Shown here piece after piece: positions 1 to 64,000 of a DNA stretch of 64,000 nt. The stretch spans positions 1 through 64,000 of the forward strand of contig JBEWZL010000210.1 in NCBI GenBank assembly GCA_045837725.1. Reading direction: 5' to 3'. Made by a program: the position numbers and the translations under genes. The stretch comes from Vermamoeba vermiformis. Taxonomy: Eukaryota. Under the pieces are notes generated by a model. The model had not been told where the DNA came from, made no database searches, and worked only from the letters and a program-made list of their open reading frames with translations. How positions within the stretch are numbered: position 1 is the stretch's first letter; the number at the start of each line of letters is the position of its first letter.

Positions 1-587
1 GTCGACTGTAACAATAAAATTACGTTTTTCAACATAGAACGACCACACTTATATCTTAAAGTTATATTTCTGTACAAAGTGGTCCCTGAATTGACGGCAA
101 TTGATGCGAAGTGCCGTAACTTTTGGTTGGTAAGCCAGATGCTGGATTTGTTTTTTCTGATCTTCGCATCACAACAAAATTAACGACTAATTCCATCGCG
201 ATAAATCATAATATTAATAATAGAGTGCCTCGTAAGCAATTACAAGCACTTTTGAATTATTTTGAATTATTTTTTAAAATTAACGCCTCCGATCTGTTCG
301 GCCATTGTGCTGCAACTATTCGGGTCGTACTTTCGATTTGTAACACTCTTATTAATACAATCTTATTGATAGGTGTGCGACTTCATATTGAGAAGATTTT
401 GTACAGGCGATTTAGGGGACCCGGACTCTATTGTTTGAGTTTTTTCTGCCATCTTTGTAAACAAATTCCAGTAAATTTCGCACAATAGTGGTGAGTTATT
501 ATCACTTTATACATGGCTAATGATTACTCAGTTTATTTTTGATGTGTTAGATCCGAACCACACGCGACCTCGAAAAGTGCCTCGGCA

Positions 588-3525
588 ATGGCCAAAGTAG
601 TAAACCTTGGTGCCACATGCTACATTAGCAGTTCTTTACAGCTATTATTTAGTATTGAAGCTTTCCGTGAGCTTGTTATATCATCAAAACCTACACACAA
701 ACTTGCGATTGAATTTCGACAGATTATCACACTTATGAAGAGTAATAAAACAATTCATATCGAACCATTAACAAGGCTATTGAAAATATCAAAAGCAAGC
801 TACCAAAAAGAACACCGTGATTTACAAGAGTTTCTGCTCAATTTATTGGACAAGTTAACTGAAGACTCTGAGTTCAAGCGAATTATAAAGCAAGTTTTTG
901 GTGGTGCCTTACAACGTAATGGTTCAGAATTAATGGAGCCTTTTATAGGTACAAATGACTGCTGCAACTCGACTTAATTTCAATTGACTTTATAATTTAG
1001 ATATTTCAATTCCAGTTGCCCCCGGCAATGTTGTGGACAGTTTAGTTCAACTTTTCAGCAGTGTACGTAACATTTGCATAAGACTTGGATTTTAACTTAT
1101 TCAATGATAAGGACTGGGGTTCACACAAATTTTTGACATTCCCCACTGCATTAGTCCTCCACCTTAAGCGTTTTGATAATCTGGGCAACAAGAATGAAGC
1201 GAAGTTTCACTTCAAGTCAACTCTAGTTATTCCAGCAAAGCTCAGTTGTAGTGGTCATGCAGAGACCTACCAACTCAAATCAATAATAGTGCACCAAGGA
1301 ACTGCTAAACAGGGTCACTACGTAACCTACAGCCTTGCGAACAACCAATGGCTTGAACTCAATGATGCAGTCGTCTCAAAGGTAGTCAAAGTATGCCATT
1401 TTGCAGGTTCTAACCTCAATGTAGGCTCCCAAAGACTTCATGCAGAGGTTATTTGAGGGAATTGCAAGTGCTTATATCTTAGTGTACTGCACACAGCGTA
1501 TTTCATCCCCAACCAAGTCCAGACCCACACGAATTATTGGAAATGAATCACAGCAATTTAATGATTTTATGGAATGGGACTCAACATCATGTCAAAGTGA
1601 TCCAATAGAGATATCAGATAGTGAATATGAAGCAAACGAAAGTGATGATATGAGTGAATCAATTGAAGAAGATAATGAAGAGACATCAGAAGTCGCAAGT
1701 CCTGCAGCAGTGAAAGAAGGTATTGATTTCTCATTCATTAATCATTTTGATAACCATTACTGGCAGCTAAACTTCAAGCAAAACTGTCTGGGTGGAAAAA
1801 CGATGGGAGTAAATTCAAGCCCAAAACTTCTCAACCATTGACAAACCCAGGACCAAAGCACCAGCTCATCTTAACAAAAATTAATGCAATACGTCATCAA
1901 CTGGGAAAGCCAAAACTGTCTTCAACACTACGTGTCACAGAGCTTGACTGTTACTTACTTATGATGAATGACATAATTGAACATATTGAAAAAACAACAG
2001 ATGCAAATCTGCACATCAAAGCAGTCGATTTGCGCGCTTATCTTGGTGTTAGAATTGCACAACAATTATTGCCAGGTCATTCTGTTGATGACTCTTGGGC
2101 CTCCTTTTTGCATTCACGCGCCATGTGGGGCAACAGGTGGATTGCTAAAACAATGCTAAAAGATGAATTCAAGTTTATACACCGGAACAAAAAGTAAGTT
2201 CGTTGTTCACTCACTGTAATGGTTCTTACCTTTGGTCTTAGGTATGATGTGTACTTTGTTTGGGCAGCTCTGAATCAAACCTACTCAGAAATATGGGTGC
2301 CATTCAGCCACCTTGCTTTAGATGATAAAGCAAATGCTTGGAAAGGAAGGTCAATTTACAAGATTTACAGATTACGCAAGCCATTCCCTTGGGCAATGTT
2401 AGAATATGTCATTATTGATGAAAGTGGATGGATGTCTGGCTTCATTCCTCGATATGGACTGTTTGCTACCATAACAGACAAGTTCAAGAAATGGCGAGAG
2501 TTATATCACGCCTTCAAAACAGGTCAACTTTCGCAAAGACCTCTACCATTTAAAACAATGTTTCCACGAGCATCAAAGACAAATTTCGATTTGGAAAAAG
2601 CCGTCAGTTTTTTATTGTCAAGACTCCCTGACAAACAAAGGCACGTTTATGACTTTATTAGAGAACCCACAAATTATGAAGAATGGAACAATCTGACAAC
2701 TCGAAACTTATCACACTATCATGTATTTTGTGACAGAGAGTTTTCCTCACTATGGCAGCACCTGCAAAAGCACAATATTGGATACACTGTTGGCATTATT
2801 GGAACATCACACCCTAACCTGTTTCAAAACAACCTTGCTCATTGTTTACAGCCAGGACAATGGCGCAGCTTAACAAACGACTCAGATATCATCATGTCAT
2901 TCTATGACCCTCAAGGCAAGACCTGTCACTGGGCTAGTAATCGAGGAACAGCAGCCTCAATTTCTGAAAAAGTAATTGATGGAAACAAAAAGAAAAAGCT
3001 TGCATACTCTGCTCCCCACTTGGTGCAACAATATCGGACATACTTCAGTTCTGTGGATAAGCATAACTCCAAAGCCAAGAAGTTTAAGTGGCCCTACCGG
3101 ATTCGAAAAGTAACAGAGCGCTTAGTATTTGCAGATTGGGAGCGCTCTGCTCAAGTTCAGGCAGAAACACTCTTCAAAAGACTCACCAACAGTGATATTC
3201 CTGCCAAGAAATTTCTTGCCAATTTAGCGCGCTCCCTGGTAGAGGAATTCCAATCAAAAAGGAAACGAAACTACACAATAGAAGCGTTAGATCTTGTGCG
3301 CGCCAGTGGAAAGCATAATCCATACACCCACACCTGTGCGTACGAATTTGGCAACTCCAAGCGTTGTTTCTTTTGTCAAACTCAAAAGATATCTTCTTCT
3401 ACACTGTAAGTATGTGTAGGTGTACTTTTGTCAAACTAATTAATTGCCTTAGCTACAAGTGCATTCAGTGCAAAGTTGCCTTACACAAGAAGTGCTGGAA
3501 GAAATTCAAAGGTGTAAATCTTTAA
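588..3525 (+). CDS. USP (peptidase C19) deubiquitinase fused to piggyBac DDD transposase with C-terminal Cys-rich finger, 886 aa, 7 exons
   Basis: Exons 588-948, 1001-1062, 1112-1390, 1425-1719, 1767-2193, 2242-3405, 3453-3525 join in frame through GT-AG introns. USP motifs: NLGATCY, LHLKRF, IIVHQG..GHY, WLELND, AYILVY. Transposase motifs: LALDDKANAWKGRS..KP, HVFCDREFSS, YRTYFSSVDK, and CxxC..CxxC..LHKKCW. Confidence 0.88.
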
Positions 3526-3563
3526 GTTTTGTACAAGGAGTTATCAGTTAACTATTGTGTGAA

Positions 3564-3831
3564 TAGCATGTAACACGTTGTGGTGTAGCATGAGCACGAA
3601 AGTGCCTGAGGCGGCTTTGACGCAAAAAACCTCGTGTGTAGGCACTGAGAGTTTGGGGATAGTCAGCTTGCTTCAGATTTATTCACATAATCACCTGCTA
3701 GGCTAACTGTTAGTAGCATGTAACACGTTGTGGTGTAGCATGAGCACGAAAGTGCCTGAGGCAGCTTTGACGCAAAAAACCTCGTGTGTAGGCACTGAGA
3801 GTTTGGGGATAGTCAGTTTGCTTCAGATTTA
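3564..3831. repeat. Two ~118-bp direct repeats (3564-3681, 3714-3831), subterminal in element 1
   Basis: TAGCATGTAACACG...CTTCAGATTTA occurs twice at a 150-bp period with 2 mismatches seen. Confidence 0.95.
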
Positions 3832-3900
3832 CTCAACAGACGATAGCCTGGGCTACTATTGAGCTTATTTATGAGAAATGGGAGCAGCCATGTCCAAATT

Positions 3901-3943
3901 CTGGTACGTCTACCGTGTAGACTTCCAGTTGGTTAAGGAATAT
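3901..3943. repeat. Right terminus of element 1 with internal imperfect palindrome, plus ATAT target site
   Basis: CTGG(TAC)GTCTAC-CGT-GTAGAC(TT)CCAG, then TTGGTTAAGGA|ATAT. Confidence 0.7.
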
Positions 3944-3971
3944 CATCTCATGACTAACCTTTGTTTATCAG

Positions 3972-4649
3972 TTCGAAAGAGTGAAGAAAGAGCAATTAGA
4001 GTACTACGAGATCTTGAAACAGCCCAATGCTGAGCCTGGTACTGCCCTTACCACTAAGTTTCCGTTCAGTGAATGCGTTATTCGTGAAGTGATTCGAACT
4101 TCAGTCTCTGGCATCTCGTTCAGACGCGCCATCACAGACTTTGTTCTGAACGACAACGGAACTAATTACTTCATTCCTAAAGGTAAGGTTAACGTAAATT
4201 AAATCTTTATCGTTAATGTTGTTGTAGACACTTACATAATTATGCCGTATAATACTATTGGCAAGGACACGAGTGTTCACAAAGACCCTGAAGTGTTCAA
4301 ACCGGAGCGATTCGAAACTGAAGCTAAAGGTGCTTGTGAGAACGTCACTTTTGGAGCAGGACGACACCCGTGCACTGGTACGTGAATTAATCGCGATTAT
4401 AATTTGAGCGTCATTTTGGCTAAATAATTTCCCTATCTTTCTTTGGGCCTTCATCTCTCCTCTTTTTCAGGCACCAAGTTCGCGATGCTGAACATCAAGA
4501 ACATTGCATTCAACATCATGAACTTCTACAAAGTTGATGTGCCCGGCGAGGTAGAAAACTACATGCCAAAGATGCAAACAATGGGTGTGTTCAGACCCAT
4601 CAAGCCCGTCATGTTCACTTTGACCAAGTTGAAACCGATCGAGTTGTAA
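3972..4649 (+). CDS. Cytochrome P450, last three exons (5' part lies beyond the transposon, outside the window)
   Basis: ExxR (EVIR), PERF and heme motif FGAGRHPCTG. Highly similar to the paralog at 15765-17737. Confidence 0.92.
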
Positions 4650-4992
4650 AATTGTTTTAATTTGTTTGTCTGTCGTTGTGCACCACATAAAGTGACATAA
4701 CTCCACAAGTTGGTACAGGCAACTAACCGCCATCATGCTAATACAAGATGTCGTTAATGTACGTCCTTTTTTTTAAAAATTAATTAAAATTTATTAAAAT
4801 TATTTTTTTTATTTTTTTGTTTCATAAGTGCGGCGGAACGGCTTCAATTGAACGTGCAATCTAAATAGCCAATTCAAATATTATTGCACAAATTAACTGA
4901 GGTGTGCAGTTTAATCATGTGAAAAAGATGGAATGACAGCTAATTTTGGTTTCAAAGTGTCATCGTTTTGGTTCTTTTTCGATCGACCACGA

Positions 4993-7471
4993 ATGAACGC
5001 GCCACTTTGGAAATTACCCCTTGAAATACGATCTCATATATTTGAATCACTAAGTCTTAGGGACATCGGTCACCTTAGACAATGCTGTTCGGCGTGGTTC
5101 AACATTTTACAAGATCTGTCATTTCTGAAGGTCCTTGATTTTTCTTATTCTCCTGTAAGTATTCAGATAATTAGTTACTTACTATAATCACGAATGAAGG
5201 GCATTAAAGAATTATTTGCAATTTTGTAATTAAATTATTTCAATTCTTATCTAATTTTTGGGTAAATTAGGATATCACGGTGGAGGCCTTCAATGATATA
5301 TTACATTACCGTATTAATGAAGAAGATAATTACATTACAAAAGTTATTCTGGCTCATACAAAGAATTTGACGAATAACGCACTGGAAGAATTGTTTCGGT
5401 ATCTTCCGAGGTAAAACAACCAGTTAAAAGCAAGAGAATAACGTACCGAAATATCCATAAGAGGTAATATTGTTATTTAAGAAAATTTGCTGATTTGGCG
5501 CGCAGAATCCAAGACATCCGAATCCGTCACTGTTTAACTTCAAAATGCATGGCTGTATTGCTCAAGCAAGAAAATTTGAAGGTTATAGTATATGTAAATG
5601 CGCCATTGATCCCATTAAAAAAGGTAACTTTTTGTCGACAAGATCCGATCTGACACGATCTGCAGGTACAAGAGCTAGTTGAGGCCCCTATCGAAGTCAA
5701 ATGCACTAAATTGACCCGTAAGATTATATTATATATATTTCTTGCTAAAGAACTGATTAGGATTCAAAATGGTGCGAGAAAAGAGGAGCCCTGATCTCGA
5801 TCTGACGCTAAAACTCAAATTGCTTGAAATGAACCCGAAGCTTAAGACTGATATAGATTTTATACTTTTTTTGTTGGAGTCAAAGCCATTTCAAACGGAA
5901 ATTAAAAATCGTCAATGCGACTTGGTGTTTTCATCAAACGATCTGCGTCTTTACCGCCAGATCTGGGAAGCTGAATCGATATGGCCCTTAGTATGAACAT
6001 AATATTACTTACTTATATTAATATACTTACGTTACTATTAAATTGAAGACGATCGATGTACTCCTCAACAAAACCATGCCCCTATTATGCGCTTTTCCTC
6101 TGGATCAACGAATGGCGAATAAGGATGCATGGGCGAGTAAGTATTATTGTAATTCACAAATGTATTAATAATAGGAATAATTAAAAATAACGCATAACAA
6201 TAATATGACCCCAAACTTCCCTGAGAAATCTGACGATCTGCATCTGTATGAAAACTTTGACTTCATGTTTAACCTTTCTGTCTGCAGTTGCCTATACAAT
6301 TCTTAATGTTCGAAATAAATGGTTCGGAGAAGACAGTTGCAGGAAGATAAATCAAAATAGGGAGTGGTTAGAGATACTCGCGGATCTGCAAGCGGTCCAC
6401 ATCCAAGATGAGGAGCTAGAACAAGCTCGTAAAAAGTTGGTATAATATAATTATATAGTATTGTAGTTACTAAGCATATCATTAGATTCCAAAAGAGACC
6501 TTTTCATCAAATTGCGTATACTTCTTTTATGGATATCAAGTTGAGTACGCTGAGGAACTTAGGTACGAGGCTTAAAGCCTAAATCTTCATATAGTATTAT
6601 ATTAGTAATAATAATATCATTCAGAACTTGAACCAGAGCTACACGAGCAATTTGAACGCGAGTTAAGTACTGTGGTTGAAATAGTTTCTCTGTTGTTGAA
6701 AAAACTGCCGATAAGATTTGGATTAATGCAGGGTAACATAATTATATCGTTGTGCGATTTAAATACTAATACAATTAACAGCTATTTCGTTATTAAACCG
6801 CAAGCAATTCCAGGAAAGTAAGTCAAATATACTACCTTTTATTTTAACTCCCAATTTACTTAACATCAATTTATAGGTTACGACGAGTTCTGTAAGCATA
6901 TTAATGCGCAGCATTACCTTGATATGGACTCCTATTCGTTAGCACAAGATCTCTATTCTCAAGGTATGAATGGACCAATGCTTTGACGCCATAAACTAAA
7001 TCTGACTAATATAAATTAATTTCTTATGTAGCTTTCTTGGGCGCGTATCACGTGGCAAGGGATTACCTGAAAAATCCGGATCTATTACTACAACTTGAAA
7101 CTTTGAGTCCAGACAATTACGATAAAATCTTTAGGCATTTTTCTAGAGCTCAATCCGACTATAATGAAGGTAATAACAATTTGAATTCTTTACGATTTTT
7201 TGTTGATATTTCCTATTTAGGCAAGTGTACTAAACGACAGCAGTATGGCAACTGCTATTGGTACGTGTGTTATACATGCGCTGCTGATGACGGCGAGTGT
7301 AGCGGACTATGTTATGGCTGCGTTCAGTCATGTAAGACTAAACAATCGATGCAACATGTGATATTAATATAATATTCTGTAGGCCATGCCGGTCATCAAG
7401 TAATGTATGTTAATGTTTCTTTAACCCCTTGCAATTGTAGACAGCCGCAGTGCGATAAATATTTTTCTTAA
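4993..7471 (+). CDS. F-box protein with C-terminal UBR-type zinc finger, multi-exon
   Basis: N-terminal LPLEIRSHIFESLSLRDIGHLRQCC F-box. Spliced C-terminus reads CT..WYVCYTC..GLCYGCVQSCHAGH..CNC. Internal exons are not fully resolved. Confidence 0.75.
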
Positions 7472-7557
7472 TTGTAATAATAGTTGCCCTGTACGATGCA
7501 AAAGAAAGATTTTATTAAAATTAAAGAGTTAAACAACGGAACTAAAACTCCGATTGT

Positions 7558-10500
7558 TTAAATATTGCGGCTGGCAGGAGGGCAGCGCTTAGGAATGGCA
7601 TTGATAAGACTTTCGGGCAAAGAGTCCACCTCGAACAGCGCTCCGTAGTCGGCGATTGCACTAAAAAAAAGAAAGAGAAATTAGACAACAGTGCTTAGAT
7701 TAACTTAGTCTCGACTATGAACTTACACGCTCTCAACGCCGTCTTCCCAACTCTTCTTGGGTCCAGCAATGACTTGCATAATGGTGTACTTGGCCGCTTC
7801 GAACTTCCATTCGCAGGTCTGAGGATTGACGTAGCTGAGGCAGCAATAGAACTTGCCGTACTTGGCAGGAATCTTGACCTTTCTGTACTCGTCGAAAGCT
7901 GCATTGACGACCTCGATGATCTCTTTCTCGGGAACGTGAATGGACCAATCACTAGTGAGCGCAGCCCAAATCAATTGTTCACTGTCGTCTATGAAAAACT
8001 TTTCAAGGGCACGCAAAGGCACCGGCTCAATTTGAGTGGGACCAAAGTCATCAGGCATCTTGGCACCAGCAGGCACATCAACCTCAAACGATCCTTCGGC
8101 CAAGGGATACGACGTCAAAGTGTTAATGTTGGTCGGTCCGTCCACGCGGTGCTGATGACGTGCATCGCCCTCAAAGACGTTGTAGTGCAGCGCCATTTCG
8201 ACCTTGTGCGTGCCAGGACCAGCGCGGAGCAAGTAGCTGTAGAGCAATCTGGACTTGACAGACCACGAGTTCGCGTGATTGGCGAAGTCAATGCCCAAGC
8301 CGAGGACATTGAAGAACACTGTCTGCTGCGTGTTGAACAATTTGCTGTCGCCCATGAAGTAACCAATGCTCTGCTGGAACTCGTGTCTTGGGTGCACGGG
8401 CTTGCCATCGATTTTGACCTGCAGTGACATGACCAGCTTGGGACAGTTGACCACGGCGTCCATGTGACCGTCCACGGTGTACACAGGAGTACCATCCTTC
8501 TTCTTGCCAATAGCGTAGTTAGCGAGAGATCGAGGCCACACTGCACGAGCACTGATTTGGTCTGACAAACTGAATTTGGTTTTCAACGCGTCCTTGTTTT
8601 GATCGATGAGCAGAGGAATGTCACCGGCGCCAAAGACGATCTTGCCAGCATATGGCGCGGTGTACTTGACGAATGCTTCGTGGTTCGTGCTGTCAGGTCT
8701 CTTGCCAAAGGGAAGTCCGCTTTGTGCGGGTGTGCCAGGACGAACAAGCTCGTAGTCAGGCATGCCAAAGTCTGCCTCAGTAGGCTGCCACAAGTCAGTG
8801 GGAGCAGTTGGAGTGGGCCAAACAGGTTCCAAGTCAGGAGTTCTGTCTTGCGGGTGGAAGCGGAATTCGCTGTCCAAAATTCTCGTCAAGCGGGAAATGA
8901 AGAAGCGACGGGCAACGGGCCACTGCTCGAGCTGCTTCAAAACTTCCAAGATATTCTCTTGCGTGTGATAAGGCGCCCGTGCGTTGGCGCGGACAATGAC
9001 TGACTCAATGAGGGACAAAATCTTCGAGACCTTGCCGCTGTGTTCTTTTTGGTAGATGATCTTGACCAATTCGGCTTGGTAGGGCGGGATGTTCGGGAAC
9101 TTTATGTTGAGCGAGTGCAATTCAGAAGCGATTTCATCGGCAAAGTCTGCAAGGTTGCTACGAGAAGCACCAACTTCGTTCACGATACGGCAGTACAACA
9201 TGCTGGCCTTCTTCAAAACCGTCACGAATTCTTCGACCAAGGTCTCGCGTTCCAAGTTCTCGGCAATGTAGCTGAAGCCCGTGTTGATTTGGTCCCACAT
9301 CGTTTGTCTCACTGTGTCCTTCTCGGTCTCTGGAATCTCTAACACTTGCTTCTTAAGCTTCTCGAGCAACGACCGCGCGTGATCCCACTTGCCGGCAATG
9401 TACTTAGGAGGGTTGTAAGGTTCACCAAGGACCACATGTTCTGTGACCTTTGCATCACGAATAAGCTCGTTGACGGCCTTCTTCCACTCGCCGTTAATGG
9501 TCAAAACGCTTGTATTCCATTGAATGATGAAGGTGCGCGTCTTGCCAGGAGTGTCAGCTTGTGCTTGGAGACTGGTAAATGGGGAAGCCACGTGAATGAC
9601 CCACGGGCCAACAGTAGCTGAGACTGGACCATTAGGGAAGCCAGGAGCATTGGGCACTATAATAATAAATGATTTAGTATCGATGTCTAACTATAATTGT
9701 CAAAGGTAATTAATTACCTGACTTGACAGGGGCATCAGCACCACCGGCAGCAGCGGCGCCTCCCATGGCAGCAGTAATCGTGCGCTCCAATGAATCAAGA
9801 GCGGTGCGTGTCTCGGCGACGTAGCTGACAACAAGAGGCAAGGTGTTGTAGGGCGGGCTCTCGAGCTCAGCAAGGCTGTCGTAGGCCTTGTTCAACGCGT
9901 CCAAAGCCTCTTGGTGGCGTGAGTGATCAACAAAGGTCTTGGCAGTGTTCACGTGACTCTTGCCAGCGTTGATCTTGTCGTAGACGACTCTGCCAAACAT
10001 GGCCTCGCCGATCTTGGCCTCTAACTGGTCGAGAGCAGGAACGGTGTCCTTCAAGAAGGCGATGGTGATGGCGATGGTGTTGTAAGGAGTCTCTTGAAGT
10101 TCTGCAATGACTTCACGGGCCTTGGCAACAGCAGTGAGAGCCTCGGTGTTGCGGCTGTGGAAGTTCAAGTCCTTGGCAGTCGAGATGTGAGTGTTGGCAG
10201 CACGGATCTTATCTTCAACGACTCGTCCGAACAGAACTTCAGCAATCTTGCCTTCAAGAGCGTCAAGGGCGGGCTTGGCGTCCTTCAAGTAGGCAATAGT
10301 GGCTTCAAGTGTGGCGTAAGGAGGCTGCTCGATTTCAGCGATAGCACCACGAGCCTTGTCAATAGAAGTGAGGGCTTCTTCGTTTCTTGAGTGCTTGTGC
10401 AAGTGTTCAGCTTCAGTGACTAAGGTCTTCACGGCACGGATCTTGTCTTCAACCACGCGACCAAACATGGCTTCACCGCACTGACGTTCGTATTGATCAA

Positions 10501-13492
10501 TTTGCTTCTCGAACTCGGGCAAGAACTCCGCAGTGAGCTTCAAGCTGCTGTAGGGAGCTTCTTTCAGTTCGGCAATGATTTCACGGGCCTTGGTGACGGC
10601 ATCAAGGGCTTCTTGGAATCTGCTCTGATAGTGCATGTCCTTGGCAGTGCTCGCGTGAGTCTTGCCGGCACGAATCTTCTCTTCAACAACTCGGCTGAAC
10701 AGGGCTTCACCACACTGTGTCTCATACTGATCAATTTGCTTCTCGAACTCGGGCAAGAACTCGGTAGTGAGCTTCAAGCTGTTGTAGGGAGCTTCTTTCA
10801 GTTCGGCAATGATTTCACGGGCCTTGGTGACGGCGTCGAGAGCCTCTTGGAATCTGCTCTGATAGTGCATGTCCTTGGCAGTGGAGCCGTGAGTCTTGGC
10901 TGCACGAATCTTCTCTTCAACGACTCGACTGAACAAGGCTTCACCACACTGACGCTCGTACTCATCAATTTGCTTGACGAAGGGGGGAAGGAAACTGGCA
11001 ACATCTTGAAGTGAGTTCCAAGGGGCCTCTTGCAACTCGGCGATGACTTCACGGGCCTTGGTGACAGCGTCGAGTGATTCTTGGAACCGGCTCTGGTAGT
11101 GCATGTCCTTGGCAGTGGAGCCATGAGTCTTGGCAGCGCGGATTTTGTCATCAGCAAGGCGAGCAAACATTGATTCACCGCACTTCATTTCAAGGTCATC
11201 AATCTGCTTGACGTATGTGTTGAGGAAGGTCTTGACAATCTCCAAATTGACGTAAGGAGGTTGAGCAAGCTCGTTGATCTGCTCGCGGGCCTTGGCAACA
11301 GCGTCGAGTGACTCTTGGAATCTGCTCTGGTAGTGCATATCCTTGGCAGTGGAGCCGTGAGTAGTAGCTTGACGGATCTTCTCCTCAGCGACACGAGAGA
11401 ACATCTTTTCACCGCATTGTTTCTCGTACTCATCGATTTGCTTGACGAAGGCTGGCAAGAATTCGACAACGGCCTTGAAACCGTTGTAAGGTGTCTGGTC
11501 GAGTTCGGCGATGACTTCACGGGCCTTGGCAACTGCGTCGAGTGATTCCTGATATCTGCTTTGGTAGTGCATGTCCTTGGCAGTGGAGCCGTGGGTCTTG
11601 GCTAAGCGAATCTTTTCGTCAACGACTCTGCCAAACATCTCTTCACCACACTTCTTCTCGTATTCATTGATCTGCGTAACGAAGGCTGGCAAGAACTCGA
11701 CGACGGCCTTGAATTCAGCAAAAGGGGGATTAGACAGCTCAACAATGAGCTCGCGGGCCTTGGCAACAGCGTCGAGTGACTCTTGATATCTGTTGTGGAA
11801 AAGCATGTCCTTGGCCTTGGCACCGTGGGTCTTGGCTTCACGGATCTTGTCGTCAACTAAGCGGCTGTACATGCCTTCCCCACATTGCTTTTCGTATTGA
11901 TCGATGAGCTTGATGAAGTCAGGCAAGAATTTCTCAACATCGGCGAAGGTGTTAAACGGGGCATTGGACAACTCGGCAATGCTTTCGCGGGCCTTGGCAA
12001 CAGCTTCAAGAGCTTCCTTGTATCTGCTATGATAGTGCATGTCCTTGGCTGTGGAACCGTGAGTCTTTGCAGCGCGGATCTTGTCATCGACAATTCGGCC
12101 ATACATCTTCTCACCGCACGACTTCTCCAGGTCATCGATCTTGGGAATGAACTTGGCCAAGAAGTCAACAACGGTCTTGTGAGTACCAAAAGTCGATTGC
12201 AGATCTGAGATTGCATCGCGAGCCTTGGCAATGGCGTCGAGAGCCTCTTGATATCTGCTTTGGAAGTGCATGTCTTTGGCCTTGTCACCATGGGTGTCAG
12301 CAGCGCGAATCTTGTCGTCGATAATTCGGCCATACATCTTCTCACCACACGACCTCTCCAGGTCATCGATCTTGGGAATGAACTTGGCCAAGAAGTCAAC
12401 AACGGTCTTGTGAGTACCAAAAGTCGATTGCAGGTCTGAGATTGCATCACGAGCCTTGGCAATAGCGTCGAGAGCCTCTTGATATCTGCTTTGGAAGTGC
12501 ATGTCTTTGGCCTTGTCGCCATGGGTGTCAGCAGCACGGATCTTGTCGTCGATAATTCGGCCATACATCTTCTCACCACACGACTTCTCCAGGTCGTCGA
12601 TCTTTGGAATGAACTTGGCCAAGAAGTCTACAACAGTTTTGTGGGTACCAAAAGTCGATTGCAGATCTGAGATTGCATCGCGAGCCTTGGCGATGGCATC
12701 GAGAGCCTCTTGATATCTGCTTTGGAAGTGCATGTCCTTGGCCTTGTCGCCATGGGTGTCAGCAGCCCGGATCTTCTCGTCGATAACTCTTCCATACATC
12801 TTCTCACCACACTTCTTCTCGTATTCGTCAATTTGTTTGATGAAGTCGGGAAGGAAGGTAACAACGGCAGAGTGAGTGCTGTACGGGGCTTCCGAGAGCT
12901 GAGCAATGCTTTCGCGGGCCTTGGCAACAGCGTCGAGTGACTCTTGATATCTGTCTTGGAACAGCATGTCCTTGGCCTTGGCACCGTGGGTCTTGGCTTC
13001 GCGGATCTTGTCGTCTACTACTCGTCCCATCATAGAATCAGCAATCTTCTTCTCGATGGTGTCGATCTGTGCACGAGACTCGGTGACAAACGTCTTGACT
13101 GCGTCAGCGAAATTGTAAGGAGCTGCGTCCAATACAGCCAAAGCAGTGCGAGCCTTATTGACGGATTCAGAGGCCTCAGCGTATCTATTGTGGAAGTGCA
13201 TCTGGTTGGCGTTGGTCAGGGGACCTTTGACGTCTGAGTACAAGCCATCCAAAGCCTTCTTGACGAAGTTGCTTGCGTCGCTTTCGAGCTTCTTGAGGTC
13301 ATTCTTGGCAGCAGTAACGAACTGTTGAGTCTTGGCAAAGGTCGCGGGAACGATCTTGGTCAGACTTTCCTTTTCAAAGGCGACTACTGCGTCTTTAAGC
13401 TTAAGCACTTCTTGGAGTTGAGCATTAGCCTCTTCGAAGGTCTTGAATTCACGCTTCTTGAGCGAGTTGAGTAAGGCTTCTAGCGCTTCCAT
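7558..13492 (-). CDS. ~1935-aa protein with 15 tandem 77-79-aa helical repeats and an uncharacterised C-terminal region
   Basis: Exons 13492-9718, 9656-7727 and 7660-7558 join in frame. Strong codon bias toward C/G-ending codons. Confidence 0.88.
9790..13260 (-). repeat. Coding tandem repeat array (231-237-bp unit, 15 copies)
   Basis: Unit ..KIRxAxTHGxxAKDMH(F/Y)QSR(Y/F)QE(A/S)LDAxxKAR..P(Y/F)..FLP.F.KQID.YE..CGE repeats. Three 231-bp copies at about 12110-12800 are nearly identical. Confidence 0.95.
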
Positions 13493-13890
13493 GCCTACAA
13501 CAACAAAGATCAGTGTCAAATCCAACGAATCTCGGATTACAATCAAAATTTTATGCATTAAAAGGCGTAATTAGATTATATGTTGCATTTATAATAACCT
13601 ACCTTTGTTTCGCTCGTGTTGTATCTTTAAGGCAAGTAATAAAGTAATGCGTGTTCAAGGATCTTTCCTTTTATCCTCGCTCTCGTCACTTACAATGTGA
13701 CCAATATCGATAAACTACCAATCATAAAAAGGACCGAGCAATCACATCACATTTTTCAGTTCCATGAACGATGGGCGCTGAGGTCCCTTCGTCACGCGAC
13801 ATTCGCAGAAAGAATTAATAGACCCTAACAAGCTATGTCAGCAATAAGAAACCACATATAATTGAAAGATTACTCACGAATAGGTATATA

Positions 13891-14348
13891 TGTTCAGACC
13901 CGTTAAGTCCGTCATTTCACTTTGACCAAGTTGAAACCGATCGGGTTGTAAAATTGTTTCCAATTCATTTGTCGTTGTGCACCACATAAAGTGAGATAAC
14001 TCCACAAGTTGTTACGAGCAACTAACCGCCATCGTGCTAATACAAGATGTCGTTAATGTACGTCATTTTTTTCAGATTTGAAACAAATTAAAAATGCAAC
14101 TAAAAAATAGTCCATTCAATATGAAAAATTACAAATAATTTAGACGAATTTATCACGATAATTACCATACAAATGCCTTCCATACCAGATTTAATTCAAG
14201 AGCGGATGGTGTTTCTTAATAAGTGCGGCACGGCTTAAATTGAACGTGCAATCGAAATAACCAATTCAAATGTTATTGCACAAATTAAATGAGGTGTGCG
14301 GTTTAATTATGTGACAAAGATGAAATGACAGCTAATTTTGGTTCCAAG
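13891..14348 (+). pseudogene. Duplicated fragment of P450 3' end plus downstream flank (copy of ~4589-4952)
   Basis: TGTTCAGACCC...TTGACCAAGTTGAAACCGATC...ACAGCTAATTTTGGTT matches 4589-4952, with an indel in the coding part and extra sequence in the flank. Confidence 0.88.
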
Positions 14349-14706
14349 CCAAGGCCGTTTCAGCGTTTGACAAATTTATTTTTTGAGCACAATCGTCAAT
14401 GGATAACAGTAACATGATATTCTATATAGTGCTACTTCTACAAAGTTGAATTGCCCGGCAAGGTTGAGGAGTTGACGTGATCGAGTTGTAAGCTTCAATT
14501 AGGAATATAATGTAAATGATCAATAGCAAACGAGATAAATGAGATAGTTGTAAGATTTGAAGGGTTATTCCATTATGAAAGCTGTTCTTTTGCGGATCCA
14601 GGATCGATCTGCAAAACCCCGCCAAAAAAAAGAGAATGCTTAGAATATAACTTTATCTAGGGAGTGAATTCCTTTCGCTGACGTATTATTTCGAGAATGC
14701 AATTGG

Positions 14707-15219
14707 TTACAAGTTGTCTTCATTTATCTCGACGTAGTTGCCATTCAGATTCTGCAATCTGATCCAATTGAACTGCAACATGTACGCTTGAACCAAGTAA
14801 TAAACTTTTGCATTGACGCATTTAAGGTCGAGCAAAGACTTGTCTAAATCAGCAAGATCGGGCAGATCCGCTAAACCATTTTCAAGGCCCCATTGGAGCA
14901 AATTCTTGGCCCATAATACTTTATATTTGTCTGGCATATTCTCGTATTCAATAATCAAGGTATTAGGTGTAGCTAGCTCAATTGAATAATTAACAGTAAG
15001 CCCAGGTTTTTTTAATCCGTCTTTCGCACGGTTAACGCGCCGGTTTTTGAAGAAGTGGCATTCCTCTATAGTAATTCCATTATATCGATTATCTAATACG
15101 ACTGGTTCTCTGTGGGGACCCCAGACTGTTTCTGGGAAGCTGTCAAAATCCAAAACGGCAAAGACTGGATCGCCATACTCCGTTAATTTGGTTCGGTTGT
15201 CGTCTATAATTGGGTCCAT
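14707..15219 (-). CDS. Hypothetical intronless protein (~170 aa)
   Basis: Open frame from ATG 15219 with globular-looking composition. No motif recognised. Confidence 0.5.
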   Translation of the reverse strand: MDPIIDDNRTKLTEYGDPVFAVLDFDSFPETVWGPHREPVVLDNRYNGITIEECHFFKNRRVNRAKDGLKKPGLTVNYSIELATPNTLIIEYENMPDKYKVLWAKNLLQWGLENGLADLPDLADLDKSLLDLKCVNAKVYYLVQAYMLQFNWIRLQNLNGNYVEINEDNL

Positions 15220-15764
15220 TGTTTGAATGTAGGTTTGCAATCAATGCTCTGTTTAAGGCAATTGCGGTCAAATAAATTCGTCAGCTCGTTACCTTTTGGA
15301 GCGAACACCACACACGGACAATTTTGCTTCGTATCGTGCAATAATTAGCAATAATATGCCAGGGTGCGCTCGTCAAGTGGGTAGTGTCTTTTCTTGCCGT
15401 TCTGTAAGTGCGCTCATTTTCTAGATGTGAAGGTGGGTAAAATTAACTACTAAACAATTAACTGAATAATTGAACGCATTATCGTTATAATTAATAATAA
15501 TATTGTTGTAATTTTAGTAATTTTTGTAATTTTTGAGCTGGAATAGTTCATCCCGTAATGGTAATTATTTTCATTTACTTACTTTATGCAGGGCACGCAA
15601 GTACGGTCGTGCCAAAAATTAATTAAGAGGGCTCTATTTCGTTAATATGCCAAATATGTTGCACGTTTTACCGAGATCAGACATGTGTTTTAGTTCACAA
15701 AATCTTATCAAGACGTGAAATTTTATTAACTAGTATACTAGTTGTATGTTAGTTGCAGCCACAA

Positions 15765-17737
15765 ATGCTCGTTTGGATATTATTGCTCTTATTTGTGGCG
15801 ATCGGCTTGGCGGTAGCTTGGGAATGGAAACAACGCCATCCAAAGTCAGATATTCCAATGCCACCAGCTATCAGTTTATCAGAATTATCCCCTAAAACTG
15901 GCGAAAACATTGATATAGTATTCGATCGCTTGAAAGCAAAATACGGAACTTGTTTCAGATTCAGAGTCCCGTTTTACGCGCACTTTGTTGTGACTGTAGG
16001 CGCTGCCTCGTCAAAAACGTATCATATGTTAAAGGACGATGAAGTTAGCGTTAGTTTGGGCTATAGAGTAAGTTTATAATTATAATTCCATTTAATTTTA
16101 ATCGGGATCTTTGCCGCTTTTGTCAAAGTAAACCGTAATATCTATTCTTTTTGACTAATATATATAAAATAATTCTCTAATATTATTTGGTAGTTTTTGA
16201 ATCAATTGGGACTCGGCTCGAGCCATTTGAAAGCTGTGATCCGCGACAATACAATGAACACGTTTATTCCGATGCTGGAGAAAGCTTTTAACAAAGAGAG
16301 ATACAACCATTTTGCAAAAGTCACTCGTGCAGGCCATATTGACTATATGAGACGTTTTTGGAACAATGAAGTTCAGAAAGTCGATCTGTTTGTCGAGATG
16401 TACGTCTTGAACATCCGTTTGATCATCAGGTAAATATATTATAGTAGTAAATATCGCACTTAATATTAAAATGATATATTTAGAGCGTTTATGGGTGATT
16501 TTGAAGAGGAAAAGGTCGCTGGATTGATAGAGACGTTCAAAGCCCTAGATCTAGAAGAGCGAATCAAAGGACTGTCCAATATAGCACATAACTTTACTCC
16601 TAGTGGGCGCAGAGAACTTGAGAGTCATTGGAGTGCCACTCGAGATCTGGTCAAGTATCTCGTTGAATACCGTAAAAAACATCAAAGTGCTACGAGTGAC
16701 GTTGAATTCTTCGACTATTTGACTAAACAAACTACAGATGATAACGGTAAGATCCATTTTATAATAACGTCGTCTTAATAACTAAGTCCAATAGTGCGCG
16801 GAATAATTCAATTGTTACGACGAGTGACACGTGTCACTCAAAAACAGACCGTGCATTAATTTTAATTCTTTTGTTAATCGTAAATTAGATGTACTTATAT
16901 ATTGTTGCTATATTTAGGTCAGATTGACTACGAGTTATTAACGTGTCGCGTCTTCTCGGTTATTTTCCTCGCTATTTTGAACACATTCGCCACGAGTGCT
17001 TGGTTCTTATTCCGAGTCTTTGATAATGCTGCAATTGTACGTGCGATAGTTAGCACGTAATTAGAGCAACACTAACAATCGTTTTAGTATGAAAAAGTGA
17101 AGAAAGAACAACTTGAGTACTACGAGATTTTGAACGATCCCAACGCTGAGCCTGGCACTGCGCTGATCAACAAATTTCCGTTCAGTGAATTAGTTTGTTC
17201 GTGAAGTAGTTCGTACTTCAGTCAACGGCATCTCGTTCAGACGTGCTGTCACAGACTTTGTTTTGAATGACAACGGCACCAATCACTTCATTCCGAAAGG
17301 TCAGTAGAGCAGTATTGAATTAATATAGCATCCATTTATTAACAATTTTTATTTACTAGGCTCGTACGTGATTATGCCGTACAGCACGATCATCAAGGAC
17401 ACGACCGTTTACAAGGACCCTGAAGAGTTCAGACCTGAGCGATTCGAAACTGAAGCCAAAGGTGCTTGTGAGAACGTTGTGTTTGGCGCGGGACGACACC
17501 CGTGCACTGGTAAGGGAATTAAGTTTGGTCATACCTTGAACTAATGGACTTTTTTCAGGCACCAAGTTCGCGATGCTGAACATCAAGAACATTGCATTCA
17601 ACATCATGAACTTCTACAAAGTAGATGTGCCCGGCAAGATCGAAGACTATGTGCCTAAGATTCGAAGTATGGGTGTGTTCAGACCCATCAAGCCCGTTAT
17701 GTTTACACTGACCAAGTTGAAACCGATCGAATTATAA
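15765..17737 (+). CDS. Cytochrome P450 (CYP7/CYP51-clan-like), full length, with an apparent +1 frameshift at ~17195
   Basis: N-terminal membrane anchor, I-helix LAILNTFA, ExxR, PERF and FGAGRHPCTG. One extra T relative to the paralog, just before the ExxR codons. Confidence 0.88.
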
Positions 17738-18593
17738 ACGCAACAAAGGTTTAGTACGCCGCATCTACGGACCATCGTTGACGTTGCTATGACACGACCA
17801 GCATTGGCGTAGTTCGTGGTCTCAATAGCTTTTCGCCCTAGCGCAAGGGTTACGCGATACGCGTCATTGCGAGTACCACCTCGTAGTGACGTATACCACT
17901 CATAACAAAGTATTTAGCTATTTGGCGATGGTTTAGGGTATGTATTATCTACACATCGTTTGCTTTCTTTAAAACTTGCATTCATATACGTTCCTATTCT
18001 ACACCATTCACTCCAAAAATAATTACAAAATTAGTAATTGGTGATCGACAGAATTGCAAAGCAAATTTATAAATATATTACAACGCTTTGAGAAATTAAT
18101 TTGTCGCATTCAACTAGATCTAGGGGACTTTAACTTACCCGGCCGGTAGGAGAGAGTCCTTGCAAGCTCTCGAATGCCGAGCATCTGGACCCACGATAGC
18201 AGAGTGGATTCGGTTTACACTGACGTTTACGTCAATCTTTAATTAGGCTAAAAGTTCGCGGAGGTTTTATTGGCTTCGTTTAACCGTTTTCAAAGCGCAA
18301 CTTTCCCGACAATGAAACCACAAGGATAAGTCTACTATCCGACCTTCTAAATACTGAAAGCCCCTCTCGGTGAGGATATTTTACCGTATCAAGTCAAAGG
18401 TTACCCGCTCTTCGAAATCTGTTTTAGTGGAGCCTTTGTAGGTAGACTAGAAAACTTGATTAGCTCGAAAATTGAGGCGGGAATTGCTTCCGAAGATCAA
18501 TACTAAAAATAACGCGAATCTTTTGATACGTTACACAGTGCCAAAAACTTTAATGTTTCATTTCAAATTAATTAATTGAAGAAGTTCAGCAAC

Positions 18594-20146
18594 ATGAACA
18601 GCTTCATCTACTTATCATTGCTGCTACTGTGCGTTGCTGGTGCATTCAGTCAATCTATAACGGTAATTATTCCGAATTTTTTTTCCGACCGACTTAATTT
18701 AATCTCTCGTAGAGTTTAACCACTGCCAATGTTGGAGGATTAGTAGTTCCATCTTATTACCAAAGCAGTAGAATATACACTATGGACTCCTTTGGCGACA
18801 CAGTCGTATCCGTGGGAGGAAAGGCCGTAAACCCGGATCTCTTCGCCGCAATCTTCAAGCGAGACGCTGCAGGAAACTACAATTTCGTAGCTCAAAAGAA
18901 TATCACGACAACACTTGTCGCCGCAGTGGCTACAAACGGAAAGTGGTTTGCGATAACGACTGAACTTGACGGAATCCACGTTTGGAGATTAGATAGCAAC
19001 AACAATATCGTCGATGAATATGTTCTGAATATTCCGGATATAGTCATCAATATGAAGTTTTTTTCGGACGATACTTTGACTCTACTAGTCGACATGAACA
19101 TCTATTCACTGCAATTCAACGGCTCAGCTTGGAATATTGTCAATTCATTAGCAACCAGCCTGCCCGGTGATCAGTTCTACCCTGTCATGCTTAACGAATA
19201 TAGGTTGATTTACCTAGTTGGCTCAACAGTGTATTTGAACACCAGAACAAACGGTCAATGGCAATTCCAAGAATCGTTCAATATCAATTTAAATGTAATT
19301 GCATTGGGCAATATTGCGTGGAATGGACAAACGATCGTAGTTACTGGCGATGGCATCAGTTTTATTTACGAAAAAGTCAATAACAACTGGACGAACATTG
19401 CAAATCTTGTCTATCCCACTTCTATACAAGGACTTGGAGACGGAATTCTTCCGTTGCTCTCCAATTATTTCGTTTTGTCATCGAAAACGAATAAACAGCC
19501 TTCCGTGCTGCTCTACAAGGACGTCACTGGGACTTGGAACTACGCAGCTGAAATCCACGCATCAATCAGCAACGATTACACCAGATTAGGCATGCCGACT
19601 GTGGTGAATGACTACGACATTCTATTCTTAACGCAGGAAACGAACAACAACATTACATCGTCGCACTTGGAAAGTTTTCCAAAATGCATTTTCTCGCCCA
19701 TCGACATCACGTGCAAAGTTCAACCGCTGAACTGCGACCAGAATCCAGTGCTACTGATTACCGATTTCTTCGTGGACAATCAACCCCGCTGTCCATCAAC
19801 GTTAGCAGTTCAATCGTACACGTTCAGCACCAACAACTTCACCACTACGTTGAAGTTTTCTCGCGAATTTTCTCCCGATTTCACTTGCTCCGCACAGTTC
19901 CAGTGCGCCAGTTCTCCAGCGGTGTTATCTGTGCCTCAAAGTACTCCACCAGCAGTGTCAAATCAACCGGAGAGTGCTCCGTCAATGGCTTCAAATCAAC
20001 CATCAAGTTCATCCGCGCCAACTCAACCCGTGGCAATTGGAGTGCCAACAACAGCTGAGCAAGGGAAGACTAGCGGGGCGAACTTTGTCTCGGGGCTATC
20101 AACGTTTGTTTTGAGCCTGTTGTTAACTTTGGCATTGACGATGTAA
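18594..20146 (+). CDS. Secreted, probably GPI-anchored surface protein (beta-rich domain, Cys-containing domain, Ser/Pro/Thr stalk)
   Basis: Signal peptide MNSFIYLSLLLLCVAGAFS, one intron, S/P/Q-rich stalk, hydrophobic C-terminus without a cytosolic tail. Confidence 0.82.
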
Positions 20147-22896
20147 TTTTCAATTGATTGTGCAGTAAAACGATTTACTACAACTGAATCTTCATTTTCT
20201 GACCTCGATACAATCGGAATTAGATAAGAGCGACAATGAAGAGTAACGTTGTTGCAGTTAATAAAGCACCACTTGAAACTTGATTTGCCGCTGGAAGTTT
20301 TCCACTGTCCGTTGGCTGAGTCGACTGCGGTGCTGATTCGATTGGCGTCGCTACAACAGGACTGTTGTCCGGGCTGTTGATAATCGGTCCTGCTACCGGT
20401 GCTGGAGAAGGTTGAGAGGTCGAGGCAGGTGAAGATTGTGGTACCGTGCCTGGTGTGCAGCCAAAGTACTCTCCAGTGCAAACACCCGCTTGACACGTGT
20501 CATTGTGAGTACAACTATTGCCGTCATCGCACGGAGTCGCGTTTGGCATGTTAGTTAGTGCCGGGCATTCTCCGCTTGGCGGATAGCACAGTGATGTTTG
20601 ACAGTCTGTTGTCGGACACTGTTTCGAGTCCAAAGCAGTGCAGACACCTCCCATGCACACAGATGATGTTGAACATGCGCTGTAGTCTTCGCAGGATGTT
20701 CCGTTAGGGTAGAGTTGACAGTTATCCACGAAGTTGCTGGGAATATTTACTGCCGTTGCACCACCAAGCCACGTCCATTGGTTAGTTGGTACGTGATATC
20801 GCCACAAGTCTTGCAATATTCCTACGATAGCACATTAGAAACAGTAATAGCAAAGAAGATGTCGTCCTAATTGATCGGTGTTACTTACCATTGTTGTTGA
20901 CACCGCCAAACAAGTAAAAGTAATCGTCTTCTTGCCAATACACGGAAATGGCACGAGGACCAGGGAAGGCATCATCGGAGGGAACTCCGAGTTGTCCGAA
21001 ATTTCGATTGACACGTGTATAAGGATTGGAGCTACCGTGCATCCAAGTCCATTCGTTGTTTGTGTAGTCATATCGCCACAAGTCATTCAAGAATTCCCAT
21101 GGATATTTGACAAAGCCACCGAACAGCCAGAAATACCCGCCGTAAGTCCACGTTGCAGCAGCACCTCTGGCAAACGGAAGATTGTCCGATGACGGAACAT
21201 TCCGAGTACCGTACTGGCCCATCGGCAACGAGCCATTGTTGTTGCCGCCCATCCATGCCCAGCCATTGACAGCGCGATCAAACTTCCATACGTCATTCAG
21301 AGGACCTTTTAGTGACCCTGTTAGTTAATTTAAACTGTCTAGTTGACAAATACTTATTTTTGTAACGTACCAGGACCAAGAGTATCATAGCCAACACCTC
21401 CAAACAGCCACAAATTGCCTGCTGCATCGACCCAAGAGGCGCCGAAATATCTAGAACCGGGAGAATAGTCTGTAGATGCCACGCCTAGCTGGCTCGGTGT
21501 ACTGTAGTGTCCATTATTGATAGTAACTAAAGTCCACTCATTTGTAAATGGATTATAGCTCCATAGATCATTTAGAAAACCAATTACTAATGTAATAATT
21601 GATTAAAATCAATTCTGTTTCAATTGTTTTTGCAAGCAATTACCGAGCGACTGGCCACCGAAGATCCAAAATTTTCCATCGGGACTTTGCCAAGAATAAA
21701 CAAATCGTCTTGCAGATGGATAATAATCGACGGAAGCATTGCCTTTAGGACCGATGACACCGGGGTCTGATGTACCAATCATGGATCCGCTCATCCAAGT
21801 CCATTCTTTTTTCTTCGTATTGTATCTCCACATATCAGTAAGGAATCCTAAAAATATATTCCATTAAGTTATATTCCCCTTTAATCAGTATTTCAATTAA
21901 AGAAACAGAAAGGTCTTTTAAATTAAATTTTTTCTTTCAGAAAATGGGACCAGCCTCAGCACTGCCACCATAGATCCAATAATTGTCATTGCTATCCATC
22001 CAAGCTGCGTAGCCGACCAGCCAGGATATTGTCCACCGGGATTTGTGCCGTACTCTGCTCGTCGACGGTAAACTCAGTGGCCTCCATAGATCAGTTCGGT
22101 TTGTACTGCCAAAGGCACTGTCCCCTTTTAATGATGTATAAAAATTTTTCGATCTATAATGTACCAAACTTGACTTACATGAGCTATCTTCCGATACGCG
22201 CATAAAAACATTTGAATTGCTGTCAATTTGTGCAGCTGCACCTATAAATCTACCAGGCATGACACGAGGAAAATCATTTGATGGCGCAACGGGATCCGTT
22301 GTTGCGTTATATCCGAACAACCAAGTCCAAGTCAGCTTTGCCGGATCAAACCGCCATAAGTCGTTAGAAAGAGATGGCGTTGCTCCACCGAACAAATAAA
22401 ACAAGCCGTTTGAATCTGTAAATGCTACCGGATATTGAACGCCGCCTGGTCCGTTATTCACATCAGGAACGCCTTGAGTACCATAAACACTAGGCATATG
22501 CCTTAACCTCCCAGCGAGATTTTCACCAATAAATTTTATCAGTGTAAAAGAGGAAACACAACTAGTGTTAGTTTTATATAAACTATCCTTATATTTATTG
22601 CTGGTATATAAATCGTTTATTTACAGCACATCCAGGACTCAATGATCATGTAATAATAAAGAGGCGATAATATAGCCAAAAATATATACTACATCATAAC
22701 GAGCAGATAAGAAATATAATTAGTTAAGAAAAAAAGAGAAAGAAATATATATATATATTCGATATTTCGCAGCTATGAGCAGAGAGAGATTCAGTTTTTG
22801 AGATCCAAAAGCCCCATGCCCAGTGCCTACATTTTCAGATAACTGACCTCAAATATATTTACTACGAACTACGCAATATCACAACAGCCCAGGCAT

Positions 22897-23040
22897 CGAC
22901 TCAGTCCCCACCACCAGCGACCCCCCAACGTAATCCGATGAATGTAATATATACGACCATTCATTGTCAAGCTCGACTCAGTCCCGCCCAGCGACCAAAA
23001 ACACATGCGCAAGCGACTCAGTCCCTGCCACCAGCGACCC
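22897..23040. repeat. Three short subterminal direct repeats in element 2
   Basis: CGACTCAGTCCC..CCAGCGACC starts at 22897, 22974 and 23014. Confidence 0.85.
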
Positions 23041-24052
23041 AACCGCTACCCACGCCGCTCTAAGGCCCCCCGCAACAAACGAAGAATAGGAACGAAAGTA
23101 TAAGCCCATCATCGTATTCCATATCCGATAAATTTTTGCTTATATTATAACAAAAAATAGCCATGCACGTCATAATAATTTTGACAAAATATAAATTATT
23201 TTATGGCCACAAAGCTAACGGTGAGGAAACAGACACCAGCCATTGATCAAGCCCGAATTACGCACATGCCGCAAATCAAATGACCTGTATAATTATAAAC
23301 ATATGAATTAAGGCTCGGAAAGTAACAAACGATCACAACTCCTCATCAACTCATCACTTCCATACCAATTTTCAAATCAGATTTAGTTTTTAGGCGCAAT
23401 TTTTAAAAGTGCTCGAGTTTACTGATAAATCGCAGCAAACTGCAACGGAAACAAAAGATGTTATTAACCACATCAAAGTAATGATATTTCTTAATTAATT
23501 GTTGAGAACAGCAGCGCAGCAGAAGAAATAAGTTAAAAAAAAATGTAGATTCGGATTTGACCCATCAAGACAGCTGCTGATATAACAAAGGCAATATTAT
23601 ATTTATATACGTACATTTATATCGTGCGCACGAAGGAGAATTAAATTCGAAGGTTGTCTAAGCAAGATCGCGGATTGAGCAGCCACGATCTGGCTTACCT
23701 GGGCAGCAGTGCGTAAATGATTTCGTGCACATGAATTTCTATATATATTGAAGTATATGAGCAATGTTTGGTGCAATTTTACGTGTTGGTGTGGTTCAAT
23801 CTACATTCGTCAAAACGAATCTCCAAAAATGGTCGCAAGTGACCGTTACAACTTCAAAAAGCCTCCCAATTCAATCAGGGAGGCCAAAAAATACTGTCGC
23901 TACCCATAGTCACTCGCTACGGGGCGTTACAAAAATCGAAACCAAATGGCAACTTGGTTGCCGTTTTATGGCGTTGCCATATTTCGGCGTAACAAGTGTC
24001 ATTGAAATCAAAACACACCACGCTAGTTTTTGGAATTGTAGTGAGTAATAAA

Positions 24053-25215
24053 ATGGCAACATCTCACAACAGTCGAAAGCGCTCCTTGCCCAGTCATTTC
24101 TCTGACTATGTTACTAGTAATGCAGCTCCTTCTGCAAAGAAACAAAAGATTTCTGTCACTTGCAAAAACCAAAAGACTGCGGTCCCCAATAAGAAGGTAA
24201 GTGTTGTGATTGTTTGAAATCTCTGACGTCAGAATAGCGTAAACGCCTTGCTGATGAAGTTGACGAAACTGAACCAAAAGAGAAAAAGCAGAAGAAAGCC
24301 AACGCAGCTTCCATACAAAACTGGCAAAAACAGCGCATTGACCTTGGATGGACTTTGCCTGGAGCCAAGTTCAAACCTCCAGCAATAAAAGAGCTATCAA
24401 ATCGTGGTCCAAAGAATATTCCTGTCAACAAAGAAGAATGCACAGAGATTGATATATTCAATCTCTTTGTTGAGGATATTATCGAATATTTGGTCACTCA
24501 AATTAACAACAATCGCTGCCCCAATGGTATAATTGATTATGAACCAACAAGCAAAGAAGAAGTGCTCCGATTTTGGGCAGTTTTAATGGCTCTTCCCTTC
24601 TCTGTTTGCAAAGCTTTGGATGATGTTTGGGCTACTGACTCAACAAGTTATGGATTGTGGGGAATGCCAGTTGTACCAACTTTAATGTCAAAAAATCGAT
24701 TTCATCAATTGATGGCAATGCTTCATGTTGATATACCAACTATTTCAGAAGTGGCAAATGCAAAAAGTTTGTACTGACGTAATATAACTTTCCGTTACTT
24801 ATCACAATGTTAACACTGCTCAAGCATACCAGCGACAAACTATTGATGATGCCCACCCTGCTTGGCTTGGACGTCTCATCTTGACTCATAAGCCAAGAAA
24901 AAAGAAACCTCATTAATCTATTACAATAACGATGGAGAATAATCTCGCTGAAGTCAACGTATGGTGGCTCCAACAACTAAAAAATATGATGAATTCAAAG
25001 CACTTTGGCGCCTGTATAACAACTTTTGATTACAAGGCTGTGCTGGAAACTCTTCAGAAACTGCCAACCAAGACGACAAACATTAATTAGAAGAAGATTC
25101 ATATTCTGCACATGTTCCTGCTAGAAGAAACAGAAGATTGCATTTTTGTATTGAATAAAGTAGATATTTAAGCGCTCTATTTTGCACAAGACTGATTATT
25201 CAACGTTGCTGGCTC
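24053..25215 (+). pseudogene. piggyBac transposase remnant
   Basis: IFNLFVEDIIEYLVTQIN..EEVLRFWAVL..W..MSKNRFHQLMAMLH and TIDDAHPAWLGR..KP, followed by stops and loss of most of the catalytic core. Confidence 0.88.
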
Positions 25216-28136
25216 AAACAATAACAAAATAAAACAATCAAGGAAGCCACAGAAAACAGATATCAAAAGACAGAGCATTTCCAAAAAACTCCAAGAAGAT
25301 GTTCCCAACTTTGTCAGGCTTTAACAAGCAATGTAGCAATCCTGCTGACATCCACTTTTATGGACAATTCATCAAAGAAGCGAGATACTTGGAAGAAAAG
25401 ATGCTGCCATGATCGACCAACCTATTTTTTCAGCAGTATTCTGAAACAATCAAAATCTATAACAAAATAGCAACATTGCATAGAACAAGTTCTGCTTCTC
25501 ACACGACACTCTAGCTCGGCAGGAAAGAATAATGTATCCCTCAGAGGAGGAGACAAAACCTTCCGAAATCCATTATAGAAGAATATAGATGATCAAAGAA
25601 TTGAAGAACTTTTAACAATCATTTTCGACAGAAGAATTAAAAAAAAACAAAATCAATCTTTCCACAAAAAAGCTACCCAAAAAAATTAAGCCAAAATGAT
25701 GTATACTTCCATCAATACTCCAAAATAGGTCAACCTTGTTGGAGTACTGCATGCAGAAAATAAACAGAGTAACCCTAATGGGCTGCAGACTCCACCTCCA
25801 CGTGGTCAGCCTGGAAACTGCGCAGCACAGGCAAAGGAGTCACTGAGTGGTCTGCTTTGCAGATAAGTGAAACAAAGGGCTACAGGTTGTATCACTATGC
25901 TTACAATCTGGCGTTACAGGTTAAGTCCTAGAGGCGTTGAAGGACACCGTACAGTCTGCTGTCTCATTCTCAGGCCAGTTCATTTTGATCTAGCTTGTGC
26001 CTCAGATCTGCAACGGACAGCACTGTCATTAGCTCAGTGTTGCTCTTTAGGATCTAGTGGGGACACAATCCCTGCTCATGACCTGTAGTTGCGAATGCTG
26101 CATGTGTCTTTCTTTATATATATATCATTTCTTTATTATTGCACAATACAAACATTACTAACAATCAAAGCCAGGTTCTATCTTGTATCTGTAAAAATAA
26201 ACCTGTATGACTTCTGTAATTTTTCTAGAATTCTTCAAAGGGGATGGGGCATGTCCAATTTTTGTCAGTCTACTACTAACTTTCAATTGCCTATCCAATG
26301 GTGCAAGAATTATTGGATTAGGAAGCATAGAAGCTGAGAAAACATAGTATACTAATCTTTACTTAGGCTGGCAGTTTAAGGCATATTGATCATATTGCTG
26401 CCACTGATCCACGTCCACTCATTTGATGCAATACGATATCGAATTACGTCGTTCAATAAACCTGTTTAATTTTTAAAAATTAAAAATTTAATAATTTATC
26501 AATTAACTGTTCAAACTCGTAATGTATGTTAATTGAATTTAATGGAGACTTACCCGCGACGGTGCCGTTCTTCTCCATAAATCCGTATCCTCCAAATAAG
26601 TACAATGCGGAGGCATCGTTACTGAGCCAACCAACCGCGCCAAGACGAGAGCCAGCTTCTTTTGTAGTTGGAGTGTTGAAGATTAGTTTGCCTGGAACAT
26701 TAAGATTCGAACTTCCTGCAACTTGACGCCATTGACTTGTTGCAATATCAAACCGCCATAGCTCACTTAGAAGTCCTATTTAAATCAATTAAACGATGAA
26801 GGATAATGAAAAAAATTCTAAGGCCAATGTATGCCTTCAAAAGAAAGAAAACTCGCGAATTATTGCGGCGATTTGTCTGTCATAATGTCGTACAAACCTA
26901 GAGTAGTCGAAATAGTGAATCCTTCGCCGCCAAACATCCACAACGATTGAGAAACAAACCATCCAGTCGCGTATGATCGACCACCTGGAACACTAGACAA
27001 AACAGTGTATTTTCCTGTTTGGTTGCCAGTGTCAGATCCGCTGACCCACATCCACTGACCAGAGCTCAAGTCAAAGGTCCACAAATCGTTCAAATACACT
27101 ATAGATAAAATCTATTAAACTACTAATCGAAACAGCGTCATGTATCGTACCATTTGTACCAGGTACGTTATTAATACTATATTGGCCTTGAGTACCATAC
27201 ACTCCAAGCGCATTTGCGGTGTTTGAGCCACTGAGCCAAGTCCATCTGTTTGTTGCTGTACGAAATCTCCAAAGATCGTTCATGATTGATCCTACGACAT
27301 TAGCGGTTGGTTATTACTACTTAAATATCATTTATGTTACGTTTCATACCATCAGGTAGTTGTCCGCCAAATAAATAGAAGTTTCCGACACCATCCGACC
27401 AAGAAACGGATCCAGATCTCGCTCCCGGTGTATTCTCTTCTGCTTCTTCACCTTTATTGCCATATACAGGTGCTTGATTAAGAATAGCGCTGTCTCTTTC
27501 CATGGACCAGGTTGAATTGAGATTCCACCGCCAAACATTATACAGTTTTCCTTAAAAATAAGTTTTGTAAATTTCAAATCCTTTAAATGAAAATATTTGT
27601 ACCAGAGTCGCCAACGTCTTGTCCGGTTGTTAGTTGAGCTCCTTGACCCCCGAAAATGTAGAAATTGTCGATACTATCGACGGAAACTCTTCCTAAGAAC
27701 GTGGCACCACTACGACCTTCCGGGCCAACAGTAACCTGTGCACTTGCATGAAAATAAAGCCCCGCAATCAAAATCAAATACACTGTAAGAACGTTAATCA
27801 TTGTTGCGATCTGATCTGTCAAACTTACCAATCAAACTTGAACCCTTTAAAAGCATACCTGATAGTATTGTTGTGCTCAAAATAATTCAGAAAGTGCATT
27901 GAACTATCTTTCCAGCCAGCGGAATCTTTTTGTGTTGCGAATTGAGTTGTGAATCAGTTCTTGCGGCAGTCGAGCGAGCATATTTAACGTTTTATTAGCA
28001 CTATCTTATCATGAGCATGCACATCTAGTTTGGCTAATAGTTCTCCGACCAGTTCCTGGTATTAGTTTTGTTAGCCTTATTCGCATCCGGATTCAAAACT
28101 TGAGCTACGTTACGTACCAAAAGTGTAGTGGTACCA

Positions 28137-29446
28137 TTATTTGTCTAATTCATTAATATTCTTGAGATACGTTGAAACAAATAACGACTCAATGATAGTG
28201 CTGTCGATGTCTTGCACGTCAGCCTGAGCAATGTCCAGTTGCCGCAAATTCGTTGCCAAACTTGGTAATGTCCAATCGTGAATTCCATCGATCGTTAAAG
28301 CACATTCATTACGTAGTGCTAATCTAGTGAGATTTCTGGCGGGTATCAAGTTCAACGCTGGATCCGTCATTTCTGTTGCGAATGCTGAAAAGTCTTCTAA
28401 TTGCGTTAAATATTGAATGCCGTTGTAATCGTTCACTTGGGTGAAAAATAATTCGAGGAATTTTAATTGGGTGCAATGTGCGAGCCATTCTAATGACTCC
28501 AAGTTCATCGAATCCAGCTGAACACGCTCGAGTTGAAAATTTTTGAAGACTTCGTAATTAAGATCGCAATTATACAGCTGCAATTCTCGTAAATTCGTCA
28601 AAGTGCTTATTTTCATGAATTCTGCCACATCTGTTGTATTTGCATCGATCATGCGGAGTCGCGTTAATTTGGTCATGTCAGCCAAGTGACTATACGCCTC
28701 GTCTTCCAAGTGTAAGGCCTCTATATAAATACTTTGCAAATTGGTCATTTGTTTGGCGAGTTCAATGTGTTTTGAGCGGAGTAATGGAACTCCTGTTTGC
28801 AAACTTTCGAGATTCGGAAATAATGAAAGGGCGGCCAAGTACTCTTCTGTCTTGGAAAAAGACTCTGCTCGTAATATGTTCAATTCGCGTATATTTTGTA
28901 ACGAGGACAGGCTTCGAATCTCTTCGTGCGAGTAAGATGTGAAAAGATCTTTTGGTTTTTGGATGGTCAATTGTGTTAAGCGTGTCAAATATGACAGCAC
29001 GTCCAAATGATTGTCAGGCAAATAGCACGAATAAAAGGAGAGGTATTCTAAGCACGTGAGCTGTTTCAAGCCAAGAAAAGTATCGGATCCGAATTGTCCT
29101 TTGTAGAACTTCAATTGAATGGGTGCTATTTAATAAATATTAGTCCGTTACGTACGATTACGCATTTGCACCACTTAAGGATTGCATAACAATTATTTTC
29201 GAAAATAATTTGTATTTTTCGTAAATTCTTACCTGACACAAACTTCAAAATATTGCATAAATAACCAAGCTGCTTATCATCAGTAAATTTCAATACGTGA
29301 AATCTCGGAAGACACTCATAGATTGTCAGGCACAACTTGATCCGCCATTTATTGCATACTAGACGCTTCTGCACGATATGACTATCTTCAATATACGACA
29401 AAATATGATAAAATATCTCCTCAGGAAATACAGGTTCTAATTCCAT
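28137..29446 (-). CDS. F-box/leucine-rich-repeat protein
   Basis: FPEEIFYHILSYI..LVCNKW F-box, then LxxLxxLxL repeats. The 3' end is uncertain. Confidence 0.85.
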
Positions 29447-29576
29447 TGTGCTTCTTTGGTAGCACAAATAAATAGAGTGAAAATTGGTTTTTGCGCAGTA
29501 TTTTGTGCTTGAACAGCGATCGGAGCACCGGTGACCGTTGTTTAACTTGTAATATATAACAATAAGAAAATATTTA

Positions 29577-32001
29577 ATGCGGCAGCTCCTTTTTATAGCG
29601 TTGCTCGTCACAGCAGTTTTCTGTTTCTCCGAGGATCAGGTCCAAACTGAAGGAGGGCTTGTAAGAGGCGCAGTCTTTGATGGATATCGCTCATTTAAGG
29701 TAATTCGCAATATATCATGGACACAGACTTATTTAAGCAACCAAAGTATTAAAGATATTACCGAGTTGCTTTTTCAACGGATATTTCTAGATCGACAATT
29801 AATTTATTTATTACCGTTGAACAAAAATTAATAATTATTTGCAATAGGGCATTCCATTTGTCGCAGCTCCCGTTGGCGATCTTCGTTGGGCGGCACCTAA
29901 ACCAAAAGCTCCTTGGTCTCCCGCAGTATTAGACGCCACTAAATATTCAGCTGGATGCCCGCAACAATGTCAATTACCAACATGTAAGTTAATTATCATT
30001 TAACAATTCGTGCACCGACATCCGGCGGATGTGCCAAGCCCATCAGGAATAACAACGCTCATTTCAGCTGTATTCTCGTGCACTTATTAATGGCAAATTT
30101 GTTTAATTCACATTTAGAGTTAGGTCATGTTTTGACTCCCACACTTTCATACCTTGAGTTTAACCCACATCCGTTACTTATTCAATTTTTAGTGATTTGC
30201 CCCGATCGCACCGATGAGGATTGCCTGTATTTGAACATTTTCACGCCTCGTGTGTCGCAAATGACGTCAAAAGTGCCCGTGATGGTGTTCTTCCCTGGAG
30301 GTCACTTCGATCAAGTACGTACGGCTTGCATATTCATAAAACTGATTACCTTATACGTACTATTTATAAGGGTACTGCCACTACTGACTTATACAACGGA
30401 GGATACATGGTGAACAGAAGCAACGTCATTCTCGTGACAACAAACTACAGGTACGAACGGATCTGAAAAACTAAAAGTGAACTTCACGTACCACCTGCAA
30501 CCATTAAATAATGCCATATGTAATGTAGATTAGGAGTCCTTGGATGGGTGGCAACAGGCACAATGAAAGGCAACTACGGTTTTCAAGACCAGATCGCAGC
30601 ACTTCAATGGGTTCAACGCAACATTGCCAACTTTGGTGGAGATCCAACACAAGTCACAATCTTTGGCGAGAGCGCTGGTGCCACTTCGATTGGAGCGCAC
30701 TTAATTTCGTCAAAATCAACAGGCTTGTTCTCACGAGGTACGTGACCAAAAGTACGCTCCGTGCACTTACTAATTAACTTGTTTTAGCAATCATTGAAAG
30801 CTTTCCAGCCACTCTCCCGATGAAGTAAGTCTTCTATTATAATGCAAGGACATGACCTAATCACCATTATTCAGGACGTGGGAAGATGCACGAACAATCG
30901 GTCGACTTTTCTTGGGAAATCTCTCATGCTCTGATGGCGACATGGGTTGCTTGAGGTACGTAGAAATACAAATATAGATTAAATGCTAATCAAATGTAGA
31001 TCCAAATCGGTCAAAGATATTATTATTGCGCAAAACAAGGTTGCGAATCACTTGCCGATTCTTCATCCTTTGCAATTATTCTTGCCATGGACTCCCGTTA
31101 GTAAGTATAGTGTACTTAAGCCAATTAATACTAATTCAATCCTAGTTAATGGTATCGAGTTCACGAATGACATGTGGAACGCTGTATCATCAGGCAGTTT
31201 CAACAAAGTACCTGTGATGATCGGAACTGTCTCCGAAGAGGCTCTTATGTTCGTCTACTTAGCAGCCCCGACGATGCAAATCAATGACGCTGAGTACATA
31301 GCTGCTGTTACATACCTGTTCACGAGTGACTTCACGAAGGTGCTGCTAGAGTACCCGCCAACACCTCTCTTCGGCGACAAACGCCCCGCTTTAGGCGCGT
31401 TGGGCACTGATTATATCTTCACTTGCCCAAATAGGTAAGCACACCACGTGACCAAATGTACGAGCTCAACTAACGAGTGCGCAATAGATATTGGACAGGC
31501 ATGATCGCCGCAAATAACGTGCCAACGTGGATCTACCAGGTAATTATATCTCAATGTTATTATTAATAAGAGCATTGCTAATATTGTTTGTAGTTCACAC
31601 ACGCATCCAGCGTTGATTTTTGGCAGCCGACTTACCCGTTCTGCGTCGGTCACGTGTGTCACGGCGTTGAATTGCCATTTTTATTCGTGCGTTATTATAA
31701 TGCTTTCTATCATATATTATAGTTATTAATTTTAATGCTATTGAAGAACACGTTGCAATTGTTCAACATGCATCCGACACCGCAAGAAGTTCAAATGTCA
31801 AACTCGATGATCGACTACTGGACCAACTTTGCCAAAACAGGAAATCCCAACAAACCAGCACCAGTGCAGTACTGGCCTCAATTCGACTACACAAACTTCA
31901 ACTCACTCGACATCAACACACCAATCACTGTTGTTCAAGGACTGAAGAAGAACAAATGTGACTTCTGGGACGGTATTGGTTATTTTGACGGTGCGAAATA
32001 G
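29577..32001 (+). CDS. Secreted type-B carboxylesterase/cholinesterase-family protein, copy 1
   Basis: Signal peptide, [14 protein letters not shown] nucleophile, [20 protein letters not shown]. Confidence 0.95.
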
Positions 32002-32298
32002 ATTGAACATTAAAGGTAATCATACTTTATCCAACATATTAGTTCATGTCCGATGTTGTTCGAAAAAACAAATTTTTCTTCAATGTCACGATTTCTCGCC
32101 ACAGGAGGATGAAAACTAATAGTCCTTATTTAATATTGTTTTTCGATTCAACTACCGTTTATTTTAATCGTTGGGTTCTTAACTTGAGACAACCAATTTG
32201 ACTTGACAGCTGTCACTTTATTTTTAGCGCTTAAAACAAAACGAAAATCTAGGCTTTGCAATTTACACTCTTTAACACCTAGTCAAATCGATCACCAT

Positions 32299-34680
32299 AT
32301 GAAGGTTCTTATAGTACTTGGCCTGCTTTTCGTGGTTGCGCAGATCCAATGTTGGTCCGAAAAAAAGGTGCAAACTGAAGGAGGACTTGTGGTAGGCAGA
32401 GTGCTCGACGGTTACCGCTCGTTTAGGGTGAGTCAAATATATTTAATCTTCATAACAGCAGAACGTTATTATCACTTTTCCTTGGATCGAACTTCGAATT
32501 TTGTTTTACTCGTTTAACGCCAATTAAATCATGATAAATCGTAAATAATTTGTTGATATTTAATTGAAAGGGAATTCCGTTCATGGCAGCACCTGTTGGT
32601 GATCTGCGTTGGGCAGCACCTCAACCGAAAGCTCCTTGGTCTCCTGCTGTACTTGACGCTTCACAATATTCAGCTGGCTGTCCTCAGAATTGCATATTGC
32701 GTAATAGTAAGTATTAAACTGCAAGGCGTATAGTAAGCTCCAATACAAAACCATCAATACGCGTAGATTTTCTTTCGAAATTTCTCGTAAGCACACTTTG
32801 CGACTTTAGTAATTGTTACGCCTTATAGTGACCTGTCCTAAATCGACTAGCGAAGATTGCCTTTACTTGAATGTTTTCACGCCTCGTGTGTCGCAAATGA
32901 CGTCAAAAGTACCCGTGATGGTGTTCTTCCCTGGAGGTCACTTCGATCAAGTACGTCTTCGTTAAGAAAGTATCTCTTACTCAATATATGCTAAAATATC
33001 TCTAAGGGCACCGCCAGCACCGATCTTTTCAACGGAGGATACATGGTGAACAGAAGCAACGTCATTCTCGTGACAACAAACTACAGGTAAGGACTGATCT
33101 GAAAAACTGAACTAAAAATGGATTTCACACATCACCTGCAACCATTCAATAATGTCAAATGTAATGTAGATTAGGAGTACTTGGATGGGTGGCAACAGGC
33201 ACAATGAAAGGCAACTACGGATTCCAAGATCAAATCGCAGCACTTCAATGGGTTCAACGCAACATTGCCAACTTTGGAGGAGATCCAACACAAGTCACAA
33301 TCTTTGGTCAAAGTGCTGGTGCCGACTCAATTGCAGCGCACTTGATTTCCCCTAAATCTGCTGGCTTGTTCTCACGAGGTACGTGACTAAAGTAGAAACC
33401 CTCGAAAATATTAATCATGTTGACAGCTATCGTACAAAGCTTCCCTGTCACTGTCCCGATGAAGTAAGTTGTTCAACTTGATATTACGCGGCCTAATCAC
33501 CGTAATTTAGGACCTGGGAAGACGCACGAAAGATTGGACGACTTTTCTTGGGAAATCTCTCGTGCTCTGATGGCGACATGGGCTGCTTGAGGTACGTTTA
33601 ACAATCGAAGCTAATTATTTGTTAATAATAGCTTATAACCGCTGCATTAGATCCAAATCGGTGGAAGAGATTATGACAGCTCAACAGAAGGTCGCAACAC
33701 ACCTGCCTGTACTTCACCCTTTGCAAATATTCATGCCTTGGACTCCCGTCAGTAAGTTTATTCATTTAATTACACGCCAACTAATGCTAGTGTTGAGTTA
33801 ACGGCAACGAATTGGTGAACGATATTTGGAATGCGTTCTCGTCAGGCAGCTTCAACAAAGTACCCGTGATGATCGGAACTGTCTCCGAAGAGGCCCTAAT
33901 GTTCATCTACTTGGCGGACCCTACTAAGAAGATCAACGATGCTGAGTACGTTGGTGCATTGGCTTACTTGTTCACGAGTGATGCTGCTAAAGTGCTGTTG
34001 GAGTACCCGCCAAAGCCTGTCGTCGGCGATAAGAGACCTGCTTTGGGCGTCCTTGGCACTGACTACATATTCGCCTGTCCTACTCGGTACGTCATTATAG
34101 CTACCCAATGTGGTCTATGTTCTTACTAATATGATTTTGTATTAATACAGTTACATGACTGGTTTGATCGGGGCCAATAACATATCTACTTGGCTGTACC
34201 AAGTAAGTAAAATGTTTGTTGTATTTATGCTTTAAGACTGACGCGTGCCGATTTGTAGTTCTCGCATGTGTCTACGAATGATTTTTGGATGCCTGGTTAT
34301 CCATTCTGCGTTGGTCACGTGTGTCACGGTGAAGAATTGCCTTTCCTATTTGTACGTGAATAGCGTCGCAAGCAAACGTTTGCTATCTGAATATGATGTG
34401 AAGCTAACTCAACTAATTATTGCAGAACACGTTACCAATATTTGGAAAGACACCCACTGACGCCGAACTGATCATGTCCAACGCAATGATCGACTACTGG
34501 ACCAACTTCGCCAAAACAGGAAATCCCAACAAACCAGCACCAGTGCAGTACTGGCCTCAGTTCGACTACGCAAACTTCAACTCGCTCGACATCAACACAC
34601 CAATCAGTGTTGTTCAAGGATTGAAGAAGAACAAATGTGACTTCTGGGATGGTATTGGTTATTTTGACGGTGCGAAATAG
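32299..34680 (+). CDS. Secreted type-B carboxylesterase, copy 2
   Basis: Same exon structure as copy 1. GQSAG nucleophile. Confidence 0.95.
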
Positions 34681-34745
34681 ATCAGACATTGAAGGTAAAT
34701 CATACTTTATACACACTTACATGTACTGCTTGAAGTTCAGCAGTA

Positions 34746-37700
34746 CTACAAATTATCATTTGCATCACTGTCATTATTTGCATCATCAGCTTCTGGTTTG
34801 AGCATCTTGATTTGCTTGTACAGGTCTGGTGAAATTTCTTCAAGTACTTCATTGTTGACAGTAATTGCATAATAAGTAATCCATTTTCCTTTTCCTTGAG
34901 ATTCTTTTTCGTCTGTTATTTGAGCTTGCTTGTCATCCAACTTAATTCTTTTCAAGTAACTTGGTGTTTTTTCGTAGGGGACAATAACATTGAGGCCCAA
35001 TACTTTTGCAGGTAATTTCAACTTGGGCAGCATGCCTGCTAGCGTTAATGCAGCAACATATGGACTGGTGAACCAATTGCCATAAACAAATTTCTTGTTA
35101 TTTTCATTCCATTTTGCAGACTCTTGTTTGTTTTTCAAAGCCAGTGAGAACTCAACTGCTATTTTGTTCAGTCTCTGTTTATCCCCTGTTTGTTTTGTTA
35201 GTCATTCACATACTAATTAGGGCTATTTACATACAAGCAAAGCCTATTGCATCAGGTCCAAGACCAAATGGAGGGTAAAACATAATGTTCGTTGGCTGCA
35301 ACAACAAAAACATCATGGTAATCCGTAAAGCAGGTGATGAGATAGATGCTATATGTCTAACTATTGTTCGTGTAGCTGGTTGTTGCCATGACCGAAGCTT
35401 CAGAAACTCCGCCCACAATGGATTGGTTTCCAAAAGTTTCAGTGCATTGTCCAATTTACCATCCATTTGAAGCAATGCACGTTGAAGGCATGTATCAGCA
35501 TCCACCAAGGAGATCAATTTATGGCCTCCTGCTTCATACCACCTTGGATCAACTCGCTTGACCCAGGATGGAATGTTTTCTCCATTCTGAACTGCTCTGA
35601 TAACTGTCTGAAGCTACTCAGACAAATTAGCACTGTTACGAATTTGCTATTAACTCTTACTCTAAATGGCTGCATGAAATATTCAAACAAGTATCCAAGC
35701 ATTTGAGCATTAACTACTTGAATTGCTTGTAAATTTTGTGTTAGATCAGTTGCAAATTTACGTGTCATTTGCTTCATAAGAGGCAAGTCAAGCAGTGCAT
35801 CACGGATGAATGGCTCTGCAATGCTGTACACATAGCCATCCTGAGATTTCATCAAATACACAAAGCCAAGGCTCATCAAAGGTATTGCAAACACATCTTC
35901 AAAATGTTTGGCAGAGAACCACTTTTGAAAATGGCTGAGGACCAGCACATATGCAATGAATTCCAGTGCTAAATAAATGAGTAAGCCTAGTTTTTAGGTC
36001 TAAATCATTTACCTTTTTGATAATTATTTCTTGCAACCCACTCAAGCAGCTGTATTCGTAACTTCAAGTAATCTTTCACTTCACTTGCATGGCTCCTTAA
36101 TGCTTCCTGAAAAATTTCATTTTGAACTGCAGGTGACATGACCTCTCCTTTTTTGTTCTGAGCTTCAGCATAAACAATGGCTATGAATCTGAATACATGT
36201 CGTAATCTTCCTTGTAATTGCCTCTCTGCTTGCTTTCTATTTTCGGCAGTCATGTTGTCCAAATTGATATACTTTGAAATCACTTCCAAAGCCTTCTCTG
36301 AAGTCACATATGGGTACTCAGGGAGTTGCTTCATTGTTTTAAAACTGCTGCCTTTAAGTCCACCACTTGTAAGAAATTCCTCAAAGTTGTGCATGTTTGT
36401 TCCTCCTACAACTCGTTTTGCAAAGCTTGGCAATGAGTACAGAGCCAATGCACACAGCAAATTTCTGAGGCACATTAGCAAACTTCAAACACAAAAATAT
36501 TGGCATACTGTTTTACTAGAATACCTGTACCAGACAAACTCCATACTTGACCAACAATCTGATCCTTGCCAATTTGTTGAAGTGTGTGAGCCTCATCCAG
36601 AGCAAACCAAACAGAGTGCTTGTGTACAATCTCTTCAATTAGACGTTGTCGAACTGTTGGTAGCCCAGTTGCCCTACCAAAGTTAGCTCTGGCTAATGAA
36701 CATGTGCTGAACTTACAGTGAAGATTTACGATTCAGGAACTCAGAAGTGATGCTATTTAAGATGTGCTGACCTCCACTAGAACTTGGCCAATAAAGCCAC
36801 TGTTCTGGTGTCAAGTTCCATCTTTCTTTGAGAACATCCAAAGTGATCAAATGAGCAAGCCAAAATAGCTCACATTGACGAATAATTTCATTTGTTGATT
36901 GAATGAGAGCTTCATCTGTTTGACTAGAGTCCACATTTGTGCTTCGAAAAATGCTTTTTACCAAAGTATTATAACTGCTGTCGACCTGATATTTTAATTT
37001 TTAAATTTGTTTAGCATGGAACAAAAACGCTAATACTCACAAAATCTTGTTTGACAGGAGTGGCAGTTGCAAGGTCTGAAGCGACGTAGTTTCCTTGCAC
37101 ATAAATCAAGTATGCCTTGCGTCCAACAGCATTAAGCATGGTTGCTTTAAAAAGTTACATTAGTTAAATTATTGTGACTAACGTGTAACAAAAATACCTG
37201 TTTTTCCAGCGCCTTGTATCGCTGAAGTACGTAAATGCGTTCCGAATGAGCCCCATCAACCGCCTCTTGCAGGTATGTATACACAGAATCATTTACTTGT
37301 GCTGGCATAAAGCGCAGATCAATGCCTTCGCTGAGTGGATTAAAAGAGAGCGATTGTTCGCCTGCCAAAGATCCAAGGACTTGCCTGAATTTTTCAGTTT
37401 TTTGAGCGGTGATAGCTTCAAAATTAGGCTGTTCAACACGGTCCAAAATGTTTAGAACGGTGTCGCGTAAAAATTTTGAGGTGGGTTTTGTAATGGCGCC
37501 AAACAGATCGGCTATTTGCGTCGCTGCATCCTCTGAAACTCCGGCGCGAACGAGTTTGCCTTTGTTTGCCAATTCATTGACACTAAAATTGCTGTTGAAT
37601 ATAATTCTCTCCTCTTCTTCGTTGGTGTAAACGTTATACAAAGAAAACCACTGTCGAATCTGGGTGCGGTCCCACCGACGTGGATCTGCAAAACAAATAA

Positions 37701-38156
37701 GATCACCGTTGCCGTTCAAAAATGAGCTTACCGTCATCGCCGTCGTGAAACAGTTCAATTGTTTTGTGTTTTAAGGAGGCAAGTGAATTCGGCGAGGATC
37801 GAGCTTAAATAAAACCACATTAATTACAATTAATTACGCTAATATTATCAATAATTCTTACTGTTTTCAGTGCAATATTGGGCGACACGGTTCGTTGATA
37901 GGATACGTTTTGCCTGAAATCTTCGAAGTTTGATTTTTTAATAACTTTTTGCTCAATTCTTAATTCGCTAATCAATACGCCGTACCGTGCAGCCACTTTT
38001 TCTGTGTGTTTGGATCGCTTATTTGTAACAGAAACTGCTAAGTTACGCTTGTCAGTCGAGAGAGAGATCAAACTAGAGATGCCACATACCTGGAGAGTAT
38101 TCGTAGCTGCGCCTTGCAATTTGTTTTGGCAATACTGTCAACAAGGTGCGCAACAT
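34746..38156 (-). pseudogene. Crinkler/RHS (CR)-type protein: SAM-like header, P-loop NTPase, restriction-endonuclease-like domain; frameshifted
   Basis: PRRWDRTQIRQWF (SAM-like). Walker A AIQGAGKTAT appears after correcting a 1-bp loss at ~37225. Also WFALDEAH, VVGGT, LQGRLR, EPF, GYLFE and PPFGLGPD..LALK. The 5' exons are uncertain. Confidence 0.72.
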
Positions 38157-38278
38157 TTCGAAGCTGTTGCGTTTACATTGCGTGCGCTAAAACTGTCGCG
38201 TCCCCACCGAAATTCCTTTTGCAACTAAATTTTGTCTGCCGTTTGGTCTTTCATAATCCGAATATCAAGAACGCGAAC

Positions 38279-40780
38279 ATGAAGGTCTTGGTTGCTGTTT
38301 GCTTGTTAGTAGCATTTGCTCAGGTCAATTGCTGGGCGGAGGATCTTGTTCAAACTGAAGGCGGCCTCGTAAGAGGCGTTGTGCAGGATGTATACCGTTC
38401 ATTTAAGGTATGTTATTCGTTTTATTCGTGATTTAATCTTCGTCATAAAATTCGTCAATAACTGAAAGATATTTTCTTTGATCAGATCAAGAATGACATT
38501 TTACTCGCTTCTTTAACGCTCTTAAAATTATGATAATTCTTAAATAATACGTTAATCGTTAAATTGAAGGGAATCCCTTTCATGGCCCCACCTGTTGGCC
38601 AATTGCGTTGGGCAGCACCTCAACCGAAAGCTCCTTGGTCTCCTGCTGTACTTGACGCTTCACAATATTCAGCTGGTTGCCCTCAAAATTGCGTATTGCC
38701 TAACAGTAAGTTTTAAACTGCAAGGCGAATCGGGTTGGATGCGTTGAACATTTCGCAAGAAATTTCCCCTAAGCACAATTTGCGACTTTATTACCTCTTA
38801 CACAAACCTATCACATTTTTTTAACTTGCTTTTAAATCGGGAAACGATCCTTTGAACGCTAGTAACAATCCAATAGAAATTATTTGGCACGTGTCACGTA
38901 CGCGTCATTCATGTCACTTACACTTGTATTTTTAGTGACTTGTCCAGTGTATATCAGCGAAGATTGTATGTATTTGAACATTTTCACGCCTCTTGTGTCG
39001 CAAATGACGTCAAAAGTGCCCGTGATGGTATTCTTCCCTGGAGGTCACTTCGATCAAGTACGTATAGTCTAGAAATCATCTCGCACGAACGAATTACTGA
39101 TTGTATTATTCAGGGCGCTGCTGGTACTGACTTGTATAACGGAGGATACATGGTGAACAGAAGTAACGTCATTCTCGTGACAACAAATTACAGGTACGAG
39201 CGGATCCAACGCGTTGAGACTCATCCTATTTTGATTCCTTTGAATATAATACTAATTGCAATACGTAATACAGACTAGGAGTTCTCGGCTGGATCGCAAC
39301 AGGAACAATGAAAGGCAACTACGGTTTCCAAGATCAGATCGCAGCACTTCAATGGGTTCAACGCAACATTGCCAACTTTGGAGGAGATCCAACACAAGTC
39401 ACAATCTTTGGTCAAAGTGCTGGTGCCGACTCTGTTGCAGCACACATCATTTCGTCGAAATCAACAGGCTTGTTCTCACGAGGTACGTGACCAAAGTAGG
39501 GTCCGCACACGAGTACTAACCGAACTGATCTCTCACAGCAATCATTGAGAGCTTCCCAGCCACTCTCCCGATGAAGTAAGTCTTCTATTTGATGCTAGGC
39601 TATGACCTAATCACCGTTATTCAGGACGTGGGAAGATGCGCGAAAGATTGGTCGACTTTTCTTGGGAAATCTCTCGTGCTCTGATGGTGACATGGGCTGC
39701 TTGAGGTACGCTTAGCCTCTACCATTAGATTTATCCAGCATTAATATGCCTAATTAGATCTAAGTCCGTCGAAGAGATTATTATTGCACAAGAGAAGGTC
39801 GCGAAACATTTGCCGATTCTTCATCCTTTGCAATTATTCTTGCCGTGGACTCCCATCAGTACGTCAAACCATCTATTGCTGTATAATTTATTAACACTGT
39901 ATTAGTTAACGGCATTGAGTTGACGAACGATGTCTGGACCGCTGTATCATCGGGCAGTTTCAACAAAGTACCCGTGATGATCGGAACAGTCTCCGAAGAA
40001 GCACTTTTGTTCATTTACAAAGCGGATCCAACCAAGAAGATCAACGATGCTGAGTACATCGCAGCTATTACGTACTTGTTCACGACCGACGCAGCTAAAG
40101 TGCTGTTGGAGTACCCGCCAAAACCTATCGTCGGCGATAAGCGACCTGCTTTGGCAGTTGTTGGCACGGACTACATATTCACCTGCTCGACTCGGTACGT
40201 CACGTTTAGATTCTAGCCGGGACCTCTTATGAACTGTAACTCATTCCCTTTCGTAACAGTTACTACACTGGCTTGCTCACTGCCAACAATGTGCCAACTT
40301 GGATCTACCAGGTAAGTGCACTTCTCGTGCAAATCGTACTTAAAACTAACGTACGTTTGTTGTTTTTAGTTCTCGCACGTGTCAGTCAATGATATTTGGA
40401 TGCCTGGATATCCTTACTGCGTTGGTCACGTGTGTCACGGTGAAGAATTGCCTTTCGTTTTCGTACGTAAACTAACATTTTGTTGTATACTATATGAATG
40501 AAGCTAACCAAAACGATTTCTGTAGAACACTTTGCCTTCATTTGGAAAGACACCCACTGACGCCGAACTGATCATGTCCAATGCAATGATCGACTACTGG
40601 ACCAACTTCGCCAAAACAGGAAATCCCAACAAACCAGCACCAGTGCAGTACTGGCCTCAGTTCGACTACACAAACTTCAACTCACTCGACATCAACACAC
40701 CAATCAGTGTTGTTCAAGGATTGAAGAAGAACAAGTGTGACTTCTGGGACGACATTGGTTATTTTGACGGTACTAAATAG
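38279..40780 (+). CDS. Secreted type-B carboxylesterase, copy 3
   Basis: Same exon structure as copies 1 and 2. GQSAG nucleophile. Confidence 0.95.
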
Positions 40781-41067
40781 ATAGATCTAATCGAGCATAA
40801 TGAGCGCATCAGTATTAAAATAAACGTAAGTTACATTAATACGTTGAACGAAACAAAATCTTCCAGGCAATTTCAATTAGGTTCGGAATTCCACAGCGAA
40901 ACAATTCACTTCTGATAAATTAACGCTATAACCTTATATTAAGCTTAAAAATACATCATTTTATTAAGAGAAAGTATGTACATACAACTGACGATTAATT
41001 TTGCTGTAAGTGACCTTAGATCCCGTTACAATTCAATCAAAATATCTCGGGAAAAAAAATCTTTCGG

Positions 41068-41478
41068 TTATTTATAGCTTAACTTAGACTCGACGAAGAT
41101 AAGGCTCTCGAATTCCTGGTAAGAGATCTTTTTGTTGCCATCCAGATCATACTTGTCAAACAGATCATTCGCGAATTGAGTTGGAGTCCTTACGCCCAGT
41201 CCCTTCCGTAGTTCAGCACCATGAGGACCGGTTTCGATGAGAGTCAATATGTTTACAGCCAAAGTACCGAATTCCGATCGAGACAAGTAGCCGCTACGAT
41301 CCGTATCGTACGCTTTGAAGGCTTCTTTGATTCGTCGGCAATTTTCTGGATCAGAAAGAGCTGCTTTTAATGCGGGAATGTTACCCTAAGCAAGATGACA
41401 CGTTAGTTAGAAGCCGATTGAACAGATTCATTTTATGGCACGACGATAAGAGGAAAATCTATCCGTGGAGCTTACCAT
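41068..41478 (-). CDS. Small two-EF-hand calcium-binding protein with possible N-myristoylation
   Basis: ATG-only first exon, then GNIPALK. Canonical loops DTDRSGYLSRSE and DLDGNKKISYQE. Confidence 0.88.
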
Positions 41479-41645
41479 TTGTATTTTTCATGTTATTTTA
41501 TTCAAAAAAGAGTGTCAGAATCTTTGGCGCCGCAAAAAAGTACCTCTAACGCGAAATTCCGTCGCTTTTTTTGGCGTGGCCGTCAGTGCGTTGTAAGTTC
41601 GGATTATCACTCCATATAACAATATTCCGTTGTAAGCCACAAAGC

Positions 41646-44600
41646 ATGGAAGACAATACTATTTCCACGGAGCTTCAGTCTCTTCCAAAAGACATGAAGT
41701 TCATCGTGTTAACTCATCTGGATGCGCAATCGCTAGGCCGCTTAATGCAGACTAACAAGAGTTTTAGTACGCTGCCCACTGAAGTTAATTTATGGAAGCA
41801 CAAATGTTTGACTGCGTGGAAGCTCTCGCCTGAAAGTAAGATCCACAACAAAAAGATTTTTCTGAATTATTTCTGACTTAAATAATTACCTTCGATCACA
41901 AGTCAAATATATAGTAAAGTGAATTTGCATTATTGTCATAATTATTTACTCCCGAATTTTTTAAAACGCTACCACTTTTTTTTGTTGGAATTATTGTCAA
42001 AATGTTTCTACAAACATTTGTAGAAATTTTTGTCAAAATATTTTCATAACCGAACGTTTTGTGACCGAAGCAGAAGAAAAGTTTACTCTTTTTCCTTGAT
42101 CTGTGAAGATCTGGATTTTAATAATTTAAAATATCTCTATAATCGGCGGTAGTGCTTGCACTTTGAATCAAGAAGTATAAAAATATGTTGTACTTTTCGA
42201 CGCGCTAAAAATTGCGCAATAACGCGAGAGTGTGCCTCTAATTTTGGCGTTGTCAATGCTGCAAGCACTCCGCAAGAGCAGAAAATATCAATATTTAATG
42301 AACGAAAAAATTACGAGCTATGCTTGCCCGTACCAGCAGCACGACTGCAACGCAATCTTTAATTTTATATATTTTTCGCTTAGCACTTGCAGCCTAAAGC
42401 GCCGATGTACGTGAAGTTTCAATAGGTTGCAGAAATAGTTCGTAAAAAGTTTCTGAAAATATTTCGACAAATGTTTTGACAAATATTTTGTATAATTTTG
42501 GGTGGTAGCGTTTTTTAAAATTTGGGAATAAATTAATTTTTGAATATTTTACAGAAATAAAAAAGATCGAGTCAATTGCAGCAACTGTCAACTGGCACCG
42601 AGAATATCGTGTACTTACATATTATTCTCGTCGTATTTATGGCAATCAATTGGAAATAAGACCCGAAGATTCGACCTTTGTCAAAACAATTGATGAAGAT
42701 CCAAATTCGCTTGATTTTTATTCAGATCAAGTGGTTGATGCGATAATATCCTTTTAACAATCTATATGTATTTAATGATGCTTTGTCATTTAGTGTTTAT
42801 CCCTTAATTACTATTTTACGCAGTTCAAGGCAAGTTCAAACTTTACCCGTTGCCAATAGACAACTTTGGAGTGGCTTATTATGAACTCACCGTTGAACAA
42901 TTAAACGAAAAAGAACCGTACGTATAATACATTCCATTATTTCATTCGTAATTGACTTGACAAAATTTTGGAGGCGGATTTGAATCCGATCCTAAAATTT
43001 CATTCGTTACAATTATTTATCCAAGCAATTGAATAATACTTTATATTAATATACATGCTTATTAGTACTATTGGCATCGGATTTGCATTGCATCGATATG
43101 TTCGCGCGTTTCCAGGCTGGGGCAAAGATTCTTACGGATTGCACGGTGACAACGGTCATTTTTACAATCAACGCTCATTTGGCATGCAAAGATGTGATCT
43201 ATGGGCTGTCGGTGACACTAGTAAGTATTTAAATATCAAGAATTCTTTTTACATAAAGTATCGAGATCGAATCCAAAATCTTTGCAAATATTTTTGCATT
43301 ACTATTTAAGGAATCTATTTCAGTGAAACGATTTTAACTCTATTTTTGCAGTCGGACTTGGCATCAATTACGCAAAGAAAGAAATATTTTTGACACGCAA
43401 TGGAGTACTGCTGTCAGTAATTGCCAAAAAAGTCCGCAATTTGAAGCACATGTACGCGACAATAGGCATCAGAGCTATCAACAACAGATGTCGGGTCAAT
43501 TTTGGTCAAAAGCCGTTCGAGTTCGATGTTGAAGAGTACATGAGAAATCTCGAACAAGATCCAGAGTTTGTGAAGCGATGGCCGATGAAACTTTATAGCC
43601 AATTTAGTACGTGCATTAGTATACTTTCATATACCAAAACAATTTCCAAATTAGTACAATCCAACAAAATCCATTAATTATTGGTGCAAGTTTTATTAAT
43701 TTTATTTTTGTTGCCGTACAGTCCAAGAAATTGAAAATTCGTTCGTTGACGATGAAAGTCCCGAAGAAGTTGAAGAAGAAATGATTGGTGGATTAGATTA
43801 CTACGAAAAGATCGAACAACACGACCACCATGAGCCTCACGAGGACAATCACGTGCACGGCGAACACTGCGCGCATGACCACGAACACGAGCACGGACAC
43901 GACGACACGAGTGCACTCTCGCCTGAAGAACTCAACCATCGCAAGCACAAAGAGTACTTGGAGTGGCTGTTCAACAGACTCGCCGGACTGGAGACTGAAG
44001 TCACGCAACAGTACGTACTGAATTATATTTCTGTGGCTATGGACAAAGTGTCAAATTTTTTATTCACATCAAAAAAAATTGGGGATTGTACGTGTCAAAA
44101 ATTGGTTGACACGTGTCAAATTTGACTTTCAACAGCGTCTGTGCTGTCGTATGGATGGCTGTAATTAATGGCTTTCCTTATTAGGGCAATCGATGAGAAC
44201 AGTCCTGACATTCGTGAAATCACTTTAAGATTGATTGACGGCTTGCAATTCGTACGAACGCACTAATAACATTATTGGAGATATATAGCGTATCTAACAC
44301 TTTCCTTTAATAGCAAATTGACACTAATTTGCCGCTCGAAGAATTAGTACATCAAACACGTCTCGAAATGATCGGCTTCATGTCCGCGCAATATCACAGT
44401 TATTTGGTCGAAGAAAAAGCGCTCAGAGCTCAACGCGAGGCTGCTAATCCTGCTGCTGTAAGTGATACTTGATTGCATCAAAATTACTTCTGACACGCAA
44501 GATGACACTTTGACACGCCATAGTACCACGTGACTGCGTTCATTTGACACGTATCAAACTAAATGATTTCTATGTATTCTAACGCCACTTTTTCCAAATT

Positions 44601-45918
44601 TAGAAAAAGCGCAAGTTGACCGGCATGGATCTGTTCCTCGAAGAAAATCGATTGACGTTCATTGGTAAGCTTGAATGATGCTATAATCAAGCATATATAT
44701 ACTCATCGTGTTTGTATTATAGCGGACAAATCCTACCCCGACAATCACCCTCTGATCCTCGCGGCAGTGCGTCAATTGAGTCACGCGCACAACATCAACA
44801 TTCCTGATCTGAACAACATCACGTGGGAGGATCGCGTGGACACTGTCCTGTTCATGGCTTATCGACTCTATTGCGCGTAAGCTTTGCATTAATTTTACAC
44901 AAATCAATCTTGACTTTCAAAAATAATTCAAATTTTTTTGCCTGACTGCAAATATTTCCATTTTTAGTAATTAAAGCTGATAGTTTTTGATGCTTTAAGT
45001 TTACCTTTCGAAATATTGAATTTTCACGGCGTGACAAAGATATTTATTTTGGGTTTGTTTAGGCGACGATTCAATGAAATGGAAGAAAAGCGAGTGCAGC
45101 GCAGAAAAGAAAACGAAAAAGAACGCAAAGAAAAAGAAAATGAATTCGAGAAAATCTTCGGCAAAGATTCTTTCGTGCCGTTCTCAAGCCTAGATAACCT
45201 GCAAAGATTGGTCGAGAACATTGTTCAGCCCGTAGGAAATTTCCAAGCTTCTGAAGACGATCTTTGCAACGCGACGGAATTTTGTTCGATGAAATATTAC
45301 GGCGGAATATTACGCAATCCAAAATTGGCAACGACCGAGCCGATAATTTTAGAAACTTTGAACTGGTGGCAATGCGTGCCCGAAGTTCCATTGACCCCCG
45401 AAACTTCGATGGACGAGTTCAGATCCAGATGCGTCAAAATTGCTGAACAAAAAGTAGCCTATTATGAAGACGATAGAATCAGATGCGAATCGATCGTCCG
45501 AGGATCAATAGGCTTATTAAGAACAAAAGCTATCATAGAAAACGATCGATTATTAGTGGTCGTTTTGTTGGGCTGGATCGAGCTGCTGTTGGGACTGATG
45601 CACGAAAATCACGAAATTTCCAACGAAGAATTAAGTATTGAATTAATTGAGCAATTAACAACGCGATTAGAAAATATGGACCGAACTTTCCAAGAATTAC
45701 AAAATGCGAAGCAACAAGCCAGAGAACGTCGTGCTTTAGAAAAACAGCAACAAAAAACTGAAACCGATAGTAATAATAATACTAATAAGCCTAATAAGCA
45801 AGATAAGGCAGTTTGCACTAGCAGTAACAATACGCCATTTATTGTTGCGGCTACAGTCGCCGGTGTAGCTATTTTAGGCGCTGCGTTCGTGTTCTTTAGA
45901 ACCAAGTGGCGAAAATAA
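41646..45918 (+). CDS. F-box + SPRY (RanBP9-like) protein with His-rich tract and C-terminal membrane anchor
   Basis: LPKDMKFIVLTHLD F-box. SPRY motifs YYELTV, IGIGF..PGW..SYGLHGDNG, TRNG, VNFGQKPF. Tail FIVAATVAGVAILGAAFVFFRTKWRK. Linkage of the last exon is inferred. Confidence 0.78.
41940..42538. mobile_element. MITE/foldback-like element in intron 1 of the F-box-SPRY gene
   Basis: Left TTTACTCCCGAATTTTTTAAAACGCTACCAC and right GTGGTAGCGTTTTTTAAAATTTGGGAATAAA are imperfect inverted repeats. Both arms continue inward as ~12-bp TTGTCAAAATAT-like subrepeats. Confidence 0.7.
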
Positions 45919-46219
45919 CAACAAAATTTATTCTTAATTTGTGCTGCGACATAAATTTGCCATCGATAGAACGGTCACACTTTTTTACCATAAAAAAACA
46001 GACAGGCTTTACCGACTAAGCCATAGTAGACTAGTACTTCATTCGACGCCGGCAAATTACACTGCTGGTATTTTCACTAAAATGATAAATAAGGTAAAAC
46101 ATGAAAAGCAAATTGTGGCAGTGACTAAACGCTACCATTTATTGGACTTGGGATAAAAGTTTGGTTTCAAACGCGAAATTTCTGACGGATATTTGATGGA
46201 CATTTGCAATGACGATGAT

Positions 46220-47806
46220 TTAATACAGCGCGTATCGCTTAAATATCGCTTTTGCAATACTCTCCAAGCCATTGATCGGTGATCGAAGATGATGAAACTG
46301 TTTGAAGATCTCGATCCAATTTTCGATCGGAAGCAGTTTTCTGATGGTTTCAGCGTTGCGTGCCATATTGTGAATTAATACAATCATATTTTGCTTCACT
46401 TCAGTCCATTCCTTTTCATATTGTTTGTTGCGTTCCGTGTACGGCTTAATAACCGTAAAATAGCCTTCTATCATATCACACTCGACCAAGAAGCAATTCT
46501 CTTCCATCATTTCAGTGAAAAGTTTGCGACTTTGTTCGGATGCGTCCTGTGAGAGTTCATGTCCTAACAAAAACTTCTTCAACGTCCTGTTTTTCTTCAA
46601 CATATTGCATAGCGTCGCAAAATCAAGATCTCTTAATATACCGTGAGTAATTCGGAACGATTCCAGCTTATTTTGAGATACAACTTCTGAAACGAGCTGA
46701 TCCAACACTGGAACGAAGAGATACACGTCCACATGCAAAAGTCTAAGTGTATTATTGACCTTCAATGCATTCGTAAGCTCCTCTATGATTTGATCGTTCG
46801 GTTCTGGAATTGTAATGTCCAATCTTTTCAACGTTGTGTTTTTCTTCAGAGCGTTGATGACTGAGATCCATTCTTGTGTGCTTGACGACGCAGTTACTGA
46901 CAATCCTGGGAGCTGTATATTGTTTTCCAATAACTTTGCAATTGGTTCCAAGCTGTCGTTGTAGTTTCTGTCGGCAATTATGAGGGTCAGATCCGTTGTT
47001 GATTTTCGGTGTTTGAGTCCTTCACATAACTCGGTCAATAACGCTAGACTGATGTTGCAGATGTTTAAGTTACAGGATGCTATTGTATCAGAAGCACATA
47101 GTACTTCTGTAATAGCCGGAATAGCAGTGACCAGATCGCAACGGGAAAATGTCACTGTTGTTACGCTTTTGTTCGTTTTCAATGCTTCAGCGAATTCTCT
47201 TGAGCTTTTGCTTGATAACAGTCCTAAGCGTAATGTTGTAATATGCTTGTTGTTCTTAACGAGGTTGATCATAGCAGCGCATTCATCGTCGTTTAAAGGT
47301 CTGTCAAGAATGTACGGAATAGTGTTGATGTTTGCGTTAACCAATGCGTTAATAATAGGGACTGTTGTGGGTATATTGCATTCTTCCAATGACAGCACCA
47401 AGAAGCGATCCGGATCCATCGAATCTGCCAAAGCTTGACATGCTTCTGGAGTGATAGTGGCACATCGTACAGGCATGGCACGGACCTGAGGTAGTTTCAT
47501 GATCTTTGCCAAATAGGGAGCTGTATGTTCGGTGATTGTAAACTGGGTCAACGCAATGCCGCGGCAATTCGGTAGCTTTTCCACCAAATCCAAAACGCAG
47601 GCCAGATCTTCCGCCTCGAATTCTACCAGATTAACTTCAATGACGTCTGGGGAGGGTAATATCAATTTTGTGAACTCTCTGAGGCTTGCAAGCTCGTCGC
47701 CATAGCCTCCAACGGTGTCCATATGATAAATGAATTTCTTTCCACCCAAAAAATCTAAAAAATCAGGCATCGAGCCCCAAGTGTTCCTATTAATGTGGTA
47801 CTTCAT
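46220..47806 (-). CDS. Intronless RNI-like leucine-rich-repeat protein, 528 aa
   Basis: Repeated ALKxNxTLxxLxL units of ~28 aa. Confidence 0.88.
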   Translation of the reverse strand: MKYHINRNTWGSMPDFLDFLGGKKFIYHMDTVGGYGDELASLREFTKLILPSPDVIEVNLVEFEAEDLACVLDLVEKLPNCRGIALTQFTITEHTAPYLAKIMKLPQVRAMPVRCATITPEACQALADSMDPDRFLVLSLEECNIPTTVPIINALVNANINTIPYILDRPLNDDECAAMINLVKNNKHITTLRLGLLSSKSSREFAEALKTNKSVTTVTFSRCDLVTAIPAITEVLCASDTIASCNLNICNISLALLTELCEGLKHRKSTTDLTLIIADRNYNDSLEPIAKLLENNIQLPGLSVTASSSTQEWISVINALKKNTTLKRLDITIPEPNDQIIEELTNALKVNNTLRLLHVDVYLFVPVLDQLVSEVVSQNKLESFRITHGILRDLDFATLCNMLKKNRTLKKFLLGHELSQDASEQSRKLFTEMMEENCFLVECDMIEGYFTVIKPYTERNKQYEKEWTEVKQNMIVLIHNMARNAETIRKLLPIENWIEIFKQFHHLRSPINGLESIAKAIFKRYALY

Positions 47807-48190
47807 ATTCCAAGTTGTTAATAAGCGTCATAATTACAAGTTGATTTACTTACTAGATCACACTTTGGACACAGTACTGCATCGCCCTCAGGCAGCTCGC
47901 TTTGACATAACGAGCAATTCATTGTTCTTTATAAAATTATTCAGAAAAAATGGTTGAAGGAGAAGATTTACTTCTAACGCAGCATAATTTTGAATTTATG
48001 CGAATAATGCGCAATTTATTGAGACTGATGAATCACAATATGCCCGATGACGAGACATGTATTGATTAAAAAAATTGTGTTTTTGTTCTAGATATTTACA
48101 TCGCGGTGTCTGGCACCAAAATAACACCTTTTATAACAAAAAGTTGTTCTGTTCAAATCACAATCCATAATTCTACCTGTGGTGATGGGC

Positions 48191-51100
48191 CTAATATTTT
48201 TCCCACTGAATATGTCTCGATAGAGGTGCATTAGGGTCCTCATCGCCAGTGTCCATACAATAATGCAAATTGCCAAAAATGTAAAATTGGCTGCCCGTTC
48301 CTTTCTTCTGATTGTCGCGCAAGTGTTGCGTCAACAGTGCCGGGCTCCATTCAGGTCCATAAGGCAAGTAAGCGCCTTCGCCATAATTAATAGCATTAGT
48401 ATTATTAGCACCATTGTCGTTGCCATTGTTGTTGTTGTCGGCCAAATCCACGAATCCACCGCCGCCATTGTCAAGAGCCATTTCAAATGCCATTTGTTCG
48501 CCCGATGTTTTTTCCGATTGCTCTTGAGCATATTGCATCATTAGGGTCTTTGCGAGTGACTTCGGCGTGTGCATCTGACTTCGGAATTTTGCAATGGTCA
48601 GATCACGATCCGCATTTTTCGGTGTGAATAGAGCTGGAATCATATTACTATGATTGACTAGCAAAGATCCAAAGCCTCTTTGACTATACTTCATTTGTCG
48701 CTTCTCGTGGCTTCTAGTCTGTCGTCCAAAGTGCTGCAGATCTACAAAGTTCATGCGCGTGTTCAACGCCCTGATTGCCCTATTACCTCAACATTAGTAC
48801 ATATCCGCATATGACAATATTAATATCATTGACTTACCTCGGCAAGGCAAACACATTGTTACCATCATATAATACACTGACGCAATCCAAGTCGTACATG
48901 GCCACGATATCTTCGGGCTTTTGGAACAACGCCAAAATGATTTGAATGTTGCGCTGAGGATATTGCGAGCACAAAGTCAACGCGTTCTTAGTACGTACTA
49001 CTACAATGTTGAATGCACCAACATGTCGCGCCAACTTATCGTGAATTCGCCGGATCTGTACAGAGCCAAAATTAGAATACGGCGCGAATTTTTGCAAAGA
49101 CTGACCTTATCCTCCGCTTCTTCTTGCGTCATTCCAACAAAATAAATATCAATGTCAGAATTAGCCCACTCGCTGTTCATCGTGTTCAATTCATGCGAAG
49201 GCGTGCACGGTTCAAGTGAGGCCAAGACAGCACCGCCAGACACGACTGTTCGGTCCCACTCAAAGTCCACGAAGAAATTATTCGTGAGTTTGTCGAAGCG
49301 CGAGATGAACTGGCTTAGGGAAGGCACGATAGACGAGCTGCCTTCTTCAAACGCAGAAAATTGTTGCAAATACTTGGTGGAGGGCGGAACAATGACCGGG
49401 AAGTAACGCTCTTCGTCGTCGAGATTTCTGACTTGGAACAAGTCTCGTTGATCATAAACATTGATCAACAGCTCCCTGCTGAACTTTGACTTGCCTAAAA
49501 AGTATAAAGTGTCAGATCTGAGTTCGACATTATGACACGTGTCACATACCAGCTTCGATGAGACGTTTGTAAGTTGAATTCTCAAACTCAATTGCTGAGT
49601 CGATGATGTAATTCGTGAGCAGCGGAATAACTTTTTGCTTGTCTCTCTTAATGTTCTTCAAGCGCAACAAAGATTTGAACGGTAATCGGGCCATGACCAA
49701 CTGTAACATGGCATCTGGAATACCCTAAAATATCAATATCAGTAACATATTTGATTATCATATGTTGCAAGGCTTACTTGGAGTGCACCACGCATAATCT
49801 CGGGCCATTTCTCGATTTTCTTCTCACGCATTAACAGGCGTGAAAATTCTTGGGCAAATTGTTCGCGCTCGGTCCAAGTTGGAAGCAAAAGTCGCTCCAT
49901 GAGTGGAAAACTTGCTGTGAGTTCATCAACTTCCATCGGCTCTTCTTGTTTAGAGGCTCTACTACTAGACTTGAACTTGCCTTTTTTAGAATTGCCTCCC
50001 TTTTGGTACGTGTTCTGTTGCTCGGCACTTTCAGCCTCGAGCTCAGCTCTATGTTGTTCGTACCACTTTCGCAACTGCTTGGCTTGAGGCAACTTAGTGT
50101 TGACGTCAAATCTAACTGAAGCGTGCTTCGTGTTGATCGTTTTGAAGCCCTTGTATTCGTTGACATAAGCACCAGTGACTAAGAACACTTGGCCTTTTTG
50201 CACGGGAGACTCTTCAGCGAATGAATACCACAACACGAGTTGGCTCTTGGTGTTCGTTTGGTCGTTGATGTAGATCGTTCTCTTCGGCATGTCATTGCCT
50301 GTGTTGGGCGATTTCAAGAAGCCCAAAGGACCCACATCAGTAGCCACGGCGACGAAATCTACGAGATGCATTAAGTCGGACCGTAATAATGAAGCCATAG
50401 TACTTACCAACTACTGAGCCATGAGGCAGCTCTCTGATGCTCGCCAAGTCTTGCAAATTCAGCTCTCGTTTAGGGAAGGTATGTGCATCTGCAGGGCTTG
50501 GAATGACTTGCGTGTTGTAATTGAAATTCAACTCATAGTTGTTTTTGACGAGTGCAATGCCCTTTGCGTAAGCAAATTTGACAATGGGATCAACGATGAC
50601 GAACACCTGTCACATGCCAAGTTAACTATTGAATGGATCTACGGTAGTATAAATAAATTAGTCTTACCTTGTCTTCTTGTACGACATCATACCACTGTTT
50701 GGCTTGTTCGTTGTAAGCAACACAACGAAGCCCGTCTCGCTGACAGTAGCAACGTTAGTAATGAACTAGATATATGTGAACTGCACCAATAAGGACTTAC
50801 GTGTTGATCAATCATTTCAAAGTAGAAGAAACAACCCTCCTTGGTATGCTTCTTGTCCACGCCCCACTGGAACATTTGTGATTTGTAAATGACGCGGCCC
50901 TTCACTGCAATAACACCTGACGCATACGGACTGATTTCTTTGATGGTCATAAGCTTGGCTCCTTCAGGCAACTCAACTTCGTGTGCTTCCTCGCCGTCAT
51001 CAACCATTTCATCGTCAGAGTCATCGTTGGCCTCGTCATCCTCAGTTGGTAGGACAAATTTAGTGTTGTTGTTGTTATTAGCGCTCTTGGTATTATTATT

Positions 51101-54046
51101 CGCTAGGAATTCGTAGTTGGATTTCACGGTAGCCAAAATCTTCGAGTAAGGATTCGTGATGCTTTCAACGCTTGGCACAGAGCTTTGAATTTTTTGTTTC
51201 TTTTTGGGAGGCTCGACCACTTCTTCCGAACTATCGTCATCGTATTCGATTGAATCACACACGACGCTATCATCGTCTTCTTCGCTCTCTTCGATTGCAA
51301 CAATTGGCGCATCGCCAGGGAGCTTGAACTCGATCAAATATTTCACTCGTTGTTGGTTCCTAGAAATCCAATTGTTAGTTTTATATCACTTAGCCGGCAA
51401 GGGGGACGCGTACTTATTATAGACCACGTATTGGTCTTCTTGGAAACTGGTCTTAAAGTACTTTGTAGCCGGAACACCGTGACACGAGTGATAATTGATT
51501 GGTGCTGAGGTCAAATCGGGCTGTTGTTGCGTGAACTGTTTGACGTTTCCGAGTGCAACTTCAGAGCACACCATGAATCTGTTGCCTTTCTTCTTGCTCA
51601 CGGTGGAATAATTGACTGAAGTCGATGCTTGAGGAGCAAAGTACAATCCCGCACCAAGCAAACCCTAGGACATAAATGTTAAATTTCTTATACTATTCGC
51701 TACTTGGTTTAGTCCGTACGTAGTCCGTTCTATTGACGCCAAGGTTAGTGACTCGTTTTGGAAGCAAAAGACCTCGTGAAAGAATGCCAAGCCAGTTCTC
51801 TGTAGGACAATATTAGCAAATAGCAATATTACCACGAGGCTATCATTTCTTTACCTATTCTGGAACCATGGAATAACAACTTTCGATTGAAGATCGTGTT
51901 CGTGAAATGAGCGTCTTCGGAGCTTCGTTTGATTTTATAAACGTTCAAGACTTGAAGCTTATTTACCACGCTGTCCTCATCGGCTGGATCTTCGCCCTTT
52001 ATCGTCTTGATGAGCGACAAGTAGTCCCCGCTGTCGGTCGGTAACTCCGAAATTTCACAGTTTAGTGCTTTGTATTTGAACTCAACTTCGAGCTCGTTTA
52101 GAGACGTTCCCGAGGACTCTTCAGCGATCTAAATAATGTATTAGTATTAATTATGTATGCACAAAATTTCGAGTGCGTACCTTGGCAATATCTTTCATTA
52201 ATTGCACGAGCTCTTGTTTCTCTTGAAGTACGTCCAAGGAATCAATGACAGCACGTGACAGCTCTTCTTGTGACTTTCCAATGCGGTGGGGAATTACACT
52301 GTAAAACGAGTTCGACAACTTGTGCACGCGTTGTGTCACTTCCGGGGTAAGAAATCCTCCGCCCTAATACGAATTATTAGCTCAAATCAAAGTTAAGTTG
52401 TTATAGATGGCAATACCTCTAAAATGGGCTCGAGTTCAGCTAGAATTTCCCCGCCCTTTGCAATTTGTTCCACGGTCAAAATGCCCAATGGCGTTTCGAT
52501 GCCTTGCGGAGTAATTTTAGCCTGCACGATGCTCGTCAACATATTGGTGGCTTCATCGTAGATTTGGTTCACTAAGGTCTTGATCTTAGGCGAGATATTA
52601 ATCTTATCGATGTCGAATGTCTCTGCAAAGGTTCTCTTGCGCGGATTTGACGACTTTCGTGCATCTACTTTGCCGGCTCCAGTAATGATCTATTAACATA
52701 TTAATATTGAGTCATTGTGAACAATGAGTATTACATACTCCTGAGCCAATATTAGCTGATACCAAGTCGACTTCCATGTAGTTCTTTCGATCCGAGGATT
52801 TCTCGTCGTAAATCATTTTGAAAACCATCTGAATATTTTTCTTAGAAATTATGATCAATATAAATGGCGGTACTAACCTCGGCTTGTTCTTTGTTCGACA
52901 CATAACGGCATTCTCTTTTACCGCTCGTGTTGGGATCCTCGAGCTCATCAGTACGACCATAATGAGTAAATACACGCCAAAATGATCGCGAGCCTTCAGT
53001 TGCATTATGAATCTCCATGGCGTAGTACTTGTTTTGGTTGGTCTCGAGATCCGTACACTTGCAAAAATATTTAAAAATCAGAATTAAGTGTATTCATAAT
53101 ATTATTCTAGTATTTGAATTACTTACGTGAAACACTACTTTTTTAACTACATCAAACTTATCTGGGAAGTACGGAGCGCATCTGTCACCCCACGGATAGA
53201 TTTTCGTTAAGCCAAAGTATCTGGGGCGATAAGCCTGGGTTGCGGTGGTATTCGTCGTAATGGCATCATTGTCTGTGTATGTTGAAGGGTCGTTGGCGAG
53301 AAAAGTGATCGGATCCTGCAACAAAAATTTAAACACGAACCAGGGCGCAGTCAATTTAAACAAAGCTAATGACCAACACTTACATTTGAATAGGCTGCGA
53401 ATATAGTATTCTTATCTACCTCCTCGAGCTCAATCTTATAAATATCTTCGTCCAAAACAATGCCGCTGGCAATTGAATCGAAAAACCAAGCGGCGCTTAC
53501 CTACGATTGAAATTATAAGACAAAATACGCTATTGAAACGCGAACTTACAATATTACAATTATACTTTCGTGCAGTGTCGAGTTTATACTTGTTATACTT
53601 GACATCTTCGGTGGAAGTGATGACGTGCGTGCACTAAAGCAATAAATTAGCGCAAAACAATCTTGTAAATATTATTTGAAGTACAATAGCTATCGCGGGA
53701 GGCTATAATTTCCTGGAAAAGGTTGATCTGGTTGGGTGTATTTTCAAACTAGCTTACCTTCGAAGAAATAAATCCAGAATAATTACCGCCGTATTTTGAT
53801 ACAATTTTGGAGATATCCGCGGCGTGATTTGATACTCCAACACGAGCGATTGTCAAACCGCCAAACAGATGCTTTAAATCTTTTTGTTTTCTAGCTTCTG
53901 TCGTTGCTTGTTGTGCAACTCCGTCAGCTTCATCATAGAAAGATTTTACGTCGGGAAGCCACGCGAAGTCCACTGAGTAGGAAAAGAATTAAGAAAAATA
54001 ACGCACCTCGCACGAAATTAACTACCAGCATACCTTCGGCAGACAT
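48191..54046 (-). CDS. Multidomain PARP: BRCT-WGR-PARP regulatory-ART-OB-OB-F-box-like-nucleotidyltransferase-like
   Basis: BRCT (YGG..THVI..WFFDSI), WGR-like (NKYYAMEI..HYGR), regulatory domain (TPLGILT..FYSVIPH), ART (FHGSR, GAGLYFA..NYS, QEDQYVVY). Then RPA70 DBD-A/B-like folds and VSGGAVL..SDIDIYF..YDLDC..YDG..PR..KY..RGF. The junctions I translated, including ART to OB and OB to NTase, are in frame. The extreme C-terminus may extend to ~48096. Confidence 0.85.
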
Positions 54047-54342
54047 TTTAAGTTGTGGTGATTACGTCGTGAAATAATTTGTAATATGCAGCCGACGCGA
54101 AAACCCAAAAGAGAGACATCATTTCTGGGAATTTCTTCTGCCCACGTGCGCGTACTTGTCAACCCGTGACAGTTAGAAGACAGATGAAGTACCGCAGTGT
54201 ACGGGCCTGAGCTGCGTTGTTTACTTGGGAAGGCCAGGTGAGTTTTGGACCAAGGAACAAAATGGTCAAACTGGGTTTTCGCGGTTAACAGTTTTATCAA
54301 ATCACGAACAACAACACTAACGCTTGCTTTGCTATTGGAAAA
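54047..54342. promoter_or_regulatory. Probable bidirectional promoter
   Basis: Only 296 bp separate the divergent start codons of the PARP fusion and the F-box/LRR gene. Confidence 0.45.
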
Positions 54343-55990
54343 ATGGTAAGAATACATTAAAAAAGAGCCTGGCTCATAAACAACGAAGATCAGCAGAATG
54401 GATTCCTTATTTTTGGCTTATTCAACTTGCCAAAGAACCAAAATCACTTCTTTCTTAGCTCATGATTTTTACGAACGATAATTTAAATTTTTTTAAATTT
54501 TTTTCTCGCTACTAAACGATTAAATTTAGGATCTGAGCGATCTACCAGCAGAGCTTTTAGAAATGGTATTACAAAATATCAAGGACAAAAAAACACTTAG
54601 AGGAGCTCGTTCAGTCAATAGGTCATGGTTTAAAATTTTCCACAACGGCAAATTTGAATTTTATTTCACATCCAAAGACGACTGGAAGCAGATGTGCAAG
54701 ATTTTATCGAGATATCGTACTCCAATCAGCATCTCTCTCAAAAAGAACATATTACAATCGTTTAAAACCATACTTAAGTCAATAACAAAATTAACGACTC
54801 TGGTTTCGTTTTCGATGGATGTGGCTCATGGCAAAGACTTTCCTTCTACCAAAGAGTTGTTAAAATTATCAGTACTATCCAATTTGACGGAACTTAATGT
54901 TGGAATGAAACTTCCGAAAGAATTGAAATCCGTGATGCCGCAACTCCGGATGCACCTCGTGTACCAAGATGGACCAATGGATGACCTGGCTAGTTGTAGT
55001 AGCGTCACACTGACAAATAACGGTCGCATATCAATATCCAAACTGACGGCATTGCAACATTTGTCCTCTGAAAAGGCATTTTATGGCTTAACTTCAACGA
55101 ACCTGACTTCGCTAAGCTTGAAATCCACAAATAGAGCGATCGAAGATATTTTTAACGACCAATCAAATCACTTGTTGACGAACTTAAAGTCACTGGAGTT
55201 ACGCATGGCCGATAGCTACTGCGGATGTCTTCAATCCCTTGTCTTGTTGACTAATTTGGAAAGTCTATTAATAGATACAATGGCGGTCTCTAACGTTCAA
55301 CTATGCAAAACTTTTACCAAGTTGAAGTCGTTTACTTTGACAGGCTCGCCGTCCTTGGACTACGATGAAGATCTGTCGTTCTTATCAGACTTGACTAATT
55401 TAGAAACCCTTAACGTTCGATTGATCAACGATAGTTTCCGTAGCATAAGTCCTCTGACTAATGTCACACAATTAGATATTCAATCAGTGGTTGTGTATCT
55501 CGGTGGGGTCTCTATTTATCGCTACCCCAAGTTATGTGAATACTTTCCTAATTTGGAAACGTTGACATTAGACAGCGCCATGGGAGCAGATATTCACGGA
55601 ATTATTGGGCTAAGCAAACTAACTCGTCTTTTGTTAACACAATCGACCAATCCAACGGATGTAAGTCGCCTGACCCAATTGCGCGAGTTTACAATTGCAG
55701 AAAAGCAAATTGCATTAATTAAACACTGGACGAATTTGGAATGCCTGAGAATTAAGGAAATTTGCAATGAAGATTGGAAACATCAGATCGAGCACATGAC
55801 GAACTTGACGCAATTAGTTTTCAACGGCGCCGGTTTAACAAAAATCAATATTGCTAGTTTACCTACAAAACTGCAATTATTATCAGGCTCGATTGAACCA
55901 TGGAAAGAAAAGCAAACAAAAGACTTGCTCAAAGCATTGCCTAATTTGTATTATGTTGATATTCATCCCTGGAGAAGTGATTTTACGTAA
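54343..55990 (+). CDS. F-box/leucine-rich-repeat protein
   Basis: ATG-only exon, intron 54346-54529, then DLSDLPAELLEMVL..RSVNRSW F-box and LTNLxxLxL repeats. Confidence 0.88.
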
Positions 55991-56127
55991 TGTAACGATA
56001 CTTAGTAGATTGTTTGGTACCACTACTGCCGCACGTCAATAAGTCCAACGCCATGTAATAAACCCATTTTAAATGTTGTTTTCATGAATTTTCTTTTGAA
56101 GCTTGTACGCGAGCGTGACTTTATTAA

Positions 56128-57973
56128 TTAATTGAGTTTGCCGTTCAAATAATTGGTGAAGAACGCCAATGCCTCTAAAGGCTTGTACGTGGGTACCTGT
56201 CACACGAGCAAAGATTAGATCCAAAAATTCATTTGTTAGTAGCGACTTTATGCTTACCATGTGACCAGCGCCTTTAATCGTAATAAATGAAACGCTCTAA
56301 TGAAAATAAAGAACGTTAATAAATGGCGGTTATGGTTATGGATCTGATCCGCTTACTTGATCGTATTTAATCAAATAGCCACCGTTTTGAGTATAGCCCA
56401 ATTCATCAGTAACAAACCAGGGCTGCCAAGCTGCCTTGACGGGCAAACCGAGAGCTCTGACACATCGCTCGGTACCGAGGTACGGCACGCAACTGTCAGC
56501 ATCACCGCTGTACACGAGGATCTTCAATTTGCCGTTCATGAGTGCTTTGTAGTACGTGAACATTGTAGGCTCATATTGCACGTATTGAATGTGCGAAGAG
56601 CAGACGTCCCAGTCTTGGAATGAATTTGGCGACACGTGTAACGCCGCTTTCACTGATGCCTACGAAAAAGTAGATCCGTTAATCAATGCTAAAATTCAAT
56701 TGCAATACACATATTAGGCACTAAAATCACTTAAATATTAATGACATTGATTATGATTGTTAAGGCTGTCAGTTCGAATCTTTGGATCGGGATGCAGGAA
56801 CTTACCTGATTGACGTATTTAACGACATAATCGACGGCAATGCACGGAACAAATGTTTGACTACGAGGACCAGCACCCAAAGCGGTTCCATGAGTGAAGC
56901 ATCCGCCGTGTGGATCTGGACCACCACCAAGGCAGGGAGCGTAGATGTTATAAGGATTAATGTACTTAGTATTCGATGTTATGAGCTGGCTAACGAGGTC
57001 TTTGCAAGTCTGATTATTGTTCGGATAAATAACGCCATTGCAAATTTTCTTCGCGTTTTCGTAATCGACTTCGTTAAGTAAGGCGTGATTGGCAATAAAA
57101 TCAAAATAGCCATTTGCGTCGTATAAGTTGTCGAATGAAGGATTGCCAGCCATAAAGCCTTTAAAATTAATATCATTTTTGCCACGGGCGATCTGGTACG
57201 CCAATTCAGGAACGTAATGGCCAGCATAAGATTCGCCTAGGATAATACATTAAAAATGCTGTAAATATTTAAATATGACGTACCTGCAATATAGAAGTCA
57301 TTATTTTTGAATTTGTAGAACTGTTTGAACCATTCCAAAACGAATCTGTAATTGTCAGCGGCAGTTGTATTATCACCAACAGTGTAATTCTTGTCCAATG
57401 CATATGAAAATCCAACTCCGATCGGTGCCTCGACATAGATCATATTTGCGACCTTATTCCAGCTGTAGGGATTGATCTTAAGCGTTTTTCCATCGGGTTC
57501 ATATCACAAATAATCAGATCCGATCTACTAACGATATAAATATAATTATGAAGATACTTACGAACAGTAAATGGACCATGTTCAGTTAAAAAGCCAAGAA
57601 CACTCGAGCATCCACTAAGGCAGATCAAAAATTAATTTTCGTCATCTACGCGATCTTTAATTTAATTAATTATGAAAGTATCATCACTATTCCATCTAAT
57701 TTTTAAAACAACGAGATGAATAACTTACGGTCCTCCGTTCAGCCATAAAACGACAGGATCATTAGCAGGATTGTTCTGTGACTCCACAAACCAGAAAAAT
57801 AAATTCTTTCCTCGAACATTATCGACAGTAATATAGCCAGAATATTGAGTGAAGTTAATTTTGTCTGTCAAGCCCGGCAGATTCGTGATCGGTGCCACAA
57901 CTGTTGCTTGGCTCAATAGAGCGCAAGCTCCGAGACATATTGTTATATAAACTATAATGTTATATAGGTGCAT
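56128..57973 (-). CDS. Serine carboxypeptidase (peptidase S10)
   Basis: Signal peptide, QYSGYI, WLNGGPGCSS, GESYAG, YSGDAD, GAGHMVP. Confidence 0.96.
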
Positions 57974-58076
57974 TGTGTGCTATAAAAATAAACAAAGGAA
58001 CAAACGGGAAAATCTAATCATTTGCCTTGTCCCGCCAATGCATTAACAGCACTATTTATTTATAAGATGATATAAT

Positions 58077-61000
58077 ATGGAAAGCAACATCAATCCAACG
58101 TTTAAAAATAAGCTGCAAAAAGTCTTGCAGCTCAATCTAGACTCGGAAGACACATTGTTGGCATTCAATGACCTCTCATCGTTCTATGATAATAATACGA
58201 TAGATAATCGATGGAATTTGCGTGCACAACTTGAAAAGAGATGTATTACAGTCAATGAAGAATTTTTACAAGCGTTTAGTCAGATCCAAAAGGTAAATTT
58301 TCAATAAAGTTTTTTCTTGCCTTTCTAGAGCAATTAAAACATTCGAATTATTTCAAAATAGTGTATTTATAATTTTTAAAAATATTTAGGAGCTTGCCAA
58401 AGTGCAAGAGAGTGTGGATGAGTTACAAAACTCGTGTTCGACAATGGAACAGAAAATTGCATCAACAAAATCAGTATCAGGAAAATTAATCGAACAAGCA
58501 GACAAACTATTTACTGCAAAGTAAGTTCAAGTGCCTACGTCAGTGCACTAAACAAAAATCAGATCCGCCAACTTTCAAACATCAAAATTCAACTTAATTC
58601 ACCTTTTTCATATTTATATCACTTATATACTATTTCTAACGTTTTTATAGTAATCGCAATACAGCGCAAACAGAAGTGATTGCCTCGTTCTTGTCTCACT
58701 TTCAACTCACCACGCACGAAGTCAAAGTGCTTCGTTCACCTGACATCAACAAAGAGTTTTTTGACGCATTGGCGCGTGTCAATTCGATCCGAAATGATTG
58801 CAAAATATTGCTACGGACCCAACATCAAAGAGCCGGGTAAGTCACTCTTTCATTACCGAACTTAATCTCGCAGCACTGTTTCAATATTCTGGAGCGGAAT
58901 ATCTCAGCGTGCTTCCTAACATTTTAATGCGGAAACTTCGCTCAAAACAGGCGAAGCGTCATTTCATTTTAATTAATGACGCAGAACTTCCGCACTTGAA
59001 ACACTAGTCTCGATAACACTTTAACTCATCTAACAATTTTATTTTACTATGGATAGTCTCGAGATTATGGACGCCATGTCCGAACACTTAGAAGGCGCTT
59101 ATCGCAAACTTTATCGATGGGTCCGAGGCGAGTGCAAGCTGCTTGAAATTGACGCGCCAGAATTAGATCATCTATTTATATCCGCATTCGTTGCACTCCG
59201 CGACAGACCTGTGTTATTAAGGTAAGTGACAACGTAATATTGAGGTGCACTGTGCGATACGGAAGGCATCTTAGCGAGTAGCGTAAACTCCTGAACCTAT
59301 TTGTTTTATATTATTTTATGCTCGATTCACTAGAAGTTCTGGGAATTGTTTTTTTACGAGAAAATCTCACTATTATGACGATTGTCTTATCTGTTTATCG
59401 TTAGTTATTGCCTAGAAGAAGTTGGTGCGACACGGTCTCGTACATTAGTAAAAAGCTTCATTCAAGCGCTCACTCAAGGAGGTCCCTCAGGTACGCTCTA
59501 CTTACCTTATTTATACATTTAGTATGAATAAGCACTGGCATAATCCGGTGTTATATGAGCAAGCGGTCGGTTGGTTACTAACTTCTAACTAGGAATGCCT
59601 CGCCCGATCGATTTGCAAGCACACGAGCCTCGCCGCTACGTAGGTGATATGGCCGCGTGGATTCACCAAGCAGTGGCTTCTGAAGACGAACTCATTAATA
59701 CTTTACTCGGTACCAGCGTGTCATTAAGTACGTGAACGAATGTATTTTTTACCTGAGTCTCTAATGCGGTGTTCATTGTAGACTCCGATGAAGAACGTCA
59801 AAAATACGAGGAAAATCTGCAGTCAGTCCTTCACGCAGCATTTTCGGGCGTTGCACGACCATTCAAAGCACGCTTCGATCAAGTCCTTGCTACCAAGCCT
59901 GGAACTGTTGTAACCTATCAACTTGCTAATTTAGTCGATTTCTATGGTCGCCGATTCGAGGCTTTAATGGGAGGCGAAAGCGACCTCTTCAAAACATTTT
60001 TGAGGTGCGTAACCCCGATCAGATTCAATGTTTTACTAACCGAGCAACAGTTGTAAGAATGACGCTATGAAAGCATTTTTCGAGCATATTAAGAAGAATA
60101 CCGATAAGCGAAAGCGTACTCCACCCGTAAGTATCCCGCTCATAATGTACTCAGCACAGCTCATCTGTTCGGTTTAGATCCCACCAACTGATTTGTCTCC
60201 ACCTCACGAGTTGCAAGAAGTAACCGCTTCATTTGTAAGCCCCTATTATCTGCCCTGCCTTTAAATTACTAATGTAACGAACTCCAGATCGAGATCGCGT
60301 CCACCTTCGACTCGTCACTCGTTCCCAACGAAGAGCGAGAAAGAGAATTCACTCCCATCATTGAAAATCTCGTTGACCCACTATTTCAAGCAAGTAGAAT
60401 TGCTAGGGACTATACCCTTGGATTACTAACCTCGAGTACAGGCAATCCAGCTGGGCACGACCAGATTAGGAAAAGTCGAACAGAATGTGTATCTTATCAA
60501 CTGTTATTCTGCCATCCAAACAGTGCTAATGAAGTATGGATTTACTGCCGCAAAAGTGCAACAAACTGTAAATAAGATCGAAGAGTTGCTCAACGCTCTC
60601 GTCATCGAACAGGTACTTGTTCCCAATTCCTTTTTGAGCTCCCTTCTAATCAATGTCAATTTTAGACGTCGATAATTCTCAAAGACTGTGGTCTTTTTGC
60701 CAAAGCTGCAATAATAAAACAGGAAGCAGGCTCTGGCTCGGTAAGTATTATGTCTCTTTGTAACTCGTGGTCTAACCTTGCACGAGCAGAAAGACATGTT
60801 GTCGCGAGTCTCTGGCATGGAAACTATGGCCATCAAATCCTGCTTGCGAGCTTTTGACTCTTCACTACTCGACTTCGGTTCTCTATCGATGCCTATAGTA
60901 GATAGGTAAGCGACTACATCTGCCCTTGCAATTGATCTCGCTGACTCTTCTTAGGATCATATCAAGTAAACTCCGCTTAGATGCCAGGTCACGCGTTACG

Positions 61001-61179
61001 AATACCATAATCGACGCTTATTCAACCCTATATACAGCCGTCATGGACCCCAAGGTAAAATCTGATCAAATCCAGTTCGTTTTCGAAATTAACCAACATT
61101 CATTTAGAATGGCTACGAAAACCCTCTAGCATTGTTCAGATATAAACCCGAGCAAGTACGAACAATGATAAGCTTGTAA
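58077..61179 (+). CDS. COG6: Conserved oligomeric Golgi complex subunit 6
   Basis: [43 protein letters not shown] and YLINCY are typical of COG6. Confidence 0.92.
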
Positions 61180-61334
61180 ATTTGATGTTTCATAAAATTG
61201 ATAAAATGATGGCCGGAATTTTGACGGTCAAATTTTTTGGGTCGACCAAAACCTCCTCTCTTGTTTGATTTCCCTTTCCTGCCGTTTTTATTGTTCCTCT
61301 AACAATCGGAGTCCATACCAAATAATAAAAAACA

Positions 61335-62029
61335 ATGGTAAGCGTTGGTTTGACGATACCGAGGATATGCAGCACCGTTATACAGCTTCCTTCAACTACG
61401 AGTTTGAGCGTTGCATCTTCGATTCGAGATGTTCAGCACAGATTTGTTATTGTGAAGCCTAGAATAATTATTATTGCTTTAATCATTTTATTTGCTGTTA
61501 TTATGAAGCCAGAATAAGATTATTATTGATTTTAATCAATTTTATTATGTATAATTATTATTTTATTTACTGTGCGTTATTAACGACAAATAATCATAGG
61601 GTAAGAGAACAAAGAAGCAAGGAGTTGTTGGCAAATACGGTACTCGTTATGGTGCCTCTTTGCGTAAGCAAGTTAAGAAGATGGAGATTACCCAACACGC
61701 CACCTACACTTGCCAATTCTGCGGCAAGGTAACTATCGATATTGATACCAAATGCGCGAGACAAAGCAGCAGAAGAAATTCCAGCTTTATTCAAATCCAT
61801 AATACAGCTGAGATTTTATTCGTGCTTCGATTTTTACTCGAGTGTGATCTGTGAGAGAAGCTTCTTCTAACGTGTATTTATTCAGGACTCCGTTAAGCGC
61901 GTTGCCACTGGTATCTGGCACTGCAAGGGTTGCAAGAAGACTACCGCTGGTGGTGCTTATGTTCCCAGCACAACTGCCGCTGTTACCATCAGATCTACCA
62001 TTCGTCGTTTGAAGGAAATGGCCGAATAA
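61335..62029 (+). CDS. RPL37A: 60S ribosomal protein L37a (eL43)
   Basis: [54 protein letters not shown], 3 exons. Confidence 0.98.
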
Positions 62030-62340
62030 AAACTTTGATTGTTGCCCAATAAACTGTCAATATTAAAATCATACTACTATCTTCCTGGGCAGAGAGGACC
62101 GCGGAGTACGCTTGAGTTCTTAGCTCGATCACCTTGGCAAATTGGCACTGTCGTTTTAGAATTTACGAGTCTGGCCTTGGTAGCACTGACTAGATATTAT
62201 TGTTTTGTGCAGCACAAGTTGCTTTGTAATCGCCTTTCTCCAAGATCCGCAATTTCTCGCTTGTCCGAGACTTCAGGCGATTTTTTGTTCAGTCGTTCTT
62301 CTTCGTTCTTCTTTATTCCAAGGTAGCACAAGAGGTCAAA

Positions 62341-64000
62341 ATGGTATATATCGTTTACACAGCACTCAGTAGTATAGTGATAGATTAAGCACTTGCAGTA
62401 CGCACGAAGGATAAGGGGAATACAACTCCTTGGATGTGACGATCGCAAATGCGCTTTTCTTACTGAGAGCCATCCTATCGAGCAAATAATAACGAATAAT
62501 TTATATTTAGGTCTTTTATATTTTATTCGAAACAGCTTCAGGCTACGCCTTGTTCCAACGCAACGAATCAGATGAAATCGGCGATAATGCTGATGCTGTT
62601 CAAGAACACTTGAAGGATTTCAAGCGTTTCTCTAAAATCGTTACCCTCAAGGCTATCGATCCTTTTACCTCATCAGAAGAAGCCCTCGAGAACGCTAACG
62701 ATGTTTCAGAAGGTAGATTAATTATTCACTGGAGCACCATTATTTATTATTTATTCATTTTTGACTGCGCTATTATGCATCATGCAATTTGTACTGCTTT
62801 TTGAATTTTTTTCTTCGTTTTTCGCACCAATAATTTGTAAATCCAAATCTCGAATCCGATCTTTATTGACCACAATTTATCAAGGTGTTTTGAACTCCAA
62901 ATTGAAGCACTTCCTCGAGATGAACATCTCAGTCTCCAAGAAGGAGAAGGAAAACAAGCAACACGTTTTGGGTCTCGGTGAAGACAAGCTTGGCTCTGCC
63001 ATCCAGGTAAATCCAGATCGCGTATTATTTTCTTACGAAAACGGCAAACATTTATAAATTTATGATCAACAGGACGCTTTGAAGATTAACTGCGTCAAGT
63101 CCGCCGTTGTCCTTGAACTTTTGCGTGGTATCCGTTTCCACTACGAGAGCTACGTAAACGTAAGTCATTAATATTATCATCATATGGTGCTTACAGCATT
63201 ATGGATCATATCATGCGCTATCAGCCGATTTACGGCATTAATTTCCGTTCTGGATCGCACTTTGGATTCGATCTGATCTTTTTGTTTATTTTCGTTGTAG
63301 CAGAAATATTAATACGATTATTATAGTCTTTGAAGGAGGGTGCTTTGAAGGAGGGCGATCTCCGCAAAGCTCAACTTGGTTTGGGTCACAGCTACAGCAG
63401 AGCCAAGGTCAAGTTCAACGTTAACAAGGCTGATAATATGATCATTCAAAGCATCAATTTGTTGGATCAACTCGATAAAGATATTAACACATTCGCCATG
63501 AGACTTCGGTAAGTACAACAAGTTGTTAACTTTTCAAGATCGAACGATCCGAACTTTATGGCTGTTATTTTAATCGTATCTGCTTTTGGCACCAATTGAC
63601 CCACAAACGATACTTCGGGCAATTACGAAATTAAACAAATTAATTTTTTTTTTTTGGATCGTGATCTGGACAGTGTGACTAACTTTGTTATTATCTTTAG
63701 TGAGTGGTACGGTCTTCACTTCCCCGAATTGGTCAAGATCGTCAACGACAATGCTCAATATGCTAAATGCGTTCAAATCATTAAATCACGTGCTCAATTC
63801 ACTGACGAGCAAGTCCCCGCTCTCGAAGAAGTTTTCACAGAAACCCCGTCCAAGGCCAAGGATATTTTCAACGCCGCCAAGACCTCTATGGGTGCTGACA
63901 TCTCTCAATACGATTTGGACTCGATCTGGACCTTCTCTGAGCGCGTTATTAAGTTGACTGATTACAGAAAGCATTTGCACGATTACTTGCTTAAGAAGAT
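62341..64000 (+). CDS. NOP56: Box C/D snoRNP protein NOP56, truncated by window end
   Basis: [58 protein letters not shown]. Confidence 0.96.

What the first reader, a model, noticed from the sequence alone, without database searches (positions are those of the whole stretch)
588..3525. Intact piggyBac transposase fused to a USP deubiquitinase
Seen: six GT-AG introns splice the fragmented ORFs into one 886-aa frame. It has a compact USP domain with Cys (NLGATCY), His (GHY) and Asp (LND), an acidic linker, a piggyBac core with all three Asp positions (LALDD, FCDRE, SVDK) and a Cys-rich finger. The gene lies inside transposon-like DNA with subterminal repeats and a recognisable terminus. Known: other DNA transposons carry Ulp1/SUMO or OTU proteases. 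I do not know of a described piggyBac carrying a USP/C19 domain. Inference: an autonomous element with its own deubiquitinase, which could protect the transposase from degradation or remove histone ubiquitin.
Basis: partly seen in the sequence, partly recalled or inferred. Interest (0 to 1): 0.92.

Follow-up and report, generated by a model that had tools for sequence, protein, structure and literature searches.

The report
Deubiquitinase fused to piggyBac transposase gene
A eukaryotic gene joins a small ubiquitin-removing enzyme to a complete piggyBac-type "cut-and-paste" DNA enzyme, and a distant relative keeps the same fusion, but nothing shows that it still moves as a transposon.

Summary
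It has a Pfam UCH/USP domain with Cys, His and Asp boxes, an acidic linker, a piggyBac DDE_Tnp_1_7 core with its three catalytic Asp, and a Cys/His-rich tail.

A metagenome contig (L001) carries the same fusion with all six introns at the same positions. Synonymous sites between the two are saturated (pS 0.80), while pN is 0.35 in the USP, 0.23 in the transposase core and 0.10 in the Cys-rich tail. Both halves and the open linker are therefore under selection. Full-length relatives without a USP begin to align at exon 5, so the USP is an N-terminal addition to a complete transposase.

The "transposon" part is not supported. I found no terminal inverted repeats, no TTAA duplication, no second copy in the window and no motif shared by both ends. 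The "subterminal repeats" lie only 3' of the gene. They fold as a conserved, strand-specific structured RNA.

My reading is a piggyBac-derived fusion gene whose mobility is unproven. A low-copy autonomous element remains a live rival. I found no published piggyBac-USP fusion. UCH domains have been reported in Helitron-like elements.

The parts
129..363 (+). Upstream non-coding block conserved with L001 114-349. The left limit of detectable homology starts at GGTAAGC.
   Evidence: Local alignment score 73 against a shuffle mean of 32.5 and maximum of 56, 0 of 200 shuffles as high. Window 1-128 vs L001 1-113 is not above chance (32 of 200 shuffles). Window 364-587 vs L001 350-522 is not above chance (125 of 200).
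588..3525 (+). USP-piggyBac fusion gene, 883 aa. Exons 588-948, 1001-1062, 1112-1381, 1425-1719, 1767-2193, 2242-3405, 3453-3525.
   Evidence: There is an in-frame stop just upstream of the ATG in both the window and L001. Homology with L001 starts at the ATG.
588..1499 (+). Minimal USP (peptidase C19/UCH) domain, aa 1-257, spread over exons 1-4. Cys11 codon 618-620, His210 codon 1316-1318, Asp226 codon 1364-1366. No zinc-ribbon cysteines.
   Evidence: Pfam UCH covers model positions 3-129 and 142-239 of 254. PDB: USP34 7w3r at 7.3e-10 and Ubp8 at 3.7e-07. Catalytic boxes are kept in L001.
1500..1719 (+). Acidic, poorly conserved linker (aa 258-330). It lies in the same exon as the end of the USP domain and is read as the transposase's N-terminal disordered region.
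   Evidence: 36% aa identity with L001. The frame stays open and the indels are whole codons. An acidic N-terminal disordered region is described as characteristic of the superfamily (PMC9499001, passages).
1720..1766 (+). Intron 4 (47 nt, phase 1), the only splice between the USP-plus-linker part and the transposase part.
   Evidence: An intron sits at the same position in L001 (1660-1711). If the intron is retained, the frame stops at 1841.
1767..3405 (+). piggyBac transposase body (exons 5-6). Asp499/Asp500 codons 2321-2326, Asp636 codon 2732-2734, Asp744 codon 3056-3058. The fourth reference Asp is Asn747.
   Evidence: Pfam; piggyBat alignment; invariant columns in A1. Homology to USP-less relatives starts at exon-5 residue 8. 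Foldseek top hits are 6x67 and 9c0f, on a low-confidence model.
3314..3522 (+). C-terminal Cys/His-rich domain split by intron 6 (H835, C837, C847, C850, C863, C866, H871, C874).
   Evidence: Read from the model sequence. It is the most conserved part: 83% identity with L001, pN 0.105. Pfam gives only weak RING-like/C1 matches (0.04-0.2).
3553..3857 (+). Two tandem ~150-nt units that fold into the same multi-hairpin RNA on the + strand.
   Evidence: the repeat finder D1. The same two-unit array is in L001. RNAalifold gives -32.3 kcal/mol with compensatory changes at 13 of 37 pairs. The minus strand gives -9.9. Single-sequence z-scores are -3.6, -3.2, -3.2 and -0.6. No Rfam family matches.
3905..3946 (+). 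Highly conserved last 42 nt of the shared block (short hairpin plus CCAGTTGGTTAAGGAATAT). All homology with L001 stops here.
   Evidence: 88% identity, E 1.9e-09. The sequence beyond it is not above chance (29 of 200 shuffles). The motif is unique in the window.

Best explanation
This is a real, intact and selectively maintained gene. One polypeptide carries a minimal USP-type deubiquitinase, the acidic disordered N-terminus typical of piggyBac transposases, a complete piggyBac catalytic core with its three Asp, and the C-terminal Cys-rich DNA-binding domain.

Shown: the USP was added to the N-terminus of an already complete transposase in a small, deeply branching piggyBac clade, and at least two lineages have kept the fusion.

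Inferred: the locus behaves as a piggyBac-derived gene rather than as a canonical TTAA/TIR element. It is a single ~3.8-kb conserved unit (129-3946) with multiple introns, a conserved upstream block and a structured-RNA 3' region.

Inferred mechanism: the transposase module binds, and probably still cuts, specific DNA. The tethered USP removes ubiquitin in cis, either from the enzyme itself or from chromatin proteins at the bound site, and so controls its stability or its access to DNA.
For: Gene model and domains.

Second locus: L001 has the same order of parts (tblastn aa 1-123, 119-326, 330-472 and 472-883 in order). It gives an 884-aa open frame with six introns at homologous positions.

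Selection: pS is 0.80 (saturated). pN is 0.35 for the USP, 0.29 for the transposase N-terminal part, 0.23 for the core and 0.10 for the Cys-rich domain. The 73-codon linker is open in both loci.

USP as an add-on: P0004 (648 aa) and P0006 (588 aa) align from exon-5 residue 8 at their own residues 91 and 44. 0 of 10 top relatives carry UCH.

Leaning to 'derived gene':
- No TIR or TTAA.
- No k-mer of 7 or more shared by both ends in both loci.
- No other copy of the gene, the repeat or the end motif in 64 kb.
- Six introns. In PMC5381638 (passages), multiple introns are reported for the domesticated PGBD5, Pgm and Tpb2.
- The fourth reference Asp is Asn in 3 of 3 members of the window/L001 clade, but Asp in 5 of 5 USP-less relatives.
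- The 3' repeats fit an RNA structure on the sense strand better than a DNA binding-site array.
Against: - Non-coding blocks (129-363 and 3526-3946) are conserved although synonymous sites are saturated and introns are at the random baseline (58.6% against a shuffled 55.7%).
- The shared block ends abruptly after a very well conserved 42 nt. That pattern fits a mobile unit's cis-acting end.
- The block ends 25 nt before the acceptor of a cytochrome P450 exon whose upstream exons are not in the window. This looks like an insertion.
- All three catalytic Asp and the Cys-rich domain are intact, so nothing rules out activity.
- The window starts only 128 nt left of the shared block, so a left end further out cannot be excluded.
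- There is no transcript evidence for the fused mRNA.
- The proposed function of the USP is pure inference.
Confidence: 0.5

Rival explanations
1. It is an autonomous, low-copy piggyBac-like transposon that carries its own deubiquitinase. The conserved 3' region, and a left end not seen here, would be the cis-acting ends. The USP would protect the transposase from ubiquitin-dependent turnover or open chromatin.
For: - The catalytic triad, Cys-rich domain and N-terminal disordered region are intact.
- Non-coding flanks are conserved at saturating divergence, with a sharp right boundary.
- The two loci lie in unrelated flanking DNA.
- The unit sits 25 nt upstream of a P450 exon acceptor, as expected for an insertion into an intron.
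- The right end contains GG followed by TTAA, as at piggyBac right ends (recalled form; sequence).
- UCH domains are reported inside another DNA-transposon group (PMC11417382, passages).
Against: - No TIR pair. The best left-versus-reverse-complemented-right alignments score only 25 and 32 (no shuffle control was run for these).
- No TTAA at the homology boundaries. The 10 nt after the internal TTAA are shared by both loci at 9 of 10 positions, so that TTAA is not a target duplication.
- No shared end motifs.
- No extra copies or MITE-like relics in 64 kb.
- Only 2 relatives above 50% identity in 5.8 billion clusters, each on 1 contig.
- The 3' repeats behave as RNA.
Confidence: 0.35
2. The USP and the transposase are made as separate products: two adjacent genes, or alternative splicing with retention of intron 4. 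The single 883-aa frame would then be only a modelling result.
For: No RNA evidence for the junction. Retaining intron 4 ends the frame at 1841 in the window and within 4 codons in L001, so a USP-only product is possible.
Against: - Exon 4 runs from the end of the USP domain through the linker without a stop in both loci.
- Linker indels are whole codons.
- Intron 4 has the same position and phase in both loci.
- There is no stop codon after the USP domain in either locus.
- Relatives show that the transposase homology begins right after the intron.
Confidence: 0.08
3. It is a decaying or chance assembly of fragments (a pseudogene) with no function.
For: None beyond the lack of expression data.
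Against: Two loci with saturated synonymous divergence both keep open frames of 883 and 884 aa, all catalytic residues and all splice sites.
Confidence: 0.02

Closest known systems
piggyBac / piggyBat transposases (PDB 6x67, 9c0f)
   Same: DDE_Tnp_1_7 core with three aligned Asp, an acidic disordered N-terminus and a C-terminal Cys-rich domain.
   Different: Very divergent: phmmer E 0.12 to 9c0f, and only 37 hits at E <= 1e-3 in 1.84 billion representatives. It has an ~70-aa longer spacing between Asp1 and Asp2, an N-terminal USP and six introns. No TIRs or TTAA were seen.
Domesticated piggyBac fusion genes (PGBD1 = SCAN + transposase; CSB-PGBD3)
   Same: A host-type domain is placed N-terminal to a whole piggyBac transposase through splicing, and the fusion is under purifying selection (PMC5381638 passages; PMC3459987 and PMC2268245 abstracts).
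   Different: The partner here is an enzyme (a USP deubiquitinase), not a SCAN or SWI/SNF part. The catalytic triad is intact. The organism is an unnamed eukaryote with ~45-nt introns, not a mammal.
PiggyMac / Tpb2 of ciliates
   Same: piggyBac-derived genes with several introns, an intact catalytic core and a Cys-rich domain, used by the host as nucleases (abstracts; PMC5381638 passages).
   Different: No USP domain is reported for them. There is no evidence here for programmed DNA elimination. The standard genetic code fits this gene.
Helitron-like elements (HLE2) that carry UCH, OTU or Ulp1 domains
   Same: A ubiquitin-family cysteine protease, including Pfam UCH, is stably associated with a DNA transposon's coding region (PMC11417382, passages).
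   Different: That is a different transposon class (rolling-circle RepHel). Here the UCH is fused in frame to a DDE/DDD cut-and-paste transposase.
RAG1 (RING E3 ligase + Transib-derived core)
   Same: A transposase-derived nuclease fused N-terminally to an enzyme of the ubiquitin system (PMC10799480, passage).
   Different: The chemistry is opposite (ligase versus deubiquitinase), the transposase superfamily is different, and RAG1 has a known function.

Membership tests
piggyBac superfamily transposase (Pfam DDE_Tnp_1_7) | Profile match above the curated threshold | tested here: met
   43.3 bits against a 22.4 cut-off on the exon-6 ORF. The nearest Atlas clusters are 92-100% PF13843.
piggyBac superfamily transposase (Pfam DDE_Tnp_1_7) | Catalytic Asp triad (D268/D346/D447 of the T. 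ni enzyme; numbering recalled) | tested here: met
   Asp499/500, Asp636 and Asp744 align with LSLDE, YMDNY and GVDRAD of piggyBat. They are invariant in 8 of 8 sequences. The fourth reference Asp is Asn.
piggyBac superfamily transposase (Pfam DDE_Tnp_1_7) | C-terminal Cys-rich domain | tested here: inconclusive
   An eight-ligand Cys/His pattern is present and 83% conserved. No Pfam zinc-finger model reaches its threshold.
piggyBac superfamily transposase (Pfam DDE_Tnp_1_7) | RNase H-like fold resembling solved piggyBac structures | tested here: inconclusive
   The model has mean pLDDT 54.7. Foldseek's top three hits are 6x67_C (6.9e-06) and two 9c0f chains, but TM-scores are only 0.19-0.25.
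piggyBac-like element (mobile PBLE) | 12-19 bp terminal inverted repeats | tested here: not met
   No inverted pair flanks the gene in the window or in L001. Caveat: only 128 nt (window) and 113 nt (L001) lie left of the shared block.
piggyBac-like element (mobile PBLE) | TTAA (rarely another 4-bp) target-site duplication | tested here: not met
   No TTAA at either homology boundary. The TTAA at 3929-3932 is followed by sequence shared with L001.
piggyBac-like element (mobile PBLE) | Several copies, or polymorphic insertion | not testable with these tools
   No genome is held. There is one copy in 64 kb. Metagenome contigs show no joint that skips the unit.
piggyBac-derived (domesticated) gene, PGBD type | Transposase-derived ORF without TIRs, under purifying selection | tested here: met
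piggyBac-derived (domesticated) gene, PGBD type | Orthologous, syntenic position in related species | tested here: inconclusive
   The flanks of the window and L001 are unrelated. Divergence is saturating, and the relationship between the two hosts is unknown.
USP / peptidase C19 (Pfam UCH) | Profile match above threshold covering the whole core | tested here: met
   58.2 and 65.3 bits against 23.9; model positions 3-129 and 142-239 of 254.
USP / peptidase C19 (Pfam UCH) | Cys box, His box and Asp/Asn | tested here: met
   NLGATCY aligns with the same string in USP34. GHY...LND aligns with the Ubp8 His box. All are kept in L001.
USP / peptidase C19 (Pfam UCH) | Isopeptidase activity on ubiquitin (rather than SUMO, NEDD8 or ISG15) | not testable with these tools
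   The finger region is very short and has no zinc cysteines (sequence), so specificity is open.

The most novel reading that the evidence does not exclude
A previously undescribed lineage of piggyBac elements that is still mobile, encodes its own deubiquitinase in frame with the transposase, and carries two copies of a novel structured RNA in its 3' region. This would be a transposon that manipulates the host ubiquitin system directly and may use an RNA element for its own regulation. The window copy would sit in an intron of a cytochrome P450 gene.
Probability: 0.3. Interest if true: 0.8.

Novelty: new variant of a known kind. Interest (0 to 1): 0.6.

Why it matters
Transposases fused to other domains are a known route to new genes, and some transposons carry Ulp1, OTU or, in Helitron-like elements, UCH proteases. 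A deubiquitinase fused in frame to a catalytically intact cut-and-paste transposase, and kept under selection in two deeply diverged lineages, did not turn up in five full-text searches.

If the USP acts on the transposase or on ubiquitinated chromatin at its binding sites, it would be a natural example of a DNA-targeted deubiquitinase. It would also be a functional mirror of RAG1's E3-ligase-plus-transposase design. It could be tested directly with standard Ub-AMC and excision assays.

The conserved structured RNA repeats downstream are an unexplained element in their own right.

Tried and rejected
- RNA test. No RNA holder was listed for the stretch. Three RNA-seq runs with the same species label were laid: 0, 2 and 4 reads, none on 588-3525, all 95-99% alike and on the P450 part. 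The tool rates this as no test of expression.
- Loose-end sequence. The 30-nt loose end of the reads at 3980 is not in the window at up to 3 mismatches. The reads seem to come from a homologous P450, so they do not decide whether the unit lies in an intron.
- Metagenome contigs of run X3 cover 1-3943 with no joints. Word depth is similar in the left flank and the gene (4.2-5.9). The tool states that this depth is not a copy number.
- No whole genome is held, so there is no copy count.
- Protein searches. 'Longer' with exon 6 found no hit. 'Near' found only P0001 and P0002. USP exon 1 'near' found no hit. The tools call these blanks weak evidence.
- Earlier findings of the scan: nothing by place, sequence or words.
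- tRNA and Rfam searches of the window's first 4.7-6 kb and of L001 gave nothing above threshold.
- Viral-contig scans for the repeat core and the end motif gave 0 matches.
- The Atlas look-up of an RPA-like neighbour, meant to place the organism, gave no usable hit.
- The left flank as a P450 exon was rejected: there is no Pfam match for the open frame 1-183.
- An 11-mer inverted between L001 68-78 and 3783-3793 has no counterpart in the window. I treat it as chance.
- The spliced USP domain could not be folded, because only unspliced window sequence may be handed to the structure tools.
- Supplementary tables of PMC11417382, PMC12062965 and PMC5381638 were not seen. They may list domain combinations that bear on novelty.
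Full report
**Observation.** The ORF fragments between 543 and 3525 on the + strand join through six GT-AG introns into one open frame from the ATG at 588 to the TAA at 3523-3525. The introns are 949-1000, 1063-1111, 1382-1424, 1720-1766, 2194-2241 and 3406-3452, each 43-52 nt.

Pfam UCH matches the exon-1 and exon-3 ORFs at 58.2 and 65.3 bits (cut-off 23.9). Together they cover model positions 3-129 and 142-239 of 254. DDE_Tnp_1_7 matches the exon-6 ORF at 43.3 bits (cut-off 22.4) and the exon-5 ORF weakly.

Against solved structures, exon 1 is closest to the USP34 catalytic domain (7.3e-10), which has the identical NLGATCY Cys box. Exon 3 aligns its GHY...LND with the Ubp8 His box (3.7e-07). 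Exon 6 aligns LALDD, FCDRE and SVDK with the three catalytic motifs of piggyBat 9c0f, although the pairwise E-value is only 0.12. A structure model of exon 6 was poor (pLDDT 54.7). Its three best Foldseek hits were still piggyBac 6x67 and piggyBat 9c0f, which is weak support only.

**Is the fusion real?** A search of 1.84 billion representatives with exon 6 found only 37 proteins at E <= 1e-3. The best three are P0001 at 66%, P0002 at 53% and P0007, a fragment, at 57%. The rest are at about 30% or less. Of the ten best, 8 carry DDE_Tnp_1_7 and 0 carry UCH.

A metagenome scan returned three loci. L001 (4379 nt) matches the whole model in order. It yields an 884-aa open frame with six introns at the homologous positions. 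Between the two loci, amino-acid identity is:
- 49% in the USP;
- 36% in the linker;
- 58.5% in the transposase N-terminal part;
- 64.7% in the core;
- 83% in the Cys-rich tail.

Synonymous differences are saturated (pS 0.80), while pN is 0.35, 0.49, 0.29, 0.23 and 0.10 for the same five parts. Both domains are therefore under purifying selection. The poorly conserved linker still keeps its frame, with whole-codon indels only.

Exon 4 encodes both the last USP strand (AYILVY) and the acidic linker. The USP-to-linker join therefore needs no splice, and only the step from the linker to the transposase body crosses intron 4.

Full-length relatives without a USP (P0004, 648 aa; P0006, 588 aa) begin to align at exon-5 residue 8, at their own residues 91 and 44. 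They have short acidic N-termini. An acidic disordered N-terminus is described as typical of the superfamily (PMC9499001, passages). The USP is thus an N-terminal addition to a complete transposase.

**Is it a transposon?** Between the window and L001, homology covers window 129-363 and 588-3946. The first block scores 73 against a shuffle maximum of 56. The last 42 nt of the second are 88% identical (E 1.9e-09). Nothing outside these limits rises above chance.

Introns are at the random baseline of my aligner (58.6% against 55.7% for shuffles). The two non-coding blocks are at about 66%. With synonymous sites saturated, those blocks must be constrained.

I found no inverted-repeat pair, no TTAA at either boundary, and no k-mer of 7 or more present at both ends in both loci. 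There is no further copy of the gene, the repeat core or the end motif in the 64 kb. The TTAA at 3929-3932 is followed by 10 nt of which 9 are shared with L001, so it is not a target duplication.

L001 has the same two-unit array. All four units fold independently into the same closing stem with three hairpins on the + strand:
- MFE is -46, -44.3, -45.5 and -36.6 kcal/mol.
- z-scores are -3.6, -3.2, -3.2 and -0.6.
- 13 of 37 consensus pairs show compensatory changes.
- 0 of 500 shuffles reach the observed value on four of five measures.
- Slid controls give 2-4 compensatory pairs. The caveat is that the structure was derived from this same alignment.

The minus strand folds far less well. The repeats therefore look like sense-strand RNA, probably 3' UTR, rather than transposase-binding DNA. 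No Rfam family and no tRNA matches them.

Points that favour mobility remain:
- The right boundary is sharp.
- The flanks of the two loci are unrelated.
- The shared block ends 25 nt before the acceptor of an intact three-exon 3' part of a cytochrome P450 (3972-4182, 4228-4377, 4471-4649), and the upstream P450 exons are not in the window.
- Only 128 nt lie left of the shared block, so a more distant left end cannot be excluded.

**Criteria from the literature.** PMC5381638 (passages) separates piggyBac-like elements (TIRs of 12-19 bp, a TTAA duplication, one ORF) from piggyBac-derived genes. It lists multiple introns for PGBD5, Pgm and Tpb2, and extra domains for PGBD1 and PGBD3. By those criteria this locus looks more like a derived gene.

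A small further hint comes from the fourth reference Asp. It is Asn in the window, P0001 and P0002 (3 of 3), but Asp in the five USP-less relatives (5 of 5).

I therefore give 0.5 to 'piggyBac-derived fusion gene, mobility not shown', 0.35 to 'low-copy autonomous element', and small weights to separate products or decay.

**Mechanism.** This section is inference. The transposase module has an intact triad and a very conserved Cys-rich domain, so it should bind and probably cleave specific DNA. The USP is tethered by a flexible acidic linker. It would remove ubiquitin from the enzyme itself or from nearby chromatin proteins. Its finger region is very short and lacks zinc cysteines, so its substrate (ubiquitin or a ubiquitin-like modifier) is open. 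Retention of intron 4 would give a USP-only product in both loci. That is a possible regulatory isoform, but it is untested.

**Novelty.** Five full-text searches found no paper describing a piggyBac transposase with a USP/UCH domain. Term searches inside PMC5381638, PMC12062965 and PMC10799480 also found none. Supplements were not seen, and Repbase, Dfam and InterPro could not be queried.

UCH domains are reported in HLE2 Helitron-like elements (PMC11417382, passages), so a transposon-linked UCH is not without precedent. RAG1, a RING E3 ligase joined to a Transib-derived core (passage in PMC10799480), is a conceptual mirror.

The nearest Atlas clusters of the transposase part are ordinary piggyBac families, commonest in diatoms, oomycetes and arthropods. 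None lists UCH.

**Limits.** There is no genome, no usable RNA evidence and only two loci. The left edge of the window is close to the unit.

Noticed in passing
window 3553-3857; L001 3483-3790: Two tandem ~150-nt units just after the stop codon fold into the same multi-hairpin RNA on the sense strand. Compensatory changes occur between the loci and between L001's two copies. No Rfam family matches. An unknown structured RNA element.
   Followed up: yes
window 3972-4649: The intact last three exons (179 aa, with the FGAGRHPCTG haem motif) of a cytochrome P450 start 25 nt after the end of the conserved unit. The roughly 300-aa N-terminal part is not in window 1-3971. The P450 is either split by a >3.9-kb intron holding the fusion gene or truncated.
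   Followed up: partly
window 3980-4158 and 4467-4600 (runs X20, X19): A few RNA reads at 95-99% identity lie on the P450 exons. Those at 3980 continue upstream into sequence absent from the window, which suggests an expressed homologous P450 elsewhere or in another strain.
   Followed up: partly
window 3908-3925; L001 3814-3833: A short hairpin (GTCTAC...GTAGAC in the window; a 7-bp stem with a different loop in L001) sits just before the conserved terminal motif. Single-sequence z-scores are only -1.4 and -1.2.
   Followed up: partly
window 491-550: A GT...AG stretch of 60 nt (GTGAGT...TGTTAG) lies in the presumed 5' UTR, 38 nt before the ATG. It may be a 5' UTR intron. This region is not conserved with L001.
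   Followed up: no
window 7723-13570 (- strand): Two long intron-free ORFs (655 and 1286 aa) lie in a stretch of raised G+C (0.47-0.52 against about 0.40 elsewhere). The longer one gives only scattered low-complexity Pfam matches with no proper domain.
   Followed up: no
L002 (1790 nt) and L003 (1218 nt): These are distant (28-32% identity) piggyBac relatives from other metagenomes. L002 matches from model residue 337 onwards and has only 235 nt upstream, with no USP match.
   Followed up: partly

What the first reader, a model, noticed from the sequence alone, without database searches (positions are those of the whole stretch)
3901..26386. Two related piggyBac-type elements use ATAT targets with TTAA buried 3 bp inside the terminus
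Seen: element 2 reads ATAT|GCCTTAACC...TTTAAGGC|ATAT, and only excision at ATAT restores the Kelch frame (NMINMPSVYG). Excision at the inner TTAA would leave 14 extra bp. Element 1 ends GGTTAAGGA|ATAT. Their transposases share unusual motifs: LDDKANAWKGR versus IDDAHPAWLGR (DD where piggyBac usually has DE), and GW..GSKFKP..NPGPK versus GW..GAKFKP..NRGPK. Known: canonical piggyBac duplicates TTAA. I recall ATAT-targeting variants (piggyBacA) being listed, but have not verified this. Inference: a distinct clade whose cut site may have shifted outward from an ancestral TTAA boundary.
Basis: partly seen in the sequence, partly recalled or inferred. Interest (0 to 1): 0.75.

Follow-up and report, generated by a model that had tools for sequence, protein, structure and literature searches.

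The report
ATAT-flanked piggyBac transposons with deubiquitinase
Jumping genes of the piggyBac family in a single-celled eukaryote appear to insert at ATAT instead of the family's usual TTAA, and one young, intact family carries a ubiquitin-removing enzyme domain in the same reading frame as its transposase, which could give a natural piggyBac with a different landing sequence.

Summary
Element 2 (22500-26382) has 16-bp TIRs with ATAT outside both; removing it with one ATAT restores the Kelch frame, whereas the inner TTAA does not. Element 1 and an independent metagenomic family (L001, 65% identical transposase) also end GGTTAAGGA|ATAT, with different flanks. All three belong to one divergent piggyBac branch (DD motif, ~55-residue insertion between the first two catalytic aspartates). 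The proposed outward shift of the cut site is not needed: 54 of 689 canonical TTAA-flanked beetle elements begin CCCTTAA in the same register. More simply, the outer target pair swapped (T-TA-A to A-TA-T). Against: an apparent empty site shares only TAT, not ATAT, so a TA duplication is not excluded; element 1's left end is unseen; splicing is unconfirmed by RNA. Whether this equals Repbase 'piggyBacA' could not be checked, and one beetle family is already listed with ATAT. New variant of a known kind.

The parts
1..3939 (+). Element 1, piggyBac-type transposon; left end upstream of the window
   Evidence: Contig depth about 6000 over the element against 298-541 in the flank in DNA run X3; right end shared with L001
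588..1719 (+). USP (peptidase C19) deubiquitinase domain and acidic linker; exons 588-948, 1001-1062, 1112-1381, 1425-1719; Cys11, His210, Asn225/Asp226 present
   Evidence: PF00443 E 7e-16 and 3e-17; USP34 chain 7w3r E 7e-10; same exons in L001; residue numbers
1720..1766 (+). 47-nt GT-AG intron (phase 1) that joins the USP frame to the transposase frame
   Evidence: Predicted; intron at the matching codon and phase in L001 1660-1702, both frames open. Not confirmed by RNA
1767..3525 (+). piggyBac transposase, exons 1767-2193, 2242-3405, 3453-3525; D499, D636, D744; C-terminal cysteine-rich domain
   Evidence: PF13843; profile hits 6x67 E 1.6e-7 and 9c0f E 2.9e-5; Foldseek top 3 = piggyBat and piggyBac; open 883-aa model
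3564..3840 (.). Subterminal 150-bp tandem repeat (1.8 copies, 96%); a 150-bp-spaced repeat sits at the same place in L001
3924..3939 (-). Right terminus of element 1 (reads TCCTTAACCAACTGGA inward)
   Evidence: L001 has the same first 15 bases
3940..3943 (.). ATAT, putative target-site duplication of element 1
   Evidence: Same 4 bases after the L001 end, different flank beyond; an apparent empty site shares only 3941 onward
3972..4649 (+). 3' exons of a host cytochrome P450 gene; element 1 sits in the intron upstream
   Evidence: PF00067 E 1e-8; 76% DNA identity to a paralog near 17070-17740
22496..22499 (.). ATAT, left target-site duplication of element 2
22500..22515 (+). Left TIR of element 2 (16 bp)
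   Evidence: 14 of 16 complementary to the right TIR
24053..25220 (+). Broken transposase gene of element 2: own ATG, no USP, one predicted intron 24197-24237, open to about 24775, then frameshifted pieces; region with the second and third aspartates deleted
   Evidence: PF13843 E 4e-11; clade profile pieces; first-Asp motif to CRD 296 nt against 1047 nt in element 1
26367..26382 (-). Right TIR of element 2
26383..26386 (.). ATAT, right target-site duplication of element 2
22180..22495 (-). Downstream part of the interrupted exon of a host Kelch-repeat gene
   Evidence: Kelch Pfam hits; frame restored by removal at ATAT
26387..26460 (-). Upstream part of the same Kelch exon

Best explanation
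Elements 1 and 2 and L001 are three families of one divergent piggyBac lineage. They move by the normal piggyBac route (DDD transposase, hairpin ends, 4-nt staggered joining; inferred from homology), but the duplicated palindrome is ATAT, not TTAA. The cut site has not moved: the TIRs (5'-[G/T]CCTTAA...) are in register with canonical CCCTTAA TIRs. ATAT and TTAA share the central TA. In the T. ni structure the protein's reported base contacts are on those two bases, and the outer T and A are hydrogen-bonded to each other, so swapping the outer pair is a small change (inference). Because ATAT is a palindrome, excision should still be seamless (inference). Element 1 is a young, multi-copy, apparently autonomous family whose transposase carries an N-terminal compact USP deubiquitinase. 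The likeliest role is to strip ubiquitin from the transposase or nearby chromatin and so prolong transposition (inference only). Element 2 is an old, internally deleted, non-autonomous relative without USP.
For: ATAT lies outside the terminus at 4 of 4 ends seen, in 3 families with unrelated flanks; elements 1 and 2 share no DNA similarity by blastn. Kelch frame and repeat spacing are restored. An apparent empty site in run X3 (record 20: 436 nt, aligned 3941-4334, 43 letters left over) shares nothing with the inner TTAA (3933) or AGGA (3936). Canonical CCCTTAA TIRs are common. Catalytic D268/D346/D447 equivalents are kept. One branch, 99/96. Structural contacts: PMC7351741 passages. USP fusion: 6 of 6 introns at matching codon and phase, 883- and 887-aa open frames, pS about 0.8 against pN 0.35 (USP) and 0.23 (transposase). 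Copy number: single-contig depths 5968-6703 against 298-541; 279 of 345 laid X3 contigs at least 99% alike.
Against: The apparent empty site shares TAT only: its base at 3940 is not A. The tool's end points look exact (8 of 8 printed 'before' loose ends finish in a letter unlike the window base, checked by eye), so this needs a SNP (that record differs at 3 letters and 1 gap in 393), a paralog, or a non-canonical target repaired to ATAT. Its 43 extra letters were not printed. Only one element has both ends, and its junctions also allow TA, 8-bp or zero-TSD readings. No residue change explains ATAT: N440 is R in 8 of 8 clade rows with that column but also in 5 of 22 outside rows. Ends are unknown for the other clade members (P0002-P0010). 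The fusion is a prediction: other clade members with long N-termini show no USP, and no full-length fusion protein was found (both weak searches). Depth ratios from assembled contigs are a rough copy estimate.
Confidence: 0.72

Rival explanations
1. Two-base TA duplication: the true ends are one base further out (5'-T[G/T]CCTTAA...TTAAGG[C/A]A-3') and the element duplicates only TA, with a preference for ATAT context.
For: Gives the same empty site for element 2. The X3 record shares sequence from exactly 3941, the T of TA. The clade has a ~55-residue insertion in the catalytic region that could alter geometry.
Against: Needs T after TA at 4 of 4 ends (about 1% without a context preference). 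In piggyBac the active-site positions mandate a 4-bp offset (PMC7351741), and IS1380/piggyBac share 4-bp TSDs (PMC10045372). It breaks the register with CCCTTAA TIRs.
Confidence: 0.11
2. One reading: ATAT is duplicated now, but the cut site moved 7 bp outward from an ancestral TTAA|CC boundary that survives inside the TIR.
For: TTAA is followed by CC at 3 of 4 ends, the canonical junction; base 1 is G or T instead of the usual C.
Against: The same TTAA, and even TTAACC, occurs at TIR positions 4-9 of canonical TTAA elements (54 and 7 cells). Positions 2-6 (CCTTA) fit the published terminal consensus (PMC5381638). Both ends of several families would have had to gain the same 7 bp.
Confidence: 0.07
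3. Eight-base duplication (AGG[A/C]ATAT) with asymmetric ends.
For: The longest direct repeat at element 2's junctions is 8 bp.
Against: The X3 record does not share 3936-3940; the left-flank AGGC is ordinary coding sequence (Met-Pro on the minus strand); the other 3 flanks do not resemble the TIR; the TIR symmetry is lost.
Confidence: 0.03
4. USP and transposase are two separate genes, or the USP is inactive cargo (this rival concerns the fusion only).
For: No RNA confirmation; the USP lacks the zinc-ribbon 'fingers' stretch seen in typical USPs (from the alignment; USP anatomy recalled).
Against: The transposase frame has no Met before its conserved N-terminal GW...KFKP motif; the joining intron is conserved in position and phase in two families whose synonymous sites are saturated; catalytic Cys, His and Asn/Asp are kept in both.
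Confidence: 0.15

Closest known systems
Trichoplusia ni piggyBac (PDB 6X67/6X68) and piggyBat (9C0F)
   Same: DDD triad in the same motifs, omega-loop Tyr (Y283) and Y439 equivalents, hydrophobic V414/L416 equivalents (C/W), C-terminal CRD, short TIRs, palindromic 4-mer outside the TIR with central TA
   Different: ATAT instead of TTAA; first TIR base G/T; E269 to D; N440 to R; D450 to N in element 1; D1-D2 spacing 137 against 78; introns; N-terminal USP
Canonical piggyBacs with CCCTTAA(CC) TIRs (beetle set, PMC12732532 Table S1/S3)
   Same: TTAA at TIR positions 4-7, often followed by C or CC
   Different: They are flanked by TTAA and start with C
AcOb_38 of Acanthoscelides obtectus (same table) and single ATAT copies in PMC5381638
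   Same: Listed with TSD ATAT (consensus starts ATAW; 7 copies)
   Different: TIR starts CCTCC; its transposase was not compared; PMC5381638 ascribes such sites to mutation in unique copies
Repbase/Dfam 'piggyBacA' (PiggyBac-A) and 'piggyBacX'
   Same: Recalled only: piggyBacA is remembered as an ATAT-duplicating group
   Different: Unknown: no sequence or description was reachable
Transposon-encoded deubiquitinases (Helitron VTD and OTU domains, PMC9741609)
   Same: Cysteine DUB in the transposition protein's frame; the VTDs are shown active, and a role in protecting transposition proteins is proposed there
   Different: USP (C19) class, on a DDD piggyBac transposase, N-terminal
Paramecium PiggyMac
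   Same: Recalled: 4-nt staggered cuts centred on TA
   Different: Domesticated excisase, not a mobile element; not compared here

Membership tests
piggyBac superfamily | PF13843 transposase with D268/D346/D447 triad | tested here: met
   (D499, D636, D744 in element 1); element 2 keeps only the first
piggyBac superfamily | C-terminal cysteine-rich domain | tested here: met
   CxxC...CxxC...H..C in element 1 and L001 models; degenerate in element 2
piggyBac superfamily | Short TIRs (12-19 bp) | tested here: met
   16 bp, 14 of 16, element 2; element 1 left end not seen
piggyBac superfamily | 4-bp target duplication | tested here: inconclusive
   ATAT at 4 of 4 ends, but element 2 alone also fits 0, 2 or 8 bp, and the X3 record shares 3 of the 4 bases
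canonical (TTAA) piggyBac-like elements | TTAA target duplication | tested here: not met
   Removal at the inner TTAA breaks the Kelch frame; X3 record does not share 3933-3940
canonical (TTAA) piggyBac-like elements | Terminus begins 5'-C[C/A/T][C/A/T] | tested here: not met
   Base 1 is G or T; bases 2-6 fit the consensus
piggyBac superfamily | Hairpin intermediate and seamless excision | not testable with these tools
   needs biochemistry
Repbase piggyBacA / Dfam PiggyBac-A | ATAT duplication and placement with its transposases (definition recalled, not read) | not testable with these tools
   No reference sequence or text found
USP / peptidase C19 | Cys box and His box with catalytic Cys, His, Asn/Asp | tested here: met
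   PF00443 above cut-off in both exons of both families; residues
USP / peptidase C19 | Deubiquitinase activity | not testable with these tools
   needs an assay

The most novel reading that the evidence does not exclude
An uncatalogued protist piggyBac lineage whose transposase itself specifies ATAT by swapping the outer base pair around a conserved TA while keeping seamless excision, and in which one sub-branch carries its own active, finger-less USP deubiquitinase (possibly related to giant-virus USPs) to counter ubiquitin-based control. Element 1 would be an intact, currently amplifying, naturally orthogonal piggyBac.
Probability: 0.3. Interest if true: 0.78.

Novelty: new variant of a known kind. 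Interest (0 to 1): 0.6.

Why it matters
TTAA specificity is treated as the defining and limiting property of piggyBac (PMC5381638; PMC13461360 passages). An intact natural family with ATAT ends allows a direct test of the structural model in which the outer T and A bond to each other and T0 cannot be replaced (PMC7351741), and could supply a footprint-free vector with a different target. [quoted passage not shown] The USP fusion would add a deubiquitinase class and a transposon superfamily to the known pattern of transposon-borne DUBs.

Tried and rejected
No whole genome is held, so the genome-wide search for ATAT-flanked pairs could not be run. RNA run X17 laid only 11 reads on 1-6000, 6 of them under 90% alike, so it gives no verdict on expression or splicing; X20 did not cover the junction. 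No RNA holder was listed. Clade transposase scans: 2 of 55 candidate stretches in metagenomes (L001; L002 has no ends), 0 of 106 in viral contigs, 0 of 47 in prokaryote genomes; DE-type relatives 0 of 16 and the USP exon 0 of 62 in viral contigs. Terminus patterns: 0 hits in viral contigs. One hit in prokaryote genomes (L003) is not followed by ATAT, but it lies inside a long bacterial ORF beside a flagellar-type gene (52.7% GC; label recalled) with no other similarity to the element, so I treat it as a chance 19-mer. Searches for longer fused proteins found none; only covered 1267-3615 aa, which misses an 883-aa protein. The single-sequence fold of a USP exon was uninformative (pLDDT 43); the transposase model is modest (pLDDT 58). 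N440 to R as the cause of ATAT specificity was rejected as non-diagnostic. Literature: 10 searches found no description of piggyBacA/X, of an ATAT-specific clade, or of a USP-piggyBac fusion. The review that should define piggyBacA is not held, the PMC5381638 supplement could not be read, and the fused-domain figure of PMC13461360 was not readable as text, so prior description is not excluded. Earlier scan notes held nothing on this element.
Full report
Setting. The window is eukaryotic DNA of about 40% GC with short (39-54 nt) GT-AG introns. No whole genome is held. Near-identical element-1 DNA occurs in runs of one coded organism and in water metagenomes. The lineage was not determined; it looks like a free-living protist (impression, not tested).

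Observation. Element 2 spans 22500-26382, with 16-bp TIRs (14 of 16 alike) and ATAT on both outer sides. Removing it with one ATAT restores an open Kelch frame whose repeat spacing equals that of an intact repeat in the same gene; removal at the inner TTAA leaves 14 extra bases and a stop. Element 1 ends GGTTAAGGA|ATAT at 3931-3943, in an intron of a P450 gene. The exact 11-mer pattern occurs 3 times against 0.18 expected, although the one-mismatch count is near chance. The junctions of element 2 carry an 8-bp direct repeat, so this element alone cannot fix the duplication length: 0, 2 (TA), 4 (ATAT) and 8 bp all give the same empty site.

Independent ends. A metagenome scan gave 2 relatives among 55 candidate stretches. 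L001 encodes a transposase 65% identical to element 1's, with saturated synonymous sites. It ends in the same 15 terminal bases, then ATAT, then a different flank. ATAT thus lies outside the terminus at 4 of 4 ends seen, in 3 families. Laying runs on 1-6000 showed, in DNA run X3, a 436-nt contig aligned at 3941-4334 with 43 letters left over on the element side. I read it as an empty allele or a close paralog (3 substitutions and 1 gap in 393). It excludes the inner-TTAA and 8-bp boundaries, which would require sharing from 3933 or 3936. It also counts against my reading: it shares TAT, not ATAT. The tool's end points appear exact (8 of 8 printed 'before' loose ends end in a letter unlike the window's, checked by eye), so the first base really differs. 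A SNP, a paralog, or a one-off target repaired towards the donor's overhang would explain this; T. ni piggyBac uses one-base variants such as CTAA/TTAG in about 7% of events (PMC3983033 passages), and repair towards the donor is recalled, not read. A TA duplication explains it directly, but then needs T after TA at all four ends. The extra letters were not printed.

Copy number. Single X3 contigs over element 1 have depths 5968-6703 against 298-541 for four flank contigs, a ratio of about 11-22; 279 of 345 laid contigs are at least 99% alike. Six contigs of water metagenome X2 cover most of 1-3565 with 1 difference in all. This suggests a young, spreading family. Contig depth is only a rough guide to copy number.

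The transposase. It matches PF13843. A 13-sequence profile hits only T. ni piggyBac (E 1.6e-7) and piggyBat (E 2.9e-5) among solved chains, and the predicted fold (pLDDT 58) ranks the same entries first. The D268/D346/D447 equivalents are D499, D636 and D744. A search of 1.84 billion representatives gave 37 relatives. In a tree of 36 rows, 14 rows form one side of a branch at 99/96, including element 2's unbroken N-terminal ORF, which does not contain the DD motif (left out were P0001, P0007, seven near-duplicates and five fragments under 180 aa; midpoint root; no named references; sampling biased to element 1's hits). In a 32-row alignment, 10 of 10 clade rows have DD, against 20 DE, 1 DD (long branch) and 1 gap among 22 others. 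D1-D2 spacing is 117-137 in 9 measurable clade rows, 67-87 in 20 others and 78 in T. ni. Element 2 keeps the first Asp motif and part of the clade insertion, but only 296 nt separate that motif from the CRD, against 1047 nt in element 1: it has lost the second and third aspartates.

Did the cut site shift? Probably not. In the beetle supplement of PMC12732532, 54 of 689 cells that begin TTAAC, TTAAT or TTAAG begin TTAA|CCCTTAA, and 7 begin TTAA|CCCTTAACC (sheets S1 and S3 together, some rows repeated, TTAAA not counted). An internal TTAA at positions 4-7 is therefore ordinary, and bases 2-6 here fit the published terminal consensus (PMC5381638 section 10). What differs is base 1 and the outer target bases. 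ATAT and TTAA share the central TA. In the T. ni structures the reported base contacts are a pocket for the methyl of T-3 (V414/L416/Y439) and N440 to A-2, while the outer T0 and A3 bond to each other; the authors state that T0 cannot be substituted (PMC7351741 passages). Element 1 has C/W/Y in the pocket and keeps the Y283 equivalent. An A0-T3 swap is my inference and would be a real test of that statement. N440 is R here, but also in 5 of 22 outside rows, so it is not diagnostic.

The USP fusion. Upstream exons match PF00443 in both element 1 and L001 and USP34 among solved chains. Six predicted introns fall at matching codons and phases in the two families and give open frames of 883 and 887 aa: USP, acidic linker, transposase, CRD (the first attempt had two one-base coordinate slips). 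The catalytic Cys, His and Asn/Asp are kept; pN is 0.35 in the USP and 0.23 in the transposase against pS near 0.8. The transposase frame has no Met before its conserved N-terminal motif. RNA could not test this. Element 2 and other clade members with long N-termini show no USP. The nearest ESM Atlas clusters of the USP exon are mostly giant-virus USPs, a lead only; a viral-contig scan found no close relative. Active DUBs in Helitron frames, with a proposed role in protecting transposition proteins, are the precedent (PMC9741609 passages). Two unchecked notes of this scan report USPs on Helitron and Mutator-like proteins.

Comparison and novelty. These elements work like piggyBac and are members of the superfamily by protein, but fail the canonical TTAA and 5'-C criteria. 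ATAT is not unheard of: one beetle family is listed with it and single copies are mentioned in PMC5381638. 'piggyBacA' is recalled as ATAT-duplicating, but none of 10 searches described it and the defining review is not held. I put the chance that this clade is already catalogued under that name at about one in three (judgement). No USP-piggyBac fusion was found in print; PMC13461360 reports fusions in 4.6% of clusters, but its list of domains was not readable.

What I saw of each paper: passages of PMC5381638 (plus section 10; supplement unreadable), PMC7351741, PMC10045372, PMC9741609, PMC3983033, PMC6431247, PMC8097293, PMC5751038, PMC4455052 and PMC10140906; passages and supplement rows of PMC12732532; passages and a supplement text search of PMC13461360. 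PiggyMac, USP anatomy and piggyBacA/X are recalled.

Verdict. A real, internally consistent variant: an ATAT-flanked piggyBac lineage (0.72 for the 4-bp ATAT, no-shift reading) with a probable USP-transposase fusion (about 0.85) in a young multi-copy family. New variant of a known kind; interest 0.6.

Noticed in passing
window 7723-13570 (minus strand): A very long gene with about 14 tandem 77-78-aa repeats (231/234 bp), apparently spliced to a 655-aa C-terminal part with no Pfam match; GC about 52%, above the rest of the window.
   Followed up: no
window 41931-42546: A gene-free stretch of about 600 bp with roughly 106-bp imperfect inverted arms (72%), single in the window; possibly an old MITE; no duplication identified.
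   Followed up: partly
window 3972-4649, 13890-14500, 15760-17740: Three related P450 stretches; the middle one looks like fragments only.
   Followed up: partly
window 29600-41000: Three tandem paralogs of a multi-exon gene, 75-92% alike, with a carboxylesterase-like look (label recalled, not tested).
   Followed up: no
runs X2 and X3, window 3570-3830: Loose ends resembling L001's subterminal repeat suggest further related families in those samples.
   Followed up: no
window 22897-23040: Short direct repeats (27 bp, 93%) in the 5' region of element 2.
   Followed up: no
PMC12732532 Table S1, row AcOb_38: A beetle piggyBac family of 7 copies listed with TSD ATAT; worth checking as an independent switch.
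   Followed up: no
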